From positions 186,001 through 250,000 of IMG/VR virus record IMGVR_UViG_3300030385_002649: DNA of 64,000 nt. One strand, 5' to 3'. The notes below the pieces were generated by a model, which saw only the letters and a list, made by a program, of their open reading frames with translations, searched no databases and had not been told where the DNA came from. The position numbers and the translations under genes were made by a program. Shown one piece after another: positions 1 through 64,000 of the stretch. The number at the start of each line of letters is the position of its first letter. Positions within the stretch are counted from its first letter, which is position 1.

Positions 1-25
1 ATCATGTTTCGTTTTTTCTTAGCCA

Positions 26-1261
26 TTAAACTATTTGCGCCTTAGCATTATAATCGTAACGATACAAATAAAGATCGGTGTACCAGCTGTCAGTTTCCAT
101 TCTATGGTTGAACCCATTGACTAGCCATTTTCCGCTTAAGAAAAAGTTTTCGTCGTCCAAGTCCTTCCATTCTAGATTTATATAGCCAACCCCTAACTTA
201 GTTGGATCATCAAACCGATGGTCTCCCAACACGCTAATTCTCATAGCCATAACCATAGGGAGCATATTCAAGTACATGTTTCTAGCTCGTCCGTCTATCC
301 ATTCATCATATTTCATGCCTATTTCACCAGCACTAAATTCAGGGATAGCAACTATAGATGTGGAGTATTCAGAATCAGACTTTGCAAACCCTCTTTTCTG
401 ATCGATGCCAACGTTCACTTTTTCGCTTGTGTTTAAGTCTTTTACAACCGTATTCTTAGGATCGGTCTTTTTGTCGATGAATTTACCAGATACGGTTGAA
501 ATGCCCTGCGTTACAACTTGATTTTGCAGAGCGGTAATATAAGTCGATGATAACATATTCCAGTCTTTAACATCGTTTTTCCCTTTCCCAAACGATGTTG
601 TATAACATGCTAATAGCTCTGGTTTTAGATCATGTTGCTGCTTGATGACCAATTTTCTGTCAACACTGAAAGTCATCCAGTTCGTTTTTTTCTGCCTAGA
701 CAGAGATGAGGACCATTCTAACAATGATTGGATAAAAGTTCTAGGATCCTGGCGCATCATGCCCCATTTCCCCTTATCATTATCATCAGTCTTCGTGATT
801 TCTAGCTTAATCTGGCCTCCAGTGTATTCTTTAACAACTTGAGTTATAACATCGCTAACATTACCGGTATAGACTTTCCCGCTACTGTCGCCAGCATTTA
901 AAAACCAAGTGGGCGGATCGATCGCAACGAACTCGAACATCCCCTCTGCTGGAGGGCCGAACACGTCCAAGTCGGTGATAAAGGCTACGCGCCTTTTGGC
1001 GACGCTCTTTGGGTTTCCAGCCCAAAATAGTTGAAATGTTACGGGGGTCGGTTCTTTCCGCGCGCTTTGTAGGAAGCTTCCGATTACTCCCGCTTTCTTT
1101 AAAATAGTGAAGTACGGGTCGTACATCCTAGCCTTTAAGACGTATCCGCCGTTTACAGTCGCTTTCCATTCCAATTGTTCAATCGATTTGATCCCTATTT
1201 CAGCGCTAGCTCCGATTGTCATCTTGCACGCTGGTGCCATTGAAATGGTGCGTTCGGACAT
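26..1261 (-). CDS. baseplate hub / late control D (gp27/VgrG-like) protein
   Basis: 411 aa; Y.G.VSDVI.QV motif, C-terminal LSGKWLV...H motif typical of gp27/GpD hub proteins; tail module context. Confidence 0.6.
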   Translation of the reverse strand: MSERTISMAPACKMTIGASAEIGIKSIEQLEWKATVNGGYVLKARMYDPYFTILKKAGVIGSFLQSARKEPTPVTFQLFWAGNPKSVAKRRVAFITDLDVFGPPAEGMFEFVAIDPPTWFLNAGDSSGKVYTGNVSDVITQVVKEYTGGQIKLEITKTDDNDKGKWGMMRQDPRTFIQSLLEWSSSLSRQKKTNWMTFSVDRKLVIKQQHDLKPELLACYTTSFGKGKNDVKDWNMLSSTYITALQNQVVTQGISTVSGKFIDKKTDPKNTVVKDLNTSEKVNVGIDQKRGFAKSDSEYSTSIVAIPEFSAGEIGMKYDEWIDGRARNMYLNMLPMVMAMRISVLGDHRFDDPTKLGVGYINLEWKDLDDENFFLSGKWLVNGFNHRMETDSWYTDLYLYRYDYNAKAQIV

Positions 1262-1629
1262 TATTTATTCCATTTCAGTTCAAAAGATCCAGTGGCGGTA
1301 ACGTTTCTGTCTGGTCCCTCGGTTTTGCCAAGACCACTTATAACATTTTCAGAAATGAAAATTGGCCTAATTCCTGGGTATTGTTCTTTAAACCACTTGA
1401 CTCTCTCGTCAACGCCTCGGCTTTCCAGATCGGTAACGTGCCTTTGGACTTTGCTGGTGTCTTGGATTTTAGAGGAGTCGACGCCAACTCTACATTGTTC
1501 TCCAGCGTGGTTCTTTACTCCAAGATCTAAAAATGTGAGACTGCCCGCAGCCAGAGATTTCCAGCTCTGACCTTCGTCCTTGTATTTCTGAGCTTTTTTA
1601 ATTCTCAATTGTATAATTCGGAGTTTCAT
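1261..1629 (-). CDS. hypothetical protein
   Basis: 122-aa ORF coupled to the hub gene; AT-rich upstream region. Confidence 0.6.
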   Translation of the reverse strand: MKLRIIQLRIKKAQKYKDEGQSWKSLAAGSLTFLDLGVKNHAGEQCRVGVDSSKIQDTSKVQRHVTDLESRGVDERVKWFKEQYPGIRPIFISENVISGLGKTEGPDRNVTATGSFELKWNK

Positions 1630-1678
1630 GTTTTATTTTTCATTTATTTATGGCTGGTATTTTACCATTGGTTTCTCT

Positions 1679-2773
1679 ATGAAAAAATTCAGACCAATAA
1701 AATTATCTCCCGAGCAAATCGAAGACTGGGTTGCCAGACATTTCGATTACAAAAAACGGCGAGGAGGCGAAGAGCTATTAATCAACAACCCTTTTATACC
1801 AGGAGATTCAGGGTTTAAGTTTAACATCTCAATGTACCCCAAAGAGAACAAGCACAAAACAACAGGACACTGGGTCCACGATTGGCGTCCTAGTGCCTCG
1901 ATGTACAACGGTAGTTTTATCAAGTTTGTGATGAATTATCGAGGTCTAGACTTCCGATCAGCCCTGAAAGAGGTTTGTGGAGACGACATCGATTTGAAGG
2001 CGTTATCTCGGCCTTACCGGAAAAAGAAAGAAGAGATCGAGGAAGAGGAAGAACCAGAAATCATCATGGAACTCCCAAAATTAGCAGTTCCAATCGACAA
2101 CGATAAATGGCCTAGACTGAGGAAAATTGCTCTCCATTATTTAGCCGGTCGAGGGATCACCGAAAAAGACGCCAAGGCTTACAAGCTGCATTATACCCCA
2201 ACAATGATCATATTTCCTTATTTAGAGTATGGAATGATCGTTTATTGGCAAGGGCGAACCTTCTCCAAGAGCGTGAAACAATTCGAGTTCCCGTCCTATT
2301 CTAACAAATCCGATTTCATCTATGGCTTCGATTATGCAGAACCTGGGCACCCAGTTTTTATTACCGAAGCTATCATTGACTCTATGACACTTGGCCCAGG
2401 CGGTCTAGGGACCGGTGGGGCTTCGATTATTGAAAATCAGAAACGGAAGATTAGAGCTATCGGCCCTTCTATAGTGGTTTTAGCCCCTGACAATGACCAA
2501 GAGGGCTATTCATCATTATACAAAAACTATCAACTGTTGAGGCCATATCACAAAGTTCATTATGTGTTGCCGCCAGATCCCTATAAGGATTGGAACCAAA
2601 TGGCCTGTGGTGATAAAGAGCTTGATGGGATCGGCATCCCAAAGGTTAGACAATATGCTCAGAGCAATTTTAAGCCAGTGACGACGTCTGTTGCTATCAA
2701 GTATCGTAAGATGGCTACTAAATTGAAAGGGATTAAGACGCCCGGTCTAATTGCCCCTGGAGATTTGTATTAG
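1679..2773 (+). CDS. DNA primase (DnaG/T4 gp61-like, TOPRIM)
   Basis: YLAGRGI, YWQGRT, TOPRIM motifs FITEAIIDS, APDNDQEG and KDWN; start moved to ATG 1679 (MKKFRP). Confidence 0.85.
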   Translation: MKKFRPIKLSPEQIEDWVARHFDYKKRRGGEELLINNPFIPGDSGFKFNISMYPKENKHKTTGHWVHDWRPSASMYNGSFIKFVMNYRGLDFRSALKEVCGDDIDLKALSRPYRKKKEEIEEEEEPEIIMELPKLAVPIDNDKWPRLRKIALHYLAGRGITEKDAKAYKLHYTPTMIIFPYLEYGMIVYWQGRTFSKSVKQFEFPSYSNKSDFIYGFDYAEPGHPVFITEAIIDSMTLGPGGLGTGGASIIENQKRKIRAIGPSIVVLAPDNDQEGYSSLYKNYQLLRPYHKVHYVLPPDPYKDWNQMACGDKELDGIGIPKVRQYAQSNFKPVTTSVAIKYRKMATKLKGIKTPGLIAPGDLY

Positions 2774-2969
2774 GCCCTCGATCTGGGACGGAATATTGAA
2801 GGCTTTGCATCATAGCCCAGGATCGGTCTTTAGCGTCCTGTTCCTCTTTGTCGTCTTGTTCTTGATTCTTGCTTTTCTTAGATTTCGGTCTATCATCGGC
2901 TGAGACTTTTTCAAAAGCTTTCTTCTTCTTTTTGTCTTTTTGGTCCTGGTGCAGTTTACTCAGACGCAT
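2733..2969 (-). CDS. small charged hypothetical protein
   Basis: K/D/E-rich ORF coupled to the upstream ORF. Confidence 0.5.
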   Translation of the reverse strand: MRLSKLHQDQKDKKKKKAFEKVSADDRPKSKKSKNQEQDDKEEQDAKDRSWAMMQSLQYSVPDRGPNTNLQGQLDRAS

Positions 2970-3477
2970 CTGGGTCTCCCATGCCTAGATCCTTCTTAAG
3001 CTTGTCTAGCTCATCTCCTTCAATGTCGTCGTCTTCTTCTTTCTCTTCTGTTTCGCCAGATGCCTGGTTGACGTCCAGCGCGCCTCGACGTCGAGACTGT
3101 TCTGTCTTTCCGCCCTCCTTTTTAGCTGCGTGTCCGATAACTGGGACTTTACTAACAGGGCTGGGGGCGCTGGGACCTTGGCCGAGAGCGCCCGCCCCTT
3201 TAGAATTGTCGTGAGGTTTAACATTCCTTTGTTTGAATGTTTCTAAGATTGCGCAGAGCCGGTCTTCTAGTCCTTCGGTTACAAATGGGTCGTCTTTAGT
3301 TTGGTCTCTGTGTCCGCTCCTGCCTGACATCGGCATGGCGTCAACTTCGTCGAGGTCTCCTCCAAATTCTGGTGTGTTCATATCTTCGGGTTTCTCTTCG
3401 ACTTCTTCGTCGTCCATTGCTTTGGACAATTTTTTGAAGACTGCTTTTCTTTTCTTTTGGCTCTCGTAGATCATCAT
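2956..3477 (-). CDS. acidic low-complexity hypothetical protein (possible head-internal protein)
   Basis: 173 aa, E/D-rich, in the late operon. Confidence 0.6.
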   Translation of the reverse strand: MMIYESQKKRKAVFKKLSKAMDDEEVEEKPEDMNTPEFGGDLDEVDAMPMSGRSGHRDQTKDDPFVTEGLEDRLCAILETFKQRNVKPHDNSKGAGALGQGPSAPSPVSKVPVIGHAAKKEGGKTEQSRRRGALDVNQASGETEEKEEDDDIEGDELDKLKKDLGMGDPDASE

Positions 3478-4244
3478 TATTGCACCGTGAAACTAAATTC
3501 TTCGCTAATTACAACTGAGCCGTCAGAAAGAGGGACTTTAATTCGGTATCGATAAGTCCCTCTCAACAGCAATCTTGTATCAATAAGGCATTGTACAACG
3601 AAAGGCGAGTTAAGATGTGATCCTTGGCGGATACCAATATTGCATGGAGCGTCGACAAGACCGGCTATAAGTTCTTTGTGTGTTGTCGACACGGTAATTG
3701 TTGGGTTTAATTGAGCGATAGAAGGAGCGAACTTATTATAGTCGAAATCGTGTTTTGGAAGAGGATGGAGGGCTACTTCTATAGTCCTTATTTCTCCGCG
3801 TCTTAACTTCTTATCTAAAGGTTCAAAGCCAAGTCGTTTAGTATGCAGTAGGTCATCTACGATCCATGAATCATCTAGTACCCAGAATTGACCTTGTTGA
3901 GAAAGCCAGAGACTTTCGTCATCCGGGTCCCCTGTTCCTATGTCCTCTGGCAGGAAGCTCCACACGTCGACATATACGTCGTCCACAGCGAAGTCATCAG
4001 GAATAGCGAAAAGTGCTTCGAACTGCCCGGCCCCCGTGTCGTGAATGAGTGGAAAGGGATATAGCGGGTCGGACGGGGGAGGCACAATGATTTGGCTAAC
4101 CAGCTGGCCTGGCCTCACAAACCCCCTATAGACGTCAATTCGCCTTACTGCATATGGATCTTCCTTCAGTCCGTTATGCACAAAAGACATGTTGAGCCGT
4201 ACTGTTCTTCCGGCTCTTCCTGCAATTCTTGGGTAGGCACTCAC
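3477..4244 (-). CDS. hypothetical virion protein
   Basis: 255 aa, beta-rich; TAAAGATA motif just upstream. Confidence 0.6.
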   Translation of the reverse strand: MSAYPRIAGRAGRTVRLNMSFVHNGLKEDPYAVRRIDVYRGFVRPGQLVSQIIVPPPSDPLYPFPLIHDTGAGQFEALFAIPDDFAVDDVYVDVWSFLPEDIGTGDPDDESLWLSQQGQFWVLDDSWIVDDLLHTKRLGFEPLDKKLRRGEIRTIEVALHPLPKHDFDYNKFAPSIAQLNPTITVSTTHKELIAGLVDAPCNIGIRQGSHLNSPFVVQCLIDTRLLLRGTYRYRIKVPLSDGSVVISEEFSFTVQ

Positions 4245-4253
4245 AAATTATCT

Positions 4254-4409
4254 TTACATCTGGCGATGATTGAGCTTGCCGCTATTTTCGATGTCTTCGT
4301 TTTCTTTCTTGATTCGTTTAACCCACCACCGTCTTTCTTCAGCGGTCATACATGTTAGCTCGATATCGCTAAGTCCGTTACCACGTTTCAGAAGGTACCA
4401 TTCCTCCAT
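4254..4409 (-). CDS. gp51-like baseplate/tail assembly protein (possibly the frameshift extension of the upstream gene)
   Basis: GLSDIELTCMTAEERRWWVKRI resembles the T4 gp51 family; its frame stays open upstream through the gp26 FF codons. Confidence 0.6.
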   Translation of the reverse strand: MEEWYLLKRGNGLSDIELTCMTAEERRWWVKRIKKENEDIENSGKLNHRQM

Positions 4410-4422
4410 GATGTGGTTCCAT

Positions 4423-5454
4423 TCACTCTCTAGGTCGCTTGGGCTTCGTTGGACGAAAAAACGACTCCGTGACTGGGAGGCCCACAGAGAACTTAGCGCC
4501 ACAATCAGAGTAGGTGCACTTGGTGTCGATAGAAGTATCGATTCCTGGGGATTTATCGTTCAAGAAATCCATGATAGTGTGGATATCTCTAGAATGCATC
4601 CTTTCGACAACAGTTCTAATCTTGAAACGATCAGTCTCACCCATTACGTTGACGATAATTCTGTTAATATTCTTTTCTAGAGTGTCGTCAACAGATTCTC
4701 CACGCTCTTTAATCTCGTCACGAGCTTGTTGACGAGTTTTCTTCTTACTTTTCTTATTCTTAGCTCTAGCACGACCAACGCTATTAGCGGCTTGAGCGTC
4801 AGGGTTGAGAATATCAAGCATATCATATCCTCTAAGGAATCTGATCTTAACCCAAAATTCTGCGTTAGGATGCTTAATTTTAATGCGCTTTGTGGCTTCT
4901 GGAAGCACGATTCTAAATGGTTCTTCACCAAGCGAATGATCTGGCTCACTAACTGTTTCGTACAACTCTACCAAATCGTATTCGTGTTCGCTAGGACGTT
5001 CGCATTCTGGACAAGGAAGAATAAATTCATACTCATTCCCGTGAGTAATACCTCTTAGATAATAGAGGAGAAATACTCGGTCTTCAGCCAGCAAGTCAGC
5101 ATGCTCAAAACCATTAGGGAGTTTCACGTGTCTTTTGAAAAGTTGCTCAATAGCTTGGCCTGTCCTGACAAGTCTCTGAGTCGCCATAGCCTTATCAGCA
5201 TATAATCCCCACGGCTTTACCTCTACCAGACCTCCTGGGATCATACCTTCGTAGTAGAGGCCCTTACTTGGCAGAGTCGTCTGCTCCCATGGCCTAATTT
5301 CTTCGATTGGAGTGTTTAAGTAATCGTCCAACAGTGCGGATGGATCAACCAATTCGGCGTCTGCGCCTTCTTCGGTCGCAACTGGAGTTTCAACAGTATC
5401 GTTACGTTTAAAGTCTGCAGGAAGTTGGACTGGAATTTCGTGCTCGTCGGACAT
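4423..5454 (-). CDS. gp26-like baseplate hub/tail assembly chaperone
   Basis: LPSKGLYY, DRVFLLYYLRGITHG, CPEC and C..C motifs, C-terminal FFRP; directly after the tail tube genes. Confidence 0.75.
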   Translation of the reverse strand: MSDEHEIPVQLPADFKRNDTVETPVATEEGADAELVDPSALLDDYLNTPIEEIRPWEQTTLPSKGLYYEGMIPGGLVEVKPWGLYADKAMATQRLVRTGQAIEQLFKRHVKLPNGFEHADLLAEDRVFLLYYLRGITHGNEYEFILPCPECERPSEHEYDLVELYETVSEPDHSLGEEPFRIVLPEATKRIKIKHPNAEFWVKIRFLRGYDMLDILNPDAQAANSVGRARAKNKKSKKKTRQQARDEIKERGESVDDTLEKNINRIIVNVMGETDRFKIRTVVERMHSRDIHTIMDFLNDKSPGIDTSIDTKCTYSDCGAKFSVGLPVTESFFRPTKPKRPRE

Positions 5455-5478
5455 GATTACACCTCGACTTATCTACAC

Positions 5479-6132
5479 TTAGAATCCTTGAGCCGCGCTG
5501 ATTATATCTTGCGCTGTTGGTACTGGTCCTGGGCCGGAACTAGTTGGCCTGTCCTTAATCTCGATCACAGCGTGAGAGAATACATAAGTTACAATCAACA
5601 ATTTTACGTCAGAAGAATCGTATGATAATTCCCCATGGTCGACGTTGATAGGATAGGAGTTCTTAAGCGTGAACTTTTGCTGTTCTTTTCCTTGTCCGTC
5701 TAACAATTTGAAAATTGGTTCGCCCATATAGGCGTCGACAATTTTCATGCCCTCGTCTGGAGTCCAGATCTTATCTTGCCAATCTCTGAAAATCTGATGG
5801 AGTCCGTAGACGTCATAAAATTCGACGACAACATTTTCCCATTTTGCTTTCTTTGGGAAGCTATAAGTGAGCGAACCGGCGTTTACCTTCACCTCTTCGA
5901 ATGATAAAGATGGGAGTTTCAGGCTCTTAGCATACAGTTTAAGGTCGCCCTTACTAGCCATACCAGAGGCATTGAAGCCGCCTCTGGTCTGAGTCCCACC
6001 TACGTTGTTGTTAGAGTTCGAAGACATTGGCACACCGATGTCTTCTATCATCCATCGGTGTGCTCTATGAAATTCTGCTTTGTAGTTAGGGTTTTGCCCT
6101 TTTTCTTTTCCAGAGATCGCAAAACCTGGCAT
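5479..6132 (-). CDS. tail tube protein (gp19-like) 2
   Basis: RAHRW, KWENVVVEFYD and GELSYDSSD motifs of the T4 gp19 family. Confidence 0.8.
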   Translation of the reverse strand: MPGFAISGKEKGQNPNYKAEFHRAHRWMIEDIGVPMSSNSNNNVGGTQTRGGFNASGMASKGDLKLYAKSLKLPSLSFEEVKVNAGSLTYSFPKKAKWENVVVEFYDVYGLHQIFRDWQDKIWTPDEGMKIVDAYMGEPIFKLLDGQGKEQQKFTLKNSYPINVDHGELSYDSSDVKLLIVTYVFSHAVIEIKDRPTSSGPGPVPTAQDIISAAQGF

Positions 6133-6147
6133 TATTTAGCCCTTCTA

Positions 6148-6690
6148 TTAACGGCCGCTAATTCTTTCTGCTCTGTCGAATTTGACGACAACCGAAACCA
6201 ATTGTACGTTGCTGTCGCCATAATCCAACTCGTTCCAGTTGGTATCTTGGCACCAGGCTCCAAAGACTCTCCAGATTTCGTCTACGCCACCCTGACCATC
6301 GGTCATTTGGACTTCGAATTCAACTTTATATTCAGAAGGCAAAGCGACTGTCGCGTTGCCGATCTGAGTACACTTGGTGACCCAAGCGTAAATTCTTGAA
6401 GACATCGAACCACGAAGGCTCTTGCCGCCGACAGCATCATAGAACTCTAGGTTTAGAGTATCCCATGATTGCTTACCGGCGAAGGATGCGACTTCCTGGT
6501 CGTGGTGTACTTCAGCAGGCTCTACCTTGAAACTTGGCCTTGCAGCTTTGCTTAGGTAGAGAAATTCCCTAGAGTTGATGACGAAAGCATCTTCAAAGTT
6601 GGTTAGACGCCAACGATGCTTACGACGGAACTCTGCCTTGAAGTCTTTACTTTGACTTTCTGGAGTGTTGTTAATTGCAAAACCAGGCAT
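6148..6690 (-). CDS. tail tube protein (gp19-like) 1
   Basis: RKHRW, FAGKQSWDTLNLEFYD, ELDYGDS; follows the sheath gene. Confidence 0.85.
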   Translation of the reverse strand: MPGFAINNTPESQSKDFKAEFRRKHRWRLTNFEDAFVINSREFLYLSKAARPSFKVEPAEVHHDQEVASFAGKQSWDTLNLEFYDAVGGKSLRGSMSSRIYAWVTKCTQIGNATVALPSEYKVEFEVQMTDGQGGVDEIWRVFGAWCQDTNWNELDYGDSNVQLVSVVVKFDRAERISGR

Positions 6691-6699
6691 TATTACCCC

Positions 6700-9561
6700 T
6701 TACTGTGGTGCGAATTCGTTTGTTACGTCGATCCCAGCGGCAGCCAGTACTTCATCAGCGGAGAAGCTCTGGTCTGTTCTGAGAACGGCTAGATTAAGAA
6801 CAACGAATTCTACTGTTCTCGTAGGTTTGATGAGCACGCTGACCCACAACTCGTTACGATCCCTGCGGATAGGCGTGTTGTTAGTTTCGTCGACAGTCAC
6901 TCGGAAGGCCGTCAAGCCTCTTCTAGCCTTAACATCGTTAAGGAATGGAGTGATCGTAGCGCTTACTTGGCCCCACAGGATGCTATCGTTAGGCTCGAAC
7001 AAGAAGTTCCTGAGAAGAGGGATTAGGCCCTTCTTCAAGAATATCAATAGCAATCTGACGTTTACGCGGTCAAGAGCAGAGTCTCGACGTTGTAGAGTCC
7101 TCTGACCGAAAACCGTAATCCCATCTTGTGGGAAGTTGACGATTGGGTTGACTGCGTTGTTGAATCCGTAAAGCAGATTGCGCTCACCTTGAGTTGGGTT
7201 GAATTCAACATCAAGTGCTGTGAGTAGACGACCTCTGTTGAGACCGGCTGGAGCGAACCAAGGCTCGGCAACTCTAGCTGTACGAGCATAAACTGCGGCG
7301 ACGTGTCCCGATGGTGGTACGAAGATTGTTCCGCCGTTGAATTGGTCGAAGATTTCGATCCAAGACCAGTAGAGCGCACCGTACGAACTGTTGAGAGCAG
7401 CACTAAGATCACTGAACAGCATTCCGTTGTGCCAATCAACCACTTGTTGTGGGCGTAATCCGAATGGTGGATCGATGATGGCAAGGCAATCACCACGACG
7501 TTCGCACATTTGAAGCGCTTCAGCAATCACGGCTCCGGAGTTGAATCCTGGGGTCATGAGAAGCGTAATGTTAAACGTTTCGCTATTCTGGAATGCGTTC
7601 ATTCCAGTGCTTCTGTCGCGGCTTCCGATTACGACTCTGTCAAGCTCTGAGCTATAGACAGCGTCGAGAGGAATCCCATTAGCCATTCCTTCGAATTCTC
7701 TACGAGCGATCTCGCCTGGGCTTCTAACTTCGAAGTTAGATGCGTCATTCAGATCGTTCATCAAGTAAACTGGACGCTCTTCCCAATTGAAGTATCCGTT
7801 ACCGTTAACGCCGCCCAGGGAACTCCCTGTGTTTACGACATTTGCGATATAGCGAGCATCTGTTGGGTCGAATGATACGTCGTCTACCTGACTATCAGGA
7901 ATTGTGAGGCCAGCAGGATCCAGCAACCTTACGGTATATCGTCCTGGTTGGTTGTTATAGTTCTCAAGAATCAGGACGTGATCAGCGAGCCATGTTCCAG
8001 CGGAAGGAGCGACAAACCAACCAACAACATTGTCGTAATAAGCAATATCTAGTGCGCACTGAGCGCTAGCTGGGTCTGTCTCACACGACAACGGAACTTC
8101 AGGAGTGATCACACCAGATTCTGGCAGCGAAACTCGTGGGTCGAAGAACGTTCTGAAATCACGAGTCGAAACGTTAAAGTTTAGCTCTTCCGAGAACCTT
8201 AGCGTCTTGATATTACTGAAGTTAGACAGCATGCGAAGCTTGCCGAACTGGTGGTCGACATCAGTGATGATATAGACTCTTTTATCGTCATCAGTTACTT
8301 GAATCGTAACTGCTTCGTAATACCTTGATCCGCTTGAGATTCCGCCGAGGTTGAGGGAATTTGCAACCGAGTCTGGAGTAGCAGATGTACTAACAGCGAC
8401 TGTGGCCGCCAGATTTGTTACTGTGTCTGATTCCACAACGTCAACGTTAACTCTGTTGTTGTTAGAGTTGATGTTATAAGGGCCAGTGTCGATTCCTACT
8501 AGGAAGCTTCTTGGAATGTCTAGAGCCCATTTCTGGACGCCAGCTTCCAATGCGAAAGCTTCAGTTCCAGTTAGTTGGATTCTTTCTCCAGCGACTACCG
8601 TCCTTAGGAAAAGGTCTGTGCCGTCGTATCCCGAAATGAAGTCTACCGAGGTTCCAACTAGGGCGTTGAAATCTGCGACGAAATCGTCTGGGTCTGTGTA
8701 TTCTGCTGTAGCAAAGGCGAAGGAACCAGGCACGCTGGCCGCACCTTCTACTTCGACTGAGAATGTTAGGTTGTCTGGTCTCACAGCGAACGTGAATGTA
8801 TCGTCTGCTTCGATTTGAGAAGAGCCGGTCACTTCAATTCTGAAGATTAGACCAGAGTCGTCGTCGCCTGAACCAACTGCCACTGGGGCCGAGATTCCGG
8901 TTGTCGATTCTACTAATTCTCCGGACGCAACAATTGCGCCATCGCTACCACGGGTTACAGTATATTCTGCGCCATCCAGAAGACCACTAGTTGGGTCTGA
9001 AGTGATTAGGACGGTGAATCCGTCGTCAACTGCTCCAACGTAAGCGTCTGAAAGATCAGATCCTACGAAGCTGAGTGTTGCTACTGTTGGTCCGTCGGTC
9101 GTCGAAACGTCGATATCGTTATAGTCGATATCTAGAACTGCGTCGGTGTGAAACGAAAGTGGTGCTTCGTCAGTTGGAACTCGCAGGTTGATTCGACCGA
9201 AGTCGATCCCACGGAATACTGACACTCTGCCCCAGCCTTGGATTCTAGTACCGCTTGTATCGATACAAATATCTGCCAGTTCATCTGGTTGGCCTTCGTC
9301 ACAGTTAACACCGACTCTTAGAACCCACGCTGAATTACCTTCTTCAAGATAGGCGAGAACTGCGTATCCGAGGTTAGCTTCAGGAAGTGGTGTTCCGAAC
9401 ATTTCAACGAATTGTTCAGGTGTTGTAATGAATGTAGGCTCATCCATCGGGCCTTTTTGTGCGGTCCCGACGATAGCTGGTATGATGGTAGAATCGTTAG
9501 CCGGAAGAACGCTTAAATCGATCTCCCTGGGGAAAACACCTGGTGATAAAAAGGTAGGCAT
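6700..9561 (-). CDS. tail sheath protein (gp18-like)
   Basis: N-terminal FLSPGVFPREIDLS; C-terminal PWFAPAGLNRG, VFGQRTL and SALDRVNVRLL. Confidence 0.95.
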   Translation of the reverse strand: MPTFLSPGVFPREIDLSVLPANDSTIIPAIVGTAQKGPMDEPTFITTPEQFVEMFGTPLPEANLGYAVLAYLEEGNSAWVLRVGVNCDEGQPDELADICIDTSGTRIQGWGRVSVFRGIDFGRINLRVPTDEAPLSFHTDAVLDIDYNDIDVSTTDGPTVATLSFVGSDLSDAYVGAVDDGFTVLITSDPTSGLLDGAEYTVTRGSDGAIVASGELVESTTGISAPVAVGSGDDDSGLIFRIEVTGSSQIEADDTFTFAVRPDNLTFSVEVEGAASVPGSFAFATAEYTDPDDFVADFNALVGTSVDFISGYDGTDLFLRTVVAGERIQLTGTEAFALEAGVQKWALDIPRSFLVGIDTGPYNINSNNNRVNVDVVESDTVTNLAATVAVSTSATPDSVANSLNLGGISSGSRYYEAVTIQVTDDDKRVYIITDVDHQFGKLRMLSNFSNIKTLRFSEELNFNVSTRDFRTFFDPRVSLPESGVITPEVPLSCETDPASAQCALDIAYYDNVVGWFVAPSAGTWLADHVLILENYNNQPGRYTVRLLDPAGLTIPDSQVDDVSFDPTDARYIANVVNTGSSLGGVNGNGYFNWEERPVYLMNDLNDASNFEVRSPGEIARREFEGMANGIPLDAVYSSELDRVVIGSRDRSTGMNAFQNSETFNITLLMTPGFNSGAVIAEALQMCERRGDCLAIIDPPFGLRPQQVVDWHNGMLFSDLSAALNSSYGALYWSWIEIFDQFNGGTIFVPPSGHVAAVYARTARVAEPWFAPAGLNRGRLLTALDVEFNPTQGERNLLYGFNNAVNPIVNFPQDGITVFGQRTLQRRDSALDRVNVRLLLIFLKKGLIPLLRNFLFEPNDSILWGQVSATITPFLNDVKARRGLTAFRVTVDETNNTPIRRDRNELWVSVLIKPTRTVEFVVLNLAVLRTDQSFSADEVLAAAGIDVTNEFAPQ

Positions 9562-9595
9562 TCAATTCTCCTTTGCTAAGAATATATTTGATTAA

Positions 9596-9895
9596 TCATC
9601 TAGAAGACTTTAGGACTTGAATTCTTCCCTGCTTTTGCAAATTTGCAATCTGATCAGGGTATAGACGATGTTTCGGAAACTTCGACATCCTTTGTGGATA
9701 AAGCATTGCTGCTTGCTCTCCAACAAACCAGTCGACGCCTGCAGGCGATTTCAGCTGGATAGGAAGCGTCTGTTTCTTGCTTTTGTTAATAATCAACACG
9801 TATTCAACACTGTCGCGGGTCTTTTTGATCCGTCTAAGCTCGCGTTGGGTTAACGGTCTTTTTTGTGGTGTATTCATTCTTTTTTTATCCGTCAC
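9596..9895 (-). CDS. small basic hypothetical protein
   Basis: ORF between gp15 and the sheath. Confidence 0.6.
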   Translation of the reverse strand: MTDKKRMNTPQKRPLTQRELRRIKKTRDSVEYVLIINKSKKQTLPIQLKSPAGVDWFVGEQAAMLYPQRMSKFPKHRLYPDQIANLQKQGRIQVLKSSR

Positions 9896-10719
9896 TAGCC
9901 TCTTGGGCTAGTTTTGATTGCTCCAAAACTTTCACGAGTATCAAGATCTTCTAGAGAGGTAACGCGCCCCAAGACGGTCGGCGTTATCCTGCCAGGCAAT
10001 GGTATCCAGCCCTCTATTGTAATATTGATGTCATATCGCACTTTAGCCAATTGATTAGCGTCAATATCGATATCACTACTATCAGTAGCTCCTTCAAAAG
10101 AAGCGTGAATGTCTCCACACATATATTCGTCTTCAACAACCCACCTGGCTAGAGGATTAAACCTCGGGATGATCTGCCAAGCGATATATTCAACGTCTCT
10201 TTTTCTTTCTCCCCAGATCGACAAAGCATAATCTATCAGAAGTGGATACTCTCTTGGACTTTGGATCATCCTGGTTCCATCTTTATCCGCAAATCGGCGA
10301 TAGAAATAATGACCAGCTTCAGCTGGTGTACTTCTTTCCGGATTAAACCTCCATCCCGTTCGGTTGATGGATATTACAGGCAATTTTATTCTGCCCGACT
10401 GGAGGTCTTGTTCCCACACCAAAATGGACTTGTCACCCCCTGCTATCCTAACAGGCACTTTCGTACTTCTCGCACCATCCTTTGAAGGCACCACGATGTC
10501 AGAGAAGTACTTCTTAACACCCATATCCATCGTATCGGCTAAAGCAACGAAGTCTCTAACATCTTCAGTAGCGATATTAGTTTCTTGATCGAAAGATTCT
10601 GTATTGACACGATCCAAGTTAGGTTGGCCTACTTGGTCAACAGGAACAACAGGGTTGAGTTCGTTCTGAACTCCAGCGTCGTTGTTTTTAGGACTAAAAT
10701 CGAAATTATGAATCGGCAT
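9895..10719 (-). CDS. tail terminator / sheath stabiliser (gp15-like)
   Basis: GRIKLPVISINRT, P.LIDYALSIW, QIIPRFNP, ITIEGWIP. Confidence 0.75.
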   Translation of the reverse strand: MPIHNFDFSPKNNDAGVQNELNPVVPVDQVGQPNLDRVNTESFDQETNIATEDVRDFVALADTMDMGVKKYFSDIVVPSKDGARSTKVPVRIAGGDKSILVWEQDLQSGRIKLPVISINRTGWRFNPERSTPAEAGHYFYRRFADKDGTRMIQSPREYPLLIDYALSIWGERKRDVEYIAWQIIPRFNPLARWVVEDEYMCGDIHASFEGATDSSDIDIDANQLAKVRYDINITIEGWIPLPGRITPTVLGRVTSLEDLDTRESFGAIKTSPRG

Positions 10720-11041
10720 CTAGGTTACGTTTGATGCCTAGATCCTTAAAAACTCCGCTGCCATATAATTCATCATATCTTAACAAACGGTCGTCTTCAT
10801 CGGAAAGTTCAAGTGTGATTTTCTTGTCGTCTGACTTCATCGTATTCAAGATTTCAGCGGGGTTAGAAGTCACTCCGTCTAGTCCCGACTTAGTAAGCTT
10901 CACGTTTGCCGCTCTGGCCACTCTGGAAGCTTCATTAGACAATAAAATGCTTGTGATCTCTTTTTTTTTCTCTTCTAGAGCTTCTGCCCCAGCTTCTTCC
11001 ATCACAGAATCTAAAAAATCCAAAAGGTCTTTTTCAATCAT
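10706..11041 (-). CDS. hypothetical protein
   Basis: coupled ORF in the neck/tail operon. Confidence 0.6.
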   Translation of the reverse strand: MIEKDLLDFLDSVMEEAGAEALEEKKKEITSILLSNEASRVARAANVKLTKSGLDGVTSNPAEILNTMKSDDKKITLELSDEDDRLLRYDELYGSGVFKDLGIKRNLDADS

Positions 11042-11649
11042 CTTGGGCCTGAATGTGGTAAGTGAGTGACTCTAGTAGCTTCGTCGCCGGTCATCAATTC
11101 GCAAGTTGCGGTATAATAGAGCCAACGATACTGAAACATCCCAGAATCATAAGCATTTAGAACTCTAAATCTGGCTGGACCTTGTAGTTTCGGAGCATTA
11201 TAAGGAACTTCGACGACATCATGGATGGATATTAGTTGGTCGAAACCGACGGCTTTACCCAAAATTGCTCTTGCGAAGACGACAGTGATCTGCAATGGAG
11301 AGTCAACACCCCATCGTGTCAGTTCAACATTAAGAGCATCGACCTTAAACCAAGCTTTCATGGTCATAGCTGGCCTATAGATCGGGTCCGCGTCCTCGTC
11401 CCATGGATTTTCTAGGTCGTCACGATCAATATATGGTTCTTTAATAAACAGTTTCACAAAAGCACCGGATATGTTAATCGTTTCCTCGGCTATTCTTTCC
11501 GCGAACGCTAAGTCTGGCTTAGCATGGTTATAGACAGCTAGAGGAGTATGAAGTTTATCAATATCAGATCTAAAATCGGGAATCTGATCGATAGTTTCAA
11601 ATCGCTCGTCGTCTTCGTTAAATGTTCTATGAAAGTCGTAGAAAGGAAT
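11038..11649 (-). CDS. neck/head completion protein (gp14-like), probably starting at ATT
   Basis: frame is open 64 codons upstream of the annotated GTG (IPFYDF...AEETINISGAFVKLF); WDEDADP and LTRWGVDS motifs. Confidence 0.65.
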   Translation of the reverse strand: MPFYDFHRTFNEDDERFETIDQIPDFRSDIDKLHTPLAVYNHAKPDLAFAERIAEETINISGAFVKLFIKEPYIDRDDLENPWDEDADPIYRPAMTMKAWFKVDALNVELTRWGVDSPLQITVVFARAILGKAVGFDQLISIHDVVEVPYNAPKLQGPARFRVLNAYDSGMFQYRWLYYTATCELMTGDEATRVTHLPHSGPR

Positions 11650-11651
11650 GA

Positions 11652-14600
11652 TTAACTCTCTAGAGGGCTCCTAATATCGCAACCAGCGTCTGCCGGTGAA
11701 GCCTCTTTTTTATCTTTGAAGGCTTTATTAACAATCTCTAGTGCTTCATCCTCATACTTCGGATTTGTGTTTAATGCCTTCAAACCTTGCAATACTTTAT
11801 TAAGGTTGTCTGTATCCATTCCAGTACCAGGATAGACCAGCCCGTCTAAAGTGTCGTCAGGCCCGTAATTATTAAACTTGGCTGACCAATCGAAAACCGA
11901 GGGCGCAATTTCCCTAAGTGACTTATACACATTAGATTTCGACCATCTAGACTTAGAAGCCCCTCCTTCATGCTCCAACGTCGTTTTTACCATCTTCTGG
12001 ATTTCTAAGAAAATCAACGATTCTAAACACTTTTCGTCTTGCTGAACCTCTTCTTCCGAGATTTCCCCTGTCTTCATCTTCCAAATCGCCAAGGCGACAT
12101 GGTTCTTAATGTCGAAGCTTCTCTGGGCGATCAATTCTTCTGGTTTGTCGTATTTCTTGTAGCGATTTAGACGTTGTTTTTCTCTGTTAATCCGCTTCTT
12201 ATAAGCCGGATCTCTTAACTTGAACATGCTTTTATCAAGAATAACGACAACTTCGGTCAAAAACTCCTCAAGAAGAGCGACCATTTTTTGGTTCCCAGTA
12301 GATTTAGCAATCTTGATCAACGCTTTGAGTTCTTCAACAGTAATCTCTAAATAACGGATGGGTAGCCATTCTCCGGCGTAAGTGTCATCGCCAATAAGTG
12401 TTTTCAACTTAACATCAGCAACTTCCTTTTGGAGTTTTTCTTCTTTTGATTTCTCAGCCTCAAGACGATTCTGGTATTTGGCGGTTATAAAATCTGGTAC
12501 CATCCATCTGTAGCCCATAGAAAGCTTGAGCGCGAAATGCGGAGTAGCATCAGGAGAGTCTAAATCTCTCCAAATTTCCTCAATCGAGTTAGCCCTATTT
12601 AATAAACTTTCTCTCTTATAGAGCTTGGTGCTAAGTCTCTTCTTGTCGTTTATATGGTCTCCCCAGTCCTTTGGCATGCTAAAGATATGTGAATTGCGCA
12701 TGGTTTCGAGGCCGTCCATGATTTTGATATAATTTGTGATATATTTTGGCATACTCTCATGGTCAGTATAACCATTGTCTTTAAAGACCTTCAACACTCT
12801 TTCTAGCTCATTAATGATTTGGCCTTTTTGTTCGAAGTCTCCTTCTTGTTTTTTAATATTCTTCAAGCCTTCTGCGATCTTAGCCACAAAGCTTACGTCT
12901 TTTACCCATTTAGGAAGGCTCTGAAGAGTGTCCTTTGGGATTCTGTCATATTCACCAATTGCCATAGCCAAAAAGGGCTCGGGCATGTTAATTCTTTCTA
13001 AGTGCTGCACAATCCTAAAAACAGCGGCCCCTTCACGAACAGCAGAAAATGGTGGTTGGGAGGGGCTCAAAAGCTCACCCTCTAGCTCTTGTACTTCTTT
13101 TTCATCATCGCCAGAGGTCAGATTTTGTAAATAACCTGGTTCTACTACATAATCCCAAATCTTGGCATGTAAGTCTTTGCTACCTGTTTTTCCGAATCGT
13201 CCTTGATCGTCTGGGTCGGGCTCGTTTTCTTCTAAAGCCCAAGCATTAGGATCGATCCTCATGCCACTGCGAATGATCTTTTCTTTAATCTTCCGCATTA
13301 TTACTTCATAAACGCCAAAAGTCGAATCATTTTTATAAGCCGGGTCTGCGCCTATGGCGTCATAAACTTTATCGACATCAAGATCCAAGTTGTACGGATC
13401 AATAGTCGGCCATTCTGCTACCTTACTCAGCATCCCAGATCTGTACTTCTCTCCGGGCCAATCTAGCCTTGGAGTCCGAGTTTCAATCTTAATAACTGCC
13501 GTAGAAGAAGCAACATTAGCTGAGCCTTTAGCGAGTGGGCCTTTTGTTAGATGGTCTACTTTAGCTGGCACTGGATATTTTATCTCTTTAGCTGCTCCGC
13601 TCGATCCCCTGGTTTCCCCTTTTTCTGTTTTTAGGGTCCCAATTTTATCATATGATATCTCGCCACCATCAGTGACAAATTTTGGTTCTTCACGTTCAAA
13701 GCCATCATAGGCTTCAACGTTTTCAGGGCTGATCATCATAAGGTCTTCGAGGTCGTTTAACGCCTCCCAGACAGCCCTGAATATCTTATCAAAAGGCGTT
13801 AAGTTCTGTTGTTTCTTGTTAGAATCATGGCCAGGGTGAGCAGAATAACCTGACTCGTTAGCCCAATACCAGGCGTCAACATAACCGTTATCACATTCCG
13901 CGCATTTTTCGACGCCATCATAACCAACTCCTTGCTGGTCTGGGTCTCCGTGACAATGAGGACAGACTCCTAAAGCACGACCTTTAGCTGATTTACTAAG
14001 ATCTGGGGACACGCCAGTCATGTTAGCATCTTCCATGCCAGAAATCACTACCCAAAACCAATTAGGCTTTTGAGCGTTTTTATCTCCACGCAGATGTTTT
14101 TGATATTCAGCTTTTGCCTGCTCGGCCAAGTCTTTTGGAGTTGGCCTAACGTCCCCTTTTTCTCTTGGAAGGTCTAGAATGTTGCGTGGTTCTACGCCCT
14201 GTGTACCGGAGTCTACTTCCAAGCTTCTCACTTGAGCTTTACGGCGCGACAGGGATCGCTTCCTATCCATGTCGATTTGTGCTTTTGAGAGCTTGTCTAC
14301 AATTTCTCTGTGAACATTGAGATAATCATTGTTAGATTGGGAGGCAACAATGCCCAATTTTAAGAATAAGCTTTGAAAGTAAACCACTGATTCTTTCTGC
14401 TTAGATGCATTTTCGAACCATTCGATGAATTCTTTAGGACTAACAGAGTAATCTAGCCCGTCTCTAGCGGCGACTGGCATCAGAGCGCGCACAGCAACCA
14501 TCACTACGCTGTTCTTGTCGAACAGGAGGCTAATGTCCTGAAGCTTTCCTCCTACGACGTATTCCTCACCTTCGCCGACCTCATTATCGTAGTATTCATC

Positions 14601-15392
14601 AAGATTAGCGAAAATTTCTGCCACTAAGTTGACTGTTTCGTTAACAGTCTGGTCGATGTGTTCTTTTCTAAGAACGTTTACCACATATGCGTTGAGTTTT
14701 TTCCATTGAGCTTCGTCCCAATCATTTACCGCTTCACCAATTTCAGATGGATCTCCAATGCCTTCTACTCTAGAGACTTCTTGGAAAATAGCTCGTGCTG
14801 CAACATAAGCTGGATCATAATTGTCCGCTACAAATGGGTGCCATTCTTTTCGGTACTTGCCATATTCTGGGTCATTTGCATTGCGTTGTTCCCCAGTGCA
14901 TATCGCGTGGATTTTTTGCATGTTGGAACTACTAAGCTGAACTATTGACTCTAGTTCAGCGTCTGTGATAGCGGCATTGTTCCATCTCGCTTTAGCTACA
15001 ACAGAGAACTTTTCGAAATTAGCTTTATTCGTCTCGGTAGCGTTTTTCTTCTCTTCTCGTTCTACTTCAGATCTTATATCAACAAGTTCGCTACTCCATT
15101 TCGCCATGATCGCGCGAGGAATCTTGACGCCGAGCTGGTCAACGTGTGCTCTGATCGGCTGGTTTTTTCTTTCTCCTCCGAAGATGGAGTCCATTTGTCT
15201 TTCTGTTTTTGATGATTTCTGAGCATCCAACAGCATAGGGCGATCACTCTTTGGGTCGGCGATCCTGTATGCACTTTTAACGTCCACATCTTCGTATGGG
15301 GAGTAAATGTTGATGATTGCTAGAAGACGATCATTTTTGTCTTCTAGCAATAGCTTTCCTAGGTGTTTGCCTAGATGCTCAGAAAATTCCAT
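11652..15392 (-). CDS. large hypothetical protein with CxxC-CxxC zinc motif
   Basis: 1246 aa; CPHCHG...CAECDNG; no other domain recognised. Confidence 0.75.
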   Translation of the reverse strand: MEFSEHLGKHLGKLLLEDKNDRLLAIINIYSPYEDVDVKSAYRIADPKSDRPMLLDAQKSSKTERQMDSIFGGERKNQPIRAHVDQLGVKIPRAIMAKWSSELVDIRSEVEREEKKNATETNKANFEKFSVVAKARWNNAAITDAELESIVQLSSSNMQKIHAICTGEQRNANDPEYGKYRKEWHPFVADNYDPAYVAARAIFQEVSRVEGIGDPSEIGEAVNDWDEAQWKKLNAYVVNVLRKEHIDQTVNETVNLVAEIFANLDEYYDNEVGEGEEYVVGGKLQDISLLFDKNSVVMVAVRALMPVAARDGLDYSVSPKEFIEWFENASKQKESVVYFQSLFLKLGIVASQSNNDYLNVHREIVDKLSKAQIDMDRKRSLSRRKAQVRSLEVDSGTQGVEPRNILDLPREKGDVRPTPKDLAEQAKAEYQKHLRGDKNAQKPNWFWVVISGMEDANMTGVSPDLSKSAKGRALGVCPHCHGDPDQQGVGYDGVEKCAECDNGYVDAWYWANESGYSAHPGHDSNKKQQNLTPFDKIFRAVWEALNDLEDLMMISPENVEAYDGFEREEPKFVTDGGEISYDKIGTLKTEKGETRGSSGAAKEIKYPVPAKVDHLTKGPLAKGSANVASSTAVIKIETRTPRLDWPGEKYRSGMLSKVAEWPTIDPYNLDLDVDKVYDAIGADPAYKNDSTFGVYEVIMRKIKEKIIRSGMRIDPNAWALEENEPDPDDQGRFGKTGSKDLHAKIWDYVVEPGYLQNLTSGDDEKEVQELEGELLSPSQPPFSAVREGAAVFRIVQHLERINMPEPFLAMAIGEYDRIPKDTLQSLPKWVKDVSFVAKIAEGLKNIKKQEGDFEQKGQIINELERVLKVFKDNGYTDHESMPKYITNYIKIMDGLETMRNSHIFSMPKDWGDHINDKKRLSTKLYKRESLLNRANSIEEIWRDLDSPDATPHFALKLSMGYRWMVPDFITAKYQNRLEAEKSKEEKLQKEVADVKLKTLIGDDTYAGEWLPIRYLEITVEELKALIKIAKSTGNQKMVALLEEFLTEVVVILDKSMFKLRDPAYKKRINREKQRLNRYKKYDKPEELIAQRSFDIKNHVALAIWKMKTGEISEEEVQQDEKCLESLIFLEIQKMVKTTLEHEGGASKSRWSKSNVYKSLREIAPSVFDWSAKFNNYGPDDTLDGLVYPGTGMDTDNLNKVLQGLKALNTNPKYEDEALEIVNKAFKDKKEASPADAGCDIRSPLES

Positions 15393-15797
15393 TTAGAAAA
15401 TGCCTTTTAGAGGAAATGCGCTGCAAATTTCCCCAACTGACCTCGGTTTGTCTAGTCTAGCGTTGTTGCAACTCAAGTTATCTACTCCAATCTCGCTTCC
15501 GATATCTCTGAGTTTCTGATACCAGTCTTCTCTTTTGCAACTAGACTGACCACAAATGTCTGGGGATGGAGGGGGCCCATCTGGTAGAACAAAGAATTTC
15601 CGCCTCGGGTTGCTCATATAAATTACAGTCGAGCCAGTTACGGCTTCAAGAGCGTCAGCTAAGTCTACTACAGTAGCGTTGCAGTCCCGATTCTCTGCTA
15701 AAGAGTTGCTTGTGAACGCGCTGACTGGTTCGCATCCTGGCACTAGGATTTTGTTCCCGGCTAGGACTTCGATCTTGTTTTTAATGCTAATGGTCAC
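15393..15797 (-). CDS. Cys-containing hypothetical protein
   Basis: 134-aa coupled ORF. Confidence 0.6.
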   Translation of the reverse strand: MTISIKNKIEVLAGNKILVPGCEPVSAFTSNSLAENRDCNATVVDLADALEAVTGSTVIYMSNPRRKFFVLPDGPPPSPDICGQSSCKREDWYQKLRDIGSEIGVDNLSCNNARLDKPRSVGEICSAFPLKGIF

Positions 15798-16257
15798 TAA
15801 TAGTCCTAAATATTTTTCTTAAGTCGATTTTGAGATTTTTCAAAGCCGCAACGCCCTTATAGACGGTCCGAGATTCCATACTTAACAATTCGCTAATTTC
15901 TTCTGGAACTTCGATAGCCATCTTGTTATTGTCGAAAATCGACACCGACATTTTTATAGATTTTTCAAACACAGTGTTCTTAGGGTGAATATTTAAAATC
16001 GCCGCCCCACCTTCTTGAAAATCGCCCATATAACTTGGCGCAGTGTTGGCTTTATAATTGGTTTCTACGTGCCGTTTGAGACGATTCAGAAGAACGTTAA
16101 GGCGTTTGGCGATCTTAACGTTATATTCGGACGCCATTTTCTCTATTTCTCCGGTCATCCGAGGAGCCGGGTTCTTATCTAGAGGGCTAGATTTCTCTAT
16201 TAGAAAAGCGTCGCGAAACAGATCGAAATCGGAAACATTAAAATCATCAACAGGCAT
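15787..16257 (-). CDS. hypothetical protein
   Basis: 156 aa; TAAATATA and SD-like AGGTGG upstream. Confidence 0.65.
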   Translation of the reverse strand: MPVDDFNVSDFDLFRDAFLIEKSSPLDKNPAPRMTGEIEKMASEYNVKIAKRLNVLLNRLKRHVETNYKANTAPSYMGDFQEGGAAILNIHPKNTVFEKSIKMSVSIFDNNKMAIEVPEEISELLSMESRTVYKGVAALKNLKIDLRKIFRTISDH

Positions 16258-16278
16258 ATTTTTCCACCTATTGTATAT

Positions 16279-17064
16279 TTACCAAAGGATAATTGGCAAA
16301 GGTTCCCCAAGATTTAAGGCTTCTTGGACAATTTCTTTTTTCTCATCGCGGCCTTCAGTGACCAAATCACCGCCGTCAAGCTGGATAGAACCACCGTCAG
16401 GGCCTGGAATGCCGTTTAGTTTCCTTCTGGCGTGCCCAAGAGCGATTTTCATTTCTGCCAAGAATGCTCGATATGTGAGGTCTTGGGCCTGTGGTGATCT
16501 AAATGTCGTGACCGATGGCAGGTATTCTACAATCACCGGAAAGCTACCTTTAGGTACAGGAAACAACTTAATCGTCCCGCCGTAGTTCTGGCCGACACCA
16601 TTGTCACTATCAGCTTCTCCGTGGCCCACCTTGAATTCCCATTGGCCCTCATTACCAAGGATTCTCTGGCTAAATTTTCTATAAGACTGGAGCATATGGT
16701 AATCCAGAAGCATGTTCTGAACCCCACTGATGTTTCCAATGTTAAAAAGGAAAGACTCGGCTCCAAAAATGTCATCGAGTCTTGTGGTGCTTGGGTCCCA
16801 CGAGACTTTTCTGATCCAATAGGCGTCAGCTGGGATCGGATACTCAGACTGAAGCGGCTGAGTCATGAAAAAAGCGTATCTCTCCTCTAACGGGAAGTAA
16901 TGAGCAATGAAGTTGCCAGTCGTCTTTAAGACTTGCTCCATTTGTTGTTCCATCAATTCAACTAGAACCACCGGGTGCCCTAGCTGACTAAGAGCATGAA
17001 ACTTTAATGGATTAGAATTAATTTTAAGAACAATTGGTAGTTGTTCGTTAGAAAGTATAGCCAT
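16279..17064 (-). CDS. neck protein (gp13-like)
   Basis: LGHPVVLVEL, K..LGHARRKL.GIPGPDGGSIQLDGGDL; start placed at MAILS. Confidence 0.85.
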   Translation of the reverse strand: MAILSNEQLPIVLKINSNPLKFHALSQLGHPVVLVELMEQQMEQVLKTTGNFIAHYFPLEERYAFFMTQPLQSEYPIPADAYWIRKVSWDPSTTRLDDIFGAESFLFNIGNISGVQNMLLDYHMLQSYRKFSQRILGNEGQWEFKVGHGEADSDNGVGQNYGGTIKLFPVPKGSFPVIVEYLPSVTTFRSPQAQDLTYRAFLAEMKIALGHARRKLNGIPGPDGGSIQLDGGDLVTEGRDEKKEIVQEALNLGEPLPIILW

Positions 17065-17125
17065 AAACAATATTTGATTAAATATATCGTATACCAAGCT
17101 GGTATTTAATCATTAGGACTAAAAC

Positions 17126-18580
17126 ATGTATAAAAGAGAGGCCGTAAAATGCGGCGTTTGCAACACAATCAAAACATTAGCATGCAGAAGCATCAAAAAA
17201 GCGATCAAAAAACACGGCGTGTATATGTGTCAATCATGTGTTATGAAACAACCAAAGTTTTCAAAAGCAAATAGCGATCGAGTTAAAAAACGATTTGAAA
17301 CACAAGAGTCTAGAGAAGAACTTAGTAAAAAAATCAAAGAATATTATGAAGACCCAGCCGCCAGAAAAAAGGCGTCAGCAAATAGCAAGAAATTGTGGCA
17401 GAATAGTGATTATAGAGCAACTCAAATAGCTTCAACGCAACAAAGTTGGCAAGATGAAGCTTATAAGAACAAAGTAACTGAAGGCGTAAAAAAAAGCTGG
17501 ACTGACGAAAGGAAAAGAAAACAGTCAGACATCACAAAAAAATTGTGGGAAGACGTCGATTACCAATTGAAACGAGACGCTGGGATGCGCAAAAGCTATA
17601 CTCCTTATCGTCGAAAACAATTATCATTACAATCAAAGAAATTGTGGCAAAATCCGAAATACCGATCTAAATTAGCCTCGTCTATGGTTGGCGTAACCAC
17701 TAGCGTGTTAGACAATACGATAATAAGTTTGGCGAAAAGGCTAGGCTACGAGGCAGAACCAATTGCTATTGGGCCGTGGACATTTGATGCATTGATCGAG
17801 CATAATAATAAGAAATTGCTAGTAGAGTGTCAAGGTGATTATTATCACAACAAACCAGAAAGAATGATTAGAGACAAACAAAAGCGCACATATTATGACA
17901 ATCACTTGTCGGACCAATATGATTTACTAATAATATGGGAACATGAATTCTATTGCATAGGGAGAATATCCGATTTATTAAAAAACCAATTCTATGAAAA
18001 AGTCAAACCAGTCTGTTTCAATCTAAGAGATCTGGTTATTGAAATTGTTGATCATAACATAGCGAAAAAATTCTATAACCAGTTTCATTACTTAAAAAAA
18101 TATCGAAGCGGCCCATTAAATATTGCGGCTAAATTGGATGGCGCAATAGTCGCTGTAATATCCTTCAGCAGCCCGACAAGAAAAGAAAGCCAAACTAGGC
18201 TTGGATTAGAAAACGGCGAATTGTTAGAGTTAGTCAGAATGTGTGTCAACCCGCAATTTCAAAACAAAAACCTGTTAAGTTTTTTGTTGTCTAAAACCGT
18301 TAAGACGATAAGATCTAACACTAAGGTCAAAGCCATAATAACGTTCGCAGACACAACGCTAGGACATACCGGAGCCGCTTATAAAGCCTCCAATTTCAAA
18401 TTCGACGGCGAGGCCAAACCAACATATTGGTACATCGACCAAAACGGATATTATAGACACAAAAAAACTGTTTGGGATCAAGCGAACAGGCTTGGGAAAA
18501 AAGAGATAGAATATGCCAATTATTGTAAATTGACTAAAGTTAAAGGCAAAAAACTTTTAAGATTTATCTACAGACTATAG
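17126..18580 (+). CDS. putative homing endonuclease: NUMOD-like repeats + Vsr/DUF559-like nuclease + Mom-like GNAT domain
   Basis: repeated SKKLWQ; D...LVECQGDYYH...IWEHE; FHYL...ELVRMC...ITFADTTLGHTGAAYKASNF; AT-rich and inverted. Confidence 0.75.
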   Translation: MYKREAVKCGVCNTIKTLACRSIKKAIKKHGVYMCQSCVMKQPKFSKANSDRVKKRFETQESREELSKKIKEYYEDPAARKKASANSKKLWQNSDYRATQIASTQQSWQDEAYKNKVTEGVKKSWTDERKRKQSDITKKLWEDVDYQLKRDAGMRKSYTPYRRKQLSLQSKKLWQNPKYRSKLASSMVGVTTSVLDNTIISLAKRLGYEAEPIAIGPWTFDALIEHNNKKLLVECQGDYYHNKPERMIRDKQKRTYYDNHLSDQYDLLIIWEHEFYCIGRISDLLKNQFYEKVKPVCFNLRDLVIEIVDHNIAKKFYNQFHYLKKYRSGPLNIAAKLDGAIVAVISFSSPTRKESQTRLGLENGELLELVRMCVNPQFQNKNLLSFLLSKTVKTIRSNTKVKAIITFADTTLGHTGAAYKASNFKFDGEAKPTYWYIDQNGYYRHKKTVWDQANRLGKKEIEYANYCKLTKVKGKKLLRFIYRL

Positions 18581-18584
18581 ATTA

Positions 18585-19148
18585 TTATCTTGGGAAACTC
18601 CTTGCGCCTTGTTTCTTCGTGCCGTACTTCACGCCATTATATTCAATAGCAATAACGTCTTGTTCGGAGAATTCGGTTGTACCAGCGGCAAGATCCATTC
18701 TCAGTTCTTTCACTTCCGCGTCTACAACCGAAGTTGTGTCTTGTCCAGAAGCGAGGGAACCGCCTTTGTTAACTTGGACCACCGAGGTCTTCTCGTCTGG
18801 GTCTGTTCCACTATGAATGACGCTGATGTCCGTAGTCGGAGCTTCGTTCGTTCTGAGATCAGCGTTCCTATATTTTGTTACGAATCCTACAATTGTAAGC
18901 CTAGCTTCATAATCGCCAATTTGAGGCGTGAATGCTAATGGGGTCGCAATATTGAAACCAGCAGTGATCAAATCGACCTCCGCTCTTAGAGCTTTTTTCT
19001 CAATATTGCGGATGATTTCAATCCGCTTGCCAGAGGTTCTGCTTGGAACAATTCTAATATGAGCCACGAACGGCACATGAATGGCATCTCTGGCGGCTGA
19101 TGGCGAAGACGACGAGGCCGCCGCGTGATTCATTGACAGTTTTGGCAT
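18585..19148 (-). CDS. hypothetical late protein
   Basis: 187 aa; CAAATATA and GGAG upstream. Confidence 0.65.
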   Translation of the reverse strand: MPKLSMNHAAASSSSPSAARDAIHVPFVAHIRIVPSRTSGKRIEIIRNIEKKALRAEVDLITAGFNIATPLAFTPQIGDYEARLTIVGFVTKYRNADLRTNEAPTTDISVIHSGTDPDEKTSVVQVNKGGSLASGQDTTSVVDAEVKELRMDLAAGTTEFSEQDVIAIEYNGVKYGTKKQGARSFPR

Positions 19149-19180
19149 GGTTTACTCCAATAATATATTTGATATAGATT

Positions 19181-19209
19181 GGCAGGCCGTCCAAAACGAA
19201 CGGCCTGCC
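19181..19209. terminator. GC-rich stem-loop
   Basis: GGCAGGCCGT-N9-ACGGCCTGCC perfect inverted repeat; no clear U-tract. Confidence 0.5.
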
Positions 19210-19241
19210 GGGGAGGAGGTGGAGATGTGTGTTTTTTAGAC

Positions 19242-19655
19242 TTAAACGCCGGTTGTGCCGTCAGGCAACAGAGGCGTCAGAACGTCACGAGTGTCCTGGT
19301 GAAGGTCATCGTTAAGCGCACCATCTGCCTTGTTGAGGAAGCGGTCTTGTCCAATAACGACTGGGAAGTCGAGAGAACCAATACCGGCAACTGCCTCTGG
19401 CAAGGATACGACTGGCTTGAGCCCACGAACGATTGGAAGTCCTGTTCCACGTCCCTCTTGGAGGGCTGTGGTTACGACATCCGAATTGGCATCGACTGCT
19501 CTATAAGTAAGGTCTAGCGTCTCACGAGCTGGAATGCTCATTACTTGACCGCGTAGACGATTCACTAGTCCGTGAACGTTAGCGTGGCGCAAGTTTTGAC
19601 GGTAGGAACGCACGCGTCTCTTGACTAAAATGTCAACGTTTGCTGGTTGTGGCAT
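19242..19655 (-). CDS. hypothetical (possible abundant virion) protein
   Basis: AGGAG SD upstream, downstream hairpin. Confidence 0.6.
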   Translation of the reverse strand: MPQPANVDILVKRRVRSYRQNLRHANVHGLVNRLRGQVMSIPARETLDLTYRAVDANSDVVTTALQEGRGTGLPIVRGLKPVVSLPEAVAGIGSLDFPVVIGQDRFLNKADGALNDDLHQDTRDVLTPLLPDGTTGV

Positions 19656-19657
19656 GT

Positions 19658-19879
19658 TTATCTCCTAGGTGGTTTCGCACCACTATTTAAAGTATTTTTG
19701 CGAGAAATCGCAGTTTTGTTGAAATTCCTAGGTTCAGCAAGTACACCCTTGTGGACCACGATAGGCATTCCGTTCGAAACATTAACAGGGGTCAATGCAC
19801 TTCTTCCTACATTTACTGCATGGGGGCTCAGTCCGAAACCGGCACCAAATAAAGCAGTAGTTGTAGGAATGACGTTCAA
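19658..19879 (-). CDS. small hypothetical protein
   Basis: coupled ORF. Confidence 0.5.
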   Translation of the reverse strand: MNVIPTTTALFGAGFGLSPHAVNVGRSALTPVNVSNGMPIVVHKGVLAEPRNFNKTAISRKNTLNSGAKPPRR

Positions 19880-20097
19880 AGCAACCCTTTCAATCTTCCA
19901 ATTCTAGTTTTGCTCCGATGTTTAACAATTAGATTACTTCCCTTCCGTGACTTTAATTTCTTCTTAGCGGACAATCTGGTAGAATTGGGTGTCAGAAGCT
20001 TCTTCATCTTCTGACGATCATCCAATTCTCGCATAAAGCGATGATAGTCCAGTTTAACATGTTTTCTAAACCATCTACTAAAGGGCTCAGTCGTCAA
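19876..20097 (-). CDS. small basic hypothetical protein
   Basis: coupled ORF. Confidence 0.5.
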   Translation of the reverse strand: MTTEPFSRWFRKHVKLDYHRFMRELDDRQKMKKLLTPNSTRLSAKKKLKSRKGSNLIVKHRSKTRIGRLKGLL

Positions 20098-20100
20098 TTA

Positions 20101-20586
20101 TCAACGCCTCCTATATGCAGCTTCCGCTAAAATTGTGAATTTCTTCACGTAAGAATCCATTTTATCATTGTAGAAAACATCATTTAACTCATGTAGGAGA
20201 TATTCAGTATGATGTTCGTCAAGAGCTAATGCGATTAAATCCATAGACTTAATCCTCGCCCCATATACATGATTTACAGTATGCGTTCCTTCACCGTGGC
20301 CAAACGGGTCTTCAGCGAAAACCGTCTCATCAAAGCCAAGATGTAAAATATTGAAAATATTAAGATTAGTCTCAGATTTTACGATCCGAGAGGCAGCGTC
20401 TTTAATTGATTCATTCTTTAACAATCTGCCGCCAGGAAACCAATATTGATCTTTAGCTGGTTCCTTGTCTCTTTTAATCAGTAATACTTTGTCTTCGACC
20501 ATAATGACGACATCGACGCAAACAATCGGCATTAACCGATGGATGGTTTCATACGTTTCGTCCTTTATGGGCGTGTGACCTTTCAC
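20101..20586 (-). CDS. NUDIX hydrolase, GDP-mannose mannosyl hydrolase-like
   Basis: PIVCVD, R..EPAKDQYWFPGGRLLKNE, THTVN. Confidence 0.8.
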   Translation of the reverse strand: MKGHTPIKDETYETIHRLMPIVCVDVVIMVEDKVLLIKRDKEPAKDQYWFPGGRLLKNESIKDAASRIVKSETNLNIFNILHLGFDETVFAEDPFGHGEGTHTVNHVYGARIKSMDLIALALDEHHTEYLLHELNDVFYNDKMDSYVKKFTILAEAAYRRR

Positions 20587-20792
20587 CCGAGCAGAAGTCT
20601 ACTATTCACACCGCGAACAGCTTGTTCGCAGATCCCGCGCTCTCTACTCTTAAAAACCGTGACCCAGGCTCCTCCTTCGAGGATTTTTATTTGATACTCA
20701 TTCACAGCAACCGAAGTGTTGCTAATTTTCTCTTCGGTAATTCTAACATTACCGCCTGCTTTTTTAATTCTATCTAGTGTCAGTGGACTCAT
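20583..20792 (-). CDS. small hypothetical protein
   Basis: 69 aa with strong SD. Confidence 0.6.
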   Translation of the reverse strand: MSPLTLDRIKKAGGNVRITEEKISNTSVAVNEYQIKILEGGAWVTVFKSRERGICEQAVRGVNSRLLLG

Positions 20793-20804
20793 TGGATTCT
20801 CTCC

Positions 20805-21257
20805 TTAGTTTTGAGTTGTTTCGATGTCTAAATCTGAAAAATCGAAACAATCGTTTTCATCGATATGAACATATTTGATATCTACCAAAAACTGCACTCC
20901 ATTAACCGATTTTTTAGTATCGATCATGGCGATCATTTTAGCTAGATAGCCTAGAGGATTCTTGCTGAGCATGGCATTTAACAACCTGCCAGGCTTATTA
21001 TCCATCGTCTCGATTCTAAACATTATCTCATTTGTATCAGATATAAATGCATCGACAACGGTGTGGCTAATAAAGCTAGCTGGAATTTTCTTTAGACTTT
21101 TAAAACCAACAGTCCCGTAAACTTCACCTTCTACAACTTTCTCAATAAACGCATCAGAATTGAATAGCTTGCGTATGTTGGATCCTTTATAGATTGAAGC
21201 GGTCCACGGAGATGGAAAATCTAACGGAATATTAGTATGGATATCAAAAGTGCCCAC
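20805..21257 (-). CDS. degenerate prohead protease (gp21)-like protein
   Basis: ISHTV...IETMDNKPGRLL resembles gp21 VSH...LDTP.G. Confidence 0.4.
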   Translation of the reverse strand: MGTFDIHTNIPLDFPSPWTASIYKGSNIRKLFNSDAFIEKVVEGEVYGTVGFKSLKKIPASFISHTVVDAFISDTNEIMFRIETMDNKPGRLLNAMLSKNPLGYLAKMIAMIDTKKSVNGVQFLVDIKYVHIDENDCFDFSDLDIETTQN

Positions 21258-21279
21258 TAAGACCTCTAAAAGTTATGTA

Positions 21280-22074
21280 CTAATAGACTGGTGGATCCAT
21301 TTTCTCAAGGTTGAACTGCCATCGGCCACCGCTAAACTTCTTGATGCAATCGGCGTCACCAATCACTTCTTCTTTTAGCAATCCTTCTTTACTCCAACAC
21401 TTTGGATAACCTTCTACGTTCCATCTATACGTTTTCCCGCCGTTCAAGACTGATGGAGCTTGGCTCAATTCAGCTTTAGCGTCAACATTTTTCAGGAACG
21501 GTCCCTCACAAATCAAGCGAAATTTAGGCTTTATTTTGTATGCATAAGCAGCGTCAAGATCATGTTTCCCAGCGATCCTAGTACAAGCTTCAGCATCGGC
21601 CACAGCGCGGTGCCATCCAGCCAAATTGATCCCATAATCAACGCACAAGTGACCCAGTCTGCGAGAAAAGACTTTTCTAGGGAGAACTGCCTCGTGGTCT
21701 ACGTCACGTTGCGTGCATAGCCATTTCATCTTCAAAAAATCGGGCCAGGCTTTCACAACTTTAGGGTGATCATGAGGGGCGTTATGTGCCACCATATAGT
21801 CAGCCAAGTCTGCTCTAATCACTTCATAAGGATTTAAACATTCTTGATAAGTCGGCATATAAAGCGAGACTTCTCGTGGGATTTTATGCACATCAAATGC
21901 GCCTGGTGCTGATTCCCTCTCTGTTTTATAAATCATACCAAAAGTGGCTAAGACTAGCTCTCTTTCAGTATCGTAAAGAGTGAATCCGGCTTCAACGATT
22001 TCAGATTCGCCCTCTTCCCCTTCCCCTTCTTCAGTAATGCCAGTTGTTTCGGTGTCTACGCCTAGAATGATCAT
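21280..22074 (-). CDS. DEDDh 3'-5' exonuclease (DnaQ-like)
   Basis: DTETTG, VAHNAPHD, HRAVADA. Confidence 0.9.
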   Translation of the reverse strand: MIILGVDTETTGITEEGEGEEGESEIVEAGFTLYDTERELVLATFGMIYKTERESAPGAFDVHKIPREVSLYMPTYQECLNPYEVIRADLADYMVAHNAPHDHPKVVKAWPDFLKMKWLCTQRDVDHEAVLPRKVFSRRLGHLCVDYGINLAGWHRAVADAEACTRIAGKHDLDAAYAYKIKPKFRLICEGPFLKNVDAKAELSQAPSVLNGGKTYRWNVEGYPKCWSKEGLLKEEVIGDADCIKKFSGGRWQFNLEKMDPPVY

Positions 22075-22090
22075 TGAATATTAAATACTA

Positions 22091-22465
22091 TCAGGACATC
22101 ATGTCTTCAGGCAACTTTTTAACCCAATGTTCAGGCATCCATATGCTCCCATCCCAGAATTCTAAACGGTAATAGAGATGATCGCGACCAACGACATTAG
22201 CTGGTTGCAAGTGCCTATCATGTTCTTTATTGTCAATATACACAACAACGCCGTCTGACAACTCAGGAATGATGTCAGACGACGCTTCAAAAAAGTCTAG
22301 GTTGCCGAATTCTACATCGGCCCAGAGCGTCTGATCACAACGCTCACAAGAGACTGGAAACTTAGCGAACCCGTCCCAAAGCCTTCTGGTCTCTTCTGTT
22401 ATTTCTACATTCAGTTTTAAGTCTGCTTGACACTTTGGACATGTCATAATCAACCCTCGATCCAT
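22091..22465 (-). CDS. zinc-ribbon hypothetical protein
   Basis: CPKC...CERC. Confidence 0.6.
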   Translation of the reverse strand: MDRGLIMTCPKCQADLKLNVEITEETRRLWDGFAKFPVSCERCDQTLWADVEFGNLDFFEASSDIIPELSDGVVVYIDNKEHDRHLQPANVVGRDHLYYRLEFWDGSIWMPEHWVKKLPEDMMS

Positions 22466-23054
22466 ATCTTTGGAGCATTTTATAATCCCATTTTACGTAT
22501 TGGCCAACCATGTTGTCAATGTCAATCCATGGGCCAGCAACCCACATTTTGCTGTTGTCCACCGTAGAAGATTCTTCCGTTTCTTCCCTAGCAGCAGTAA
22601 CATCAACTTGGCCGTGATAGCGCCCACCAATCCTATATGGCTTTTCTGTTGGATCTGGGAGCATATGGAAAACAATCTGCGCGATCCTCTGGCCTTCATA
22701 CAATCTAAACGGCAGGTGACCAGTGTTGTACAATTCCATAGTCACATTCCCACAGAAATCAGGATCAATCCAGCCTGCTAACATATGGTCGATCCCACAC
22801 CGGCCAATAGTCGATTTTAACAATAATTGGCCGGATAAATCACATGGAAATTTGAAATATTGTTGGCTGGTAAGAAGTATGAACTTACCTGGTTCCAGCA
22901 TAAATCCGTCTTCGCCTAGTTCTACTGCATCTTCTTCAAAAAGAGCGTTCTTACCTAGCGTTAGGTCATACGAACTTGGGTTCAACAGATCCCGATTGAA
23001 CGGGCTTATCATCCTTGGCCCGATCCTCAAGATTTCTTGGTAGTTTAAATGCAT
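22362..23054 (-). CDS. dcd: dCTP deaminase
   Basis: NPSSYDL, KSTIGR, AGWIDPDFCG, RIAQIVF, GRYHGQ. Confidence 0.9.
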   Translation of the reverse strand: MHLNYQEILRIGPRMISPFNRDLLNPSSYDLTLGKNALFEEDAVELGEDGFMLEPGKFILLTSQQYFKFPCDLSGQLLLKSTIGRCGIDHMLAGWIDPDFCGNVTMELYNTGHLPFRLYEGQRIAQIVFHMLPDPTEKPYRIGGRYHGQVDVTAAREETEESSTVDNSKMWVAGPWIDIDNMVGQYVKWDYKMLQRYGSRVDYDMSKVSSRLKTECRNNRRDQKALGRVR

Positions 23055-23736
23055 CTCGTCCCTTTTCCGAAACTTCTTTGTTAATCTCGCGAACTAGAGA
23101 CTCCGCTTGCTTAAGCGAAACATCGAATCTGCGGACGTTCTTGCTACCCTGCAAAGCCAACATCGTTTCGAGATTAACATTTCCACTCACCTTGATCGGG
23201 AATGGAACGTTATCGCTGACGATTTCTGCCAGCCTAGTTTGTTTCTCCAAGTCGATTTGTGGAGACGCAAGATTGCTATCAATTCTCAAGTGAGAAGGAG
23301 GAAAAACTTTCATGTTCTTCAAGATGCCTTCAAGCTCTTCTTCCGTAGTAGTAGCGCCGTTGACGCACCACCTCACTTCGAGGAGCGCGTTGTTCATCTT
23401 GATAAACTCATAAATAGTCTTCATCTCGTTACGAGTTTCGATCTGTGTTCTTCCAGGAGACAGCAAAATCTCAAAACCATCAGCCGCTGCAAAATCAACA
23501 TTGCTGCGATAGATCTTGTCCATGGCGAAATTTGCGCCTTTTGGGAAGTCAATCGCAGCGATGATCTTAAACTGGCCTGACCTAATCATTCTCCTAGTAA
23601 GCAACTGAGGAATGAACTCTGGTAAGGCTACAATGACTGGAATGCGATGCTTAATCGCAAAGTCGCAGACAAAATCCGCACTAGTGCGCTCGTTAAATAA
23701 GTTAAGCTCTAACTTGCTCGTTAATTGTGGCTTCAT
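22966..23736 (-). CDS. DeoC-like aldolase-fold protein (divergent)
   Basis: AAIDFPKGA and IKVSG; the FxKTSTG Schiff-base motif is not apparent. Confidence 0.55.
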   Translation of the reverse strand: MKPQLTSKLELNLFNERTSADFVCDFAIKHRIPVIVALPEFIPQLLTRRMIRSGQFKIIAAIDFPKGANFAMDKIYRSNVDFAAADGFEILLSPGRTQIETRNEMKTIYEFIKMNNALLEVRWCVNGATTTEEELEGILKNMKVFPPSHLRIDSNLASPQIDLEKQTRLAEIVSDNVPFPIKVSGNVNLETMLALQGSKNVRRFDVSLKQAESLVREINKEVSEKGRDAFKLPRNLEDRAKDDKPVQSGSVEPKFV

Positions 23737-24340
23737 GCTGTTCCTTTACATCTGGATCTGAGTGATAGTTAGCGAAGATCCAACGAAAATTATTTACTTT
23801 CTCGTCTCCAGAATCAACTCGGGCCAAATAAGCGTACAACTCTTCCCAAGTTTGGAAAGCGTTTTTCGCAAAGTCCGCAGGGTCAATAGTGTATTGGACA
23901 GGAAGCCAAGTAGAGGCTAATCCGTCGGGAAGATGGAACAAGATTGGCTTCAACGCATCAACAGCAATCTTAATCTCTTCAAAGGTTCCAGTGGTGAACT
24001 TCTTTGGATGATGAACAATGACAAAATCTGCGGCGTTCACTTGGCGTTTGCAGAAATCCCGAATTTCACGCATCCCATTCCAAACATCGTGAGACAAATA
24101 GCCTTCAGTCACGAGAGCCTTCATGTCGTCCATATAGATCTTGGGATCAAGTTTTGCTCTCTTTGAGAGCCACGATGGCTTAACTAATGGGTTGTAGGCT
24201 TTGATGCCAAGGGGATCAAGCAAATCCTTGGTGATAACGCTACGCCAGCCGTTGGGGTTTTCAGCATGATCCACAGGACCAGCGAGGTAAGCTGAAGTGC
24301 CTCGCAATTTGTTTAAAGACTCGGACATGATATCCTCCAA
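23702..24340 (-). CDS. nucleoside 2-deoxyribosyltransferase-like protein
   Basis: YLAGP, WR, YNP, AADFVI, GTFEEI. Confidence 0.75.
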   Translation of the reverse strand: MEDIMSESLNKLRGTSAYLAGPVDHAENPNGWRSVITKDLLDPLGIKAYNPLVKPSWLSKRAKLDPKIYMDDMKALVTEGYLSHDVWNGMREIRDFCKRQVNAADFVIVHHPKKFTTGTFEEIKIAVDALKPILFHLPDGLASTWLPVQYTIDPADFAKNAFQTWEELYAYLARVDSGDEKVNNFRWIFANYHSDPDVKEQHEATINEQVRA

Positions 24341-24357
24341 GCCTTTAGATACTAGGT

Positions 24358-24687
24358 TTAGAAACCGTCGATGATCGATTCGCTAATGGTTTGGATCAAT
24401 TTTTCCTTAGAATTTTTGAAAACCTTTGGCGTCACAGTTTTTGGCTTAACTTCAGCTTTACCTGTTTGTTTGGCACCTTCATTATCGTCGAGAGACGACC
24501 TTTTCTTACGCTTTTTAGACGGATCGGCTGGACCGTCCTTGTCTTCTAGAGCGTCGTCAACATCGAACTCAGGATCGTCCATTTCATCCGCAACAGACTT
24601 AATCTTTGGACGCTTCTGCTTCTCGTTGAGAAGGTCTGGATCCTCAGTGACCATCTTGGCGATATAATCGACAAATTTGTTATTCAT
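24358..24687 (-). CDS. charged hypothetical protein
   Basis: start MNNKF with GGAG SD. Confidence 0.6.
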   Translation of the reverse strand: MNNKFVDYIAKMVTEDPDLLNEKQKRPKIKSVADEMDDPEFDVDDALEDKDGPADPSKKRKKRSSLDDNEGAKQTGKAEVKPKTVTPKVFKNSKEKLIQTISESIIDGF

Positions 24688-24701
24688 AGTGTTGTCTCCG
24701 C

Positions 24702-25805
24702 CTATTTTTGGCTTTTTTCGTCTGCCATTTTGATGATTTCTTCTACTGCAGTTTTGTGATCTAGCGTTTTGAAATATTCCATGAATGGCCATGGATTATA
24801 TGACGAACAAAACACGAATTTTTGTCTCTCTTGGGCGGTCATAGCTTTAGCGCCAGCAAGATAGAACTCAGCTTCTTTTTTGAACCTGGTTTCTCTAATC
24901 TTCGGATCCACATCCTGATTTCTTCCATAGAAGTGGAGTTTATCACTCCCAGGCGGCTTACACATATCGCACCCGAAAATGAAGATCTTATCATAGTTCA
25001 TCCAAAACGCAGTTTGCATGTTGGCGAATGTGGTAGACCTTCCGATGAAGTATCCTTTAAGGAGATCTTTAGAGAACCCCTTACCTGATTTGTTGCGTAC
25101 AAGAACTTGATTTTGGTGCCGCGCTCGTACCGACCAAGCATTAATTACCGTGCCGGTATACTGCTTAAAAATCTCCTGATTTCTAGCGAACTGGGACTGG
25201 TCGCAGAAGGCCCAATACTTAGTTGGGTGCAATCTGGGGTCTGGTTTGTTGATCGACATAAAATCGACCAAAGCATGTTGATGAAGCTTTGGCAGATCTA
25301 CCTCTAGAATAGAAGGTCCGCAAGCAACCATCACTAAAAATCTTCCTACGCCACACCCTTTTAGGCTCTGGACCTTTTCCTTATACCTGCTAAGTTCGAC
25401 TTCCTTGCTCTTCCTAACAGGCGAGGCTTTAACCCCGCGCCTGTTTTTGAGAGTGCGTTGTTGCGATTCGTTAAGTTTAACCCGGGGTTTGTTCGGTCGG
25501 ATGATGCGAACTGGCTGCACCCTTTGGTTCTTCGGTATGTTACGGTTTATAGGCTGCACGTTGGGGGTGCGGGGAGTAGGAACCTGCGGCGTCATCTTTT
25601 CGGGAGTTTTCCTAATTGATTGCCTATTTGTCTTCACGCGAACAACGTTCGGTTTGACAATTACAGGTTGAACTCCACGAGTCCCAACAAACCGTCCCGC
25701 TCTGGCTAGGCCCGGTTTTGCGGATAATCTATACTTCGATGCCATTCGAAGTATCTTTGGCCCGCCGTATTTAACCCGGTTGTGCAGCGTATCTTGTCGC
25801 CCCAC
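24702..25805 (-). CDS. DUF115/MptE/Maf-like glycosyltransferase-fold protein with basic N-terminal extension
   Basis: VACGPS, YWAFCD, STTFANMQTAFWMNYDKIFIFGCD, HFY. Confidence 0.65.
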   Translation of the reverse strand: MGRQDTLHNRVKYGGPKILRMASKYRLSAKPGLARAGRFVGTRGVQPVIVKPNVVRVKTNRQSIRKTPEKMTPQVPTPRTPNVQPINRNIPKNQRVQPVRIIRPNKPRVKLNESQQRTLKNRRGVKASPVRKSKEVELSRYKEKVQSLKGCGVGRFLVMVACGPSILEVDLPKLHQHALVDFMSINKPDPRLHPTKYWAFCDQSQFARNQEIFKQYTGTVINAWSVRARHQNQVLVRNKSGKGFSKDLLKGYFIGRSTTFANMQTAFWMNYDKIFIFGCDMCKPPGSDKLHFYGRNQDVDPKIRETRFKKEAEFYLAGAKAMTAQERQKFVFCSSYNPWPFMEYFKTLDHKTAVEEIIKMADEKSQK

Positions 25806-25822
25806 ATCCGCCGTGTTCTAAT

Positions 25823-26377
25823 TTAAACCGAGGCGGAGGGTTTCTTGACTGATTTTTTGAGTTTTGGCTTCGACAAAGCCGCCGTGTCGTCCAACAACTG
25901 GGGAAGCAAGGTTGACAGAATGCGACTCGACTCCGGGTGCTTATACGTTCCGCCGCCCACATCTGAGACACAGACCAAACTGTCCAAAACTCCGGGCTTG
26001 CACAAGTACTTGGTCATCAACAATTTCTTGCGTCGGTTTTTCTTGTTCATTAAAGAATATAAATGTCTAAAAATTGTTGTCGTCAAGAAGTTGAACACTG
26101 GCGCTCTACCTGGTTCGAAAACAAGTCGCTTGTCCTTAATTTTTTCGACCGTAAGGACGTATGTTTCGTGCGACAGTTCCAACCGCTCTTCTTCGTCCCG
26201 TGGGTTGAAATGGACCGCAACGCCTTGGCAGATCTTGTACACATCACTTTGGAGTCGTTCCCAAGCTAATGGACAGTCGGTTTCGAGCCATGTCGCCCAG
26301 GTCTTCTCTAATTCGTTAGAATCCACATAATGTTTTTTTGGTTTTTTCATGGTTTTAGGTTTATTAGAAATTGACAT
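25823..26377 (-). CDS. late-transcription sigma factor (T4 gp55-like)
   Basis: HYVDSNEL and PVFNFLTTTIFR match the gp55 family HYVxN and xPFxYFT motifs. Confidence 0.75.
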   Translation of the reverse strand: MSISNKPKTMKKPKKHYVDSNELEKTWATWLETDCPLAWERLQSDVYKICQGVAVHFNPRDEEERLELSHETYVLTVEKIKDKRLVFEPGRAPVFNFLTTTIFRHLYSLMNKKNRRKKLLMTKYLCKPGVLDSLVCVSDVGGGTYKHPESSRILSTLLPQLLDDTAALSKPKLKKSVKKPSASV

Positions 26378-26492
26378 ACTTAATCCCTTATCAAATATAA
26401 AATACGTTTACACGTACAATAATCAAAAAGCAAAAACACTAGCTTAACAGCATCTCAAGTTCACAGCAACAAAATAAGAAAGCAGCTAAACA

Positions 26493-27488
26493 ATGAGCCA
26501 AATTGCAAGAATGTTTCTCCGTGGTAGCCTCGTCAAAGTCACCGCCAAAAACCTCACGGAGAAACAGAAAAAAGAAGTGACTGAATTGATGATCGAGGTT
26601 TGGAACGACTCCCGATTAGACAACGCAAAACATGAGTTCTGCCAAGCACTCGGACGAACAATTGGCGGCGAATATTCCAACAAAGAGTTCGCCATGCAAG
26701 AAGTCTGGCTGACCCTGTGGCGAACAGCCACCGACGTCCTGTTCCATAACCCAAAACAACAAGTTATCAACAACCACATCATCCGCAAGAAACACTTCCA
26801 AACGTGTATCTTCAATTATCTTCGCCAGATCCTGACCGAAAACAAGATCCCAAAGACTAACGTAGAGCGTGAAATTGCTGGCCCAGCCAGCTACGTCGCC
26901 CAAGAAATGATTTCCTTCTTTCTTGCTAACAGCAACAGCAAGCTAGATTACGAATTTGCAGAAGACACCCAAGCCTTCTCAATCGAAACGGGTCTCATCC
27001 CCCTAGACGTTATTAAGAAGATTTGGAAGCTACAGAAGGAGTCCGCTCAGTTCGTCACTATCACCTTAGAAGACGAGAAAATTTCCATCATAACCCATGA
27101 AGACGAGAAGTATCTTACAAAGACGGTAAAGGAAAAGGTTCGCATCAAGCAAAGTTCCTTCACGGGAACAGACGAGGAAGACAATAACGGCTTCCAGCAA
27201 TATTGCGAATATCAATCCGTCAAGAAAAGAGAACGCGAAGTGGATCAAATGGTCATCGAAGACACAGTCACCGTCCTAAGAGACAGACTCCCCATCGACA
27301 CCCAGAAGGTGTTCGATATCCTCATTCACCAGCCAAAAGCCTTCCTAGAGGCTTACTACCCCCGTCGTCGCAAAGAAGTGCGGCCCAAGGAGATTCACAT
27401 CGCCGAATGGCTTGGTCTTTCCAAGGAAGATGTGGTCGACCACATCAAAGTCATTCAAGACCAAGCCGTCGCTCTCGACATTGGCTAA
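26493..27488 (+). CDS. sigma-like / HTH protein
   Basis: QEVWLTLWR...F.T.IFNYLRQ (region 2-like); C-terminal IAEWLGLS HTH; divergent from gp55. Confidence 0.5.
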   Translation: MSQIARMFLRGSLVKVTAKNLTEKQKKEVTELMIEVWNDSRLDNAKHEFCQALGRTIGGEYSNKEFAMQEVWLTLWRTATDVLFHNPKQQVINNHIIRKKHFQTCIFNYLRQILTENKIPKTNVEREIAGPASYVAQEMISFFLANSNSKLDYEFAEDTQAFSIETGLIPLDVIKKIWKLQKESAQFVTITLEDEKISIITHEDEKYLTKTVKEKVRIKQSSFTGTDEEDNNGFQQYCEYQSVKKREREVDQMVIEDTVTVLRDRLPIDTQKVFDILIHQPKAFLEAYYPRRRKEVRPKEIHIAEWLGLSKEDVVDHIKVIQDQAVALDIG

Positions 27489-27696
27489 GCCGGAAGACTT
27501 CCGCTCAGACGATTTAAACTGGTTCTCATCGAGTATTCGTTTTGAGAACCACGGGGGATTTTGGAGCAGGCTGAATCACAAAAGCAGCTTAACAAGCCTT
27601 TCATTGCTACGCCAATATCATACAACTTATTTTAAATGTGAATTGCGTGATGACGGAAGGATAGACACTTGGCACGCAAGTTCAGCGATTTATTAA
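27481..27696 (+). CDS. small hypothetical protein
   Basis: TTG start overlapping the previous stop. Confidence 0.35.
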   Translation: MAKPEDFRSDDLNWFSSSIRFENHGGFWSRLNHKSSLTSLSLLRQYHTTYFKCELRDDGRIDTWHASSAIY

Positions 27697-27842
27697 TGGA
27701 AGGTCCCGTATGCAGATGTGGGCACCAATCATTCGCTCATCTGTTAAGCCAATGTGACTATTGCGAATGCGCTTACCACGGAGTCTGGCATAGCAAATCG
27801 ATCATGCTAATCCGAAAATGGGAAGAAGATCAACGCGCGTAA
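27696..27842 (+). CDS. small Cys-rich protein
   Basis: MEGPVCRCGH...CDYCEC; TAATG coupling. Confidence 0.4.
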   Translation: MEGPVCRCGHQSFAHLLSQCDYCECAYHGVWHSKSIMLIRKWEEDQRA

Positions 27843-28357
27843 TGTTGCCCAGTATTCGATGGGCCAACCCTAGGATTAGGACCGCCAGACACCGGAAGTT
27901 CCGCCGCACCAAGCGGGATCTGGTAATCTGGCGGTAGCGCTGTATACCCAGTCTTAGAACTGTCCAAAACATCGAGCACAAAGTCAATCACTTCGTGCGG
28001 AGTAGTTTGGAATTCTACAGGTAATTCGCTTCTAGCCTCGCCCATCGCGCATCTCTGAACGTCCGCAGCGTTAGTGTGTGTCGTATATCCCAGGGAGAGT
28101 CTGTTGGTCCCTAGTACGAATAAATTCCAGCCAATTTTTACAACGCCAGTATTAACGTCTGCGTCCTCAGAGAACGGGACGATTTCTGTCTTATTGAAAA
28201 GGTCTTTCACCTTTACTGCCAGGTCCCAACAAGTGGGTGGATACAACGGGCGGTTGAAGTTATCATAGCCCTTAGTTGTAAAAAATGCGATCATTTGTCT
28301 ACGAACCAGTTCTCTTTGTAACTGGCTCCTGATCTTATTAGCTAGTGATACGTCCAT
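27830..28357 (-). CDS. hypothetical late protein
   Basis: TAAATATA 4 nt upstream of the ATG. Confidence 0.65.
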   Translation of the reverse strand: MDVSLANKIRSQLQRELVRRQMIAFFTTKGYDNFNRPLYPPTCWDLAVKVKDLFNKTEIVPFSEDADVNTGVVKIGWNLFVLGTNRLSLGYTTHTNAADVQRCAMGEARSELPVEFQTTPHEVIDFVLDVLDSSKTGYTALPPDYQIPLGAAELPVSGGPNPRVGPSNTGQHYAR

Positions 28358-28495
28358 GACTTATATTTACTGGAACAGATGTTCAACAAACTATGTATTC
28401 TTGAGCGGTTAAAAACTCATTTAGGCTCTAAGGGCCCGACGACACCAAGAATCATATTTCGGTATTTTCAAGTCGTACGAACGGCCAGAAAAATG

Positions 28496-28702
28496 CTATT
28501 TCGTAGCTTTTCGGAGTCTGGATCGCTGCAAGTTTTGTTTTTTGCGCTCCTGAATTTTCCGACGACGTCTTCGGCCAGTGATCTTAGCTTTTTCTTTCTT
28601 ATCGCACTGACTGCATGGAGTAATGCCATAATAATTGAACCGATACATCGCACAAATGTCACAACGATCTCGAAAAGACCGAGCTTTCAACAACATTGGC
28701 AT
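28496..28702 (-). CDS. small basic CxxC protein
   Basis: CDIC...CSQC, follows rad50. Confidence 0.5.
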   Translation of the reverse strand: MPMLLKARSFRDRCDICAMYRFNYYGITPCSQCDKKEKAKITGRRRRRKIQERKKQNLQRSRLRKATK

Positions 28703-28703
28703 G

Positions 28704-37066: not shown

Positions 37067-37572
37067 ATTGCCTCTTTGTTTTTATTTAGAGGTAGGTCTT
37101 TCATTTTATGCAATCTGTGGGTCCGCACAATATAAAAGTTTTCATATCCCCCGCTAGCCTCCTCCCACAAATCGGGCGCTTCTTTAGCATAAATCCAGCC
37201 TGCGAATTTAGCTAGAATCCCACCTGAGACTTTGCTTAGTTTACAAAAAATGTAAGGGGTCTCTGGAAAGCGACTAACATCGTCTTCTTTCATCACCAGG
37301 TTTCCGTTATATCGGAATGTGGCGCGGACTTCTAGGCCCTCGACGTCGTTCCCACGCTCTTTCCAAGCGTCTCCCTCATAGTATTTTCCTTCCCACGGAA
37401 GCCCAAAAAATACCGAAACAGCTAATTCACCTAACGCGCCAACTCGATGAGCTTCCATCAAACGGTCAAGCTTTTCTTTAGATCTCCCCGATGAAATGTT
37501 TTCTATTGATCTAGCCTTAGCAACATCTAAGGCTAAGGCCAACATTTCATCATCCAGCAATATTCGATCCAT
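37063..37572 (-). CDS. hypothetical protein (PD-(D/E)xK-like)
   Basis: GALGELAV...DVEGLEVR. Confidence 0.5.
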   Translation of the reverse strand: MDRILLDDEMLALALDVAKARSIENISSGRSKEKLDRLMEAHRVGALGELAVSVFFGLPWEGKYYEGDAWKERGNDVEGLEVRATFRYNGNLVMKEDDVSRFPETPYIFCKLSKVSGGILAKFAGWIYAKEAPDLWEEASGGYENFYIVRTHRLHKMKDLPLNKNKEAI

Positions 37573-37645
<73 letters not shown>

Positions 37646-37647
37646 AA

Positions 37648-37719
37648 TAACGATGGCGGGGCTCGAACCCGCGACCACTTCCGTATGAGAGAAGTGCTCT
37701 TCCTTTGAGCTACATCGTT
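37648..37719 (-). tRNA. tRNA-Met/Ile2(CAT)
   Basis: canonical cloverleaf, loop CTCATAC. Confidence 0.85.
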
Positions 37720-37723
37720 TTAT

Positions 37724-37957
37724 TTAAGCAATATAACGTTCTCTAAACGCTGATAAGAAGACCCTAGTGAAGAAAATAAGATCATCGTTTGGGCCCACGC
37801 TATCACGGCACATGTCATTATAGTTTTCTTCTAATATTTTGGCCATCCAAACGCACCCCTCACATTTGAATTTTTTCAAAACCGGATCCCAGCGTCTGGC
37901 GTTCTTCCCTCTTACGATTTCAGAGTACCAAGACCAGCCACCCTTATTGCGCATCAC
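37724..37957 (-). CDS. small hypothetical protein
   Basis: coupled ORF. Confidence 0.5.
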   Translation of the reverse strand: MMRNKGGWSWYSEIVRGKNARRWDPVLKKFKCEGCVWMAKILEENYNDMCRDSVGPNDDLIFFTRVFLSAFRERYIA

Positions 37958-38351
37958 CCAAAGCTTCCTTCATATGACAAATATCAGCAGAGATCAATTT
38001 CACATCTTCGATGACGGTACCATCAAAACTGTTATTGGTCATAAACAACGGGTGAAGAGTAAGATCATCGTCCTTCTCCAGCATGAGCTTTAGCAGATTT
38101 CCTCTCGGAGTTTCTAAAACCTCGACATCAGCTGAAAGACAACCGTTTTTAAGTTCAAGCTTAGTAATAAGATGAGAGACGTCTTTGAGATCAATTTTTG
38201 AAGGGTTACCGTATCCAAGTCGCCCCATCAACGCTTTGCTCTCAATTTTCTCTTGAGCGCCGTCGACCATTTCCTTCAGAATTTCTTCTGAATAGACGTG
38301 ACCGTTTATTGTTGGGATACCAGCTTCGATTAATTTACATCGCACTTTCAT
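37944..38351 (-). CDS. prohead protease (gp21)-like protein, probably inactive
   Basis: NGHVYS, IDLKDVSHLITKL, VLETPRG; lacks ELDHP and SSRG. Confidence 0.7.
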   Translation of the reverse strand: MKVRCKLIEAGIPTINGHVYSEEILKEMVDGAQEKIESKALMGRLGYGNPSKIDLKDVSHLITKLELKNGCLSADVEVLETPRGNLLKLMLEKDDDLTLHPLFMTNNSFDGTVIEDVKLISADICHMKEALGDAQ

Positions 38352-38959
38352 AGAGAACCTATTCTTTTGCGAAGAAGCTTATCCTTGTTAGACAATTCGC
38401 CCTTGGGGTCTTCAGTCGCAAATTTCTCTTTAAGATACTTTTCTTGTTTAATCATGATCTCTACGACTTCATCAGCAGAGATTGGACGCCAGTCGTGGCA
38501 GTCAGACCCAACATCCATAGCTAGACTGTCTTCGAGGCATTTGCGGCCATACTTTACTGTCAACGTTCCGTGAACGTGCCCGAATAAGTGCCAAGATCCT
38601 TTGTGGGAACCGTTCCAGTTTCTAATTGGATAATGAAATAGAACGATTTTCTTTTTGTAATACTTAACTTCAAGATAATCTTGAACGGTTTCGAAGCCTT
38701 GGCCTTTAACGACTGGATCATGGTTACCACGGATTAGATGGATTCTGCCATTCAACCTTGGGACCCAGTTTCCTGGAACGCTTTTACGTCCCATACAGAA
38801 ATCACCTAAGTGGTAGACGTCATCGCGAGGGCCAACAACGTTATTCCAACGCGCGATTAGCTCTTCGTTCATTTCTTCGACAGAGTTCCATGGTCTGTCA
38901 CAATAAGTAATAATGTTGCGATGCCCAAAGTGGGTATCGCTAGTAAAAAATATAGCCAT
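38348..38959 (-). CDS. calcineurin-like metallophosphoesterase
   Basis: SDTHFGH, HLGD, GNHD, HYP, GHVH. Confidence 0.9.
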   Translation of the reverse strand: MAIFFTSDTHFGHRNIITYCDRPWNSVEEMNEELIARWNNVVGPRDDVYHLGDFCMGRKSVPGNWVPRLNGRIHLIRGNHDPVVKGQGFETVQDYLEVKYYKKKIVLFHYPIRNWNGSHKGSWHLFGHVHGTLTVKYGRKCLEDSLAMDVGSDCHDWRPISADEVVEIMIKQEKYLKEKFATEDPKGELSNKDKLLRKRIGSL

Positions 38960-39012
38960 TTGATTTTCCTAACAGGATTTTTCTTTATCCTGCGTTCTTT
39001 CTTTTTATTAGA

Positions 39013-39085
39013 TCCTAGAACCGGGGGTCGAACCCGACCTTCAACATCCACAATGTTGCGTGCTGCCAATTACACTTTTCTAGGC
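39013..39085 (-). tRNA. tRNA-His(GTG)
   Basis: cloverleaf with G-1. Confidence 0.85.
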
Positions 39086-39087
39086 TA

Positions 39088-39160
39088 TAAGCGCGGAGGG
39101 ACTTGAACCCACAATCGCCTGATTCGTAGTCAGGTGCTCTATCCATTAAGCCACGCGCTC
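39088..39160 (-). tRNA. tRNA-Arg(ACG)
   Basis: canonical cloverleaf. Confidence 0.9.
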
Positions 39161-39172
39161 TTATACCATATT

Positions 39173-39198
39173 GACGGCGGGAGCGCCCCGGCCTGTCA
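39173..39198 (-). promoter_or_regulatory. TGACA-N17-CGTC promoter-like motif
   Basis: exact match, upstream of tRNA-Arg. Confidence 0.65.
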
Positions 39199-39199
39199 T

Positions 39200-39571
39200 T
39201 CAGTCTTTGAGAAGCCAAAGCAAGGAGACTAGATGCGCAGGTTCGATTTCGGCATCGCCAAGATCTTCTAATGAAATTTGTTCAATATCCAAAGAAACTT
39301 CAAACCCTAACAATTCGGCATATTCTGCATTAAATTTAGCGACATCTTCAAAAACATACTGATTTTCTATGATGACTGGTTCGTCGTCTTCCCCTTTTAT
39401 AGCGTGCTTAAGTTGCAAGCTCTTTAAAGCGGTCTTATAATCTGTCAGTTCTTCTTCTACGATCCGCACAATTTTTGCGAGCTTGAAAGATGCTTTGATA
39501 GGCATTTTCAGTCCAATTAAGTTCTTAAATGCTTCAGCAGACCCTACAAGTTGTCTGTTGGTAACTTTCAC
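39200..39571 (-). CDS. DUF1617-like tail-fibre-associated protein
   Basis: LKMPIKASFKLAK...AELLGFEV pattern; follows fibre genes. Confidence 0.55.
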   Translation of the reverse strand: MKVTNRQLVGSAEAFKNLIGLKMPIKASFKLAKIVRIVEEELTDYKTALKSLQLKHAIKGEDDEPVIIENQYVFEDVAKFNAEYAELLGFEVSLDIEQISLEDLGDAEIEPAHLVSLLWLLKD

Positions 39572-39595
39572 CGTAATCTCCGACTTTTCGCCTAT

Positions 39596-40240
39596 TTACT
39601 CAGGAGTAATTGTACCATTCTCATAAACGGCCATCCAGTCGCCCTGCGTATTGCAGACTAGCTTTATACACGAACCAACCGCGCCTAACTCAATATAATT
39701 ATCATCCACCTGCTTACCAGCAGCAACAATGATCGCGTTAGACTCCGACGCGGTTGGTTGAACCCTCAGGATCTGATTATCCACGCGGTAGATCGTGAAA
39801 TTCTGCCCCTCGCTGGGGCCGCTAGGCAGTGTGATCGTTACTGTTCCAGCTGCACCGATGTTCGTCAGGACGGCGCCTGTGTCTTGCACATTAACTGTGC
39901 CGTCTGCGGTGAAATTAGTCGTGTTCAGTCTGAAGTTGTCGATTCGTCGAGTCTGGAAGTTCGTACCGTTTGCCGTGAAATAGGCAATCAAGGTGTTGTT
40001 GTTTTTGATCTCTACTTGCGCGAACGTGACATCCATTCCAATACCGGACCGCTCCCCGGCGTTTGTGCCACTAGCGAATCCATAAAATGCAATATCAGTA
40101 TAAACCAGACAACCGGTATCAACGTCGACGTCTCTAAATGTCACGCCCTGCCCGAGCGCAGGAGTCGACGTTGAGGCGATGATGCCATCGGGTGTCGTAG
40201 GCGAGCCACCGATATCAATTCGCGAAGTTTTAACTGTCAT
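39596..40240 (-). CDS. virion fibre-associated protein
   Basis: TNIGAAGTVTITLP beta-rich domain. Confidence 0.6.
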   Translation of the reverse strand: MTVKTSRIDIGGSPTTPDGIIASTSTPALGQGVTFRDVDVDTGCLVYTDIAFYGFASGTNAGERSGIGMDVTFAQVEIKNNNTLIAYFTANGTNFQTRRIDNFRLNTTNFTADGTVNVQDTGAVLTNIGAAGTVTITLPSGPSEGQNFTIYRVDNQILRVQPTASESNAIIVAAGKQVDDNYIELGAVGSCIKLVCNTQGDWMAVYENGTITPE

Positions 40241-40248
40241 GTGACCTC

Positions 40249-41481
40249 CTAAGTGGTCGGAGCGGTAAGGCTCATATAAGTGACGACGACGCGGATAGCG
40301 CCAGCCGTGAAATTGGATCCATTGGCCGTCAACACGACGTCGCCCGCAGCAGATCCCTGCCAGACCACCGTGTTATCGGTGTAGTCAGCAGGCTGGACGA
40401 GGGTTGCAGCCGTGAGGACAATGGCCGTACCCCAACGGTCAACGTCGGCTCCGTCACCCACGTCGAAGGTCGTAGCTCCAGTGATCGTAGTCGTGACCCT
40501 GGCGCTGACCCCGAGGACGAGGGCTCCTGCGGGGATCAAACTGGTTGCGGTCACCGTTGCGCCTGTGAGGCCCGAGAGGAGCGTCTCAGTGTGCTGGATT
40601 GTGCCGATTGCGGTATTCGTCGAAGTGACGCTTACTGCGCCCTGAACGTCGAGCCCTGCGGCGTTCACGGTCGCCTTGACCACACCAGCGTGCTCCATGA
40701 CAACCGAGCCATCGGCGCCTGATCCAGAAGCGGTACCTGGTTGAAGACAAATATTACCCGCATCTCCCGACGTTGCACCACCGTTGCCAGAGATCAAAAT
40801 GAGTTCTCCCGCAGATCCAGTCGTTCCTGCATTACCGGCAGTGAGTAAGAGTCCTCCTCCGCCCCCTGCGCCTATTCCACTGCCGCAGTCAATGTTGATC
40901 TCGCCGCCATTTCCGCCAGCACCAACGCCGTTAGCCGCGCTGAGATTGATAAAGCCGCCGTCACCTACGACCGGAACTCCGCCAGCAAGATCAACATTCC
41001 CTCCGTTCCCGGAAGTGGCGCCACCTGCACCACCGATAACGTTTACAGCCCCACCTTCGCCGGTCGCACCGCCCGCACCTGCGGTAAGTGCTAGGAGTCC
41101 TCCAGCACCTGAAGTGTTACCAGCGCCGGTGATAATTGATATAGCGGCACCAGCGGAGGTTGCAGTCGTAGCAGCGACACCGGTCAGGTAAAACGTTGTA
41201 GCTTCGAGGCCCGCGAGAATATCGAGGGCGCCGGTAGCGTTGCCAGCAATCAGGACTGAGGCGAGGTCAGAAGCTGCTGCGTCGCCTGGAGACCAAACAG
41301 ACCCTCCCCAAATAAGAACATCCCCAGGAGAAGGAACCTGCGTGCCGTCCGTATCGACGTCAGTGAGATCGTTTATACTCCCAACAGCAGAGCCAGTGGC
41401 TCCGGTCGGGCCGGAAGAACCAGTCGACCCGGTAGGTCCTGTGCCTCCAACCGGGACATAGTTTTCAATGTTCAAAGCCAT
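40249..41481 (-). CDS. collagen/glycine-rich tail fibre-like protein
   Basis: GxT repeats, LTDVD, Gly-rich repeats, C-terminal IPAGALVLGVSARV domain. Confidence 0.75.
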   Translation of the reverse strand: MALNIENYVPVGGTGPTGSTGSSGPTGATGSAVGSINDLTDVDTDGTQVPSPGDVLIWGGSVWSPGDAAASDLASVLIAGNATGALDILAGLEATTFYLTGVAATTATSAGAAISIITGAGNTSGAGGLLALTAGAGGATGEGGAVNVIGGAGGATSGNGGNVDLAGGVPVVGDGGFINLSAANGVGAGGNGGEINIDCGSGIGAGGGGGLLLTAGNAGTTGSAGELILISGNGGATSGDAGNICLQPGTASGSGADGSVVMEHAGVVKATVNAAGLDVQGAVSVTSTNTAIGTIQHTETLLSGLTGATVTATSLIPAGALVLGVSARVTTTITGATTFDVGDGADVDRWGTAIVLTAATLVQPADYTDNTVVWQGSAAGDVVLTANGSNFTAGAIRVVVTYMSLTAPTT

Positions 41482-41539
41482 AGTTTAACCCTACGGCCTA
41501 TCTTTGATGTCTAATTAAAAATTAGTCAAGCTCCTGCTT

Positions 41540-41782
41540 TTATAAAGACCTTAAGAGCACATCTAAACCAATTTCCCTAAAAATCTTCCCAGACACAGTA
41601 GGATGCTTCGGACCATAACTCTTGAAAGTGATTATAGCCTTATCAGGTACATTATTAACCAACCATTTAGCACAAACGCCAAGGTCATCATAACAAGCTA
41701 ATGGTCCATCAACATATATGCTATGCTTAGTGTCGAACGGACAATTATGACGATCCGGATGCGTGATCACAACTTTAGACAT
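41540..41782 (-). CDS. small hypothetical protein
   Basis: 80-aa ORF. Confidence 0.5.
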   Translation of the reverse strand: MSKVVITHPDRHNCPFDTKHSIYVDGPLACYDDLGVCAKWLVNNVPDKAIITFKSYGPKHPTVSGKIFREIGLDVLLRSL

Positions 41783-41945
41783 ATATTTTCTTGCTTAATG
41801 GCATTTTGGCCATTCTATATCCTTAAAAAAATCGTAATTGCAAAATTTGCCGACATAAAAAATGGTTTGCGGTTTATCATCTATCTTAGGCGGGGATGTC
41901 GCACACCCTACCAAGAAAACCGAAAAAATCAAAAGCCACTTCACA

Positions 41946-42018
41946 TAGGCGCGATGGGAATTGAACCCACAACCCCTCGAGTAAGAATCGAGTGCTCTGC
42001 CAATTGAGCTACGCACCT
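41946..42018 (-). tRNA. tRNA-Lys(CTT)
   Basis: canonical cloverleaf. Confidence 0.9.
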
Positions 42019-42032
42019 AAAACAAAAACAAA

Positions 42033-42106
42033 TACTCCTGGCGGGACTCGAACCCACAACCTGCGGCTTAGAAGGCCGACGCTCTATCCAATTGAGCTAC
42101 AAGAGC
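42033..42106 (-). tRNA. tRNA-Arg(TCT)
   Basis: canonical cloverleaf. Confidence 0.9.
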
Positions 42107-42132
42107 AAAATATATTTACCAATCTCCTTGAA

Positions 42133-42205
42133 TGACCCCGATTGGACTTGAACCAATGGCCTGAACTTTAGGAAAGTTCTGCTCTATCCGCTGAGCTACG
42201 GGGCC
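42133..42205 (-). tRNA. tRNA-Arg(CCT)
   Basis: canonical cloverleaf. Confidence 0.9.
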
Positions 42206-42438
42206 GAGTTGTCTTCTTCCAACATTTTGGCTTCGAGCTTCCAAAGCCTCTTGTAAGAATTTAAAATACAAAGGCCGCCGTAAACACCAACTATCGAGAA
42301 CACAATAAAAAATTTCGGGTCCAAATAGTAACCGGCGAAGAACAAACCGGCGAGAACACAATAAAAGAACCATTCATCGAAAAATGTGAAAAGCCTTTGA
42401 ACCAAAATGTATACCAATAGTCCACTTAGCTTTAGCAT
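42196..42438 (-). CDS. small membrane protein
   Basis: hydrophobic segments. Confidence 0.5.
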   Translation of the reverse strand: MLKLSGLLVYILVQRLFTFFDEWFFYCVLAGLFFAGYYLDPKFFIVFSIVGVYGGLCILNSYKRLWKLEAKMLEEDNSAP

Positions 42439-42460
42439 TTTTCATTTACTCACAATACAA

Positions 42461-42534
42461 TAGCTCGAATGGGAGTCGAACCCATAACATTTACGCCCTA
42501 AACGTAACGCCTCTGCCAATTGGGCTATCGAGCC
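42461..42534 (-). tRNA. tRNA-Leu(TAG), short variable arm
   Basis: loop TTTAGGG; class I length. Confidence 0.8.
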
Positions 42535-42610
42535 TTATGGACACATTTATGGCAGTATCCAGTTTTTGACCTCTTATAAATTTTAATTTCGCAAATTTTA
42601 CAAAGTCTTT

Positions 42611-42949
42611 CTATTTAAAAGAAGGTCTCTTCAATTGTCTAGTGGGCCACTCACTAGGAGGAAGTTCTTCATCGGGCTGAAGAGAAGGACCTTGTCCTAA
42701 CTCGCCAGGCATTTGAGCGTGTCCGATAGTCTCGGCCTGTTCGCTCTTCTCAAGCTTAGACGCAAATTGAAGGGTCAGTTGCATTAGATCCTTCAATGCA
42801 ACTTTAAGTTGAATCTTGTCATGCATTGAGTTTCCAAGATTCTCCATTGCATCTTGAAGATCGTGCCACAAAAAAGAAATGTCGTTATCATTGACGTTTA
42901 CGTCTTCTTCAGATAATAAACGTCGCCTTTGTACTGAGGAAAGTTTCAT
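42611..42949 (-). CDS. hypothetical late protein
   Basis: TAAAGATA just upstream; N-terminal RRLLSEE. Confidence 0.6.
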   Translation of the reverse strand: MKLSSVQRRRLLSEEDVNVNDNDISFLWHDLQDAMENLGNSMHDKIQLKVALKDLMQLTLQFASKLEKSEQAETIGHAQMPGELGQGPSLQPDEELPPSEWPTRQLKRPSFK

Positions 42950-42968
42950 GTTCTATCTTTAATCGGAG

Positions 42969-43052
42969 TATCCAGGATGGGAGTCGAACCCACACTTCCA
43001 AAAGGAAAACAGCCCCTCAAGCTGTCGCGTCTACCGATTCCGCCACCTGGAT
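42969..43052 (-). tRNA. tRNA-Leu(GAG)
   Basis: class II cloverleaf. Confidence 0.9.
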
Positions 43053-43055
43053 AAG

Positions 43056-43298
43056 TTATTTTGTTCGTCTTTGTGGCGATGACATTTTCTCTGCTTCACC
43101 ACTAGCCATAAGCTTTGGCGAAAAAATGTCAAGCTTGCCTTTGATAATTTTCAAGTTCCTCAAAAGTCGTTCGCCTCTTCTCGGCTCTATCACTCTATTG
43201 ACCGGAGTGCGAGACATTTGCAAAAGTGACTCGACTTCTTCGATGGTTGTCACCAATAATTCGCGCATTTCGCGTAAGTCTCTGAGAAGATTGATCAT
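43056..43298 (-). CDS. small hypothetical protein
   Basis: 80-aa ORF. Confidence 0.5.
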   Translation of the reverse strand: MINLLRDLREMRELLVTTIEEVESLLQMSRTPVNRVIEPRRGERLLRNLKIIKGKLDIFSPKLMASGEAEKMSSPQRRTK

Positions 43299-43464
43299 GT
43301 TCTATGTTTTCGCAACATTCATGACATGATCTCGTAGAACTCGGAAAGTGTGACAATATTCTTTTGTTGAGTTTGCCTTTTGTAACAATTGGTACGATGA
43401 GTGTTTGATAACATATAACGTCGCAACTTTTTTAGCAATCTCGAAAGAAAACCATTTTCTCATA

Positions 43465-43535
43465 CTGCCCCACGAGGTTTCGATCCCCGGTCTTCTAGTC
43501 CAAAGCCAGACGTAATCCCATTATACTATGGGGCA
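43465..43535 (-). tRNA. tRNA-Gln(TTG)
   Basis: cloverleaf, loop CTTTGGA. Confidence 0.8.
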
Positions 43536-43540
43536 TTATT

Positions 43541-43570
43541 GAAAATAAAGGGCCTTTGCGTAAGACCCTA
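43541..43570 (-). terminator. intrinsic terminator
   Basis: AGGGTCTT-ACGCA-AAGGCCCT followed by TTATTTT. Confidence 0.6.
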
Positions 43571-43636
43571 GATCCCTCCATTTTAGAAGGATCCTTTTGC
43601 TGTACCATAGACGATATTTCACGAATTAGATACAAG

Positions 43637-43720
43637 TGGAAGTGGAGGGATTCGAACCCCCTAAGCCATACGGCGCTAGATTTACAGTCTAGAGTAGCTC
43701 TCCAACTCTACAGCACGTCC
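43637..43720 (-). tRNA. tRNA-Tyr(GTA)
   Basis: class II cloverleaf. Confidence 0.85.
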
Positions 43721-43724
43721 ATAA

Positions 43725-43796
43725 TCGAGAGAAAAACAAGGTGAGTGTGTTGTCAAATTGCATAAATGTGAAGTAACTCATCTTTTCACTTCTCGA
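43725..43796 (-). ncRNA. Y-RNA-like element 1 (minimal, no tRNA module)
   Basis: shared GAAGTGA-N-GAGTTACTTC...ACAC...TTTTCTC stem. Confidence 0.6.
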
Positions 43797-43798
43797 AA

Positions 43799-43871
43799 CC
43801 CCCACGACCGGACTTGAACCGGCAACCTTTCGCGTGACAGGCGAGTGCTCCTCCAATTGAGCTACGTGGGG
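43799..43871 (-). tRNA. tRNA-Asp(GTC)
   Basis: canonical cloverleaf. Confidence 0.9.
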
Positions 43872-43877
43872 TTAATA

Positions 43878-43929
43878 GTGATGCTTTATTCTTTCAGTCC
43901 TACGGAAGCATCGCCCAAACCAAGGACTA
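43878..43929 (-). ncRNA. putative H-type pseudoknot
   Basis: interleaved stems AGTCCT/AGGACT and GATGCTT/AAGCATC. Confidence 0.45.
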
Positions 43930-43935
43930 ATAAGA

Positions 43936-44010
43936 CAGGGGCGACAGGACTCGAACCTGCAAATTCTTCGGCTTTGGAAACCGCTGCCCTACCAATTGAG
44001 CTACACCCCT
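43936..44010 (-). tRNA. tRNA-Trp(CCA)
   Basis: canonical cloverleaf. Confidence 0.9.
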
Positions 44011-44013
44011 AAA

Positions 44014-44156
44014 ATGTGAGAGAAAAACGAGAAAAGGTGTTTTTCTAAAAAAACTCGCCCATGTAGTGGACGAGGTTGGATTCGAACCAACATAAATAGA
44101 TTATTAGTCTAGTGTGTTACCATTTGGAAGTATCTCTTCTCAATCACTTCTCACAT
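44014..44156 (-). ncRNA. Y-RNA-like element 2 (anticodon arm AAT + T arm + closed acceptor hairpin)
   Basis: shared stem; GTTGG-TTCGAAT-CCAAC; CTCGTCCA/TGGGCGAG. Confidence 0.65.
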
Positions 44157-44158
44157 AA

Positions 44159-44230
44159 CGGGCAGAGAGGGATTTGAACCCCCGACTCTTGGTTCTTCAA
44201 ACCAATGTTCTTCCGCTGAACTACCTGCCC
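44159..44230 (-). tRNA. tRNA-Phe(GAA)
   Basis: canonical cloverleaf. Confidence 0.85.
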
Positions 44231-44254
44231 AAATCAAATTGTCAATACACTAAA

Positions 44255-44280
44255 GACGGAGAAACCGGGCATGCCTGTCA
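44255..44280 (-). promoter_or_regulatory. TGACA-N17-CGTC promoter-like motif
   Basis: exact match, upstream of tRNA-Phe. Confidence 0.65.
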
Positions 44281-44287
44281 CTTTCTT

Positions 44288-44599
44288 CTAAGAGCTTTCT
44301 GGCGTCTTCTTCATCAAAGTGCTTCTCATTTTCCCAACTTCATCGACCAAACCGGAAAGGCCGCTCTTTTCAAGCTCTTTCGGCGCAGAAGACCCAGACT
44401 TAGCCGAATTGATAATGACCCAAGCCAACCGGCAATCATCATTTTTCAACTGCGCTCTTCCGAGTCGTTCGCCTTCCTCTTCTAACCAATTCAAAGCTTT
44501 TGACCAGTGAGCGTCAGTGTTTTCTAAGGCTTTCCAAACAAGCATTCTAACTTTTTGAACGTGCTTGGTAATATCATCGTGTAAGACATCTAGTTTCAT
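44288..44599 (-). CDS. hypothetical protein
   Basis: 103-aa ORF. Confidence 0.55.
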   Translation of the reverse strand: MKLDVLHDDITKHVQKVRMLVWKALENTDAHWSKALNWLEEEGERLGRAQLKNDDCRLAWVIINSAKSGSSAPKELEKSGLSGLVDEVGKMRSTLMKKTPESS

Positions 44600-44600
44600 A

Positions 44601-44996
44601 CTATACCTTTACTTCTTTCCTACCATGAGTTAAAACAATCATAGGGCGACCTACAAACGTCTCAGTCCAAGTCTTAGCCCAAGGGCCCCTAATAGTAAAG
44701 CACCAACTATCCCTATGTGCTAAGACCCTGTGATTTTTACTCTTCTTAGTCAGCTTTGGAATTAAAGAACGACGATACCAATGCATCTCGCCAGAAACGT
44801 CTTCTTCTATAATAGCACCAAACAAGAACCAAGTTAAGGCGTTGAAAGCATGGGTGTGAAAAGCTTCTCTTCCGCCCTTATTAAACTTGAGCAACATAAC
44901 GCTACACAGCCATTTAATTTCAAAAAGCACGTATGCGTCAACTGGCGATTCTGGCCCGCCGTCTTTAACCTTACAAAAAAATCTCATTATTCCCAT
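44601..44996 (-). CDS. cupin-like hypothetical phage protein
   Basis: KDGGPESPV, REAFHTHAF, H.V...W.FT.RGPW. Confidence 0.65.
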   Translation of the reverse strand: MGIMRFFCKVKDGGPESPVDAYVLFEIKWLCSVMLLKFNKGGREAFHTHAFNALTWFLFGAIIEEDVSGEMHWYRRSLIPKLTKKSKNHRVLAHRDSWCFTIRGPWAKTWTETFVGRPMIVLTHGRKEVKV

Positions 44997-46504
44997 TCAA
45001 TCGTAGCTGGTGGTTTTGAAGAAATGTCATAACAAACTCTGTTTATGCCACGTACTTCGTTACAAATCTGACTAGAGATCCTACCTAAAAGTTCGTAATC
45101 GAGCTTAGACCAATCGGCGGTCATACCGTCCGTAGCATCAACTGCTCTAACGACGCAAGTATATTCATAAGTCCTACCATCTCCCATCACTCCGACTGAT
45201 TTAGTAGGAAGAAGAACGCAGAAATACTGCCATGGTCTGGTTTCTTTTGGGATGGCGTCGATCTCTTTACGAACAATTTTGTCCGCAGCCCTAAGAATCT
45301 CAAGCTTCTTTTCACTTATAGCGCCTAAAACGCGAATCGACAATCCTGGGCCTGGAAAAGGCTGTCTCTCAACAAGATGATCTGGAAGACCTAATTTCCT
45401 ACCGATTTCTCTAGCTTCATCTTTAAAGAGACTCCTCAAAGGCTCGATCAATTCGAATCCAAGGTCTTCCGGGAGACCGCCAACATTATGGTGACTTTTA
45501 ATTGTTTTGCTCAGCCCATCGTCTGACGAACTCTCGATTACGTCTGGATAAAGCGTTCCTTGTGCCAAAAATTTGGCCCCATCAATCTTCAGAGCCTCTT
45601 CCTTAAAGACGTCAATAAAGGCGGCGCCTATGATCTTTCTTTTTGTTTCGGGGTCTTCTACACCGTCTAATTTGGTGAGGAAGCGGTCTCTTGCGTCAGC
45701 AACAATGAATCGGTCCCCAAAGATGGGTTTGAAAGCCGCAGTCACTTCCTCGACTTCTTCAGCCCGGAGCAAGCCATTGTCGACCATAATGCAGACCAAC
45801 TGATCTCCAACAGCCTCATTAACCATTAAGGCAGTAACTGCAGAATCAACTCCTCCAGAAAGCCCACAGATGACCTTGCTGTCGCCAACTCTTTCTTTAA
45901 TCTTAGCAATCTCTTGCTCGACGAAAGTCCCTTCAAATTTTAACTCCTCACAATCACATATACCAGCAAAATTAGCAAGAATTTGCCTACCGAACTGGGT
46001 GTGAGCCACTTCCGGATGGAACTGAATTCCATAAATGTCTTTTCTCTCATGTTTAATAGCTGCATAATGAGTCGATTCTGTCATGGCGATCATGTCGAAG
46101 CCTACAGGAGGCAATTCAACGCTGTCGCCATGAGACATCCAAACTTGAGAGGTTTCCGTCAGTCCGTTCCATAATGGAACTTTCGAAACCAATTGTAATT
46201 TAGCCTTGCCGTATTCTCTTTTGTCGGATTGGTCGACATAACCGCCAATCGTCTTACACAATACTTGCATTCCATAACAAATGCCGAGGATCGGAGTTCC
46301 AAGATTGAGAATTCCGTAATCAAACTCTGGAGCGTTCTCATCATAAACAGAAGATGGGCTTCCTGACAATACTATACCGTCGTAAGCACGCAGGTCTTCA
46401 ACTTTTATCGCATTAGAAACAATTTCGCATAGAACATTTAGCTCGCCAAATCGTCTCGCGATCAATTTTGTAAATTGTGAACCGTAATCAATAATCGCGA
46501 TCAT
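44987..46504 (-). CDS. guaA: GMP synthase (glutamine-hydrolysing)
   Basis: DYGSQF, GICYGMQ, HPE, SGGVDS, HHNVGG, SKPPATIEWE; GGAGG SD before ATG 46504. Confidence 0.97.
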   Translation of the reverse strand: MIAIIDYGSQFTKLIARRFGELNVLCEIVSNAIKVEDLRAYDGIVLSGSPSSVYDENAPEFDYGILNLGTPILGICYGMQVLCKTIGGYVDQSDKREYGKAKLQLVSKVPLWNGLTETSQVWMSHGDSVELPPVGFDMIAMTESTHYAAIKHERKDIYGIQFHPEVAHTQFGRQILANFAGICDCEELKFEGTFVEQEIAKIKERVGDSKVICGLSGGVDSAVTALMVNEAVGDQLVCIMVDNGLLRAEEVEEVTAAFKPIFGDRFIVADARDRFLTKLDGVEDPETKRKIIGAAFIDVFKEEALKIDGAKFLAQGTLYPDVIESSSDDGLSKTIKSHHNVGGLPEDLGFELIEPLRSLFKDEAREIGRKLGLPDHLVERQPFPGPGLSIRVLGAISEKKLEILRAADKIVRKEIDAIPKETRPWQYFCVLLPTKSVGVMGDGRTYEYTCVVRAVDATDGMTADWSKLDYELLGRISSQICNEVRGINRVCYDISSKPPATIEWE

Positions 46505-46816
46505 GCCGCCTCCAAAGGGGCTATCTACAAGTTGAAAGGATATATCCGATTGCTGCAAATCCAATAATTGCCACCATGACCATGACCATGACCATGATTA
46601 TTTGTATTTGCAATTTACTCGCTGCTTTCTTTAGACCATTTATCTAAAGTTGTTGAAAATTCTTTTTTATCGCCAAGAGTTTTTGTTATGAACTCGGCGG
46701 CGCCTTCAAGGCGTCGGTTATAAACTGAACACATCCCGCCATGATGAATAGCGAAATAAAGGTCTGCACGAGCTATTTCTAATGCTCGTATAACATCTTG
46801 TTCTTCTGTCATAATA

Positions 46817-46888
46817 TAGACCGGGAGGGACTCGAACCCACAACCCACGGCTTAAAAGGCCATTGCGCTACCATTGCGCCACCGATCC
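46817..46888 (-). tRNA. tRNA-Lys(TTT)
   Basis: canonical cloverleaf. Confidence 0.9.
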
Positions 46889-46892
46889 AAAA

Positions 46893-47032
46893 TATACAAG
46901 AGAAAAAGCAAAAGAGAAATGTTTCCTGCTCTACCGCTGAGCTATTTCGCCACGGATGGCGAAAGTAGGATTTGAACCCACGACCTGGCACTTAAATGAT
47001 GTGAAGTAACTCTTTCTATCACTTCTTGTATA
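46893..47032 (-). ncRNA. YrlA-like Y RNA (permuted T arm - closed acceptor - D arm)
   Basis: GTGGGTTCAAATCCTAC, TTTCGCCA/TGGCGAAA, TAGCTCAGCGGTAGAGC within the shared stem. Confidence 0.75.
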
Positions 47033-47090
47033 CTGCCGTTGGAAGAGTCGAACTCCCCACTAGGTATCCCCAGTGCCCACTTTAACGGCA
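47033..47090 (-). ncRNA. D-armless mini tRNA-like RNA
   Basis: TGCCGTT/AACGGCA, CACTGG/CTAGTG, GGGAG-TTCGACT-CTTCC. Confidence 0.55.
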
Positions 47091-47420
47091 AACCAAGTCC
47101 TCACTCGGTTAAAAATTGCGATAACTCATCATAAAAGGGGTGATCAACCAGCTTTTGCAACTTTTATCGCATACTATTCTATTTTCTTCCAACTTCTTCG
47201 AACCAAACCCTATTCTTCTTCGTGAAACTCCATCATCATTTTGATGAAATTAAGACAATCTGCGAAACTCTTGTTTCTTGCGGCCTCGGAGTCATTCCCA
47301 TGAGCTGCATATGTGTGATGCTCTGCCAAAACTCGATGGCGTTGTCTTTCGAACCACGTTCTCATTTTCTTTTTATCACCCACAAGAAGCTTCGGAAACT
47401 TTATTATCATTCTGATAAAA

Positions 47421-47517
47421 TACAATCGCAGCGGGATTTTCACCCGCATCTCAAGATTCATAATCAAGGATGTTCGCCCGCCCTGATCAAGGGCGGAATA
47501 TTACACCATACGATTGC
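47421..47517 (-). ncRNA. tRNA-like RNA (ATG loop) with a hairpin inserted in the D loop
   Basis: GCAATCG/CGATTGT; insert CCGCCCTTGATCAGGGCGG; T arm GCGGG/CCCGC. Confidence 0.5.
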
Positions 47518-47556
47518 TGAATTCCTAGACCTTAATCGATGCGGCCTAGTTCATCA

Positions 47557-47628
47557 CTCACCCCCCCGGACTTGCACCGAGAACCTTGACGTTAACAACG
47601 TCCTGCTCTACTATTGAGCTAGAGGCGA
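47557..47628 (-). tRNA. tRNA-Asn(GTT), divergent
   Basis: cloverleaf, T loop TGCAAGT. Confidence 0.75.
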
Positions 47629-47858
47629 ATATCTTTATTGGGTTCTCAGTCATTAATTTCATCTACCCAACACCAACTTCGTTGGATTTTAACGTATTTG
47701 CCTATCCTTGGTGTTCCCTCAGGAGGAACGTGTTCAGGACAGAATTCTTGTTTTTGCTTTATTTTGCGATTGTAAATTGACCAAGCTGCAGCGTTACGAC
47801 ATTTATGCGTTTCACATTTTCTAGGAAGTCTTTCCATTTCCATACAGTCGAACATAAA

Positions 47859-47930
47859 CTCCGACGGCTGGACTCGAACCAGCAACACTTCGCTTAACAG
47901 GCGAACACTCTACCATTGAGCTACGTCGGA
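47859..47930 (-). tRNA. tRNA-Asn(GTT)
   Basis: canonical cloverleaf. Confidence 0.9.
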
Positions 47931-47933
47931 AAA

Positions 47934-48063
47934 TCGTGAGGAGAAAAGTGAAAAAGTGTTTGCAAAGTCTGCGGTTTTGACGCCACAACCTTCAGTTTTT
48001 CAGACTGACGCTCTACATTGAGCTAAAATTTTGGAAGTAACTCTTTCGGTCACTTCCTCACGA
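47934..48063 (-). ncRNA. Y-RNA-like element 4 (D arm + GAA anticodon arm + T arm)
   Basis: shared stem; TCAGT-CTGAAAA-ACTGA. Confidence 0.65.
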
Positions 48064-48064
48064 A

Positions 48065-48145
48065 TCGAGAAGGTAGGATTCGAACCCACAAAGCTTAAAG
48101 CACCCGCTGTACAACCGGGCCGGTTACCAAAACCGAAACTTCTCG
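48065..48145 (-). tRNA. atypical tRNA-Tyr(GTA) with C1-G72
   Basis: CGAGAAG/CTTCTCG; loop TTGTACA. Confidence 0.6.
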
Positions 48146-48168
48146 TTAAAACTGAAATACGTAACAAA

Positions 48169-48286
48169 TGAGCAAAAGGGGGTGGGACAGACTTGATGTT
48201 CTCCTAGCCGAAGCGTGGGACAGACTTGATGTTCTCCTTGGCAAACCGTGGGACAGACTTGATGTTCTCCTACCCCCTTTTGCTCA
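48169..48286. repeat. three 24-nt direct repeats (33-nt period) enclosed by a 15-bp inverted repeat
   Basis: GTGGGACAGACTTGATGTTCTCCT at 48182, 48215 and 48248. Confidence 0.95.
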
Positions 48287-48290
48287 CTCA

Positions 48291-48857
48291 TTACACAATA
48301 TGCGGATGAAGCAGAATCCTAATAGACTCCCTAATCCCAGCCGCAACATACTCAAAATTGACCGCCGTAGCAATCGTGATCGTAGTTAGAGGGCTTCTTT
48401 CGCCAGTGTCAGGATCCCTAACACCAAGCTTAAAATAATTCCTCAAATTCGTATTACTCCCGACCCTACTAATAGGGTTGATCCACCTATCTTCAACAGT
48501 CCAACTAGTCGAGCCATTAGCCAACTGTCTCAATGGACGGTACCGTTTACCCTTCCTGTCACTATAAACAGTGCCGCGAGAAGAATGAACGCCGCGAGCC
48601 TTCTTAATAAACTTATAAATCTCAACTTGTAAGCCAGCCGGATTGTCAAAATAAACGATGCCAGTCGTCCCATTGATTCCAATAATTACTGGAGGAAGAA
48701 GACCTCCACCGCTAACCCCATCAGCACCGGTTGGACCAGTTGGCCCCGTAGCACCAAAACCTCCGCCATCAACCCCTTGGATGATAACTCTTTCGATTGG
48801 GCCATTAACAAAAGGCTCATCTCTTACAATTTGCAAGTTTCTGATTTTATTGCTCAT
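48291..48857 (-). CDS. collagen-motif virion protein
   Basis: GATGPTGPTGADG. Confidence 0.6.
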   Translation of the reverse strand: MSNKIRNLQIVRDEPFVNGPIERVIIQGVDGGGFGATGPTGPTGADGVSGGGLLPPVIIGINGTTGIVYFDNPAGLQVEIYKFIKKARGVHSSRGTVYSDRKGKRYRPLRQLANGSTSWTVEDRWINPISRVGSNTNLRNYFKLGVRDPDTGERSPLTTITIATAVNFEYVAAGIRESIRILLHPHIV

Positions 48858-49041
48858 AATTTATTTATGCTTGGCCCGGCGGATCTGGATCGTGGGATTT
48901 GTGCCATAATTTCCAAGCGAGGACTTGGTAGCTGTGCCAACATTTGTGGAAACCAGACCCATAAACCTTGTCACACCGACAATTTTTATAGACACCCAAA
49001 GTGTTAGTCTTTCTCTAATTTTGAAAACTTATTTTGTAGGA

Positions 49042-49168
49042 TGATGAGAGAACTCTTGAAAAACCGTTAGTGTCAATTATGGGACTTGAACCCACAACAT
49101 GCAGCTTTGAAGGCTATTACTCTACCATTGAGTTAAATTGAAGTAAGTCTTTCTATCACTTCTCATCA
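49042..49168 (-). ncRNA. Y-RNA-like element 5 carrying a near-complete tRNA body with TCA anticodon
   Basis: shared stem; TCAATT/AATTGA, D arm, loop CTTCAAA, GTGGG-TTCAAGT-CCCAT. Confidence 0.65.
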
Positions 49169-49169
49169 A

Positions 49170-49263
49170 TGAATGGCAAAGGGATCGCACCTCTGTCCGA
49201 CAACCCGGGAAACATGAACAAGCTCCGCTGCGTTGGGTTGTCGTCCCCCTATGGGGCCCATTC
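49170..49263 (-). ncRNA. tRNA-like RNA with extended anticodon arm
   Basis: GAATGG/CCATTC, CCCC/GGGG, CGACAACCC/GGGTTGTCG, T-like arm. Confidence 0.5.
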
Positions 49264-49266
49264 TAA

Positions 49267-49830
49267 TCATTTTCTTGAAAACGTTTTGGTCTGAGAATGG
49301 CAATTAGGGCATAACCACCTCAAGTTTTCTAACCTATTATCGTTATTCTTCCCATTAATATGATCAATTTGAAGAATTAATGGTTTCCCATTATGAACAT
49401 CATCGCATTGACATGTCGAACAATGCGATGATCTTTGTTTCTTTTTAAATCTTCGTCTTAATGTAATCTGTGCTACTTTGCTATTTTCGCAAAACACTTG
49501 CCCGTCGGATTTTTTATTATCACGATTAAGAGCTTCGATAGCAACAATGTCGCCTGCAAAGTGATCGATATCAAGCTTAAGTCTTTTTATGTGTTTTTTG
49601 ATGCTTGTCCAATTATTCCCTCTTGCAGATAATCCCAATTTTGTAAGCAATTCAGTATAACATCGGCTTCCTTTAACGTTAATCTTTAACTGTTCATCTG
49701 TCCAAGTTCGATTGAATAGACCATAAGGGGAACAATCAAAACAATATCTGCGACTAGTAGCCGATTTCCATTTTCCATCAATTTTTATATGAGTTTTAAA
49801 TTCTTGCTTACAACCTTTACAAATCTTCAT
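49267..49830 (-). CDS. HNH endonuclease
   Basis: LQIDHINGKNNDNRLENLRWLCPNCH; starts directly after tRNA-Pro. Confidence 0.9.
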   Translation of the reverse strand: MKICKGCKQEFKTHIKIDGKWKSATSRRYCFDCSPYGLFNRTWTDEQLKINVKGSRCYTELLTKLGLSARGNNWTSIKKHIKRLKLDIDHFAGDIVAIEALNRDNKKSDGQVFCENSKVAQITLRRRFKKKQRSSHCSTCQCDDVHNGKPLILQIDHINGKNNDNRLENLRWLCPNCHSQTKTFSRK

Positions 49831-49831
49831 A

Positions 49832-49906
49832 TCAGAGCGGTGAGATTCGAACTCACGATCTCGACATCCCAAATGTCGCGCCTTGGCCAGACTAGGCTAC
49901 GCTCTG
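49832..49906 (-). tRNA. tRNA-Pro(TGG)
   Basis: canonical cloverleaf. Confidence 0.9.
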
Positions 49907-49970
49907 TTATTGTGTCATGATGATATGCCAGCTAAGTATACTTTACTTTGTGCCACGTCATTTCTTTTTA

Positions 49971-50053
49971 CGCTCGTTGTTGGAGTCGAACCAACGCGAA
50001 CCGCCCCTCCGTGTCCACAAAAGGCACACAGCGCAAAGATCTACCCTACGAGC
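49971..50053 (-). ncRNA. aberrant tRNA-like RNA
   Basis: GCTCGT/ACGAGC, GTTGG-TTCGACT-CCAAC, irregular D and anticodon arms. Confidence 0.5.
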
Positions 50054-50550
50054 TTGACCATCATACTATTATAACTTCCATCTCGCCATTACCAATCGTT
50101 GTGGTGCCAGACTTCAAAGAACAAAATGGAATCCATCCTGCACGACGAGCAACAAAATCAATCAACTTCTTACCACCAAGAACCATCAACGGGCTACTAC
50201 TAGCACCATCTTTGTTGATCATCCTGAACCGGTCACCAGGCTTCAATTTCTTCAACTTCATCTTCGTCTCCTTAAGCAATGCTCCGGTACTGCCCCGGTC
50301 ATACGGGGTTGCAACCCGTCGCCTCTCTATTCTGGCCCGCAATGCAAGCGTAGCCGCCTCACTAATACCTAACGTGGTAATCGTGAAATAACCCCGGGCG
50401 ACCAACCCGAGTTTCACCTTCACTTTCGGATGGTCAATCCTCAGAATCGGTAGCGTCTACTGTTTTGGTAATTTGTCCGCGTCGAGCTTGATGGCCCGAA
50501 ATTAACAAGTGACTAGCCTGTCTTTCAAAATAGTCAGTTTTCGCGAACGA

Positions 50551-50622
50551 TGAGCAATGAGGGATTCGAACCCACAACCTTGAGCATGTAACACTCCTGC
50601 GCTGCCGTTGCGCCAATCGCCC
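50551..50622 (-). tRNA. tRNA-Val(TAC)
   Basis: cloverleaf. Confidence 0.85.
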
Positions 50623-51051
50623 TTACTTATGAAGAAATTTATACCAACTTTGATCTTTAGCCGTTTTCCTACTATGACAATTGGCACATCTGACTTCACA
50701 TTTTTCAATCTCTTCTAATAACTTGTCTATCCTTGAATAACGTATGAGTTTAGAAATAGGAGCTTTTTTATCTCTAAGATGGTCGAATTCGAGAACTGTC
50801 GGATCCGATTCTCCACAATCAACACAGGGGTGTTTTAACAAATGCTCTAATATGAATTTCCTATTTTCCAATCTTCTATTTGTGTTATAAATTCTTACTC
50901 TGTCTTTTGTTTTCCCTTCATCATTTTGGTATATCTTTTTTCTATAAATCTTAAAACATGATCGACACATCGATTGTAAGGAAACGTTTGTCTTCTTCCA
51001 ATTAAATTCCGATTTTAATTTTTCCTTCTTACATCGGTTACAAATCTTCAT
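50623..51051 (-). CDS. HNH endonuclease
   Basis: CVDCG...LEFDH...CEVRCANCH; stop abuts tRNA-Val. Confidence 0.9.
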   Translation of the reverse strand: MKICNRCKKEKLKSEFNWKKTNVSLQSMCRSCFKIYRKKIYQNDEGKTKDRVRIYNTNRRLENRKFILEHLLKHPCVDCGESDPTVLEFDHLRDKKAPISKLIRYSRIDKLLEEIEKCEVRCANCHSRKTAKDQSWYKFLHK

Positions 51052-51521
51052 GAGATTATGTACGCTTTTTTGTCCTCCTGAAATACCCAGAAGAATGAAC
51101 TGGATGAATTCCAGATTGTTGATCCAGCATTGAAACTGTCCCTCGCGGTTTAACAGTAAAAATGGACCTAAAAGCCCAAATGTTCCAAGAAAGCCACTTT
51201 CTAGGTTTATCCAACCCGTAAAGCTCGTTGAAGTTCCTCAAATCTCTTCTCATTTATTCCCCTTCTTAGATCCGTATTTTGGTCTGTAAAACTCGATTAA
51301 AGATGGGACTCGGTTCTCACCTGGGATGATACCGAATTTATTGAAAACCCATATGCTGTAAGACTTCCAAGCCCTGGTTCGCATTTCGTTATCTCTTTCA
51401 AGTTGCATTTTTGGAGCGCACCCAAGGGAATCTCTCCGCACGGATTAAGGTTTCGACGTATCAACCTTTTGGAATACCAATATCTCATTTTACAATTCCT
51501 AATCGATAGAATACTGCTTAA

Positions 51522-51595
51522 TGGAGCTAATGGGATTCGAACCCACGCGTGACCCGGCGTGCAAAACCAGCGCTCTCCCACTGAGCTATAGCCCC
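51522..51595 (-). tRNA. tRNA-Ala(TGC)
   Basis: GGGGCTA start, G3-U70. Confidence 0.9.
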
Positions 51596-51755
51596 TGGCG
51601 TCTGGGTTAACTCCAAAATTAGTTATCTCCAAGTTAATCGCTTAATAGGCGACGCTCAAGGCATTCACTTCTTCTGGCCAGACATGTTTAGAGGGCAGTC
51701 GCCGCCTGCATACTGGACCATGTCTCCAGCGCTTGGACAGCTAAACATACCGCAA

Positions 51756-51829
51756 TGACCCTGACGAGACTCGAACTCGCAACGTCCAGCTTGAAAGGCT
51801 GGCGATCTAACCGATTGATCTACAGGGCC
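51756..51829 (-). tRNA. tRNA-Glu(TTC)
   Basis: canonical cloverleaf. Confidence 0.9.
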
Positions 51830-51893
51830 AAACGAGAAGTGACACCAGCGTTCCCGACTATCACGCCGGGTGCATACAATGCCAAATCTCTCA

Positions 51894-51967
51894 TGACCCC
51901 TACCGGATTTGAACCGGTGTTTCAAGCGTGAGAGGCTTGCGTCCTAACCAGACTAGACGAAGGGGCC
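51894..51967 (-). tRNA. tRNA-Glu(CTC)
   Basis: canonical cloverleaf. Confidence 0.9.
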
Positions 51968-52019
51968 ACATGGCAAACTAAATTGTTAATGATCGTCAAG
52001 AACAAAAAGTTCTATCGAA

Positions 52020-52092
52020 AGCTGGGGAAGGGACTTGAACCCATAACCTGCGACTTACAAAATCGCTGCTCTACCAATTGAGCTACCCCAGC
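52020..52092 (-). tRNA. tRNA-Thr(TGT)
   Basis: canonical cloverleaf. Confidence 0.9.
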
Positions 52093-52105
52093 AAAAAGGG
52101 AGCAG

Positions 52106-52366
52106 TCAATTCGCAGTGACTGCCGCCTCGGGTTTTGGTTCAAAGAAATTGACGAACGCTTCAACAACTTGGTCTGGGGTTTGATGCCTAAGAAGCATCT
52201 CCCTGTCCATGTATTCTGGTTGTAAAGCGAAGGCTCTCATGCGAAGCAATCCATCATGTTCTACAACAAATTTGAATGTGACATTAGGTAGCGTTTCCTC
52301 AAGTCTAGCGCAGAGAACTTTCGTCTCTTCAGAATGAGGCGCGTATCTGTAATCTTCCATCTTCAT
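52106..52366 (-). CDS. hypothetical protein
   Basis: 86-aa ORF downstream of a promoter motif. Confidence 0.6.
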   Translation of the reverse strand: MKMEDYRYAPHSEETKVLCARLEETLPNVTFKFVVEHDGLLRMRAFALQPEYMDREMLLRHQTPDQVVEAFVNFFEPKPEAAVTAN

Positions 52367-52378
52367 TGTAATACCTTA

Positions 52379-52404
52379 GACGAGAACAAGCTGCATGCCT
52401 GTCA
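52379..52404 (-). promoter_or_regulatory. TGACA-N17-CGTC promoter-like motif
   Basis: exact match. Confidence 0.65.
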
Positions 52405-52488
52405 TTTTCTCTTTGATGACTCTTACATACAACGCGTTGAAAATTGACCACTAAACATTTGTCCTACAATACAACACAAAAATTAAGT

Positions 52489-53106
52489 ATGAATCTAATC
52501 CAAACAGTCCAAAAAGGTGCCCCAAAAAAGTCTCATAATCAATATGTCCAATCAATCATAGACATATTGAGCAAATGCCCATTCCCAGGACTAATTATAG
52601 AATTGGGGGTTGCACACGGAAGAAACGCAATAATAATCGGGAACACAATCAAAGCTTTAAAACTAGACACGAAATATGTTGGTTTCGACACATTTGTTGG
52701 CTATGCTCAAGAAGATATGGACAACAAAGCTTTGAAAGATATCCAACGCCGAAAAGTTTGGCATACAACAAAAGAAAAAGTAGAAGACACAATTTCTAAA
52801 GCCGGACTATCAGACATTTGTACTCTGATAGAAGGAGATTTAAAAGAAACTCTCCCACAATTCTTAATAGAACACAATCCGGAAATTGCTCTGCTTTATA
52901 TCGACTGCAACGCATATCTACCATCAATTACCGGGATGACAGCTACAATAGGACATGTCAAAAGGGGTAGCATCATATGTATAGACGAACATCGAATAGG
53001 AGGAGAAACAAAAGCCCTAGAAGAATTCAGCAAAACGATGAAACACCGAATAACTAAAACAGGAGACACAATTGGCATCCCAGCCTATATCAAGGTTGGT
53101 GGTTAA
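52489..53106 (+). CDS. TylF/MycF-like O-methyltransferase
   Basis: IELGVAHG, GFDTFVG, G...ETLP.F, LLYIDCNAY, IDE. Confidence 0.8.
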   Translation: MNLIQTVQKGAPKKSHNQYVQSIIDILSKCPFPGLIIELGVAHGRNAIIIGNTIKALKLDTKYVGFDTFVGYAQEDMDNKALKDIQRRKVWHTTKEKVEDTISKAGLSDICTLIEGDLKETLPQFLIEHNPEIALLYIDCNAYLPSITGMTATIGHVKRGSIICIDEHRIGGETKALEEFSKTMKHRITKTGDTIGIPAYIKVGG

Positions 53107-53720
53107 GGGCGACAATGGCCTCTAATAACCATACGTTCTCCTCCATTGATACGACCACCTTTATGTATCACGTCAGTAGAGAAAATCATCAACGTTCCAG
53201 CCTTTGCTAAGACTGTCTCTTCTTTATTAACGAGTTTTAATAAATCAGGATGATCACGAAGTTGGTGTTTACGACTCAGTCTCAACTTCGCCCCTATATT
53301 CGCTGAATTAGGGATATATGAGAACGGACCGTCATGTGGGCCGACATCTTTCAAATAAATCATAAATTTAAAAGCATGGTCGCGGTCTGAATGCCAATAG
53401 CCGTTTGGCGCGTCTCCTGGTATCCCAAATTCGTGCGACAAAAAAACAGCAGTATTAAACTTAAACGGTGTCCGCCCATAAAAATGCCTAGCGGCGACGA
53501 GCATTTCTTTTGAATTGAATATTTCTTTTATGGCGACCAAATCGTCTGGAATACCATATAATCTGACTGCTCTGCCAAAGCCGTATGGCTTAGCTCTATC
53601 TTCTAGAATGGCTTCATATTCCGATCTAACACTATTGATTTCTTCTTCGTTTAGGAAATCGGGGATCACTACTATTTTATTTTTTTTGAGTGATTTTAGA
53701 TAGGGGTCGATGTTTAACAT
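53103..53720 (-). CDS. PhyH-like 2OG-Fe(II) dioxygenase
   Basis: WHSD, YLKDV...GPF.YIP.S, AGT..IF...IHKGG, R. Confidence 0.85.
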   Translation of the reverse strand: MLNIDPYLKSLKKNKIVVIPDFLNEEEINSVRSEYEAILEDRAKPYGFGRAVRLYGIPDDLVAIKEIFNSKEMLVAARHFYGRTPFKFNTAVFLSHEFGIPGDAPNGYWHSDRDHAFKFMIYLKDVGPHDGPFSYIPNSANIGAKLRLSRKHQLRDHPDLLKLVNKEETVLAKAGTLMIFSTDVIHKGGRINGGERMVIRGHCRP

Positions 53721-53736
53721 GCCCTATATTTTCGGA

Positions 53737-53808
53737 AGCGGCCAGTGGGATTCGAACCCACGACATCGAGCTTGGAAGGCTCGCGTTCTCCCGCTGAACT
53801 ATGGCCGC
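53737..53808 (-). tRNA. tRNA-Gly(TCC)
   Basis: canonical cloverleaf. Confidence 0.9.
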
Positions 53809-53819
53809 ATTACCCCATA

Positions 53820-53845
53820 GACGAATCTATGAGGCTTGACTGTCA
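53820..53845 (-). promoter_or_regulatory. TGACA-N17-CGTC promoter-like motif
   Basis: exact match, 11 nt before tRNA-Gly. Confidence 0.7.
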
Positions 53846-53851
53846 CCAGTC

Positions 53852-54025
53852 TCAGTCGGCAGTCGTAGTAGGAGCTACTCCGCTGGTAACTGGAGCAACT
53901 TCACTCGTTACCGGAGCAACCCCAAGGGCACCACGGAACGCGTCAACTGCATCACCACCGAAAAAATATCCGGCAACAGCGAGAACTACTACAGCAACAA
54001 TACCAACAACACGCTTGTCCTTCAT
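53852..54025 (-). CDS. 57-aa membrane peptide with VAPVTS repeats
   Basis: AGGAGG SD; MKDKRVVGIVAVVVLAVAGYFFGG...VAPVTSEVAPVTSGVAPTT. Confidence 0.65.
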   Translation of the reverse strand: MKDKRVVGIVAVVVLAVAGYFFGGDAVDAFRGALGVAPVTSEVAPVTSGVAPTTTAD

Positions 54026-54057
54026 ATAAACCTCCTAATGGTTCAAAATCTGAAATA

Positions 54058-54270
54058 CTAAATGGGACGCCTTCTGCCGCGTCCAACTGGAATTTTGCCC
54101 CAACGAAGCTCCGCATAACATTCTCTACAATGCGCAGCGTATTTTGGTATCCCACTGTGGTGAACAACCTTGACCGGGTCTCCACAAGCAGCGCAAGATG
54201 GCCTGGTTTCCTCGGGATCTACATTTCTGTAGGCGTAAGGGCCATAACCCTCATGATCGTCATTATTCAT
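54058..54270 (-). CDS. small CxxC protein
   Basis: CAAC...CREC. Confidence 0.5.
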   Translation of the reverse strand: MNNDDHEGYGPYAYRNVDPEETRPSCAACGDPVKVVHHSGIPKYAAHCRECYAELRWGKIPVGRGRRRPI

Positions 54271-54312
54271 ATAATTATATACACTTTCCTATGCTAAATT
54301 ATGTGAATCTAA

Positions 54313-54384
54313 AGCGGCAGATGGGATTTGAACCCACGACTTCAACCTTGGCAAGGTTGCGCTCTACCACTGAGCTACTGCCGC
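54313..54384 (-). tRNA. tRNA-Gly(GCC)
   Basis: canonical cloverleaf. Confidence 0.9.
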
Positions 54385-54395
54385 ATTACTCTTTA

Positions 54396-54421
54396 GACGC
54401 TAACGAACATCCTCGGTGTCA
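54396..54421 (-). promoter_or_regulatory. TGACA-N17-CGTC promoter-like motif
   Basis: exact match, 11 nt before tRNA-Gly. Confidence 0.7.
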
Positions 54422-54430
54422 ATTACCCAT

Positions 54431-54458
54431 AAGAAAAGCCGCTCATTGCTGAACGGCT
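54431..54458 (-). terminator. intrinsic terminator after tRNA-fMet
   Basis: AGCCGTTCA-GCAA-TGAGCGGCT followed by TTTCTT. Confidence 0.75.
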
Positions 54459-54470
54459 CACCTTTACTGT

Positions 54471-54544
54471 TAGCGCAGAAGGGATTCGAACCCCTGACTT
54501 CCAGGTTATGAGCCTGGCGAGCTACCTGACTGCTCCACTGCGCG
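54471..54544 (-). tRNA. initiator-like tRNA-Met(CAT)
   Basis: CGCG..TGGAGCAG start, unpaired 1:72, loop CTCATAA. Confidence 0.85.
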
Positions 54545-54882
54545 TCGTATTGTTATTTTTGTTCCAGTGGTGCTTCCTATGACAATTAGCACAAAGAACA
54601 TCGCATTTATCAATTTCATCTGAAATACGTTTCTTCCCCCACCCTTGTTGTCTAGCCTCGAAAATGTTAAATTCTTTTTCGTCTTCGTTGCGATGGTGAA
54701 ATTTCTAAACATGAAAAGTGCGATTCTTCACAAATTACACATTTTGAATTGCTTTTTATGTCATCAACATGCTTTTTGATCTTAACTTCACGTTTTCTAG
54801 CTTTATCAACATAATAGGATTTCTTACGTTGATAATGTCTACGTTGGGCGGCTAATTGATCTTCACGATTTTTATAAGGCAT
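54522..54882 (-). pseudogene. frameshifted HNH endonuclease
   Basis: CVICEESHFSCLE, then an extra A near 54703, then FHH...CDVLCANCHRKHH in the +1 frame. Confidence 0.8.
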
Positions 54883-54887
54883 TATTA

Positions 54888-64000: not shown

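What the first reader, a model, noticed from the sequence alone, without database searches (positions are those of the whole stretch)
39173..54421. Strict TGACA-N17-CGTC promoter motif heading tRNA units
Seen: five exact minus-strand matches with identical 17-nt spacing (39173, 44255, 52379, 53820, 54396). Four lie directly upstream of tRNA genes, and two sit exactly 11 nt from the tRNA 5' end. A variant lies near 43610. Known: CGTC -10 elements typify ECF sigma promoters. Inference: the tRNA array is driven by an alternative sigma, either from the host or the sigma-like gene at 26493.
Basis: partly seen in the sequence, partly recalled or inferred. Interest (0 to 1): 0.6.

Follow-up and report, generated by a model that had tools for sequence, protein, structure and literature searches.

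The report
Phage promoter class heading tRNA units
An uncultivated 371-kb T4-like phage carries eight near-identical promoter-like sites, seven in its tRNA gene array and one before a Ro60-like RNA quality-control gene, which look built for an alternative sigma factor that the phage may encode itself.

Summary
The motif is real and stronger than reported. TGACA-N17-CGTC occurs 7 times in the window, not 5. All 7 lie on the minus strand within 18 kb, against 0.33 expected. The whole 370,804-bp genome adds only two plus-strand hits that look like chance. A weight-matrix scan finds one more member outside the window, CGACAGGC-N14-CCGTCTA, 49 nt upstream of a TROVE (Ro60-like) gene. The full consensus has three parts: TGACAGGc, a fixed 17-nt spacer to CGTCTA, then GTA 7 nt later. 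That fits -35, -10 and a +1 A lying 3-4 nt before three mature tRNA 5' ends. Sites sit after a terminator, after stop codons and in two divergent intergenic gaps. They show no common RNA fold. The -10 resembles ECF-type CGTC promoters, but the -35 lacks AAC. The genome has no detectable RNA polymerase or canonical sigma. ORF 26493-27488 has no Pfam hit, yet its predicted fold matches sigma region 2 and region 4. No transcript data could be obtained, relatives at about 50% identity lack the motif, and other copies are 100% identical. So promoter function, and the link to that ORF, remain inferences.

The parts
54396..54421 (-). Site s7: TGACA-N17-CGTC, continued by TA and GTAAT. Predicted +1 is the A at 54387, 3 nt before tRNA-Gly(GCC), whose 5' end is at 54384.
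   Evidence: It directly follows terminator-like hairpin 54436-54459. Leave-one-out score is 20.1 bits against 16.8 for the best non-site.
53820..53845 (-). Site s6. Predicted +1 is the A at 53811, 3 nt before tRNA-Gly(TCC), whose 5' end is at 53808. The unit continues into PhyH-like ORF 53103-53720.
   Evidence: It starts 6 nt after the stop codon of ORF 53852-54025. Leave-one-out score 23.5.
52379..52404 (-). Site s5, in the 77-nt divergent gap between the TylF-like methyltransferase gene (+, 52444-53106) and the 86-aa ORF 52106-52366. That ORF is followed by tRNAs Thr, Glu, Glu and Ala. Predicted +1 is the A at 52372, 6 nt before the ATG.
   Evidence: The strand switch means a minus-strand promoter is needed here. 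Leave-one-out score 19.0.
48536..48561 (-). Site s4, core only (CGTCC, no GTA element), inside the 188-aa ORF 48291-48857. A triple-repeat structure, pseudo-tRNAs and tRNA-Asn lie downstream.
   Evidence: This is the weakest member: leave-one-out 17.1 against 19.0 for the best non-site.
44255..44280 (-). Site s3. Predicted +1 is the A at 44246, 15 nt before tRNA-Phe (44158-44231). The unit ends at terminator 44054-44074.
   Evidence: It starts 7 nt after the stop codon of ORF 44288-44599. Leave-one-out score 28.3.
39173..39198 (-). Site s2. Predicted +1 is the A at 39164, 4 nt before tRNA-Arg(ACG), whose 5' end is at 39160; tRNA-His follows.
   Evidence: It starts 1 nt after the stop codon of ORF 39200-39571. 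Leave-one-out score 18.1.
36555..36580 (-). Site s1, core only (CGTCC, no GTA element). It lies within a possible 81-aa ORF (36499-36744), about 145 nt upstream of ORF 35862-36410.
   Evidence: Leave-one-out score 19.3 against 14.8.
43610..43635 (-). Partial variant TTGTA-N17-CGTCTATGGTA between tRNA-Tyr and tRNA-Gln. The -10 and start-site half match; the -35 does not.
   Evidence: It is not among the high-scoring weight-matrix hits.
26493..27488 (+). ORF P0001 (331 aa), a candidate divergent sigma factor. It has a helical N-terminal domain (about 20-120), an inserted alpha/beta domain (about 121-217) and a C-terminal helix-turn-helix domain (about 242-331).
   Evidence: No Pfam or PHROG hit. 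AF2 pLDDT is 81 for the whole protein and 87.5 for the N-terminal domain. The C-terminal domain matches sigmaE region 4 at Z 7.5, rmsd 2.7, 66 of 69 residues. The N-terminal domain alone gives ECF sigma region 2 as top hits among 48,161 chains, with SigE NTD at Z 6.5, rmsd 2.8, 80 of 80. Language-model neighbours are viral Sigma70_r2 clusters.
54436..54459 (-). Terminator-like hairpin with a T-run after tRNA-Met (54471-54544), immediately upstream of s7.
   Evidence: 10 pairs, loop of 4.
44054..44074 (-). Terminator-like hairpin followed by seven T, closing the s3/tRNA-Phe unit.
34923..54544 (-). The tRNA array (28 of the window's 29 ARAGORN tRNAs, plus Rfam extras), interspersed with small ORFs, HNH endonucleases and GuaA. 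Every tRNA from 54384 downward lies downstream of one of the seven sites, apart from the single plus-strand methyltransferase gene that lies between s6 and s5.

Best explanation
These are eight copies of one phage-specific promoter class. Its parts are a -35 element TGACAGGc, an invariant 17-nt spacer, a -10 element CGTCTA, and a start-site element GTA whose A is the predicted +1. They start short transcription units in the tRNA array; three begin only 3-4 nt before a mature tRNA 5' end. They also start one unit for a Ro60-like (TROVE) gene elsewhere in the genome. The -10 cannot serve a housekeeping sigma, and the phage has no RNA polymerase of its own. Host core polymerase is therefore presumably directed here by an alternative sigma of two-domain, ECF-like type. 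The best candidate is the phage's own divergent sigma-like protein at 26493-27488. Shown: the motif, its statistics, its positions and the fold resemblance. Inferred: that transcription starts there, and which sigma reads it.
For: Enrichment and strand bias are strong: 7 observed against 0.33 expected, all on the transcribed strand, and the pair is the top de novo two-block motif. The weight-matrix scan gives a closed class: eight sites score 26-37 bits and the next best scores 17. The eighth site entered that matrix out of register and was still recovered. Its clean leave-one-out score is the highest of all, at 29.6. GTA is conserved 7 nt after the hexamer in five sites and 5 nt after it in a sixth, which gives a pyrimidine-purine start at the usual distance. 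Placement fits promoters: after a terminator (s7), 1-7 nt after stop codons (s2, s3, s6), and in two divergent intergenic gaps where a promoter is required (s5; the eighth site). The sites share no RNA fold. The tRNA region otherwise has a single intergenic extended -10 match. CGTC is a documented -10 for B. subtilis ECF sigmas M, X, V and W (PMC5758882). No RNAP beta or Sigma70_r2 was found in the genome; the T7-type RNAP search also found nothing, but its control rang in no genome. The phage has a T4-like core (Gp23), a group reported to lack RNAP but to encode sigmas (PMC7824862). P0001 has sigma2- and sigma4-like folds.
Against: The motif cannot be tested by comparison. Relatives carrying P0001 homologues at 30-50% identity show no enrichment of it, and the copies from other samples are 100% identical. 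The structural Z-scores for P0001 (6.5-8) are in the range the tool calls 'middling'. Foldseek on the N-terminal domain alone was not significant, and no Pfam sigma model passes. P0001 has no copy of the motif upstream, unlike typical autoregulated ECF sigmas. Two sites (s1, s4) lie inside ORFs and lack the downstream elements. Terminator-like hairpins sit just before tRNA-Thr and tRNA-Gln inside presumed units.
Confidence: 0.6

Rival explanations
1. The sites are promoters, but a host alternative (ECF-type) sigma induced during infection reads them, not a phage protein. P0001 would then serve another class, for example the GTATTTAA sites.
For: The CGTC -10 and 17-nt spacing match bacterial ECF promoters. 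The motif is not conserved where P0001 homologues are conserved. A second, more widespread promoter-like class (GTATTTAA, 13-53 nt before many genes, also seen in relative G001) needs a factor too.
Against: The host is unknown. GuaA gives no host signal, being 50-57% identical to many phyla. Host ECF sigmas are normally held inactive, and the typical AAC in the -35 is absent. GTATTTAA-type sites have no -35, whereas P0001 has a region-4-like domain that implies -35 reading.
Confidence: 0.2
2. The two blocks are the binding site of a phage DNA-binding regulator (activator or repressor) that overlaps promoters of another kind.
For: The class is unusually strict, with no excess of one-mismatch variants, as for operator sites. 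The genome encodes other helix-turn-helix proteins, for example the 613-aa ORF with Sigma70_r4/HTH hits.
Against: The motif is asymmetric and lacks the dyad or direct-repeat form of operators. Its spacing and the third element match -35/-10/+1 geometry. No alternative -10 lies at a usable distance, because a TAAT-type -10 would place the start inside the tRNA.
Confidence: 0.1
3. The matches are passive copies from duplication of tRNA cassettes or mobile elements (HNH endonuclease traffic), or they are an RNA processing signal, with no role in initiation.
For: s6 and s7 precede two tRNA-Gly genes and share the 15 nt after CGTC. s3 and s5 share TGACAGGCATGC. HNH genes and tRNA fragments litter the array.
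Against: The 17-nt spacers and the flanks differ between sites, and the eighth site precedes a protein gene 60 kb away. No common hairpin exists: fold z-scores run from -2.0 to +1.0.
Confidence: 0.07

Closest known systems
ECF (group 4) sigma promoters, e.g. Bacillus subtilis sigma M/X/V/W (-35 TGAAAC or GCAAAC, -10 CGTC or CGTA; PMC5758882)
   Same: Two short blocks with a rigid 16-17 nt spacer, a CGTC -10, a small regulon with high information content, and a two-domain sigma (regions 2 and 4).
   Different: The -35 is TGACAGG, which has no AAC and is closer to the sigma-70 TTGACA. The targets are tRNA genes and a Ro60 homologue, not envelope-stress genes. The candidate sigma is phage-encoded, carries an extra alpha/beta domain, and has no adjacent anti-sigma and no autoregulatory copy of the motif.
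Phage-encoded sigma cascades (SPO1 gp28 and gp33/34, T4 gp55 with TATAAATA; recalled knowledge) and the sigmas of RNAP-less 'group 2' jumbo phages (PMC7824862)
   Same: A T4-like jumbo phage without its own RNAP that appears to redirect host core polymerase to its own promoter class.
   Different: The consensus is unrelated to the T4 late motif: TATAAATA is not enriched and never intergenic here. The class has only eight members and is tied to stable-RNA genes rather than to a temporal gene block.
The phage T4 tRNA cluster (recalled knowledge: polycistronic precursors from upstream early/middle promoters, then RNase P processing)
   Same: Phage tRNA genes are clustered on one strand and partly co-transcribed.
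   Different: Here several tRNAs have a private promoter-like site 11-23 nt upstream. That predicts leaders of only 3-15 nt.
Bacterial and phage rsr (Ro60/TROVE) loci with tRNA-like Y RNAs (PMC4201824)
   Same: A TROVE-domain gene in a phage, functionally associated with tRNA-like RNAs.
   Different: No Y RNA was detected within 4 kb by Rfam. The link to tRNAs here is a shared promoter-like motif, which those loci are not reported to have.

Membership tests
ECF-type sigma-dependent promoter | -10 element CGT(C/A) | tested here: met
   CGTC is invariant in all eight sites and extends to CGTCTA in four of them. Literature consensus in PMC5758882.
ECF-type sigma-dependent promoter | -35 element containing AAC (e.g. 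GGAAC or TGAAAC) | tested here: not met
   The -35 block is (T/C)GACAGG in seven sites and TGACACC in one. None has AAC.
ECF-type sigma-dependent promoter | Rigid spacer of about 16-17 nt between the blocks | tested here: met
   The spacer is exactly 17 nt in all eight sites. Other spacings are at background.
ECF-type sigma-dependent promoter | Mapped start site about 6-8 nt downstream of the -10, dependent on the cognate sigma | not testable with these tools
   There is only an indirect hint: a conserved GTA with its A 7 nt after the hexamer.
Sigma-70 housekeeping promoter | -10 hexamer TATAAT-like, with A at position 2 and T at position 6 | tested here: not met
   The hexamer at the 17-nt spacing is CGTC followed by TA, AA, TT, CA or CT. 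The consensus scan shows no excess of sigma-70-type sites in the region: 34 found against 31.6 expected.
T4-type late promoter (gp55) | TATAAATA at -10 with no -35 | tested here: not met
   TATAAATA occurs 11 times in the genome against about 23 expected, and never in an intergenic position.
Sigma-70 family protein (ORF 26493-27488) | Region 4 helix-turn-helix domain | tested here: met
   Residues about 250-331 align to sigmaE region 4 (2h27_D: Z 7.5, rmsd 2.7, 66 of 69) and to sigmaF region 4 (8jzt_C: Z 7.5, rmsd 2.2, 63 of 64).
Sigma-70 family protein (ORF 26493-27488) | Region 2 helical domain | tested here: inconclusive
   In a Foldseek-independent search, about 16 of the top 23 of 48,161 chains are sigma region 2 domains, mostly ECF. 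Z is only 5.2-6.5, and Foldseek on this domain was not significant.
Sigma-70 family protein (ORF 26493-27488) | Sequence signature (Pfam Sigma70_r2 / r4) | tested here: not met
   No Pfam or PHROG hit. Only Sigma70_r3 appears, at E 0.022, in 4 of 20 family members. The profile against PDB and against E. coli RpoD is not significant.
Sigma-70 family protein (ORF 26493-27488) | Binds RNAP core and directs initiation | not tested
   The host is unknown, and no complex prediction was attempted.
Ro60/Rsr (gene behind the eighth site) | TROVE domain | tested here: met
   PF05731, E 2.7e-13, over the cut-off.
Ro60/Rsr (gene behind the eighth site) | Y RNA encoded within about 4 kb on the same strand | tested here: inconclusive
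   No Rfam match around the gene at either the gathering or the E<=1 threshold. Divergent Y RNAs are known to escape such models (PMC4201824).

The most novel reading that the evidence does not exclude
A huge marine-type phage devotes a private, highly divergent sigma factor (sigma2 and sigma4 folds plus an inserted domain, invisible to Pfam) to a small 'stable-RNA regulon'. The regulon would comprise its own tRNA genes and a Ro60 RNA-surveillance gene. The promoters would be placed so that pre-tRNAs start only 3-4 nt before the mature 5' end. tRNA supply and RNA quality control would then switch on together and largely independently of host promoters.
Probability: 0.3. Interest if true: 0.65.

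Novelty: new variant of a known kind. Interest (0 to 1): 0.45.

Why it matters
Large phages carry dozens of tRNA genes, but how and when these are expressed is almost unstudied outside T4. A closed, high-information promoter class that couples tRNA units to a Ro60 homologue would give a concrete, testable handle on that question. The test needs only eight sites and one candidate sigma. It would also add an orthogonal sigma/promoter pair from a protein family that current domain libraries do not recognise as sigma.

Tried and rejected
- Cultured relatives: none. Megablast and tblastn against 50,697 phage records found nothing.
- First IMG/VR attempts: the PhyH-like protein and a promoter-plus-tRNA-Gly pattern found no relatives.
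- Footprinting in relatives: five IMG/VR relatives were then found through the P0001 family. They show no enrichment of the motif, and two-block enumeration on 80 kb of G001 and 59 kb of G003 found no convincing equivalent. The best candidate, TCGCA-17-GTCA with 6 hits, is scattered and mostly looks coding. The relatives also lack a TROVE gene.
- Strain-level footprinting: copies in runs ERR599373 and ERR2752159 are 100% identical over 11-20 kb, so they carry no information.
- Host inference from GuaA: uninformative.
- RNA-hairpin reading of the motif: rejected.
- Sigma-70, T4-late and MotA-type readings: rejected on the -10 sequence.
- Sequence-level proof that P0001 is a sigma: failed.
- The 613-aa ORF with Sigma70_r4 hits next to the capsid gene: it has only N-terminal helix-turn-helix motifs and I did not pursue it as a sigma.
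- One family-scan call was malformed and returned nothing.
Full report
**Context.** The window is bases 186001-250000 of a 370,804-bp virus record with direct terminal repeats and 45% G+C. The record encodes a Gp23-type major capsid protein, a T4-type prohead protease and SbcCD-like nucleases, so its core is T4-like. It carries 34 tRNA genes; 29 lie on the minus strand of the window. It has no close cultured relative. The same sequence, 100% identical over 11-20 kb, occurs in contigs from runs ERR599373 and ERR2752159 and in JGI sample 3300030385.

**The observation.** TGACA-N17-CGTC occurs seven times in the window, all on the minus strand between 36555 and 54421. Shuffles give a mean of 0.33 and a maximum of 2. 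The whole genome adds only two plus-strand matches: one inside a gene, the other overlapping the ATG and first codons of what reads as a small membrane-protein ORF. Spacings of 15, 16, 18 and 19 give 0-6 matches per strand over 371 kb. About 0.1 match is therefore expected on one strand of this 18-kb stretch. Counting every 5-mer/gap/4-mer pair in the tRNA region, without prior choice, ranks this pair first. The distances to tRNA 5' ends are as stated: 11 nt for both tRNA-Gly genes, 12 nt for tRNA-Arg(ACG) and 23 nt for tRNA-Phe.

**Fuller anatomy.** Aligning the sites shows more than the nine named bases: TGACAGGc, then the spacer, then cCGTCTA, then GTA(A/T)T.
- A weight matrix scanned over both strands of the genome separates eight sites, at 26-37 bits, from everything else, at 17 bits or less.
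- The eighth site is G000 152618-152593 on the minus strand, outside the window. It reads CGACAGGC-N14-CCGTCTA followed by TTTGGTATT. It had entered that matrix out of register yet was still recovered.
- In clean leave-one-out tests the eighth site scores highest, at 29.6 bits. Seven of the eight sites beat every non-site in the genome. Only the site at 48561 does not (17.1 against 19.0).
- One-mismatch variants of the core are not enriched, so the class is closed and strict.
- In five sites the A of GTA lies 7 nt after the CGTCnn hexamer, and in a sixth 5 nt after it. That is the usual distance from a -10 hexamer to a start site, with pyrimidine at -1 and purine at +1.
- The predicted starts are 54387, 53811, 52372, 44246 and 39164, plus G000 152584. 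These give leaders of 3, 3 and 4 nt for tRNA-Gly(GCC), tRNA-Gly(TCC) and tRNA-Arg, 15 nt for tRNA-Phe, and 6 nt before the ATG of an 86-aa ORF.

**Position.**
- Site 54421 follows, within 15 nt, a 10-pair hairpin with a T-run that ends the tRNA-Met unit.
- Sites 39198, 44280 and 53845 begin 1-7 nt after stop codons of upstream ORFs.
- Site 52404 lies in the 77-nt gap between a plus-strand TylF-like methyltransferase gene and the minus-strand ORF and tRNAs (Thr, Glu, Glu, Ala) that follow. Minus-strand transcription must restart there.
- The eighth site likewise lies in a divergent gap. It is 49 nt upstream of the ATG, and before a Shine-Dalgarno sequence, of a 549-aa protein with a TROVE (Ro60) domain. 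A cpYpsA/SLOG gene follows.
- The tRNA-Phe unit ends at a strong terminator, a hairpin with seven T at 44074-44054.
- Sites 36580 and 48561 differ from the rest. They lie inside ORFs, read CGTCC and lack the GTA element. They may be internal or weak members.
- The 'variant near 43610' has the -10 and start-site half only.

**What it is not.**
- The blocks do not form a shared RNA structure; fold z-scores run from -2.0 to +1.0, with different pairings at each site.
- The spacers and flanks differ between sites, so these are not simple duplicated cassettes.
- A housekeeping -10 is absent at the right spacing. The only TAAT-like strings sit so close to the tRNAs that initiation would fall inside them.
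- The T4 late motif is under-represented and never intergenic.
- The genome does have other promoter-like classes elsewhere. Extended -10 sites (TGGTATAGT, TGGTTTAG) crowd a small-ORF region at 333-345 kb. GTATTTAA lies 13-53 nt before many genes on both strands. In the tRNA region only one intergenic extended -10 match exists, at 36493.

**Who reads it.** Searches of all six frames found no RNAP beta domain and no Sigma70_r2. A search for T7-type RNAP also found nothing, but its control rang in no genome, so it is uninformative. T4-like jumbo phages are reported to lack RNAP and to encode sigmas (PMC7824862). CGTC is the -10 of several B. subtilis ECF sigmas, paired with an AAC-containing -35 at 16-17 nt (PMC5758882). 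The -10 and spacing here agree with that pattern; the -35 does not.

The ORF at 26493-27488 (P0001) has no Pfam or PHROG match. It belongs to a family of about 25 metagenomic proteins at 33-57% identity. Three lines of evidence point to a sigma:
- With that alignment, AlphaFold gives pLDDT 81. Nearly all the best Foldseek and VIA-align matches are sigma factors, and residues about 250-331 cover sigmaE and sigmaF region 4 almost completely at 2.2-2.7 A.
- The N-terminal 125 residues, folded alone (pLDDT 87.5), were compared with 48,161 representative chains without Foldseek. The top of the list is ECF sigma region 2: sigmaH, SigE N-terminal domain, AlgU, SigR, SigW and SigK, at Z 6.0-6.5.
- Language-model neighbours are viral clusters carrying Sigma70_r2.

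The Z-scores are modest, Foldseek on the N-terminal domain alone was not significant, and sequence-profile tests fail. 'Divergent sigma' is therefore well supported at fold level but not proven. A TTGACA with an AT-rich -10-like string lies upstream of the gene; this is weak evidence that host sigma-70 expresses it first.

**Link between sigma and sites.** This link is inference only. Two relatives keep the arrangement of a P0001 homologue followed 4-5 kb later by a tRNA array on the opposite strand. None shows the motif or a clear substitute. The predicted recognition helix differs between homologues, which would allow different specificities. A host alternative sigma remains a live rival, and the host could not be inferred.

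**Assessment.** The sequence evidence that this is a promoter class is strong for six sites and weaker for two. I put the promoter reading at about 0.8. That an alternative sigma reads it follows from the -10. That this sigma is P0001 I put at roughly 0.45. The kind of thing, a phage-specific promoter class read through a phage sigma on host polymerase, is known. New here are three features: the consensus itself, its restriction to tRNA units plus a Ro60 gene, and start sites predicted only 3-4 nt from mature tRNA ends. An unrecognised sigma-like family with an inserted domain adds to this.

Noticed in passing
G000:C1:150895-152618 (L030:4895-6618, minus strand), outside the window: A 549-aa TROVE/Ro60-like gene followed by a cpYpsA/SLOG gene. 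It is headed by the eighth copy of the motif. No Y RNA was found by Rfam within 4 kb.
   Followed up: partly
window 48180-48290 (-): Three exact 23-nt direct repeats (GGAGAACATCAAGTCTGTCCCAC) at 33-nt spacing, enclosed by a 13-bp inverted repeat. The predicted RNA fold is -45.6 kcal/mol. They lie between ORF 48291-48857 and two pseudo-tRNAs, and could be a structured RNA with repeated SD-like protein- or ribosome-binding motifs.
   Followed up: partly
window 49162, 48056, 47025, 43792 (-): A hairpin family GAAGTGA-N(7-9)-TTACTTC, with a G-U wobble in the stem. It is found four times in the genome, all in the tRNA array, each just 5' of a tRNA or tRNA-like sequence.
   Followed up: partly
window ~46925-46990 (-): A tRNA 3' half (T arm plus TTTCGCCA), a 5-nt linker, then a tRNA 5' half (GGCGAAA plus D arm), with complementary acceptor strands. 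This is either a permuted-looking tRNA gene or debris from a tandem duplication. Neither ARAGORN nor Rfam calls it.
   Followed up: no
window 47940-47960, 46895-46925, 44012-44050, 43721-43760 (-): A pyrimidine-rich element (aACAC ... TTTTCTC(T/C) ... ATT) directly 5' of tRNA-Asn, Lys(UUU), Trp and Tyr. tRNA-Trp sits just behind the tRNA-Phe terminator. It may be a second promoter or processing signal for tRNAs that lack the TGACA site.
   Followed up: partly
window 49070-49142 (-) and 30974-31049 (-): A 73-nt tRNA with anticodon UCA, labelled 'SeC' by ARAGORN but too short for that, so it looks like an opal suppressor. There is also a tRNA with a four-base anticodon (uaag). Capsid and other long genes are intact under code 11, so general recoding is not indicated.
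   Followed up: no
window 47963-48032 and 48065-48145 (-): Rfam finds two extra tRNA-like sequences (48.3 and 28.9 bits) that ARAGORN does not call. The first has a GAA anticodon and a defective T arm.
   Followed up: partly
G000 333-345 kb (-), and genome-wide: There are two further promoter-like classes. Extended -10 TGGTATAGT/TGGTTTAG sites are packed among small ORFs with a GTAGGTGT Shine-Dalgarno sequence, which looks like an early region. GTATTTAA lies 13-53 nt before many genes on both strands, e.g. window 55592 before the helicase gene, and is also seen in relative G001.
   Followed up: partly
window 52101-52124 and 43549-43569 (-): Terminator-like hairpins with T-runs end 1-8 nt (tRNA-Thr) and 13 nt (tRNA-Gln) before the tRNA 5' ends, inside presumed transcription units. 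They could be attenuators or processing structures.
   Followed up: no
window 44987-46564, 52444-53106, 53103-53720, 54888-55568: Metabolic and modification genes are embedded in the tRNA array: GMP synthase, a TylF-like methyltransferase (the only plus-strand gene there), a PhyH-like dioxygenase and a SET-domain protein.
   Followed up: partly
window 36499-36744 vs 36695-37066 (-): An 81-aa ORF with a plausible charged coiled-coil sequence overlaps the end of the cupin-like ORF by 50 nt in another frame. This may be a frameshift or a mis-split gene. Motif site s1 lies inside it.
   Followed up: no

What the first reader, a model, noticed from the sequence alone, without database searches (positions are those of the whole stretch)
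43725..49168. Family of five Y-RNA-like elements with one conserved stem and swappable tRNA modules
Seen: five dispersed elements (43725, 44014, 46893, 47934, 49042) share a terminal stem, GAAGTGA-N-GA(G/C)(T/A)TACTTC and a pyrimidine-rich 3' strand. Cargo differs: none; anticodon(AAT)+T+closed acceptor; permuted T-acceptor-D; D+anticodon(GAA)+T; near-complete tRNA(TCA). Known: the permuted T-acceptor-D layout is that of bacterial YrlA RNAs, which bind Ro60/Rsr. Inference: a modular repertoire of Ro60-tethered tRNA mimics presenting different faces, including anticodon arms that canonical YrlA lacks. No TROVE gene lies in this window.
Basis: partly seen in the sequence, partly recalled or inferred. 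Interest (0 to 1): 0.85.

Follow-up and report, generated by a model that had tools for sequence, protein, structure and literature searches.

The report
Y-RNA-like family in phage tRNA array
A 371-kb marine phage carries, inside its tRNA gene cluster, five related small structured RNAs that share one conserved closing stem but enclose different tRNA look-alikes; they resemble bacterial Y RNAs, but their protein partner could not be found.

Summary
Five minus-strand elements share GA-AGUGA-N(9-11)-(U/A)UACUUC: 5 matches against 0.05 expected by chance.

The conserved structure is not a local hairpin. It is a 5'/3' closing stem (S1), then an internal loop (AGUGA opposite NUUUUUC), then a second helix (S2). 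All 40 S1 pairs are Watson-Crick, with different sequences in each copy.

The enclosed modules differ:
- E1: none.
- E2: hairpin, T arm and closed acceptor.
- E3: permuted T, closed acceptor and D.
- E4: a degenerate cloverleaf with anticodon GAA.
- E5: a good tRNA with anticodon UCA.

E3 has the full YrlA layout. It scores 31.6 bits on Rfam YrlA, and the genuine Ro60-adjacent YrlA of phage Bxz1 scores 32.5. E1-E4 sit 0-4 nt from flanking tRNAs or tRNA-like elements, which suggests excision by tRNA-processing enzymes.

The link to Ro60 is not supported. The CGAA-type binding motif is absent. A TROVE profile finds no gene in about 137 kb of the 371-kb genome; the rest is unexamined. No RNA data were listed.

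Verdict: a new variant of a known kind (phage Y-RNA-like RNAs) with an unknown partner. The main rival reading is RNase III-type processing stalks or caged pre-tRNAs.

The parts
43725..43796 (-). E1, 72 nt. S1 is UCGAGA/UCUCGA. AGUGA is at 43786-43790. S2 is AAGAUGAG/CUCACCUU. UUACUUC is at 43770-43776. There is only a 24-nt loop and no tRNA module. It lies between tRNA-Asp (3' end 43799) and tRNA-Tyr (5' end 43720).
44014..44156 (-). E2, 143 nt. S1 is AUGUGAGA/UCUCACAU and S2 is GAGAAGAG/CUUUUCUC. The cargo holds a hairpin with a 7-nt loop CUAAUAA, the T arm GUUGG-UUCGAAU-CCAAC, and a closed acceptor-like hairpin CUCGUCCA-CUACA-UGGGCGAG followed by U7. There is no proper D arm. It lies between tRNA-Phe and tRNA-Trp.
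   Evidence: (tRNA model 8-63, 23.8 bits)
46893..47032 (-). E3, 140 nt, the YrlA-type member. S1 is UAUACAAGA/UCUUGUAUA and S2 is GAAAGAG/CUCUUUU. After UUAC come a V hairpin, the T arm GUGGG-UUCAAAU-CCUAC, the closed acceptor hairpin UUUCGCC-AUCC-GGCGAAA, a UA linker, and the D arm GCUC-AGCGGUA-GAGC. It lies between a mini tRNA-like helix (47036-47105) and tRNA-Lys(UUU).
   Evidence: Rfam YrlA 31.6 bits, model 1-114; R1 52.5 bits, model 1-171
47934..48063 (-). E4, 130 nt. S1 is UCGUGAGGA/UCCUCACGA and S2 is GAAAGAG/CUUUUUC. The cargo is an unpermuted, degenerate cloverleaf at 47963-48032 with anticodon GAA, an acceptor stem with 6 of 7 pairs, the D loop AAUGUA without GG, and an 8-nt T loop. 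It lies between a tRNA-Tyr-like gene (48065-48145) and tRNA-Asn.
   Evidence: (tRNA 48.3 bits)
49042..49168 (-). E5, 127 nt. S1 is UGAUGAGA/UCUCAUCA and S2 is GAAAGACU/GGUUUUUC. The cargo is a well-formed tRNA at 49070-49142 with anticodon UCA (opal-suppressor type), a U1-C72 mismatch and no encoded CCA. Its acceptor 5' strand overlaps the last 3 nt of UUACUUC. It is not flanked by tRNAs; an HNH endonuclease ORF lies just upstream.
   Evidence: (tRNA 57.6 bits)
47036..47105 (-). Mini tRNA-like element directly abutting the 5' end of E3: acceptor stem UGCCGUU/AACGGCA plus T arm GGGAG-UUCGACU-CUUCC, with about 25 nt in between. It is a possible processing handle.
   Evidence: read from the sequence; not scored by any model
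48065..48145 (-). Unannotated tRNA-Tyr(GUA)-like gene with a long variable arm. Its 3' end lies 1 nt from the 5' end of E4.
   Evidence: Rfam tRNA 28.9 bits, gathering score 29

Best explanation
The five elements are paralogous small structured non-coding RNAs of 72-143 nt with the modular architecture of Y RNAs. They are transcribed with the phage's minus-strand tRNA array.

Each consists of the following parts, in order:
- A closing helix S1 formed by its 5' and 3' ends.
- A conserved internal loop, 5'-AGUGA opposite 3'-NUUUUUC.
- A second helix S2.
- A conserved junction, (U/A)UACUUC on one side and AAC(A) on the other.
- A variable distal module.

The invariant stem and loop is most likely the docking site for one common protein: a Ro60/Rsr-like protein of the phage or host, or an unidentified one. 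The distal module differs in each copy. It is empty in E1, a permuted YrlA-type tRNA mimic in E3 and partly in E2, and an unpermuted cloverleaf in E4 and E5. It would present a different tRNA-like face to tRNA-binding enzymes, or act as a decoy.

E1-E4 are probably released by the enzymes that mature the flanking tRNAs: RNase P at the 5' end of the downstream tRNA, and RNase Z or trimming at the 3' end of the upstream one.

Shown: the family, the covarying stems, the YrlA layout of E3 and the tight tRNA flanks. Inferred: transcription, processing, protein binding and function.
For: - Five copies against 0.05 expected by chance.
- All 40 S1 pairs are Watson-Crick, although S1 positions 3-8 differ between copies. 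Cognate 5'/3' strands pair 100%; non-cognate combinations pair 44-55%.
- S2 shows compensatory changes: GAG/CUC in E3 and E4 against GACU/GGU in E5, and A-U against U-A in E1.
- S2 contains G-U pairs in four of the five elements. These would be A-C mismatches on the other strand, so the constraint acts on the minus-strand RNA.
- ViennaRNA places S1 and S2 in or within 1.4 kcal/mol of the minimum-free-energy structure. Pair probabilities are 0.88-0.99 in E1, E2 and E5.
- E3 matches Rfam YrlA over the whole model (31.6 bits, E = 6e-4 for the 6-kb region). The control Bxz1 YrlA next to the Ro60 gene gp220 scores 32.5.
- E3 is the best window hit of a model built from 50 TROVE-linked phage YrlAs. 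Both stems, GUUA, and the V, T, AS and D arms all align.
- E3 has the UA kink and the UA linker between the acceptor stem and the D stem, both described for YrlA.
- Canonical phage YrlAs have the same plan of closing stem, internal loop and second stem, and often occur as 2-3 tandem paralogs.
- Both the permuted and the unpermuted tRNA-like topology are known among bacterial Y RNAs, in YrlA and Yrn1 respectively.
- The elements abut tRNAs or tRNA-like helices with gaps of 0-4 nt.
Against: - The Ro60-binding signature (GNCGAAN0-1G, 'CGAA') is absent. Every TROVE-linked YrlA I examined keeps a CCGRA-like motif plus GGUUAYC and a 3' CAC..YGCC block, and none of about 170 TROVE loci carries the AGUGA/UUACUUC motif.
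- A TROVE profile finds no gene in the window, in 10 kb to its left or in about 63 kb to its right. Canonical YrlAs are adjacent to Ro60.
- The Rfam score is below the gathering score.
- Tandem tRNAs score almost as high as E3 on the phage YrlA model (49.4 bits), so the score alone does not discriminate.
- E5 holds an apparently functional tRNA, which a tethering RNA does not need.
- There is no expression evidence.
- No homologues were found outside this one phage population, so all covariation comes from five paralogs.
Confidence: 0.5

Rival explanations
1. Processing stalks, or caged pre-tRNAs. On this reading S1, the internal loop and S2 form a double-stranded processing signal of about 20-25 bp. 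It resembles the paralogous RNase III sites of phage T7 or the stems that flank rRNAs (comparison from my own knowledge). A host or phage double-strand RNase would cleave in the conserved internal loop. This would separate tRNA sub-clusters and release, or delay the release of, the enclosed unusual tRNAs: the opal-suppressor-type tRNA(UCA) in E5 and the tRNA(GAA)-like cargo in E4. Pairing of leader with trailer would keep the tRNA inactive until it is cut.
For: - The stem-loop-stem geometry and a conserved internal loop with covarying stems are also what a family of RNase III sites looks like.
- E5 and E4 contain full-length tRNA matches of 57.6 and 48.3 bits whose acceptor stems sit directly on the stalk.
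- No Ro60 motif and no TROVE gene were found.
- E1, with no cargo, would be a plain hairpin-type site.
Against: - E3 and E2 enclose permuted, closed-acceptor modules that cannot become tRNAs, yet keep an intact T/D elbow. That implies selection on a stable tRNA-shaped RNA, not on a cleavage site.
- E1-E4 are already bounded by tRNAs 0-4 nt away, so RNase P and RNase Z would suffice to separate them.
- The invariant UUACUUC junction lies outside the duplex.
Confidence: 0.2
2. Selfish or decaying DNA. On this reading the elements are remnants of tRNA genes carried by small mobile cassettes, miniature inverted-repeat-like or spread by homing endonucleases. S1 would be the terminal inverted repeat. 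The RNAs would have no function of their own.
For: - There are five dispersed copies with inverted termini inside a tRNA array, a region where free-standing endonuclease genes are common.
- An HNH endonuclease ORF lies immediately upstream of E5.
- The cargo differs between copies, and parts of it are degenerate (E2, E4).
Against: - The terminal repeats differ in sequence between copies while staying perfectly complementary. Selection is therefore on pairing, not on a transposase recognition sequence.
- The G-U pairs in S2 work on one strand only.
- The internal motifs are invariant while the termini vary, the reverse of what is seen in inverted-repeat elements.
- I saw no flanking direct duplications.
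- The cargo modules are not recent copies of the phage's own tRNAs.
Confidence: 0.08
3. Ordinary inter-tRNA spacers whose similarity reflects recent duplication of tRNA-plus-spacer units, with no selected structure.
For: - The 5' modules of E3 and E5 are nearly identical.
- All evidence comes from paralogs within one genome.
Against: - The flanking tRNAs differ in identity: Asp/Tyr, Phe/Trp, Lys, Tyr-like/Asn.
- The cargo is unrelated between copies.
- S1 has diverged at six positions with every change compensated.
- E2, E3 and E4 fold better than shuffled sequence, with z-scores of -4.5, -2.7 and -3.3.
Confidence: 0.03

Closest known systems
YrlA (Rfam RF02553), the tRNA-like bacterial and phage Y RNA bound by Ro60/Rsr. 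Examples are S. Typhimurium and M. smegmatis YrlA and the YrlAs of Bxz1/ET08-type mycobacteriophages.
   Same: All five elements have a 5'/3' closing stem, an internal loop and a second stem leading to a distal module. In E3 the module is the permuted T arm, closed acceptor hairpin, UA linker and D arm, preceded by a V hairpin and UUA(C). The score is comparable to that of a bona fide phage YrlA. YrlAs occur as several paralogs per locus and sometimes next to tRNAs.
   Different: There is no GNCGAAN0-1G/CGAA motif; AGUGA and UUACUUC are conserved instead. The elements are not next to a Ro60 gene: none was found in about 137 kb. They sit inside a tRNA array, bounded by tRNAs. Only one or two of the five have the YrlA-type module.
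Deinococcus radiodurans Yrn1, a Y RNA with T and D arms in the unpermuted order that tethers Rsr to PNPase.
   Same: E4 and E5 have the D arm, anticodon-type arm and T arm in the normal tRNA order, mounted on a Y-type stem. That is the orientation described for Yrn1 as opposed to YrlA.
   Different: E4 and E5 also retain an acceptor stem and a true 7-nt anticodon loop. E5 scores as a normal tRNA. I could make no sequence comparison with Yrn1.
YrlB, and Yrl1/Yrl2 of Thermus phage phiLo: short Y RNAs without a tRNA-like domain.
   Same: E1 is stem, internal loop, stem and a small loop only, like the short partners that accompany YrlA.
   Different: Those RNAs carry the CGAA bulge and lie beside the Ro60 gene. 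E1 does neither.
Phage T4 stable RNAs C and D (species 1 and 2), encoded in the T4 tRNA gene cluster. This comparison rests on my own knowledge and was not tested here.
   Same: They are small stable non-tRNA RNAs co-transcribed with, and processed out of, a phage tRNA cluster. Their function is still unknown.
RNase III processing signals of phage T7 and the flanking stems of rRNA. This comparison rests on my own knowledge.
   Same: They are paralogous stem, internal loop, stem elements with a conserved loop and covarying stems that punctuate a polycistronic transcript.
   Different: Those elements do not enclose tRNA-shaped modules, and they separate mRNAs or rRNAs rather than tRNAs.

Membership tests
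YrlA (RF02553) | tRNA-like effector domain: T arm, closed acceptor-like hairpin, UA linker and D arm in permuted order | tested here: met
   Met for E3 only (features as described). E2 has the T arm and closed acceptor but no D arm. E1, E4 and E5 do not have this layout.
YrlA (RF02553) | Score at or above Rfam's gathering threshold of 69 bits | tested here: not met
   E3 scores 31.6 bits. The control, Bxz1 YrlA beside the Ro60 gene, also fails at 32.5 bits, so the threshold is too strict for phage members.
YrlA (RF02553) | 5' and 3' ends pair into a stem interrupted by an internal loop or bulge | tested here: met
   S1, internal loop and S2 are present in all five, with covariation. The plan matches the consensus of 50 TROVE-linked phage YrlAs.
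YrlA (RF02553) | Conserved 5'-strand motif GNCGAAN0-1G ('CGAA') thought to contact Ro60 | tested here: not met
   The elements have (A/G)GAAG followed by UGA, and the C is missing in all five. TROVE-linked YrlAs, including AT-rich ones, nearly all keep a CCGRA-type motif with a C immediately 5' of the purines; the main exception is one group of loci (L038, L084) that has GCAGGAC or GCAGAAC.
YrlA (RF02553) | Encoded next to, and on the same strand as, a Ro60/TROVE gene | tested here: not met
   A TROVE profile gives no hit in the window, in 10 kb to the left or in about 63.5 kb to the right. About 63% of the 370,804-bp contig could not be examined.
YrlA (RF02553) | Conserved UA 'kink' after the second stem (GGUUAYC) | tested here: inconclusive
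   GUUAC or CUUAC follows S2 in four of the five elements and AUAC in E2. The position is the same as UUAYC in canonical YrlAs, but the match is short.
YrlA (RF02553) | Binds Ro60/Rsr | not testable with these tools
   This needs a pull-down or a gel-shift assay.
tRNA (RF00005) | Full cloverleaf scoring above the gathering score of 29 bits | tested here: met
   The E5 cargo scores 57.6 bits and the E4 cargo 48.3 bits. The E2 cargo scores 23.8 bits (partial match) and the best tRNA alignment over E3 scores 18.1 bits; both are below the threshold. E4 lacks the GG of the D loop and has an 8-nt T loop (read).
RNase III-type processing stalk | About two helical turns of duplex with an internal loop; cleavage by RNase III | not testable with these tools
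   The geometry is compatible. Cleavage needs an experiment.

The most novel reading that the evidence does not exclude
A phage-encoded 'plug-in' ribonucleoprotein scaffold. One conserved stem (AGUGA/UUUUUC loop plus the UUACUUC junction) would be recognised by a single protein that is not a canonical Ro60. Evolution would have mounted interchangeable tRNA bodies on it: permuted mimics, anticodon-bearing decoys, and a stem-caged opal-suppressor tRNA. The phage could then bait or titrate host tRNA-targeting nucleases and tRNA enzymes, or release a suppressor tRNA on cue. This would be a Y-RNA-like system that is independent of Ro60 and embedded in a tRNA operon.
Probability: 0.2. Interest if true: 0.85.

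Novelty: new variant of a known kind. Interest (0 to 1): 0.62.

Why it matters
Y RNAs are understood as two-module adaptors: a Ro60-binding stem plus an effector-binding module. For the tRNA-like YrlA class the effector is still unknown. This phage keeps one stem constant and varies the tRNA-like module five ways, including both topologies known from separate bacterial lineages. It is a natural experiment on what the tRNA-like module is for.

If the partner is Ro60, this widens the sequence range of Ro60-binding sites and shows Y RNAs being matured as part of a tRNA operon. If it is not, it defines a new RNA-protein system in huge phages.

The stem-enclosed tRNA(UCA) also raises the possibility of regulated release of a suppressor tRNA in a phage that uses the standard genetic code.

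Tried and rejected
- **Local hairpin GAAGUGA/UUACUUC as the conserved stem.** Rejected in favour of long-range S1 and S2. Its pair probability is about 0 in E1, E2 and E5, it costs 2-6 kcal/mol in those, and it shows no covariation. E4 stays ambiguous (hairpin 0.16, S2 0.26) and E3 was not evaluated by that script. It could still form in transcripts that stop at the terminator-like hairpin in E2.
- **Self-cleaving ribozymes and other Rfam families.** Nothing scores at E <= 10 apart from tRNA and YrlA. The UGAUGAG...GAAA in E5 is not shared by the other copies.
- **More copies in the window.** There are none. T-AS-D-like hits of model R1 at 31.0-31.5 kb turned out to be tandem tRNAs with insertions.
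- **Homologues elsewhere.** A 17-base motif scan of IMG/VR found only this contig plus two hits in coding sequence. The scan of 185,579 GTDB genomes gave 15 hits, close to my own rough chance estimate (fewer than about 20). None has the complementary closing strand in the right place, and the one I read through (L186) lies in the 3' end of a short ORF.
- **GuaA-anchored locus searches.** In IMG/VR these gave the source contig and two distant loci without these elements.
- **TROVE on this contig through the search for related loci.** There are 569 and 355 TROVE loci in IMG/VR and only the best 80 are listed each time. The contig is not among them, so the result is uninformative.
- **Walking the genome with the look-up of encoding contigs.** This reached about 176,000-313,500 of the contig. 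It found baseplate and replication genes, glycosyltransferases and large unknown proteins, but no TROVE, no further tRNAs and no further elements.
- **A genome-wide repeated 14-mer to fetch the rest of the contig.** None exists.
- **RNA-seq evidence.** No RNA run was listed; the DNA runs listed as holding the stretch are from one marine sample.
- **Cargo as recent copies of the phage's own tRNAs.** The similarity is only generic to tRNAs.
- **Neighbouring ORFs as RNA-binding partners.** No informative Pfam or PHROG hits.
- **Stop-codon recoding that would explain tRNA(UCA).** TGA ends 18 of 58 long ORFs, and no alternative code stands out.

Full report
**Source and context.** The window is bases 186,001-250,000 of IMG/VR contig IMGVR_UViG_3300030385_002649 (370,804 bp), judged from the 100% GuaA match and its coordinates. 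The same proteins occur on assemblies of a Tara Oceans marine metagenome. It is a myovirus-type huge phage with tail sheath and baseplate genes. It carries GMP synthase and IMP dehydrogenase. The standard genetic code appears to be in use. ARAGORN finds 29 tRNA genes, all on the minus strand, between 30.9 and 54.5 kb. Rfam adds a few that ARAGORN misses.

**The observation.** GAAGTGA-N(5-20)-TACTTC occurs five times, all on the minus strand, against 0.05 expected by chance. A profile of the 5' module finds these five and nothing else in the window. On the tRNA strand each element reads as follows:
- a 5' strand of closing helix S1,
- AGUGA,
- a purine-rich stretch,
- (U/A)UACUUC,
- variable cargo,
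- AAC(A),
- a pyrimidine-rich stretch,
- NUUUUUC,
- the 3' strand of S1.

The elements are E1 43725-43796, E2 44014-44156, E3 46893-47032, E4 47934-48063 and E5 49042-49168.

**Which structure is conserved.**
- S1 is 6-9 bp and all 40 pairs are Watson-Crick.
- The two innermost S1 pairs are invariant. Positions 3-8 differ between copies and every difference is compensated. Examples are UCGAGA/UCUCGA, AUGUGAGA/UCUCACAU, UAUACAAGA/UCUUGUAUA, UCGUGAGGA/UCCUCACGA and UGAUGAGA/UCUCAUCA.
- Cognate strands pair at 100% of the variable positions. Non-cognate combinations pair at 44-55%.
- The purine-rich stretch pairs with the distal pyrimidine block to form S2 (7-8 bp). S2 has two double compensatory changes. 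It also has G-U pairs in four elements, which would be mismatches on the plus strand.
- Between S1 and S2 lies a conserved internal region, AGUGA(N0-2) opposite NUUUUUC. In E5 the 3' side is AAGAGUUC.
- ViennaRNA puts S1 and S2 in the minimum-free-energy fold of E1, E2 and E5, and within 1.4 kcal/mol of it in E4. The local hairpin GAAGUGA/UUACUUC has pair probabilities of 0.00-0.16 and costs 2-6 kcal/mol in E1, E2 and E5 (0.6 in E4); the script did not evaluate E3.
- The shared module is therefore a stem, internal loop and stem formed by the two ends of the RNA. AGUGA and UUACUUC are invariant sequence blocks, which makes them candidate protein contacts.

**The cargo.**
- E1 has only a 24-nt loop.
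- E2 has a hairpin with a 7-nt loop (CUAAUAA), a canonical T arm and a closed 8-bp acceptor-like hairpin followed by U7. That hairpin also scores as an intrinsic terminator. There is no D arm.
- E3 has a V hairpin, T arm, closed acceptor hairpin, UA linker and D arm.
- E4 is an unpermuted cloverleaf with anticodon GAA (Rfam tRNA 48.3 bits), but its D and T loops are degenerate.
- E5 is a good tRNA with anticodon UCA (57.6 bits). Its acceptor stem sits directly on the junction.
- The modules are not recent copies of the phage's own tRNAs.

**Comparison with YrlA.**
- E3 matches Rfam YrlA over the whole model at 31.6 bits, below the gathering score of 69.
- As a control I fetched mycobacteriophage Bxz1. 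The YrlA upstream of its Ro60 homologue gp220 scores 32.5 bits, so a sub-threshold score is normal for phage members.
- From IMG/VR loci encoding TROVE proteins I extracted 50 non-redundant YrlAs. Their consensus is a covarying closing stem, then an internal loop carrying CCGRAG, then a second stem, GGUUAYC, and the V, T, AS and D arms, followed by UAAAC, the second-stem 3' strand, CAC..YGCC and the closing stem.
- A covariance model built from them ranks E3 first in the window (52.5 bits, full length), with both stems and GUUA aligned.
- Tandem tRNAs score nearly as well (49.4 bits). The argument for E3 therefore rests on its anatomy (closed acceptor hairpin, no anticodon arms), not on the score.
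- Published descriptions fit this anatomy. They report the UA kink after the stem, the UA between the acceptor and D stems, the lack of an anticodon loop, Y RNAs encoded next to tRNAs in some bacteria, and an opposite T/D orientation in Deinococcus Yrn1.
- E3 and partly E2 thus resemble YrlA, E4 and E5 have the Yrn1-type orientation, and E1 resembles the short YrlB or Yrl1/2 type.

**What does not fit Ro60.**
- The proposed Ro60 contact motif (GNCGAAN0-1G, 'CGAA') is absent. The elements have (A/G)GAAGUGA.
- Nearly all TROVE-linked YrlAs I read, including AT-rich ones, keep a CCGRA-type motif with a C immediately 5' of the purines; one group of loci (L038, L084) has GCAGGAC or GCAGAAC instead. 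None of about 170 TROVE loci contains the AGUGA/UUACUUC module.
- A TROVE profile finds nothing in the window. It also finds nothing in the stretches I could reach by walking: 10 kb to the left and about 63.5 kb to the right, which hold baseplate genes, DNA polymerase III, RecA, DnaB, gp32, glycosyltransferases and large unknown proteins.
- That covers about 37% of the contig. The remainder and the unknown host are untested.
- No neighbouring ORF has an RNA-related annotation.

**Processing.** E1-E4 are bounded by tRNAs or tRNA-like helices. tRNA-Asp ends 2 nt before E1, and tRNA-Tyr starts 4 nt after it. E2 lies between tRNA-Phe and tRNA-Trp with gaps of 1 and 2-3 nt. E3 lies between a mini acceptor-plus-T helix and tRNA-Lys with gaps of 0-1 and 1-3 nt. 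E4 lies between a tRNA-Tyr-like gene and tRNA-Asn with gaps of 1 and 2-3 nt. The simplest inference is that RNase P and RNase Z-type cleavages of the neighbours define the ends, leaving short U-rich 3' tails. E5 is the exception: it has no tRNA flanks and lies downstream of an HNH endonuclease gene. No RNA data could be found to test any of this.

**Conservation outside this phage.** None was found. The motif is absent from IMG/VR apart from this contig and from one genome per GTDB species. GuaA-anchored searches found no close relative of the phage. All covariation therefore comes from the five paralogs.

**Verdict.** The elements are best read as a phage-specific, five-member family of Y-RNA-like scaffolds embedded in a tRNA operon. 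E3 is a structural YrlA. I do not file the family as YrlA members, because two defining features (the binding motif and linkage to Ro60) were tested and not met. The main rival is a family of RNase III-type processing stalks that cage unusual tRNAs. Selfish-DNA and plain-spacer readings are disfavoured by the pattern of covariation. I rate it a new variant of a known kind, of moderate to high interest, with the partner protein as the open question.

Noticed in passing
window 31283-31396 (-) and 31401-31493 (-): Two Rfam tRNA matches (45.0 and 30.6 bits) with 52-nt and 32-nt insertions in the anticodon-arm region. ARAGORN missed both. They may be tRNAs with intron-like inserts in a phage.
   Followed up: partly
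window 30974-31049 (-) and 31134-31190 (-): A tRNA with an 8-nt anticodon loop, which ARAGORN reports as anticodon 'taag' (a possible four-base decoder). Next to it is a tRNA-like element with a poor D arm (21 bits).
   Followed up: no
window 48168-48290: Three 33-bp tandem direct repeats (GTGGGACAGACTTGATGTTCTCCT...) bracketed by the inverted repeat AAAGGGGGT/ACCCCCTTTT, lying between E4 and the next ORF. The arrangement looks like iterons or an operator.
   Followed up: no
window 48065-48145 (-): A second tRNA-Tyr(GUA)-like gene with a long variable arm. It scores 28.9 bits, just under Rfam's cutoff, and ARAGORN does not call it.
   Followed up: partly
window 47036-47105 (-): A mini tRNA-like element, a 7-bp acceptor stem plus a T arm with only about 25 nt between them, directly abutting the 5' end of E3.
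   Followed up: no
window 44054-44074 (-): The closed acceptor hairpin of E2 followed by U7 scores as an intrinsic terminator. If it is used, transcripts would end before the 3' strand of E2's own stem.
   Followed up: no
window 49170-49266 (-) and 49267-49872 (-): An HNH endonuclease ORF immediately upstream of E5, separated from it by a long hairpin (GACAACCC...GGGUUGUC).
   Followed up: no
window 17126-18580 (+) and L278:16187-17461: Two Mom-family proteins (Pfam PF25680) in the same phage, suggesting DNA base modification.
   Followed up: no
TROVE loci L018, L023, L031, L036, L059, L072, L093 and others: Many IMG/VR phage contigs carry two or three tandem YrlA-type RNAs upstream of the Ro60 gene. 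At least 569 viral loci encode a TROVE protein, several of them on contigs longer than 300 kb.
   Followed up: partly

What the first reader, a model, noticed from the sequence alone, without database searches (positions are those of the whole stretch)
49042..49168. Opal (UCA anticodon) tRNA body nested inside a Y-RNA-like stem
Seen: 6-bp acceptor TCAATT/AATTGA, normal D and T arms, loop CT-TCA-AA and a short variable loop, so it is not tRNA-Sec. TGA is used as a true stop in this window. Inference: a conditionally excisable UGA suppressor or a stop-codon-reading mimic.
Basis: partly seen in the sequence, partly recalled or inferred. Interest (0 to 1): 0.7.

Follow-up and report, generated by a model that had tools for sequence, protein, structure and literature searches.

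The report
tRNA(UCA) nested in phage Y-RNA scaffold
A marine jumbo phage carries a complete tRNA-shaped RNA with a stop-codon (UCA) anticodon. It sits inside the conserved double-helix stem that this group of phages uses for the small RNA partners of their Ro60-like protein, so it is more likely a tRNA mimic on a Y-RNA scaffold than an ordinary suppressor tRNA.

Summary
A 72-nt class-I tRNA with anticodon UCA lies at 49071-49142 on the minus strand (Rfam tRNA 57.6 bits). It is bracketed by two helices, 8 + 8 bp, whose outer ends are exactly 49042 and 49168.

The stem is not an isolated oddity. It is one of five paralogous scaffolds in this phage's tRNA array. The same scaffold occurs in about 20 further units in other phages, with compensatory changes in both helices. 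The layout is: lower helix, internal loop 5' AGUGANN / 3' ..UUUUC, upper helix, then UUACUUC. In at least 13 independent loci these units lie 0.1-2 kb from a TROVE (Ro60/Rsr) gene. This 370-kb phage encodes one too. "Y-RNA-like" is therefore supported.

The genome uses the standard code. TGA ends about a third of ORFs, and the RNA is not tRNA-Sec.

Whether the tRNA is released and reads UGA is unresolved. Several points favour a non-decoding tRNA-mimic module:
- U1·C72 and A27·C43 mismatches.
- An AU-rich acceptor, with 38% GC against 48-63% for the other 33 tRNAs.
- Loss of the Arg identity base A20.
- Free or hypervariable "anticodons" in related nested modules.

A gated suppressor precursor remains a live rival. 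I rate this a new variant of a known kind.

The parts
49042..49168 (-). Whole unit: Y-RNA-type scaffold enclosing the tRNA(UCA)
   Evidence: MFE fold. Family scan score 15/16.
49161..49168 (-). Lower helix, 5' strand UGAUGAGA
   Evidence: Pairs with 49042-49049. The equivalent helix in sister units has a different but complementary sequence.
49042..49049 (-). Lower helix, 3' strand UCUCAUCA
49154..49160 (-). Conserved internal loop, 5' side AGUGAUA (family consensus AGUGANN)
   Evidence: AGUGA is invariant in alignment A2 of 13 units.
49050..49057 (-). Internal loop, 3' side AAGAGUUC (family consensus G/A-N-N-UUUUC). This copy is more purine-rich than most.
   Evidence: One search lists the loops of 23 units.
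49146..49153 (-). Upper helix, 5' strand GAAAGACU
   Evidence: Pairs with 49058-49065. The G-to-C change relative to the sister units' GAAAGAG is compensated on the 3' strand.
49058..49065 (-). Upper helix, 3' strand GGUUUUUC
49140..49146 (-). Conserved junction motif UUACUUC. Its last three bases are nucleotides 1-3 of the tRNA.
   Evidence: Present in all 5 window units, in the G002 units, in the Bacillus phage G units and in many metagenome units.
49071..49142 (-). tRNA body, class I, discriminator A. Anticodon UCA at 49108-49110.
   Evidence: ARAGORN. Rfam 57.6 bits. GC 0.38. Closest paralogs are the phage's tRNA-Arg(UCU) genes.
47934..48063 (-). Sister unit with lower helix UCGUGAGGA/UCCUCACGA. 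It encloses a degenerate, non-permuted tRNA-like body (47963-48032, loop CUGAAAA) and ends 2 nt before tRNA-Asn.
46893..47032 (-). Sister unit with lower helix UAUACAAGA/UCUUGUAUA. It encloses a circularly permuted tRNA-like module (T arm, closed acceptor hairpin, D arm), which is the YrlA architecture, and ends 3 nt before tRNA-Lys.
   Evidence: Rfam YrlA full-length match, 31.6 bits, E 2.4e-5 in the local search, below the gathering score of 69. Fold.
44014..44156 (-). Sister unit with lower helix AUGUGAGA/UCUCACAU. It encloses an anticodon-arm-like hairpin, a T arm and an acceptor-like hairpin, and lies between tRNA-Phe and tRNA-Trp.
43725..43796 (-). Sister unit with lower helix UCGAGA/UCUCGA and only a small hairpin inside. 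It lies between tRNA-Asp and tRNA-Tyr.

Best explanation
The locus is one of five paralogous Y-RNA-type scaffolds embedded in the tRNA array of a 370-kb marine jumbo myophage that encodes its own Ro60/Rsr (TROVE) protein.

Shown: the RNA's 5' and 3' flanks form a bipartite stem, made of a lower helix, a conserved AGUGA/UUUUC internal loop, an upper helix and the junction UUACUUC. This stem is conserved with compensatory changes across about 23 units in many phages. In other phages it sits next to the rsr gene.

In this copy the variable 'module' held by the stem is a complete, non-permuted cloverleaf. It was probably derived from a phage tRNA-Arg(UCU)-like gene: its anticodon is one base from UCU, and it has lost A20.

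Inferred: the roughly 127-nt RNA acts mainly as an Rsr-bound Y RNA whose tRNA-shaped module is a mimic. It would serve as a handle or bait for tRNA-binding factors, as proposed for YrlA and Yrn1, rather than as a routinely charged decoder. On this reading the UCA triplet is not under decoding selection. RNase P could still nick or release the module, as it does for the 7-bp acceptor stem of M. smegmatis YrlA.
For: Scaffold family:
- The motif GAGAAGUGA..UUACUUC occurs 5 times in the genome. All copies are on the minus strand within the tRNA array, each directly after a tRNA 3' end or remnant.
- All five units fold into the same architecture.
- Across 23 units, the lower helix is paired at 0.83 of positions against 0.52 with shuffled partners, and the upper helix at 0.94 against 0.70. 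Each position shows 3-6 Watson-Crick pair types.
- With a full-rescan control, scores of 15 or more occur in 6/33 own pairings against 4/1048 foreign ones.

Link to Rsr:
- A TROVE ORF of 549 aa is present in this genome. Its best solved-structure matches are two PDB chains named TROVE domain-containing protein, 9L5Y and 9KOP. Those are the accession codes that the Thermus phage phiLo Ro60 paper gives for its structures.
- Rsr homologs lie 0.1-2 kb from the motif in L085, L094, L115, L117, L125, L128, L154, L159, L160, L161, L165, L176 and L179.
- The two closest relatives that lack the motif, G001 and G003, also lack TROVE, although both records are incomplete.
- Bacillus phage G, the closest cultured Rsr at 38% identity, has five such units directly upstream of its TROVE gene.
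- Sub-threshold full-length Rfam YrlA matches fall on a sister unit and on G002 units.

Against routine decoding:
- U1.C72 and A27.C43 mismatches.
- GC 0.38 against 0.48-0.63 for the other 33 tRNAs.
- The D loop lacks A20 (by reading).
- Standard code, with TGA ending 33% of ORFs.
- The three closest relatives have 34-44 tRNAs and no UCA tRNA.
- Nested modules elsewhere carry GUA, UGA, UAU, GUU, UCG, CAU, GCU and GAA triplets, and many lack an acceptor stem.
- In one orthologous set the anticodon loop differs at 4 of 7 positions while the rest differs at 1 of 131.
Against: The cloverleaf is unusually complete for a Y-RNA module. All tertiary-interaction nucleotides are present (U8, A14, A15:U48, G18G19, A21, U33, A37, G46, U54U55C56, A58), the anticodon loop has 7 nt, and the tRNA score of 57.6 bits lies within the range of the phage's real tRNAs.

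Other Rsr-encoding jumbo phages carry stand-alone stop-anticodon tRNAs. These are Atu_ph07 with UCA, G002 with CUA and phage G with an annotated UUA tRNA. Suppressor-type tRNAs may therefore be functional in this kind of phage.

The unit lies about 83 kb from rsr in this genome. Its 3' internal loop departs from the consensus. Unlike its sisters, it is not followed by a tRNA.

No binding, expression or processing data exist. No RNA runs were listed, and the complex prediction was not folded.
Confidence: 0.55

Rival explanations
1. Gated suppressor precursor. The unit is a pre-tRNA whose leader and trailer are locked in the Y-type stem. RNase P and 3' trimming, perhaps controlled by Rsr binding or infection stage, release a tRNA(UCA). 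A host synthetase that ignores the anticodon charges it (LeuRS is the best guess from A73 and A15:U48), and it reads UGA, giving low-level or timed read-through.
For: The cloverleaf is complete and has a good tRNA score. RNase P cleaves a Y-RNA module that has a 7-bp acceptor stem in M. smegmatis (PMC4201824). Lack of an encoded CCA is normal for this phage's tRNAs. There are precedents for UCA, CUA and UUA tRNAs in standard-code, Rsr-encoding jumbo phages. TGA-terminated ORFs have shorter read-through extensions: 11/165 reach 50 aa or more, against 36/220 for TAA and 20/113 for TAG. That would fit tolerance of UGA read-through, but it is confounded by gene-junction geometry.
Against: There is a 1:72 mismatch and a 6-bp AU-rich acceptor, and GC content is an outlier. 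No clear identity set for any synthetase is present: G73 for Trp, U73 for Cys and Gly, A20 for Arg and G3:U70 for Ala are all absent (by reading). TGA ends a third of ORFs, and no excess of in-frame TGA-joined gene pairs is seen, with 5 of 42 pairs. Excision would destroy a scaffold that shows compensatory maintenance. Anticodons are unconstrained in related nested modules.
Confidence: 0.25
2. Decaying relic. A duplicated tRNA-Arg(UCU)-like gene was trapped in a spacer scaffold and is drifting. The UCA anticodon and the mismatches are early pseudogene lesions, and the unit has no function.
For: Neighbouring units hold obviously degenerate tRNA pieces: 47963-48032 with T loop GUCAAAA, a second tRNA-Asn with T loop GUGCAAG, and tRNA 3'-end remnants upstream of the motifs. 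An HNH endonuclease gene abuts the unit. The unit has lost the flanking tRNAs that its sisters have. Its GC is low.
Against: Both scaffold helices are intact at 15 of 16 positions, with a compensated G-C to C-G change. All tertiary tRNA nucleotides are retained. Its tRNA score of 57.6 bits is well above that of the degenerate neighbour at 48.3 bits.
Confidence: 0.13
3. Generic processing stem. The helices are RNase III-type or insulating processing signals of the polycistronic tRNA transcript, like the stems that bracket rRNAs, and have nothing to do with Rsr.
For: In four sister units the lower helix begins 4-6 nt after one tRNA and ends 2-4 nt before the next. This would bring the tRNA ends together for processing.
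Against: The same scaffold forms tandem arrays with no tRNAs between them, immediately beside rsr, in many phages. The conserved internal loop and the UUACUUC junction are not needed for RNase III. This rival is compatible with, rather than exclusive of, tRNA-punctuated release of Y RNAs.
Confidence: 0.05

Closest known systems
YrlA (Rfam RF02553), the bacterial and phage Y RNA with a tRNA-like domain (Chen et al. 2014, PMC4201824)
   Same: The 5' and 3' ends form a long stem with an internal loop. The stem carries a tRNA-like module and the RNA is associated with an Ro60/Rsr gene. A sister unit (46893-47032) has the permuted order of T arm, acceptor hairpin and D arm, and gives a full-length sub-threshold match.
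   Different: The UCA unit gives no YrlA hit. Its module is a complete tRNA in normal order, with an anticodon arm, and the stem extends from the acceptor end rather than replacing the anticodon stem. The loop motif is AGUGANNG rather than GNCGAAN0-1G. In this genome the unit lies about 83 kb from rsr, inside a tRNA array.
Deinococcus radiodurans Yrn1
   Same: According to Chen et al., the T-like and D-like arms are in the other orientation relative to the ends, and an 'anticodon arm' lies between them. The Ro-binding stem therefore occupies the acceptor side, which is the same topology as here.
   Different: Yrn1 has a 6-nt 'anticodon' loop, no V arm, an incomplete D arm and no separate acceptor helix. 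Here the cloverleaf is complete. Sequence relatedness was not tested.
Rsr-adjacent repeat units of Bacillus phage G (upstream of gp540) and of uncultured phages (G002, L085, L094, L115, L125, L161)
   Same: They share the same scaffold grammar: a unit-specific lower helix, a purine-rich loop (AGCGG or AGUGA), an upper helix and UUACUUC. They also occur as several units per genome.
   Different: Those arrays sit beside rsr and mostly carry short or permuted modules. The window's units are interleaved with real tRNAs, and one of them carries a full tRNA.
Stand-alone suppressor-type tRNAs of jumbo phages, e.g. Agrobacterium phage Atu_ph07 tRNA(UCA) (PMC6102473)
   Same: A UCA anticodon in a standard-code phage with many TGA stops. 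That phage also encodes a TROVE protein.
   Different: The Atu_ph07 tRNA has a GC-rich 7-bp acceptor stem and an encoded CCA, and no Y-type flanking stem is evident.
Code-4 (TGA to Trp) recoded phages with tRNA(UCA) (Borges et al., bioRxiv 10.1101/2021.08.26.457843)
   Same: A phage-encoded UCA tRNA.
   Different: No recoding signature is present: coding density is equal under codes 11 and 4, TGA is not depleted, and GC is 45%.

Membership tests
tRNA (RF00005) | Cloverleaf scoring above the Rfam gathering score | tested here: met
   57.6 bits against 29. ARAGORN also calls it.
tRNA (RF00005) | Fully paired 7-bp acceptor stem and 5-bp anticodon stem | tested here: not met
   U1.C72 and A27.C43 are flagged as non-standard pairs in the cmscan alignment.
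tRNA (RF00005) | Processed to about 75 nt, CCA-tailed and aminoacylated | not testable with these tools
   No RNA runs were listed.
tRNA-Sec (RF01852) | Long variable arm, 8/5 or 9/4 acceptor/T helices, model score | tested here: not met
   No RF01852 match at E up to 10. The variable loop has 5 nt and the geometry is 7/5.
YrlA (RF02553) | Score at or above the gathering threshold of 69 bits | tested here: not met
   No hit for the UCA unit. The sister unit scores 31.6 bits and the G002 units 41.5 and 34.4 bits. Tandem tRNAs also give sub-threshold hits.
YrlA (RF02553) | Permuted tRNA-like domain: T arm, then a closed acceptor hairpin, then the D arm | tested here: not met
   The UCA unit is in normal tRNA order. 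The feature is met by the sister unit at 46893-47032.
YrlA (RF02553) | GNCGAAN0-1G motif in the 5' strand of the stem | tested here: not met
   The 5' strand reads GAGAAGUGAUAGAAAG. The family consensus is AGUGANNG.
YrlA (RF02553) | Encoded within 4 kb of rsr on the same strand | tested here: not met
   rsr lies at G000:150895-152544 and the unit at G000:235042-235168, both on the minus strand and about 83 kb apart. Homologous units in 13 other loci do meet this criterion.
Y RNA (functional class: Ro60/Rsr partner) | 5' and 3' ends form a conserved stem with an internal loop or bulge | tested here: met
Y RNA (functional class: Ro60/Rsr partner) | Ro60/Rsr gene present in the genome | tested here: met
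   TROVE 50.3 bits against a cut-off of 23. PDB chains named TROVE domain-containing protein (9L5Y, 9KOP), E 3e-17. The phiLo Ro60 paper gives these accession codes for its structures.
Y RNA (functional class: Ro60/Rsr partner) | Physically bound by Ro60/Rsr | not testable with these tools
   The complex-prediction job was not folded and gives no evidence either way.
Stop-codon-recoding system (code 4 phage) | In-frame TGA in genes, coding density gain under code 4, TGA depleted as a stop | tested here: not met
   Density is 0.910 under code 11 and 0.909 under code 4. TGA ends 165 of 498 ORFs. Only 5 of 42 in-frame adjacent ORF pairs are joined by TGA.

The most novel reading that the evidence does not exclude
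Phage Y RNAs of this scaffold type may be modular display platforms for tRNA bodies, with the anticodon loop as an exchangeable specificity element. In one Rsr-adjacent orthologous set, only the 7-nt loop changes (UCG, CAU, GCU, GAA) while the rest is nearly invariant. The window's unit would then be a freshly captured, still complete tRNA on that platform. It could act as a bait or decoy for host factors that target tRNA anticodon loops (anticodon nucleases, modification or repair enzymes) delivered to Rsr-PNPase. Alternatively it could be an Rsr-gated store from which an opal suppressor is released at a chosen stage of infection. Either way, the five units together show several of the arrangements that could lie between a tRNA gene and a Y RNA.
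Probability: 0.2. Interest if true: 0.85.

Novelty: new variant of a known kind. Interest (0 to 1): 0.65.

Why it matters
Y RNAs with tRNA-like domains are known, but the role of that domain and how Y RNAs arose from tRNAs remain open. In this one phage, the same covarying scaffold holds five different contents: nothing, a permuted YrlA-type domain, a hybrid, a degenerate tRNA and a complete tRNA. It therefore shows several possible intermediates side by side.

The scaffold grammar (AGUGA/AGCGG loop, UUACUUC junction) is not captured by Rfam at its gathering score, yet it marks Rsr loci across many uncultured phages. A dedicated model would annotate a sizeable hidden RNA family.

The finding also warns that "suppressor tRNA" calls in phage genomes can be Y-RNA modules. 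Finally, it gives concrete substrates for testing whether Ro60 proteins gate the maturation of a tRNA.

Tried and rejected
1. tRNA-Sec. Rejected on structure, and the ARAGORN label is only anticodon-based.
2. Alternative genetic code. Rejected.
3. Local hairpin GAAGUGA/UUACUUC as the repeated element. ARAGORN reads the same stretch as a D arm in L062. The outer pairs do not covary in the G002 copies, whereas the long-range helices do.
4. Hammerhead ribozyme, suggested by UGAUGAG in this copy. The core is not conserved in the sister units.
5. MITE or target-site-duplication reading of the 19-nt direct repeat D3 and of the inverted repeats. There are no other copies beyond the five units.
6. Orthologs of the UCA unit. 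An IMG/VR pattern search found none. The closest relatives G001-G003 have no UCA tRNA. The only metagenome match, a Tara scaffold, is 100% identical over 14.4 kb and therefore uninformative.
7. Rfam Y_RNA or YrlA on the unit itself. No hit. Sub-threshold YrlA hits elsewhere are partly tandem-tRNA artefacts, since the control genomes also give hits.
8. RNA-seq evidence. No RNA run was listed. The DNA runs are marine metagenomes kept only as contigs.
9. Rsr-RNA complex prediction. The job was not folded.
10. RtcB and CCA-adding enzyme in the phage. No Pfam hit for either.
11. Promoter and terminator scans. Nothing above the shuffle background.
12. The MAFFT alignment of whole units (A2) put the 3' strands out of register. 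Pair counts were therefore made with an anchored script instead of the count of structure pairs.

Full report
**Context.** The window is G000:C1:186001-250000 of a single 370,804-bp virus record with direct terminal repeats and 45% GC. It encodes a long tail sheath, an SbcC-like ATPase, helicases and HNH endonucleases. It has no close relative among GenBank phages. DNA runs that hold it are marine metagenomes. ARAGORN finds 34 tRNAs in the genome. Of these, 29 lie on the minus strand of the window between 30.9 and 54.5 kb, interspersed with small ORFs and HNH genes.

**The observation.**
- A tRNA with anticodon UCA lies at 49071-49142 on the minus strand. It scores 57.6 bits with Rfam tRNA, and only two pairs are non-standard: U1.C72 and A27.C43.
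- It is a class-I tRNA with a 5-nt variable loop, a loop reading CU-UCA-AA, a normal D arm and T arm, discriminator A and no CCA. No tRNA of this phage encodes CCA.
- It is not tRNA-Sec.
- The flanks form two 8-bp helices separated by a 7 x 8-nt internal loop.
- Against shuffles, this flank pairing is the most significant among all 34 tRNAs (z = -3.1).

**Genetic code.**
- Greedy ORF sets cover 0.910 of the genome under code 11 and 0.909 under code 4. TGA ends 165 of 498 ORFs. TGA is therefore a genuine and frequent stop.
- TGA-terminated ORFs have shorter in-frame extensions than TAA or TAG ORFs. Overlapping ATGA junctions could produce this, so I do not lean on it.

**The stem belongs to a family.**
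- The 5' flank is a copy of a motif (GAGAAGUGA, 9-12 nt, UUACUUC). It occurs five times in the genome and nowhere else. All copies are on the minus strand at window positions 43790, 44148, 47023, 48054 and 49160. Each follows a tRNA 3' end or a remnant of one within a few bases.
- In each unit, the bases just upstream of AGUGA pair with bases just downstream of a U-rich stretch ending in UUC. The sequence of this lower helix differs in every unit: UGAUGAGA, UCGUGAGGA, UAUACAAGA, AUGUGAGA, UCGAGA.
- A second, upper helix also shows compensated changes: GAAAGAG/CUCUUUU, GAGAAGAG/CUUUUCUC, and in the UCA unit GAAAGAC/GUUUUUC.
- In four units the 3' strand ends 2-4 nt before the next tRNA. The UCA unit is the exception.

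**The same scaffold elsewhere.**
- It occurs five times in a relative found through the sheath protein (G002, 395 kb, complete), directly upstream of that phage's TROVE gene.
- It occurs in unrelated IMG/VR and metagenome contigs.
- It occurs five times upstream of the TROVE gene gp540 of Bacillus phage G, with AGCGG in place of AGUGA.
- Over 23 units, the lower helix is paired at 83% of positions against 52% with shuffled partners (maximum 65% in 2000 shuffles). The upper helix is paired at 94% against 70%. Positions 2-6 of the lower helix show 3-6 Watson-Crick pair types with almost no mispairs.
- A stricter control rescans each downstream region with foreign 5' strands. Scores of 15 or more occur in 6/33 own pairings against 4/1048 foreign ones. 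The UCA unit scores 15.

**Link to Ro60/Rsr.**
- The genome has a 549-aa TROVE ORF (Pfam 50 bits). Its best solved-structure matches are two PDB chains named TROVE domain-containing protein, 9L5Y and 9KOP. Those are the accession codes that the Thermus phage phiLo Ro60 paper gives for its structures.
- A tblastn of this protein against all fetched loci finds an Rsr homolog 0.1-2 kb from the motif in 13 loci. Those loci had been collected only by RNA motif.
- Of the additional motif-bearing viral records, the complete or nearly complete ones encode TROVE. The two close relatives without the motif also lack TROVE, although both are incomplete.
- Rfam's YrlA model gives a full-length but sub-threshold match to the sister unit at 46894-47025 (31.6 bits) and to G002 units (41.5 and 34.4 bits).
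- That model also gives sub-threshold hits on tandem tRNAs in control genomes, and it misses the phage G units. The Rfam evidence is therefore supportive only.
- Published work establishes three relevant points (PMC4201824, PMC12135203). Phages encode Ro60 and Y-RNA-like RNAs. Y RNAs carry tRNA-like domains in two different topologies (YrlA and Yrn1). [quoted passage not shown]

**What the scaffolds hold.** Within the window the five units enclose:
- a small hairpin only (43725-43796);
- a hybrid of an anticodon-arm-like hairpin, a T arm and a closed acceptor hairpin (44014-44156);
- a clean permuted YrlA-type domain (46893-47032);
- a degenerate tRNA in normal order with loop CUGAAAA and a broken T loop (47934-48063);
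- the complete tRNA(UCA).

Elsewhere, many units hold tRNA-like bodies in normal order, with or without an AU-rich acceptor helix. Their anticodon-like triplets include GUA, UGA, UAU, GUU and others.

In one set of six near-identical Rsr-adjacent units, five of the seven loop columns vary against 23 of 131 elsewhere (Fisher p = 0.004). One pair differs at 4 of 7 loop positions and at 1 of 131 other positions. With roughly 15-20 distinct nested triplets seen, one stop anticodon among them is not surprising by chance.

**Origin and identity of the tRNA.**
- Its closest relatives are the phage's own tRNA-Arg(UCU) genes (75% and 73% overall). Its anticodon, variable and T region is closer to these and to tRNA-Gly(UCC) than to nested modules of other phages.
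- UCU and UCC are each one substitution from UCA.
- Relative to tRNA-Arg, it has lost the D-loop A20. Its anticodon stem shows one compensated change and two weakening changes. Its acceptor is replaced by an AU-rich helix whose first three bases are the end of the conserved UUACUUC junction.
- Its GC content of 0.38 lies far outside the 0.48-0.63 range of the other 33 tRNAs.
- By textbook E. coli identity rules (my knowledge, not tested here), it lacks the main determinants for Trp, Cys, Gly, Arg and Ala. LeuRS, which reads A73 and the tertiary core, is the only obvious candidate.

**Interpretation.**
- Shown: a complete cloverleaf with a UCA anticodon; a covarying bipartite stem around it; paralogy with four other units; homology of the scaffold to Rsr-adjacent arrays; an rsr gene in the genome; and use of the standard code.
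- Inferred: the RNA is an Rsr partner, and its tRNA body serves as the mimic or effector module rather than as a decoder.
- I put 0.55 on this reading, 0.25 on a gated precursor of a functional opal suppressor, 0.13 on a drifting relic, and 0.05 on a purely processing role for the stem.
- The suppressor rival stays alive for two reasons. The cloverleaf is intact. Other Rsr-encoding jumbo phages carry stand-alone stop-anticodon tRNAs: Atu_ph07 UCA, G002 CUA and phage G UUA.

**Limits.**
- Everything about this unit rests on one genome. The Tara scaffold is identical.
- There are no expression, processing or binding data.
- The pair statistics come from my own anchored script, because MAFFT misregistered the 3' strands.
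- The partner positions were chosen by maximising pairing. The rescan control addresses this, but only partly.

Noticed in passing
L156, L159, L160, L175, L179, L182 (alignment A1): Six near-identical Rsr-adjacent units carry a normal-order tRNA-like body without an acceptor stem. The 7-nt anticodon loop is hypervariable (UCG, UCG, GCU, CAU, CAU, GAA) while the rest is almost invariant, for example 4/7 against 1/131 differences between L160 and L182. This suggests diversifying selection or loop swapping.
   Followed up: partly
L062:759-831 (G002), L184:7456-7530 (Bacillus phage G), L144:1471-1545 (Atu_ph07): Three other TROVE-encoding jumbo phages each carry a stand-alone tRNA with a stop-codon anticodon (CUA, annotated UUA, UCA). 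In G002 and phage G it lies within about 3 kb of the Y-RNA array or rsr. I did not test whether stop-anticodon tRNAs and rsr co-occur more often than expected.
   Followed up: partly
window 47963-48032 (-): A tRNA-like sequence found by Rfam (48.3 bits) but not by ARAGORN. It has loop CUGAAAA, T loop GUCAAAA and a poor acceptor, and it is nested in the sister scaffold 47934-48063.
   Followed up: yes
window 49172-49266 (-) and 48891-48964 (+): Between the HNH gene and the unit there is a 9-bp hairpin (CGACAACCC/GGGUUGUCG) followed by a T-arm-like remnant. Downstream of the unit, on the opposite strand, there are two T-arm/acceptor-like fragments resembling the 3' part of the tRNA (inverted repeats I1 and I7). 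These look like debris from tRNA rearrangements.
   Followed up: no
window 30974-31049 (-) and 31283-31396 (-): ARAGORN reports a tRNA with a 4-base anticodon (uaag), and Rfam scores it at 51.9 bits. Nearby is a 114-nt Rfam tRNA match (45 bits) with a GC-rich insertion of about 45 nt after the anticodon region.
   Followed up: no
window 35012-35099 (-) and 36257-36342 (-): Sub-threshold Rfam tRNA-Sec matches (37.9 and 31.7 bits against 47). These are probably long-variable-arm (class II) tRNA-like sequences that ARAGORN missed. The first abuts tRNA-Ser(CGA).
   Followed up: no
window 42461-42534 (-): A tRNA called Leu(UAG) is only 74 nt long with a 5-nt variable loop, which is class I and unusual for a bacterial-type tRNA-Leu. 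The second tRNA-Asn copy (47556-47629) has an aberrant T loop (GUGCAAG).
   Followed up: no
whole genome (G000): ORFs ending in TGA have shorter in-frame read-through extensions (median 8 codons; 6.7% reach 50 codons or more) than those ending in TAA (16%) or TAG (18%). Overlapping ATGA junctions are a possible trivial cause.
   Followed up: partly
window 44987-46564 (-), 49267-49872 (-), 50623-51051 (-), 38348-38959 (-): Protein genes inside the tRNA array: a GuaA-like GMP synthase/glutamine amidotransferase (about 50% identical to bacterial-type guaA), two HNH endonucleases and a phosphoesterase (phrog_547).
   Followed up: partly
window 17126-18580 (+); G000:150318-150830 (-): A 484-aa protein combines a Mom-family domain with a weak REase_MTES_1575 match. 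Next to rsr there is a circularly permuted YpsA (SLOG) family protein.
   Followed up: no
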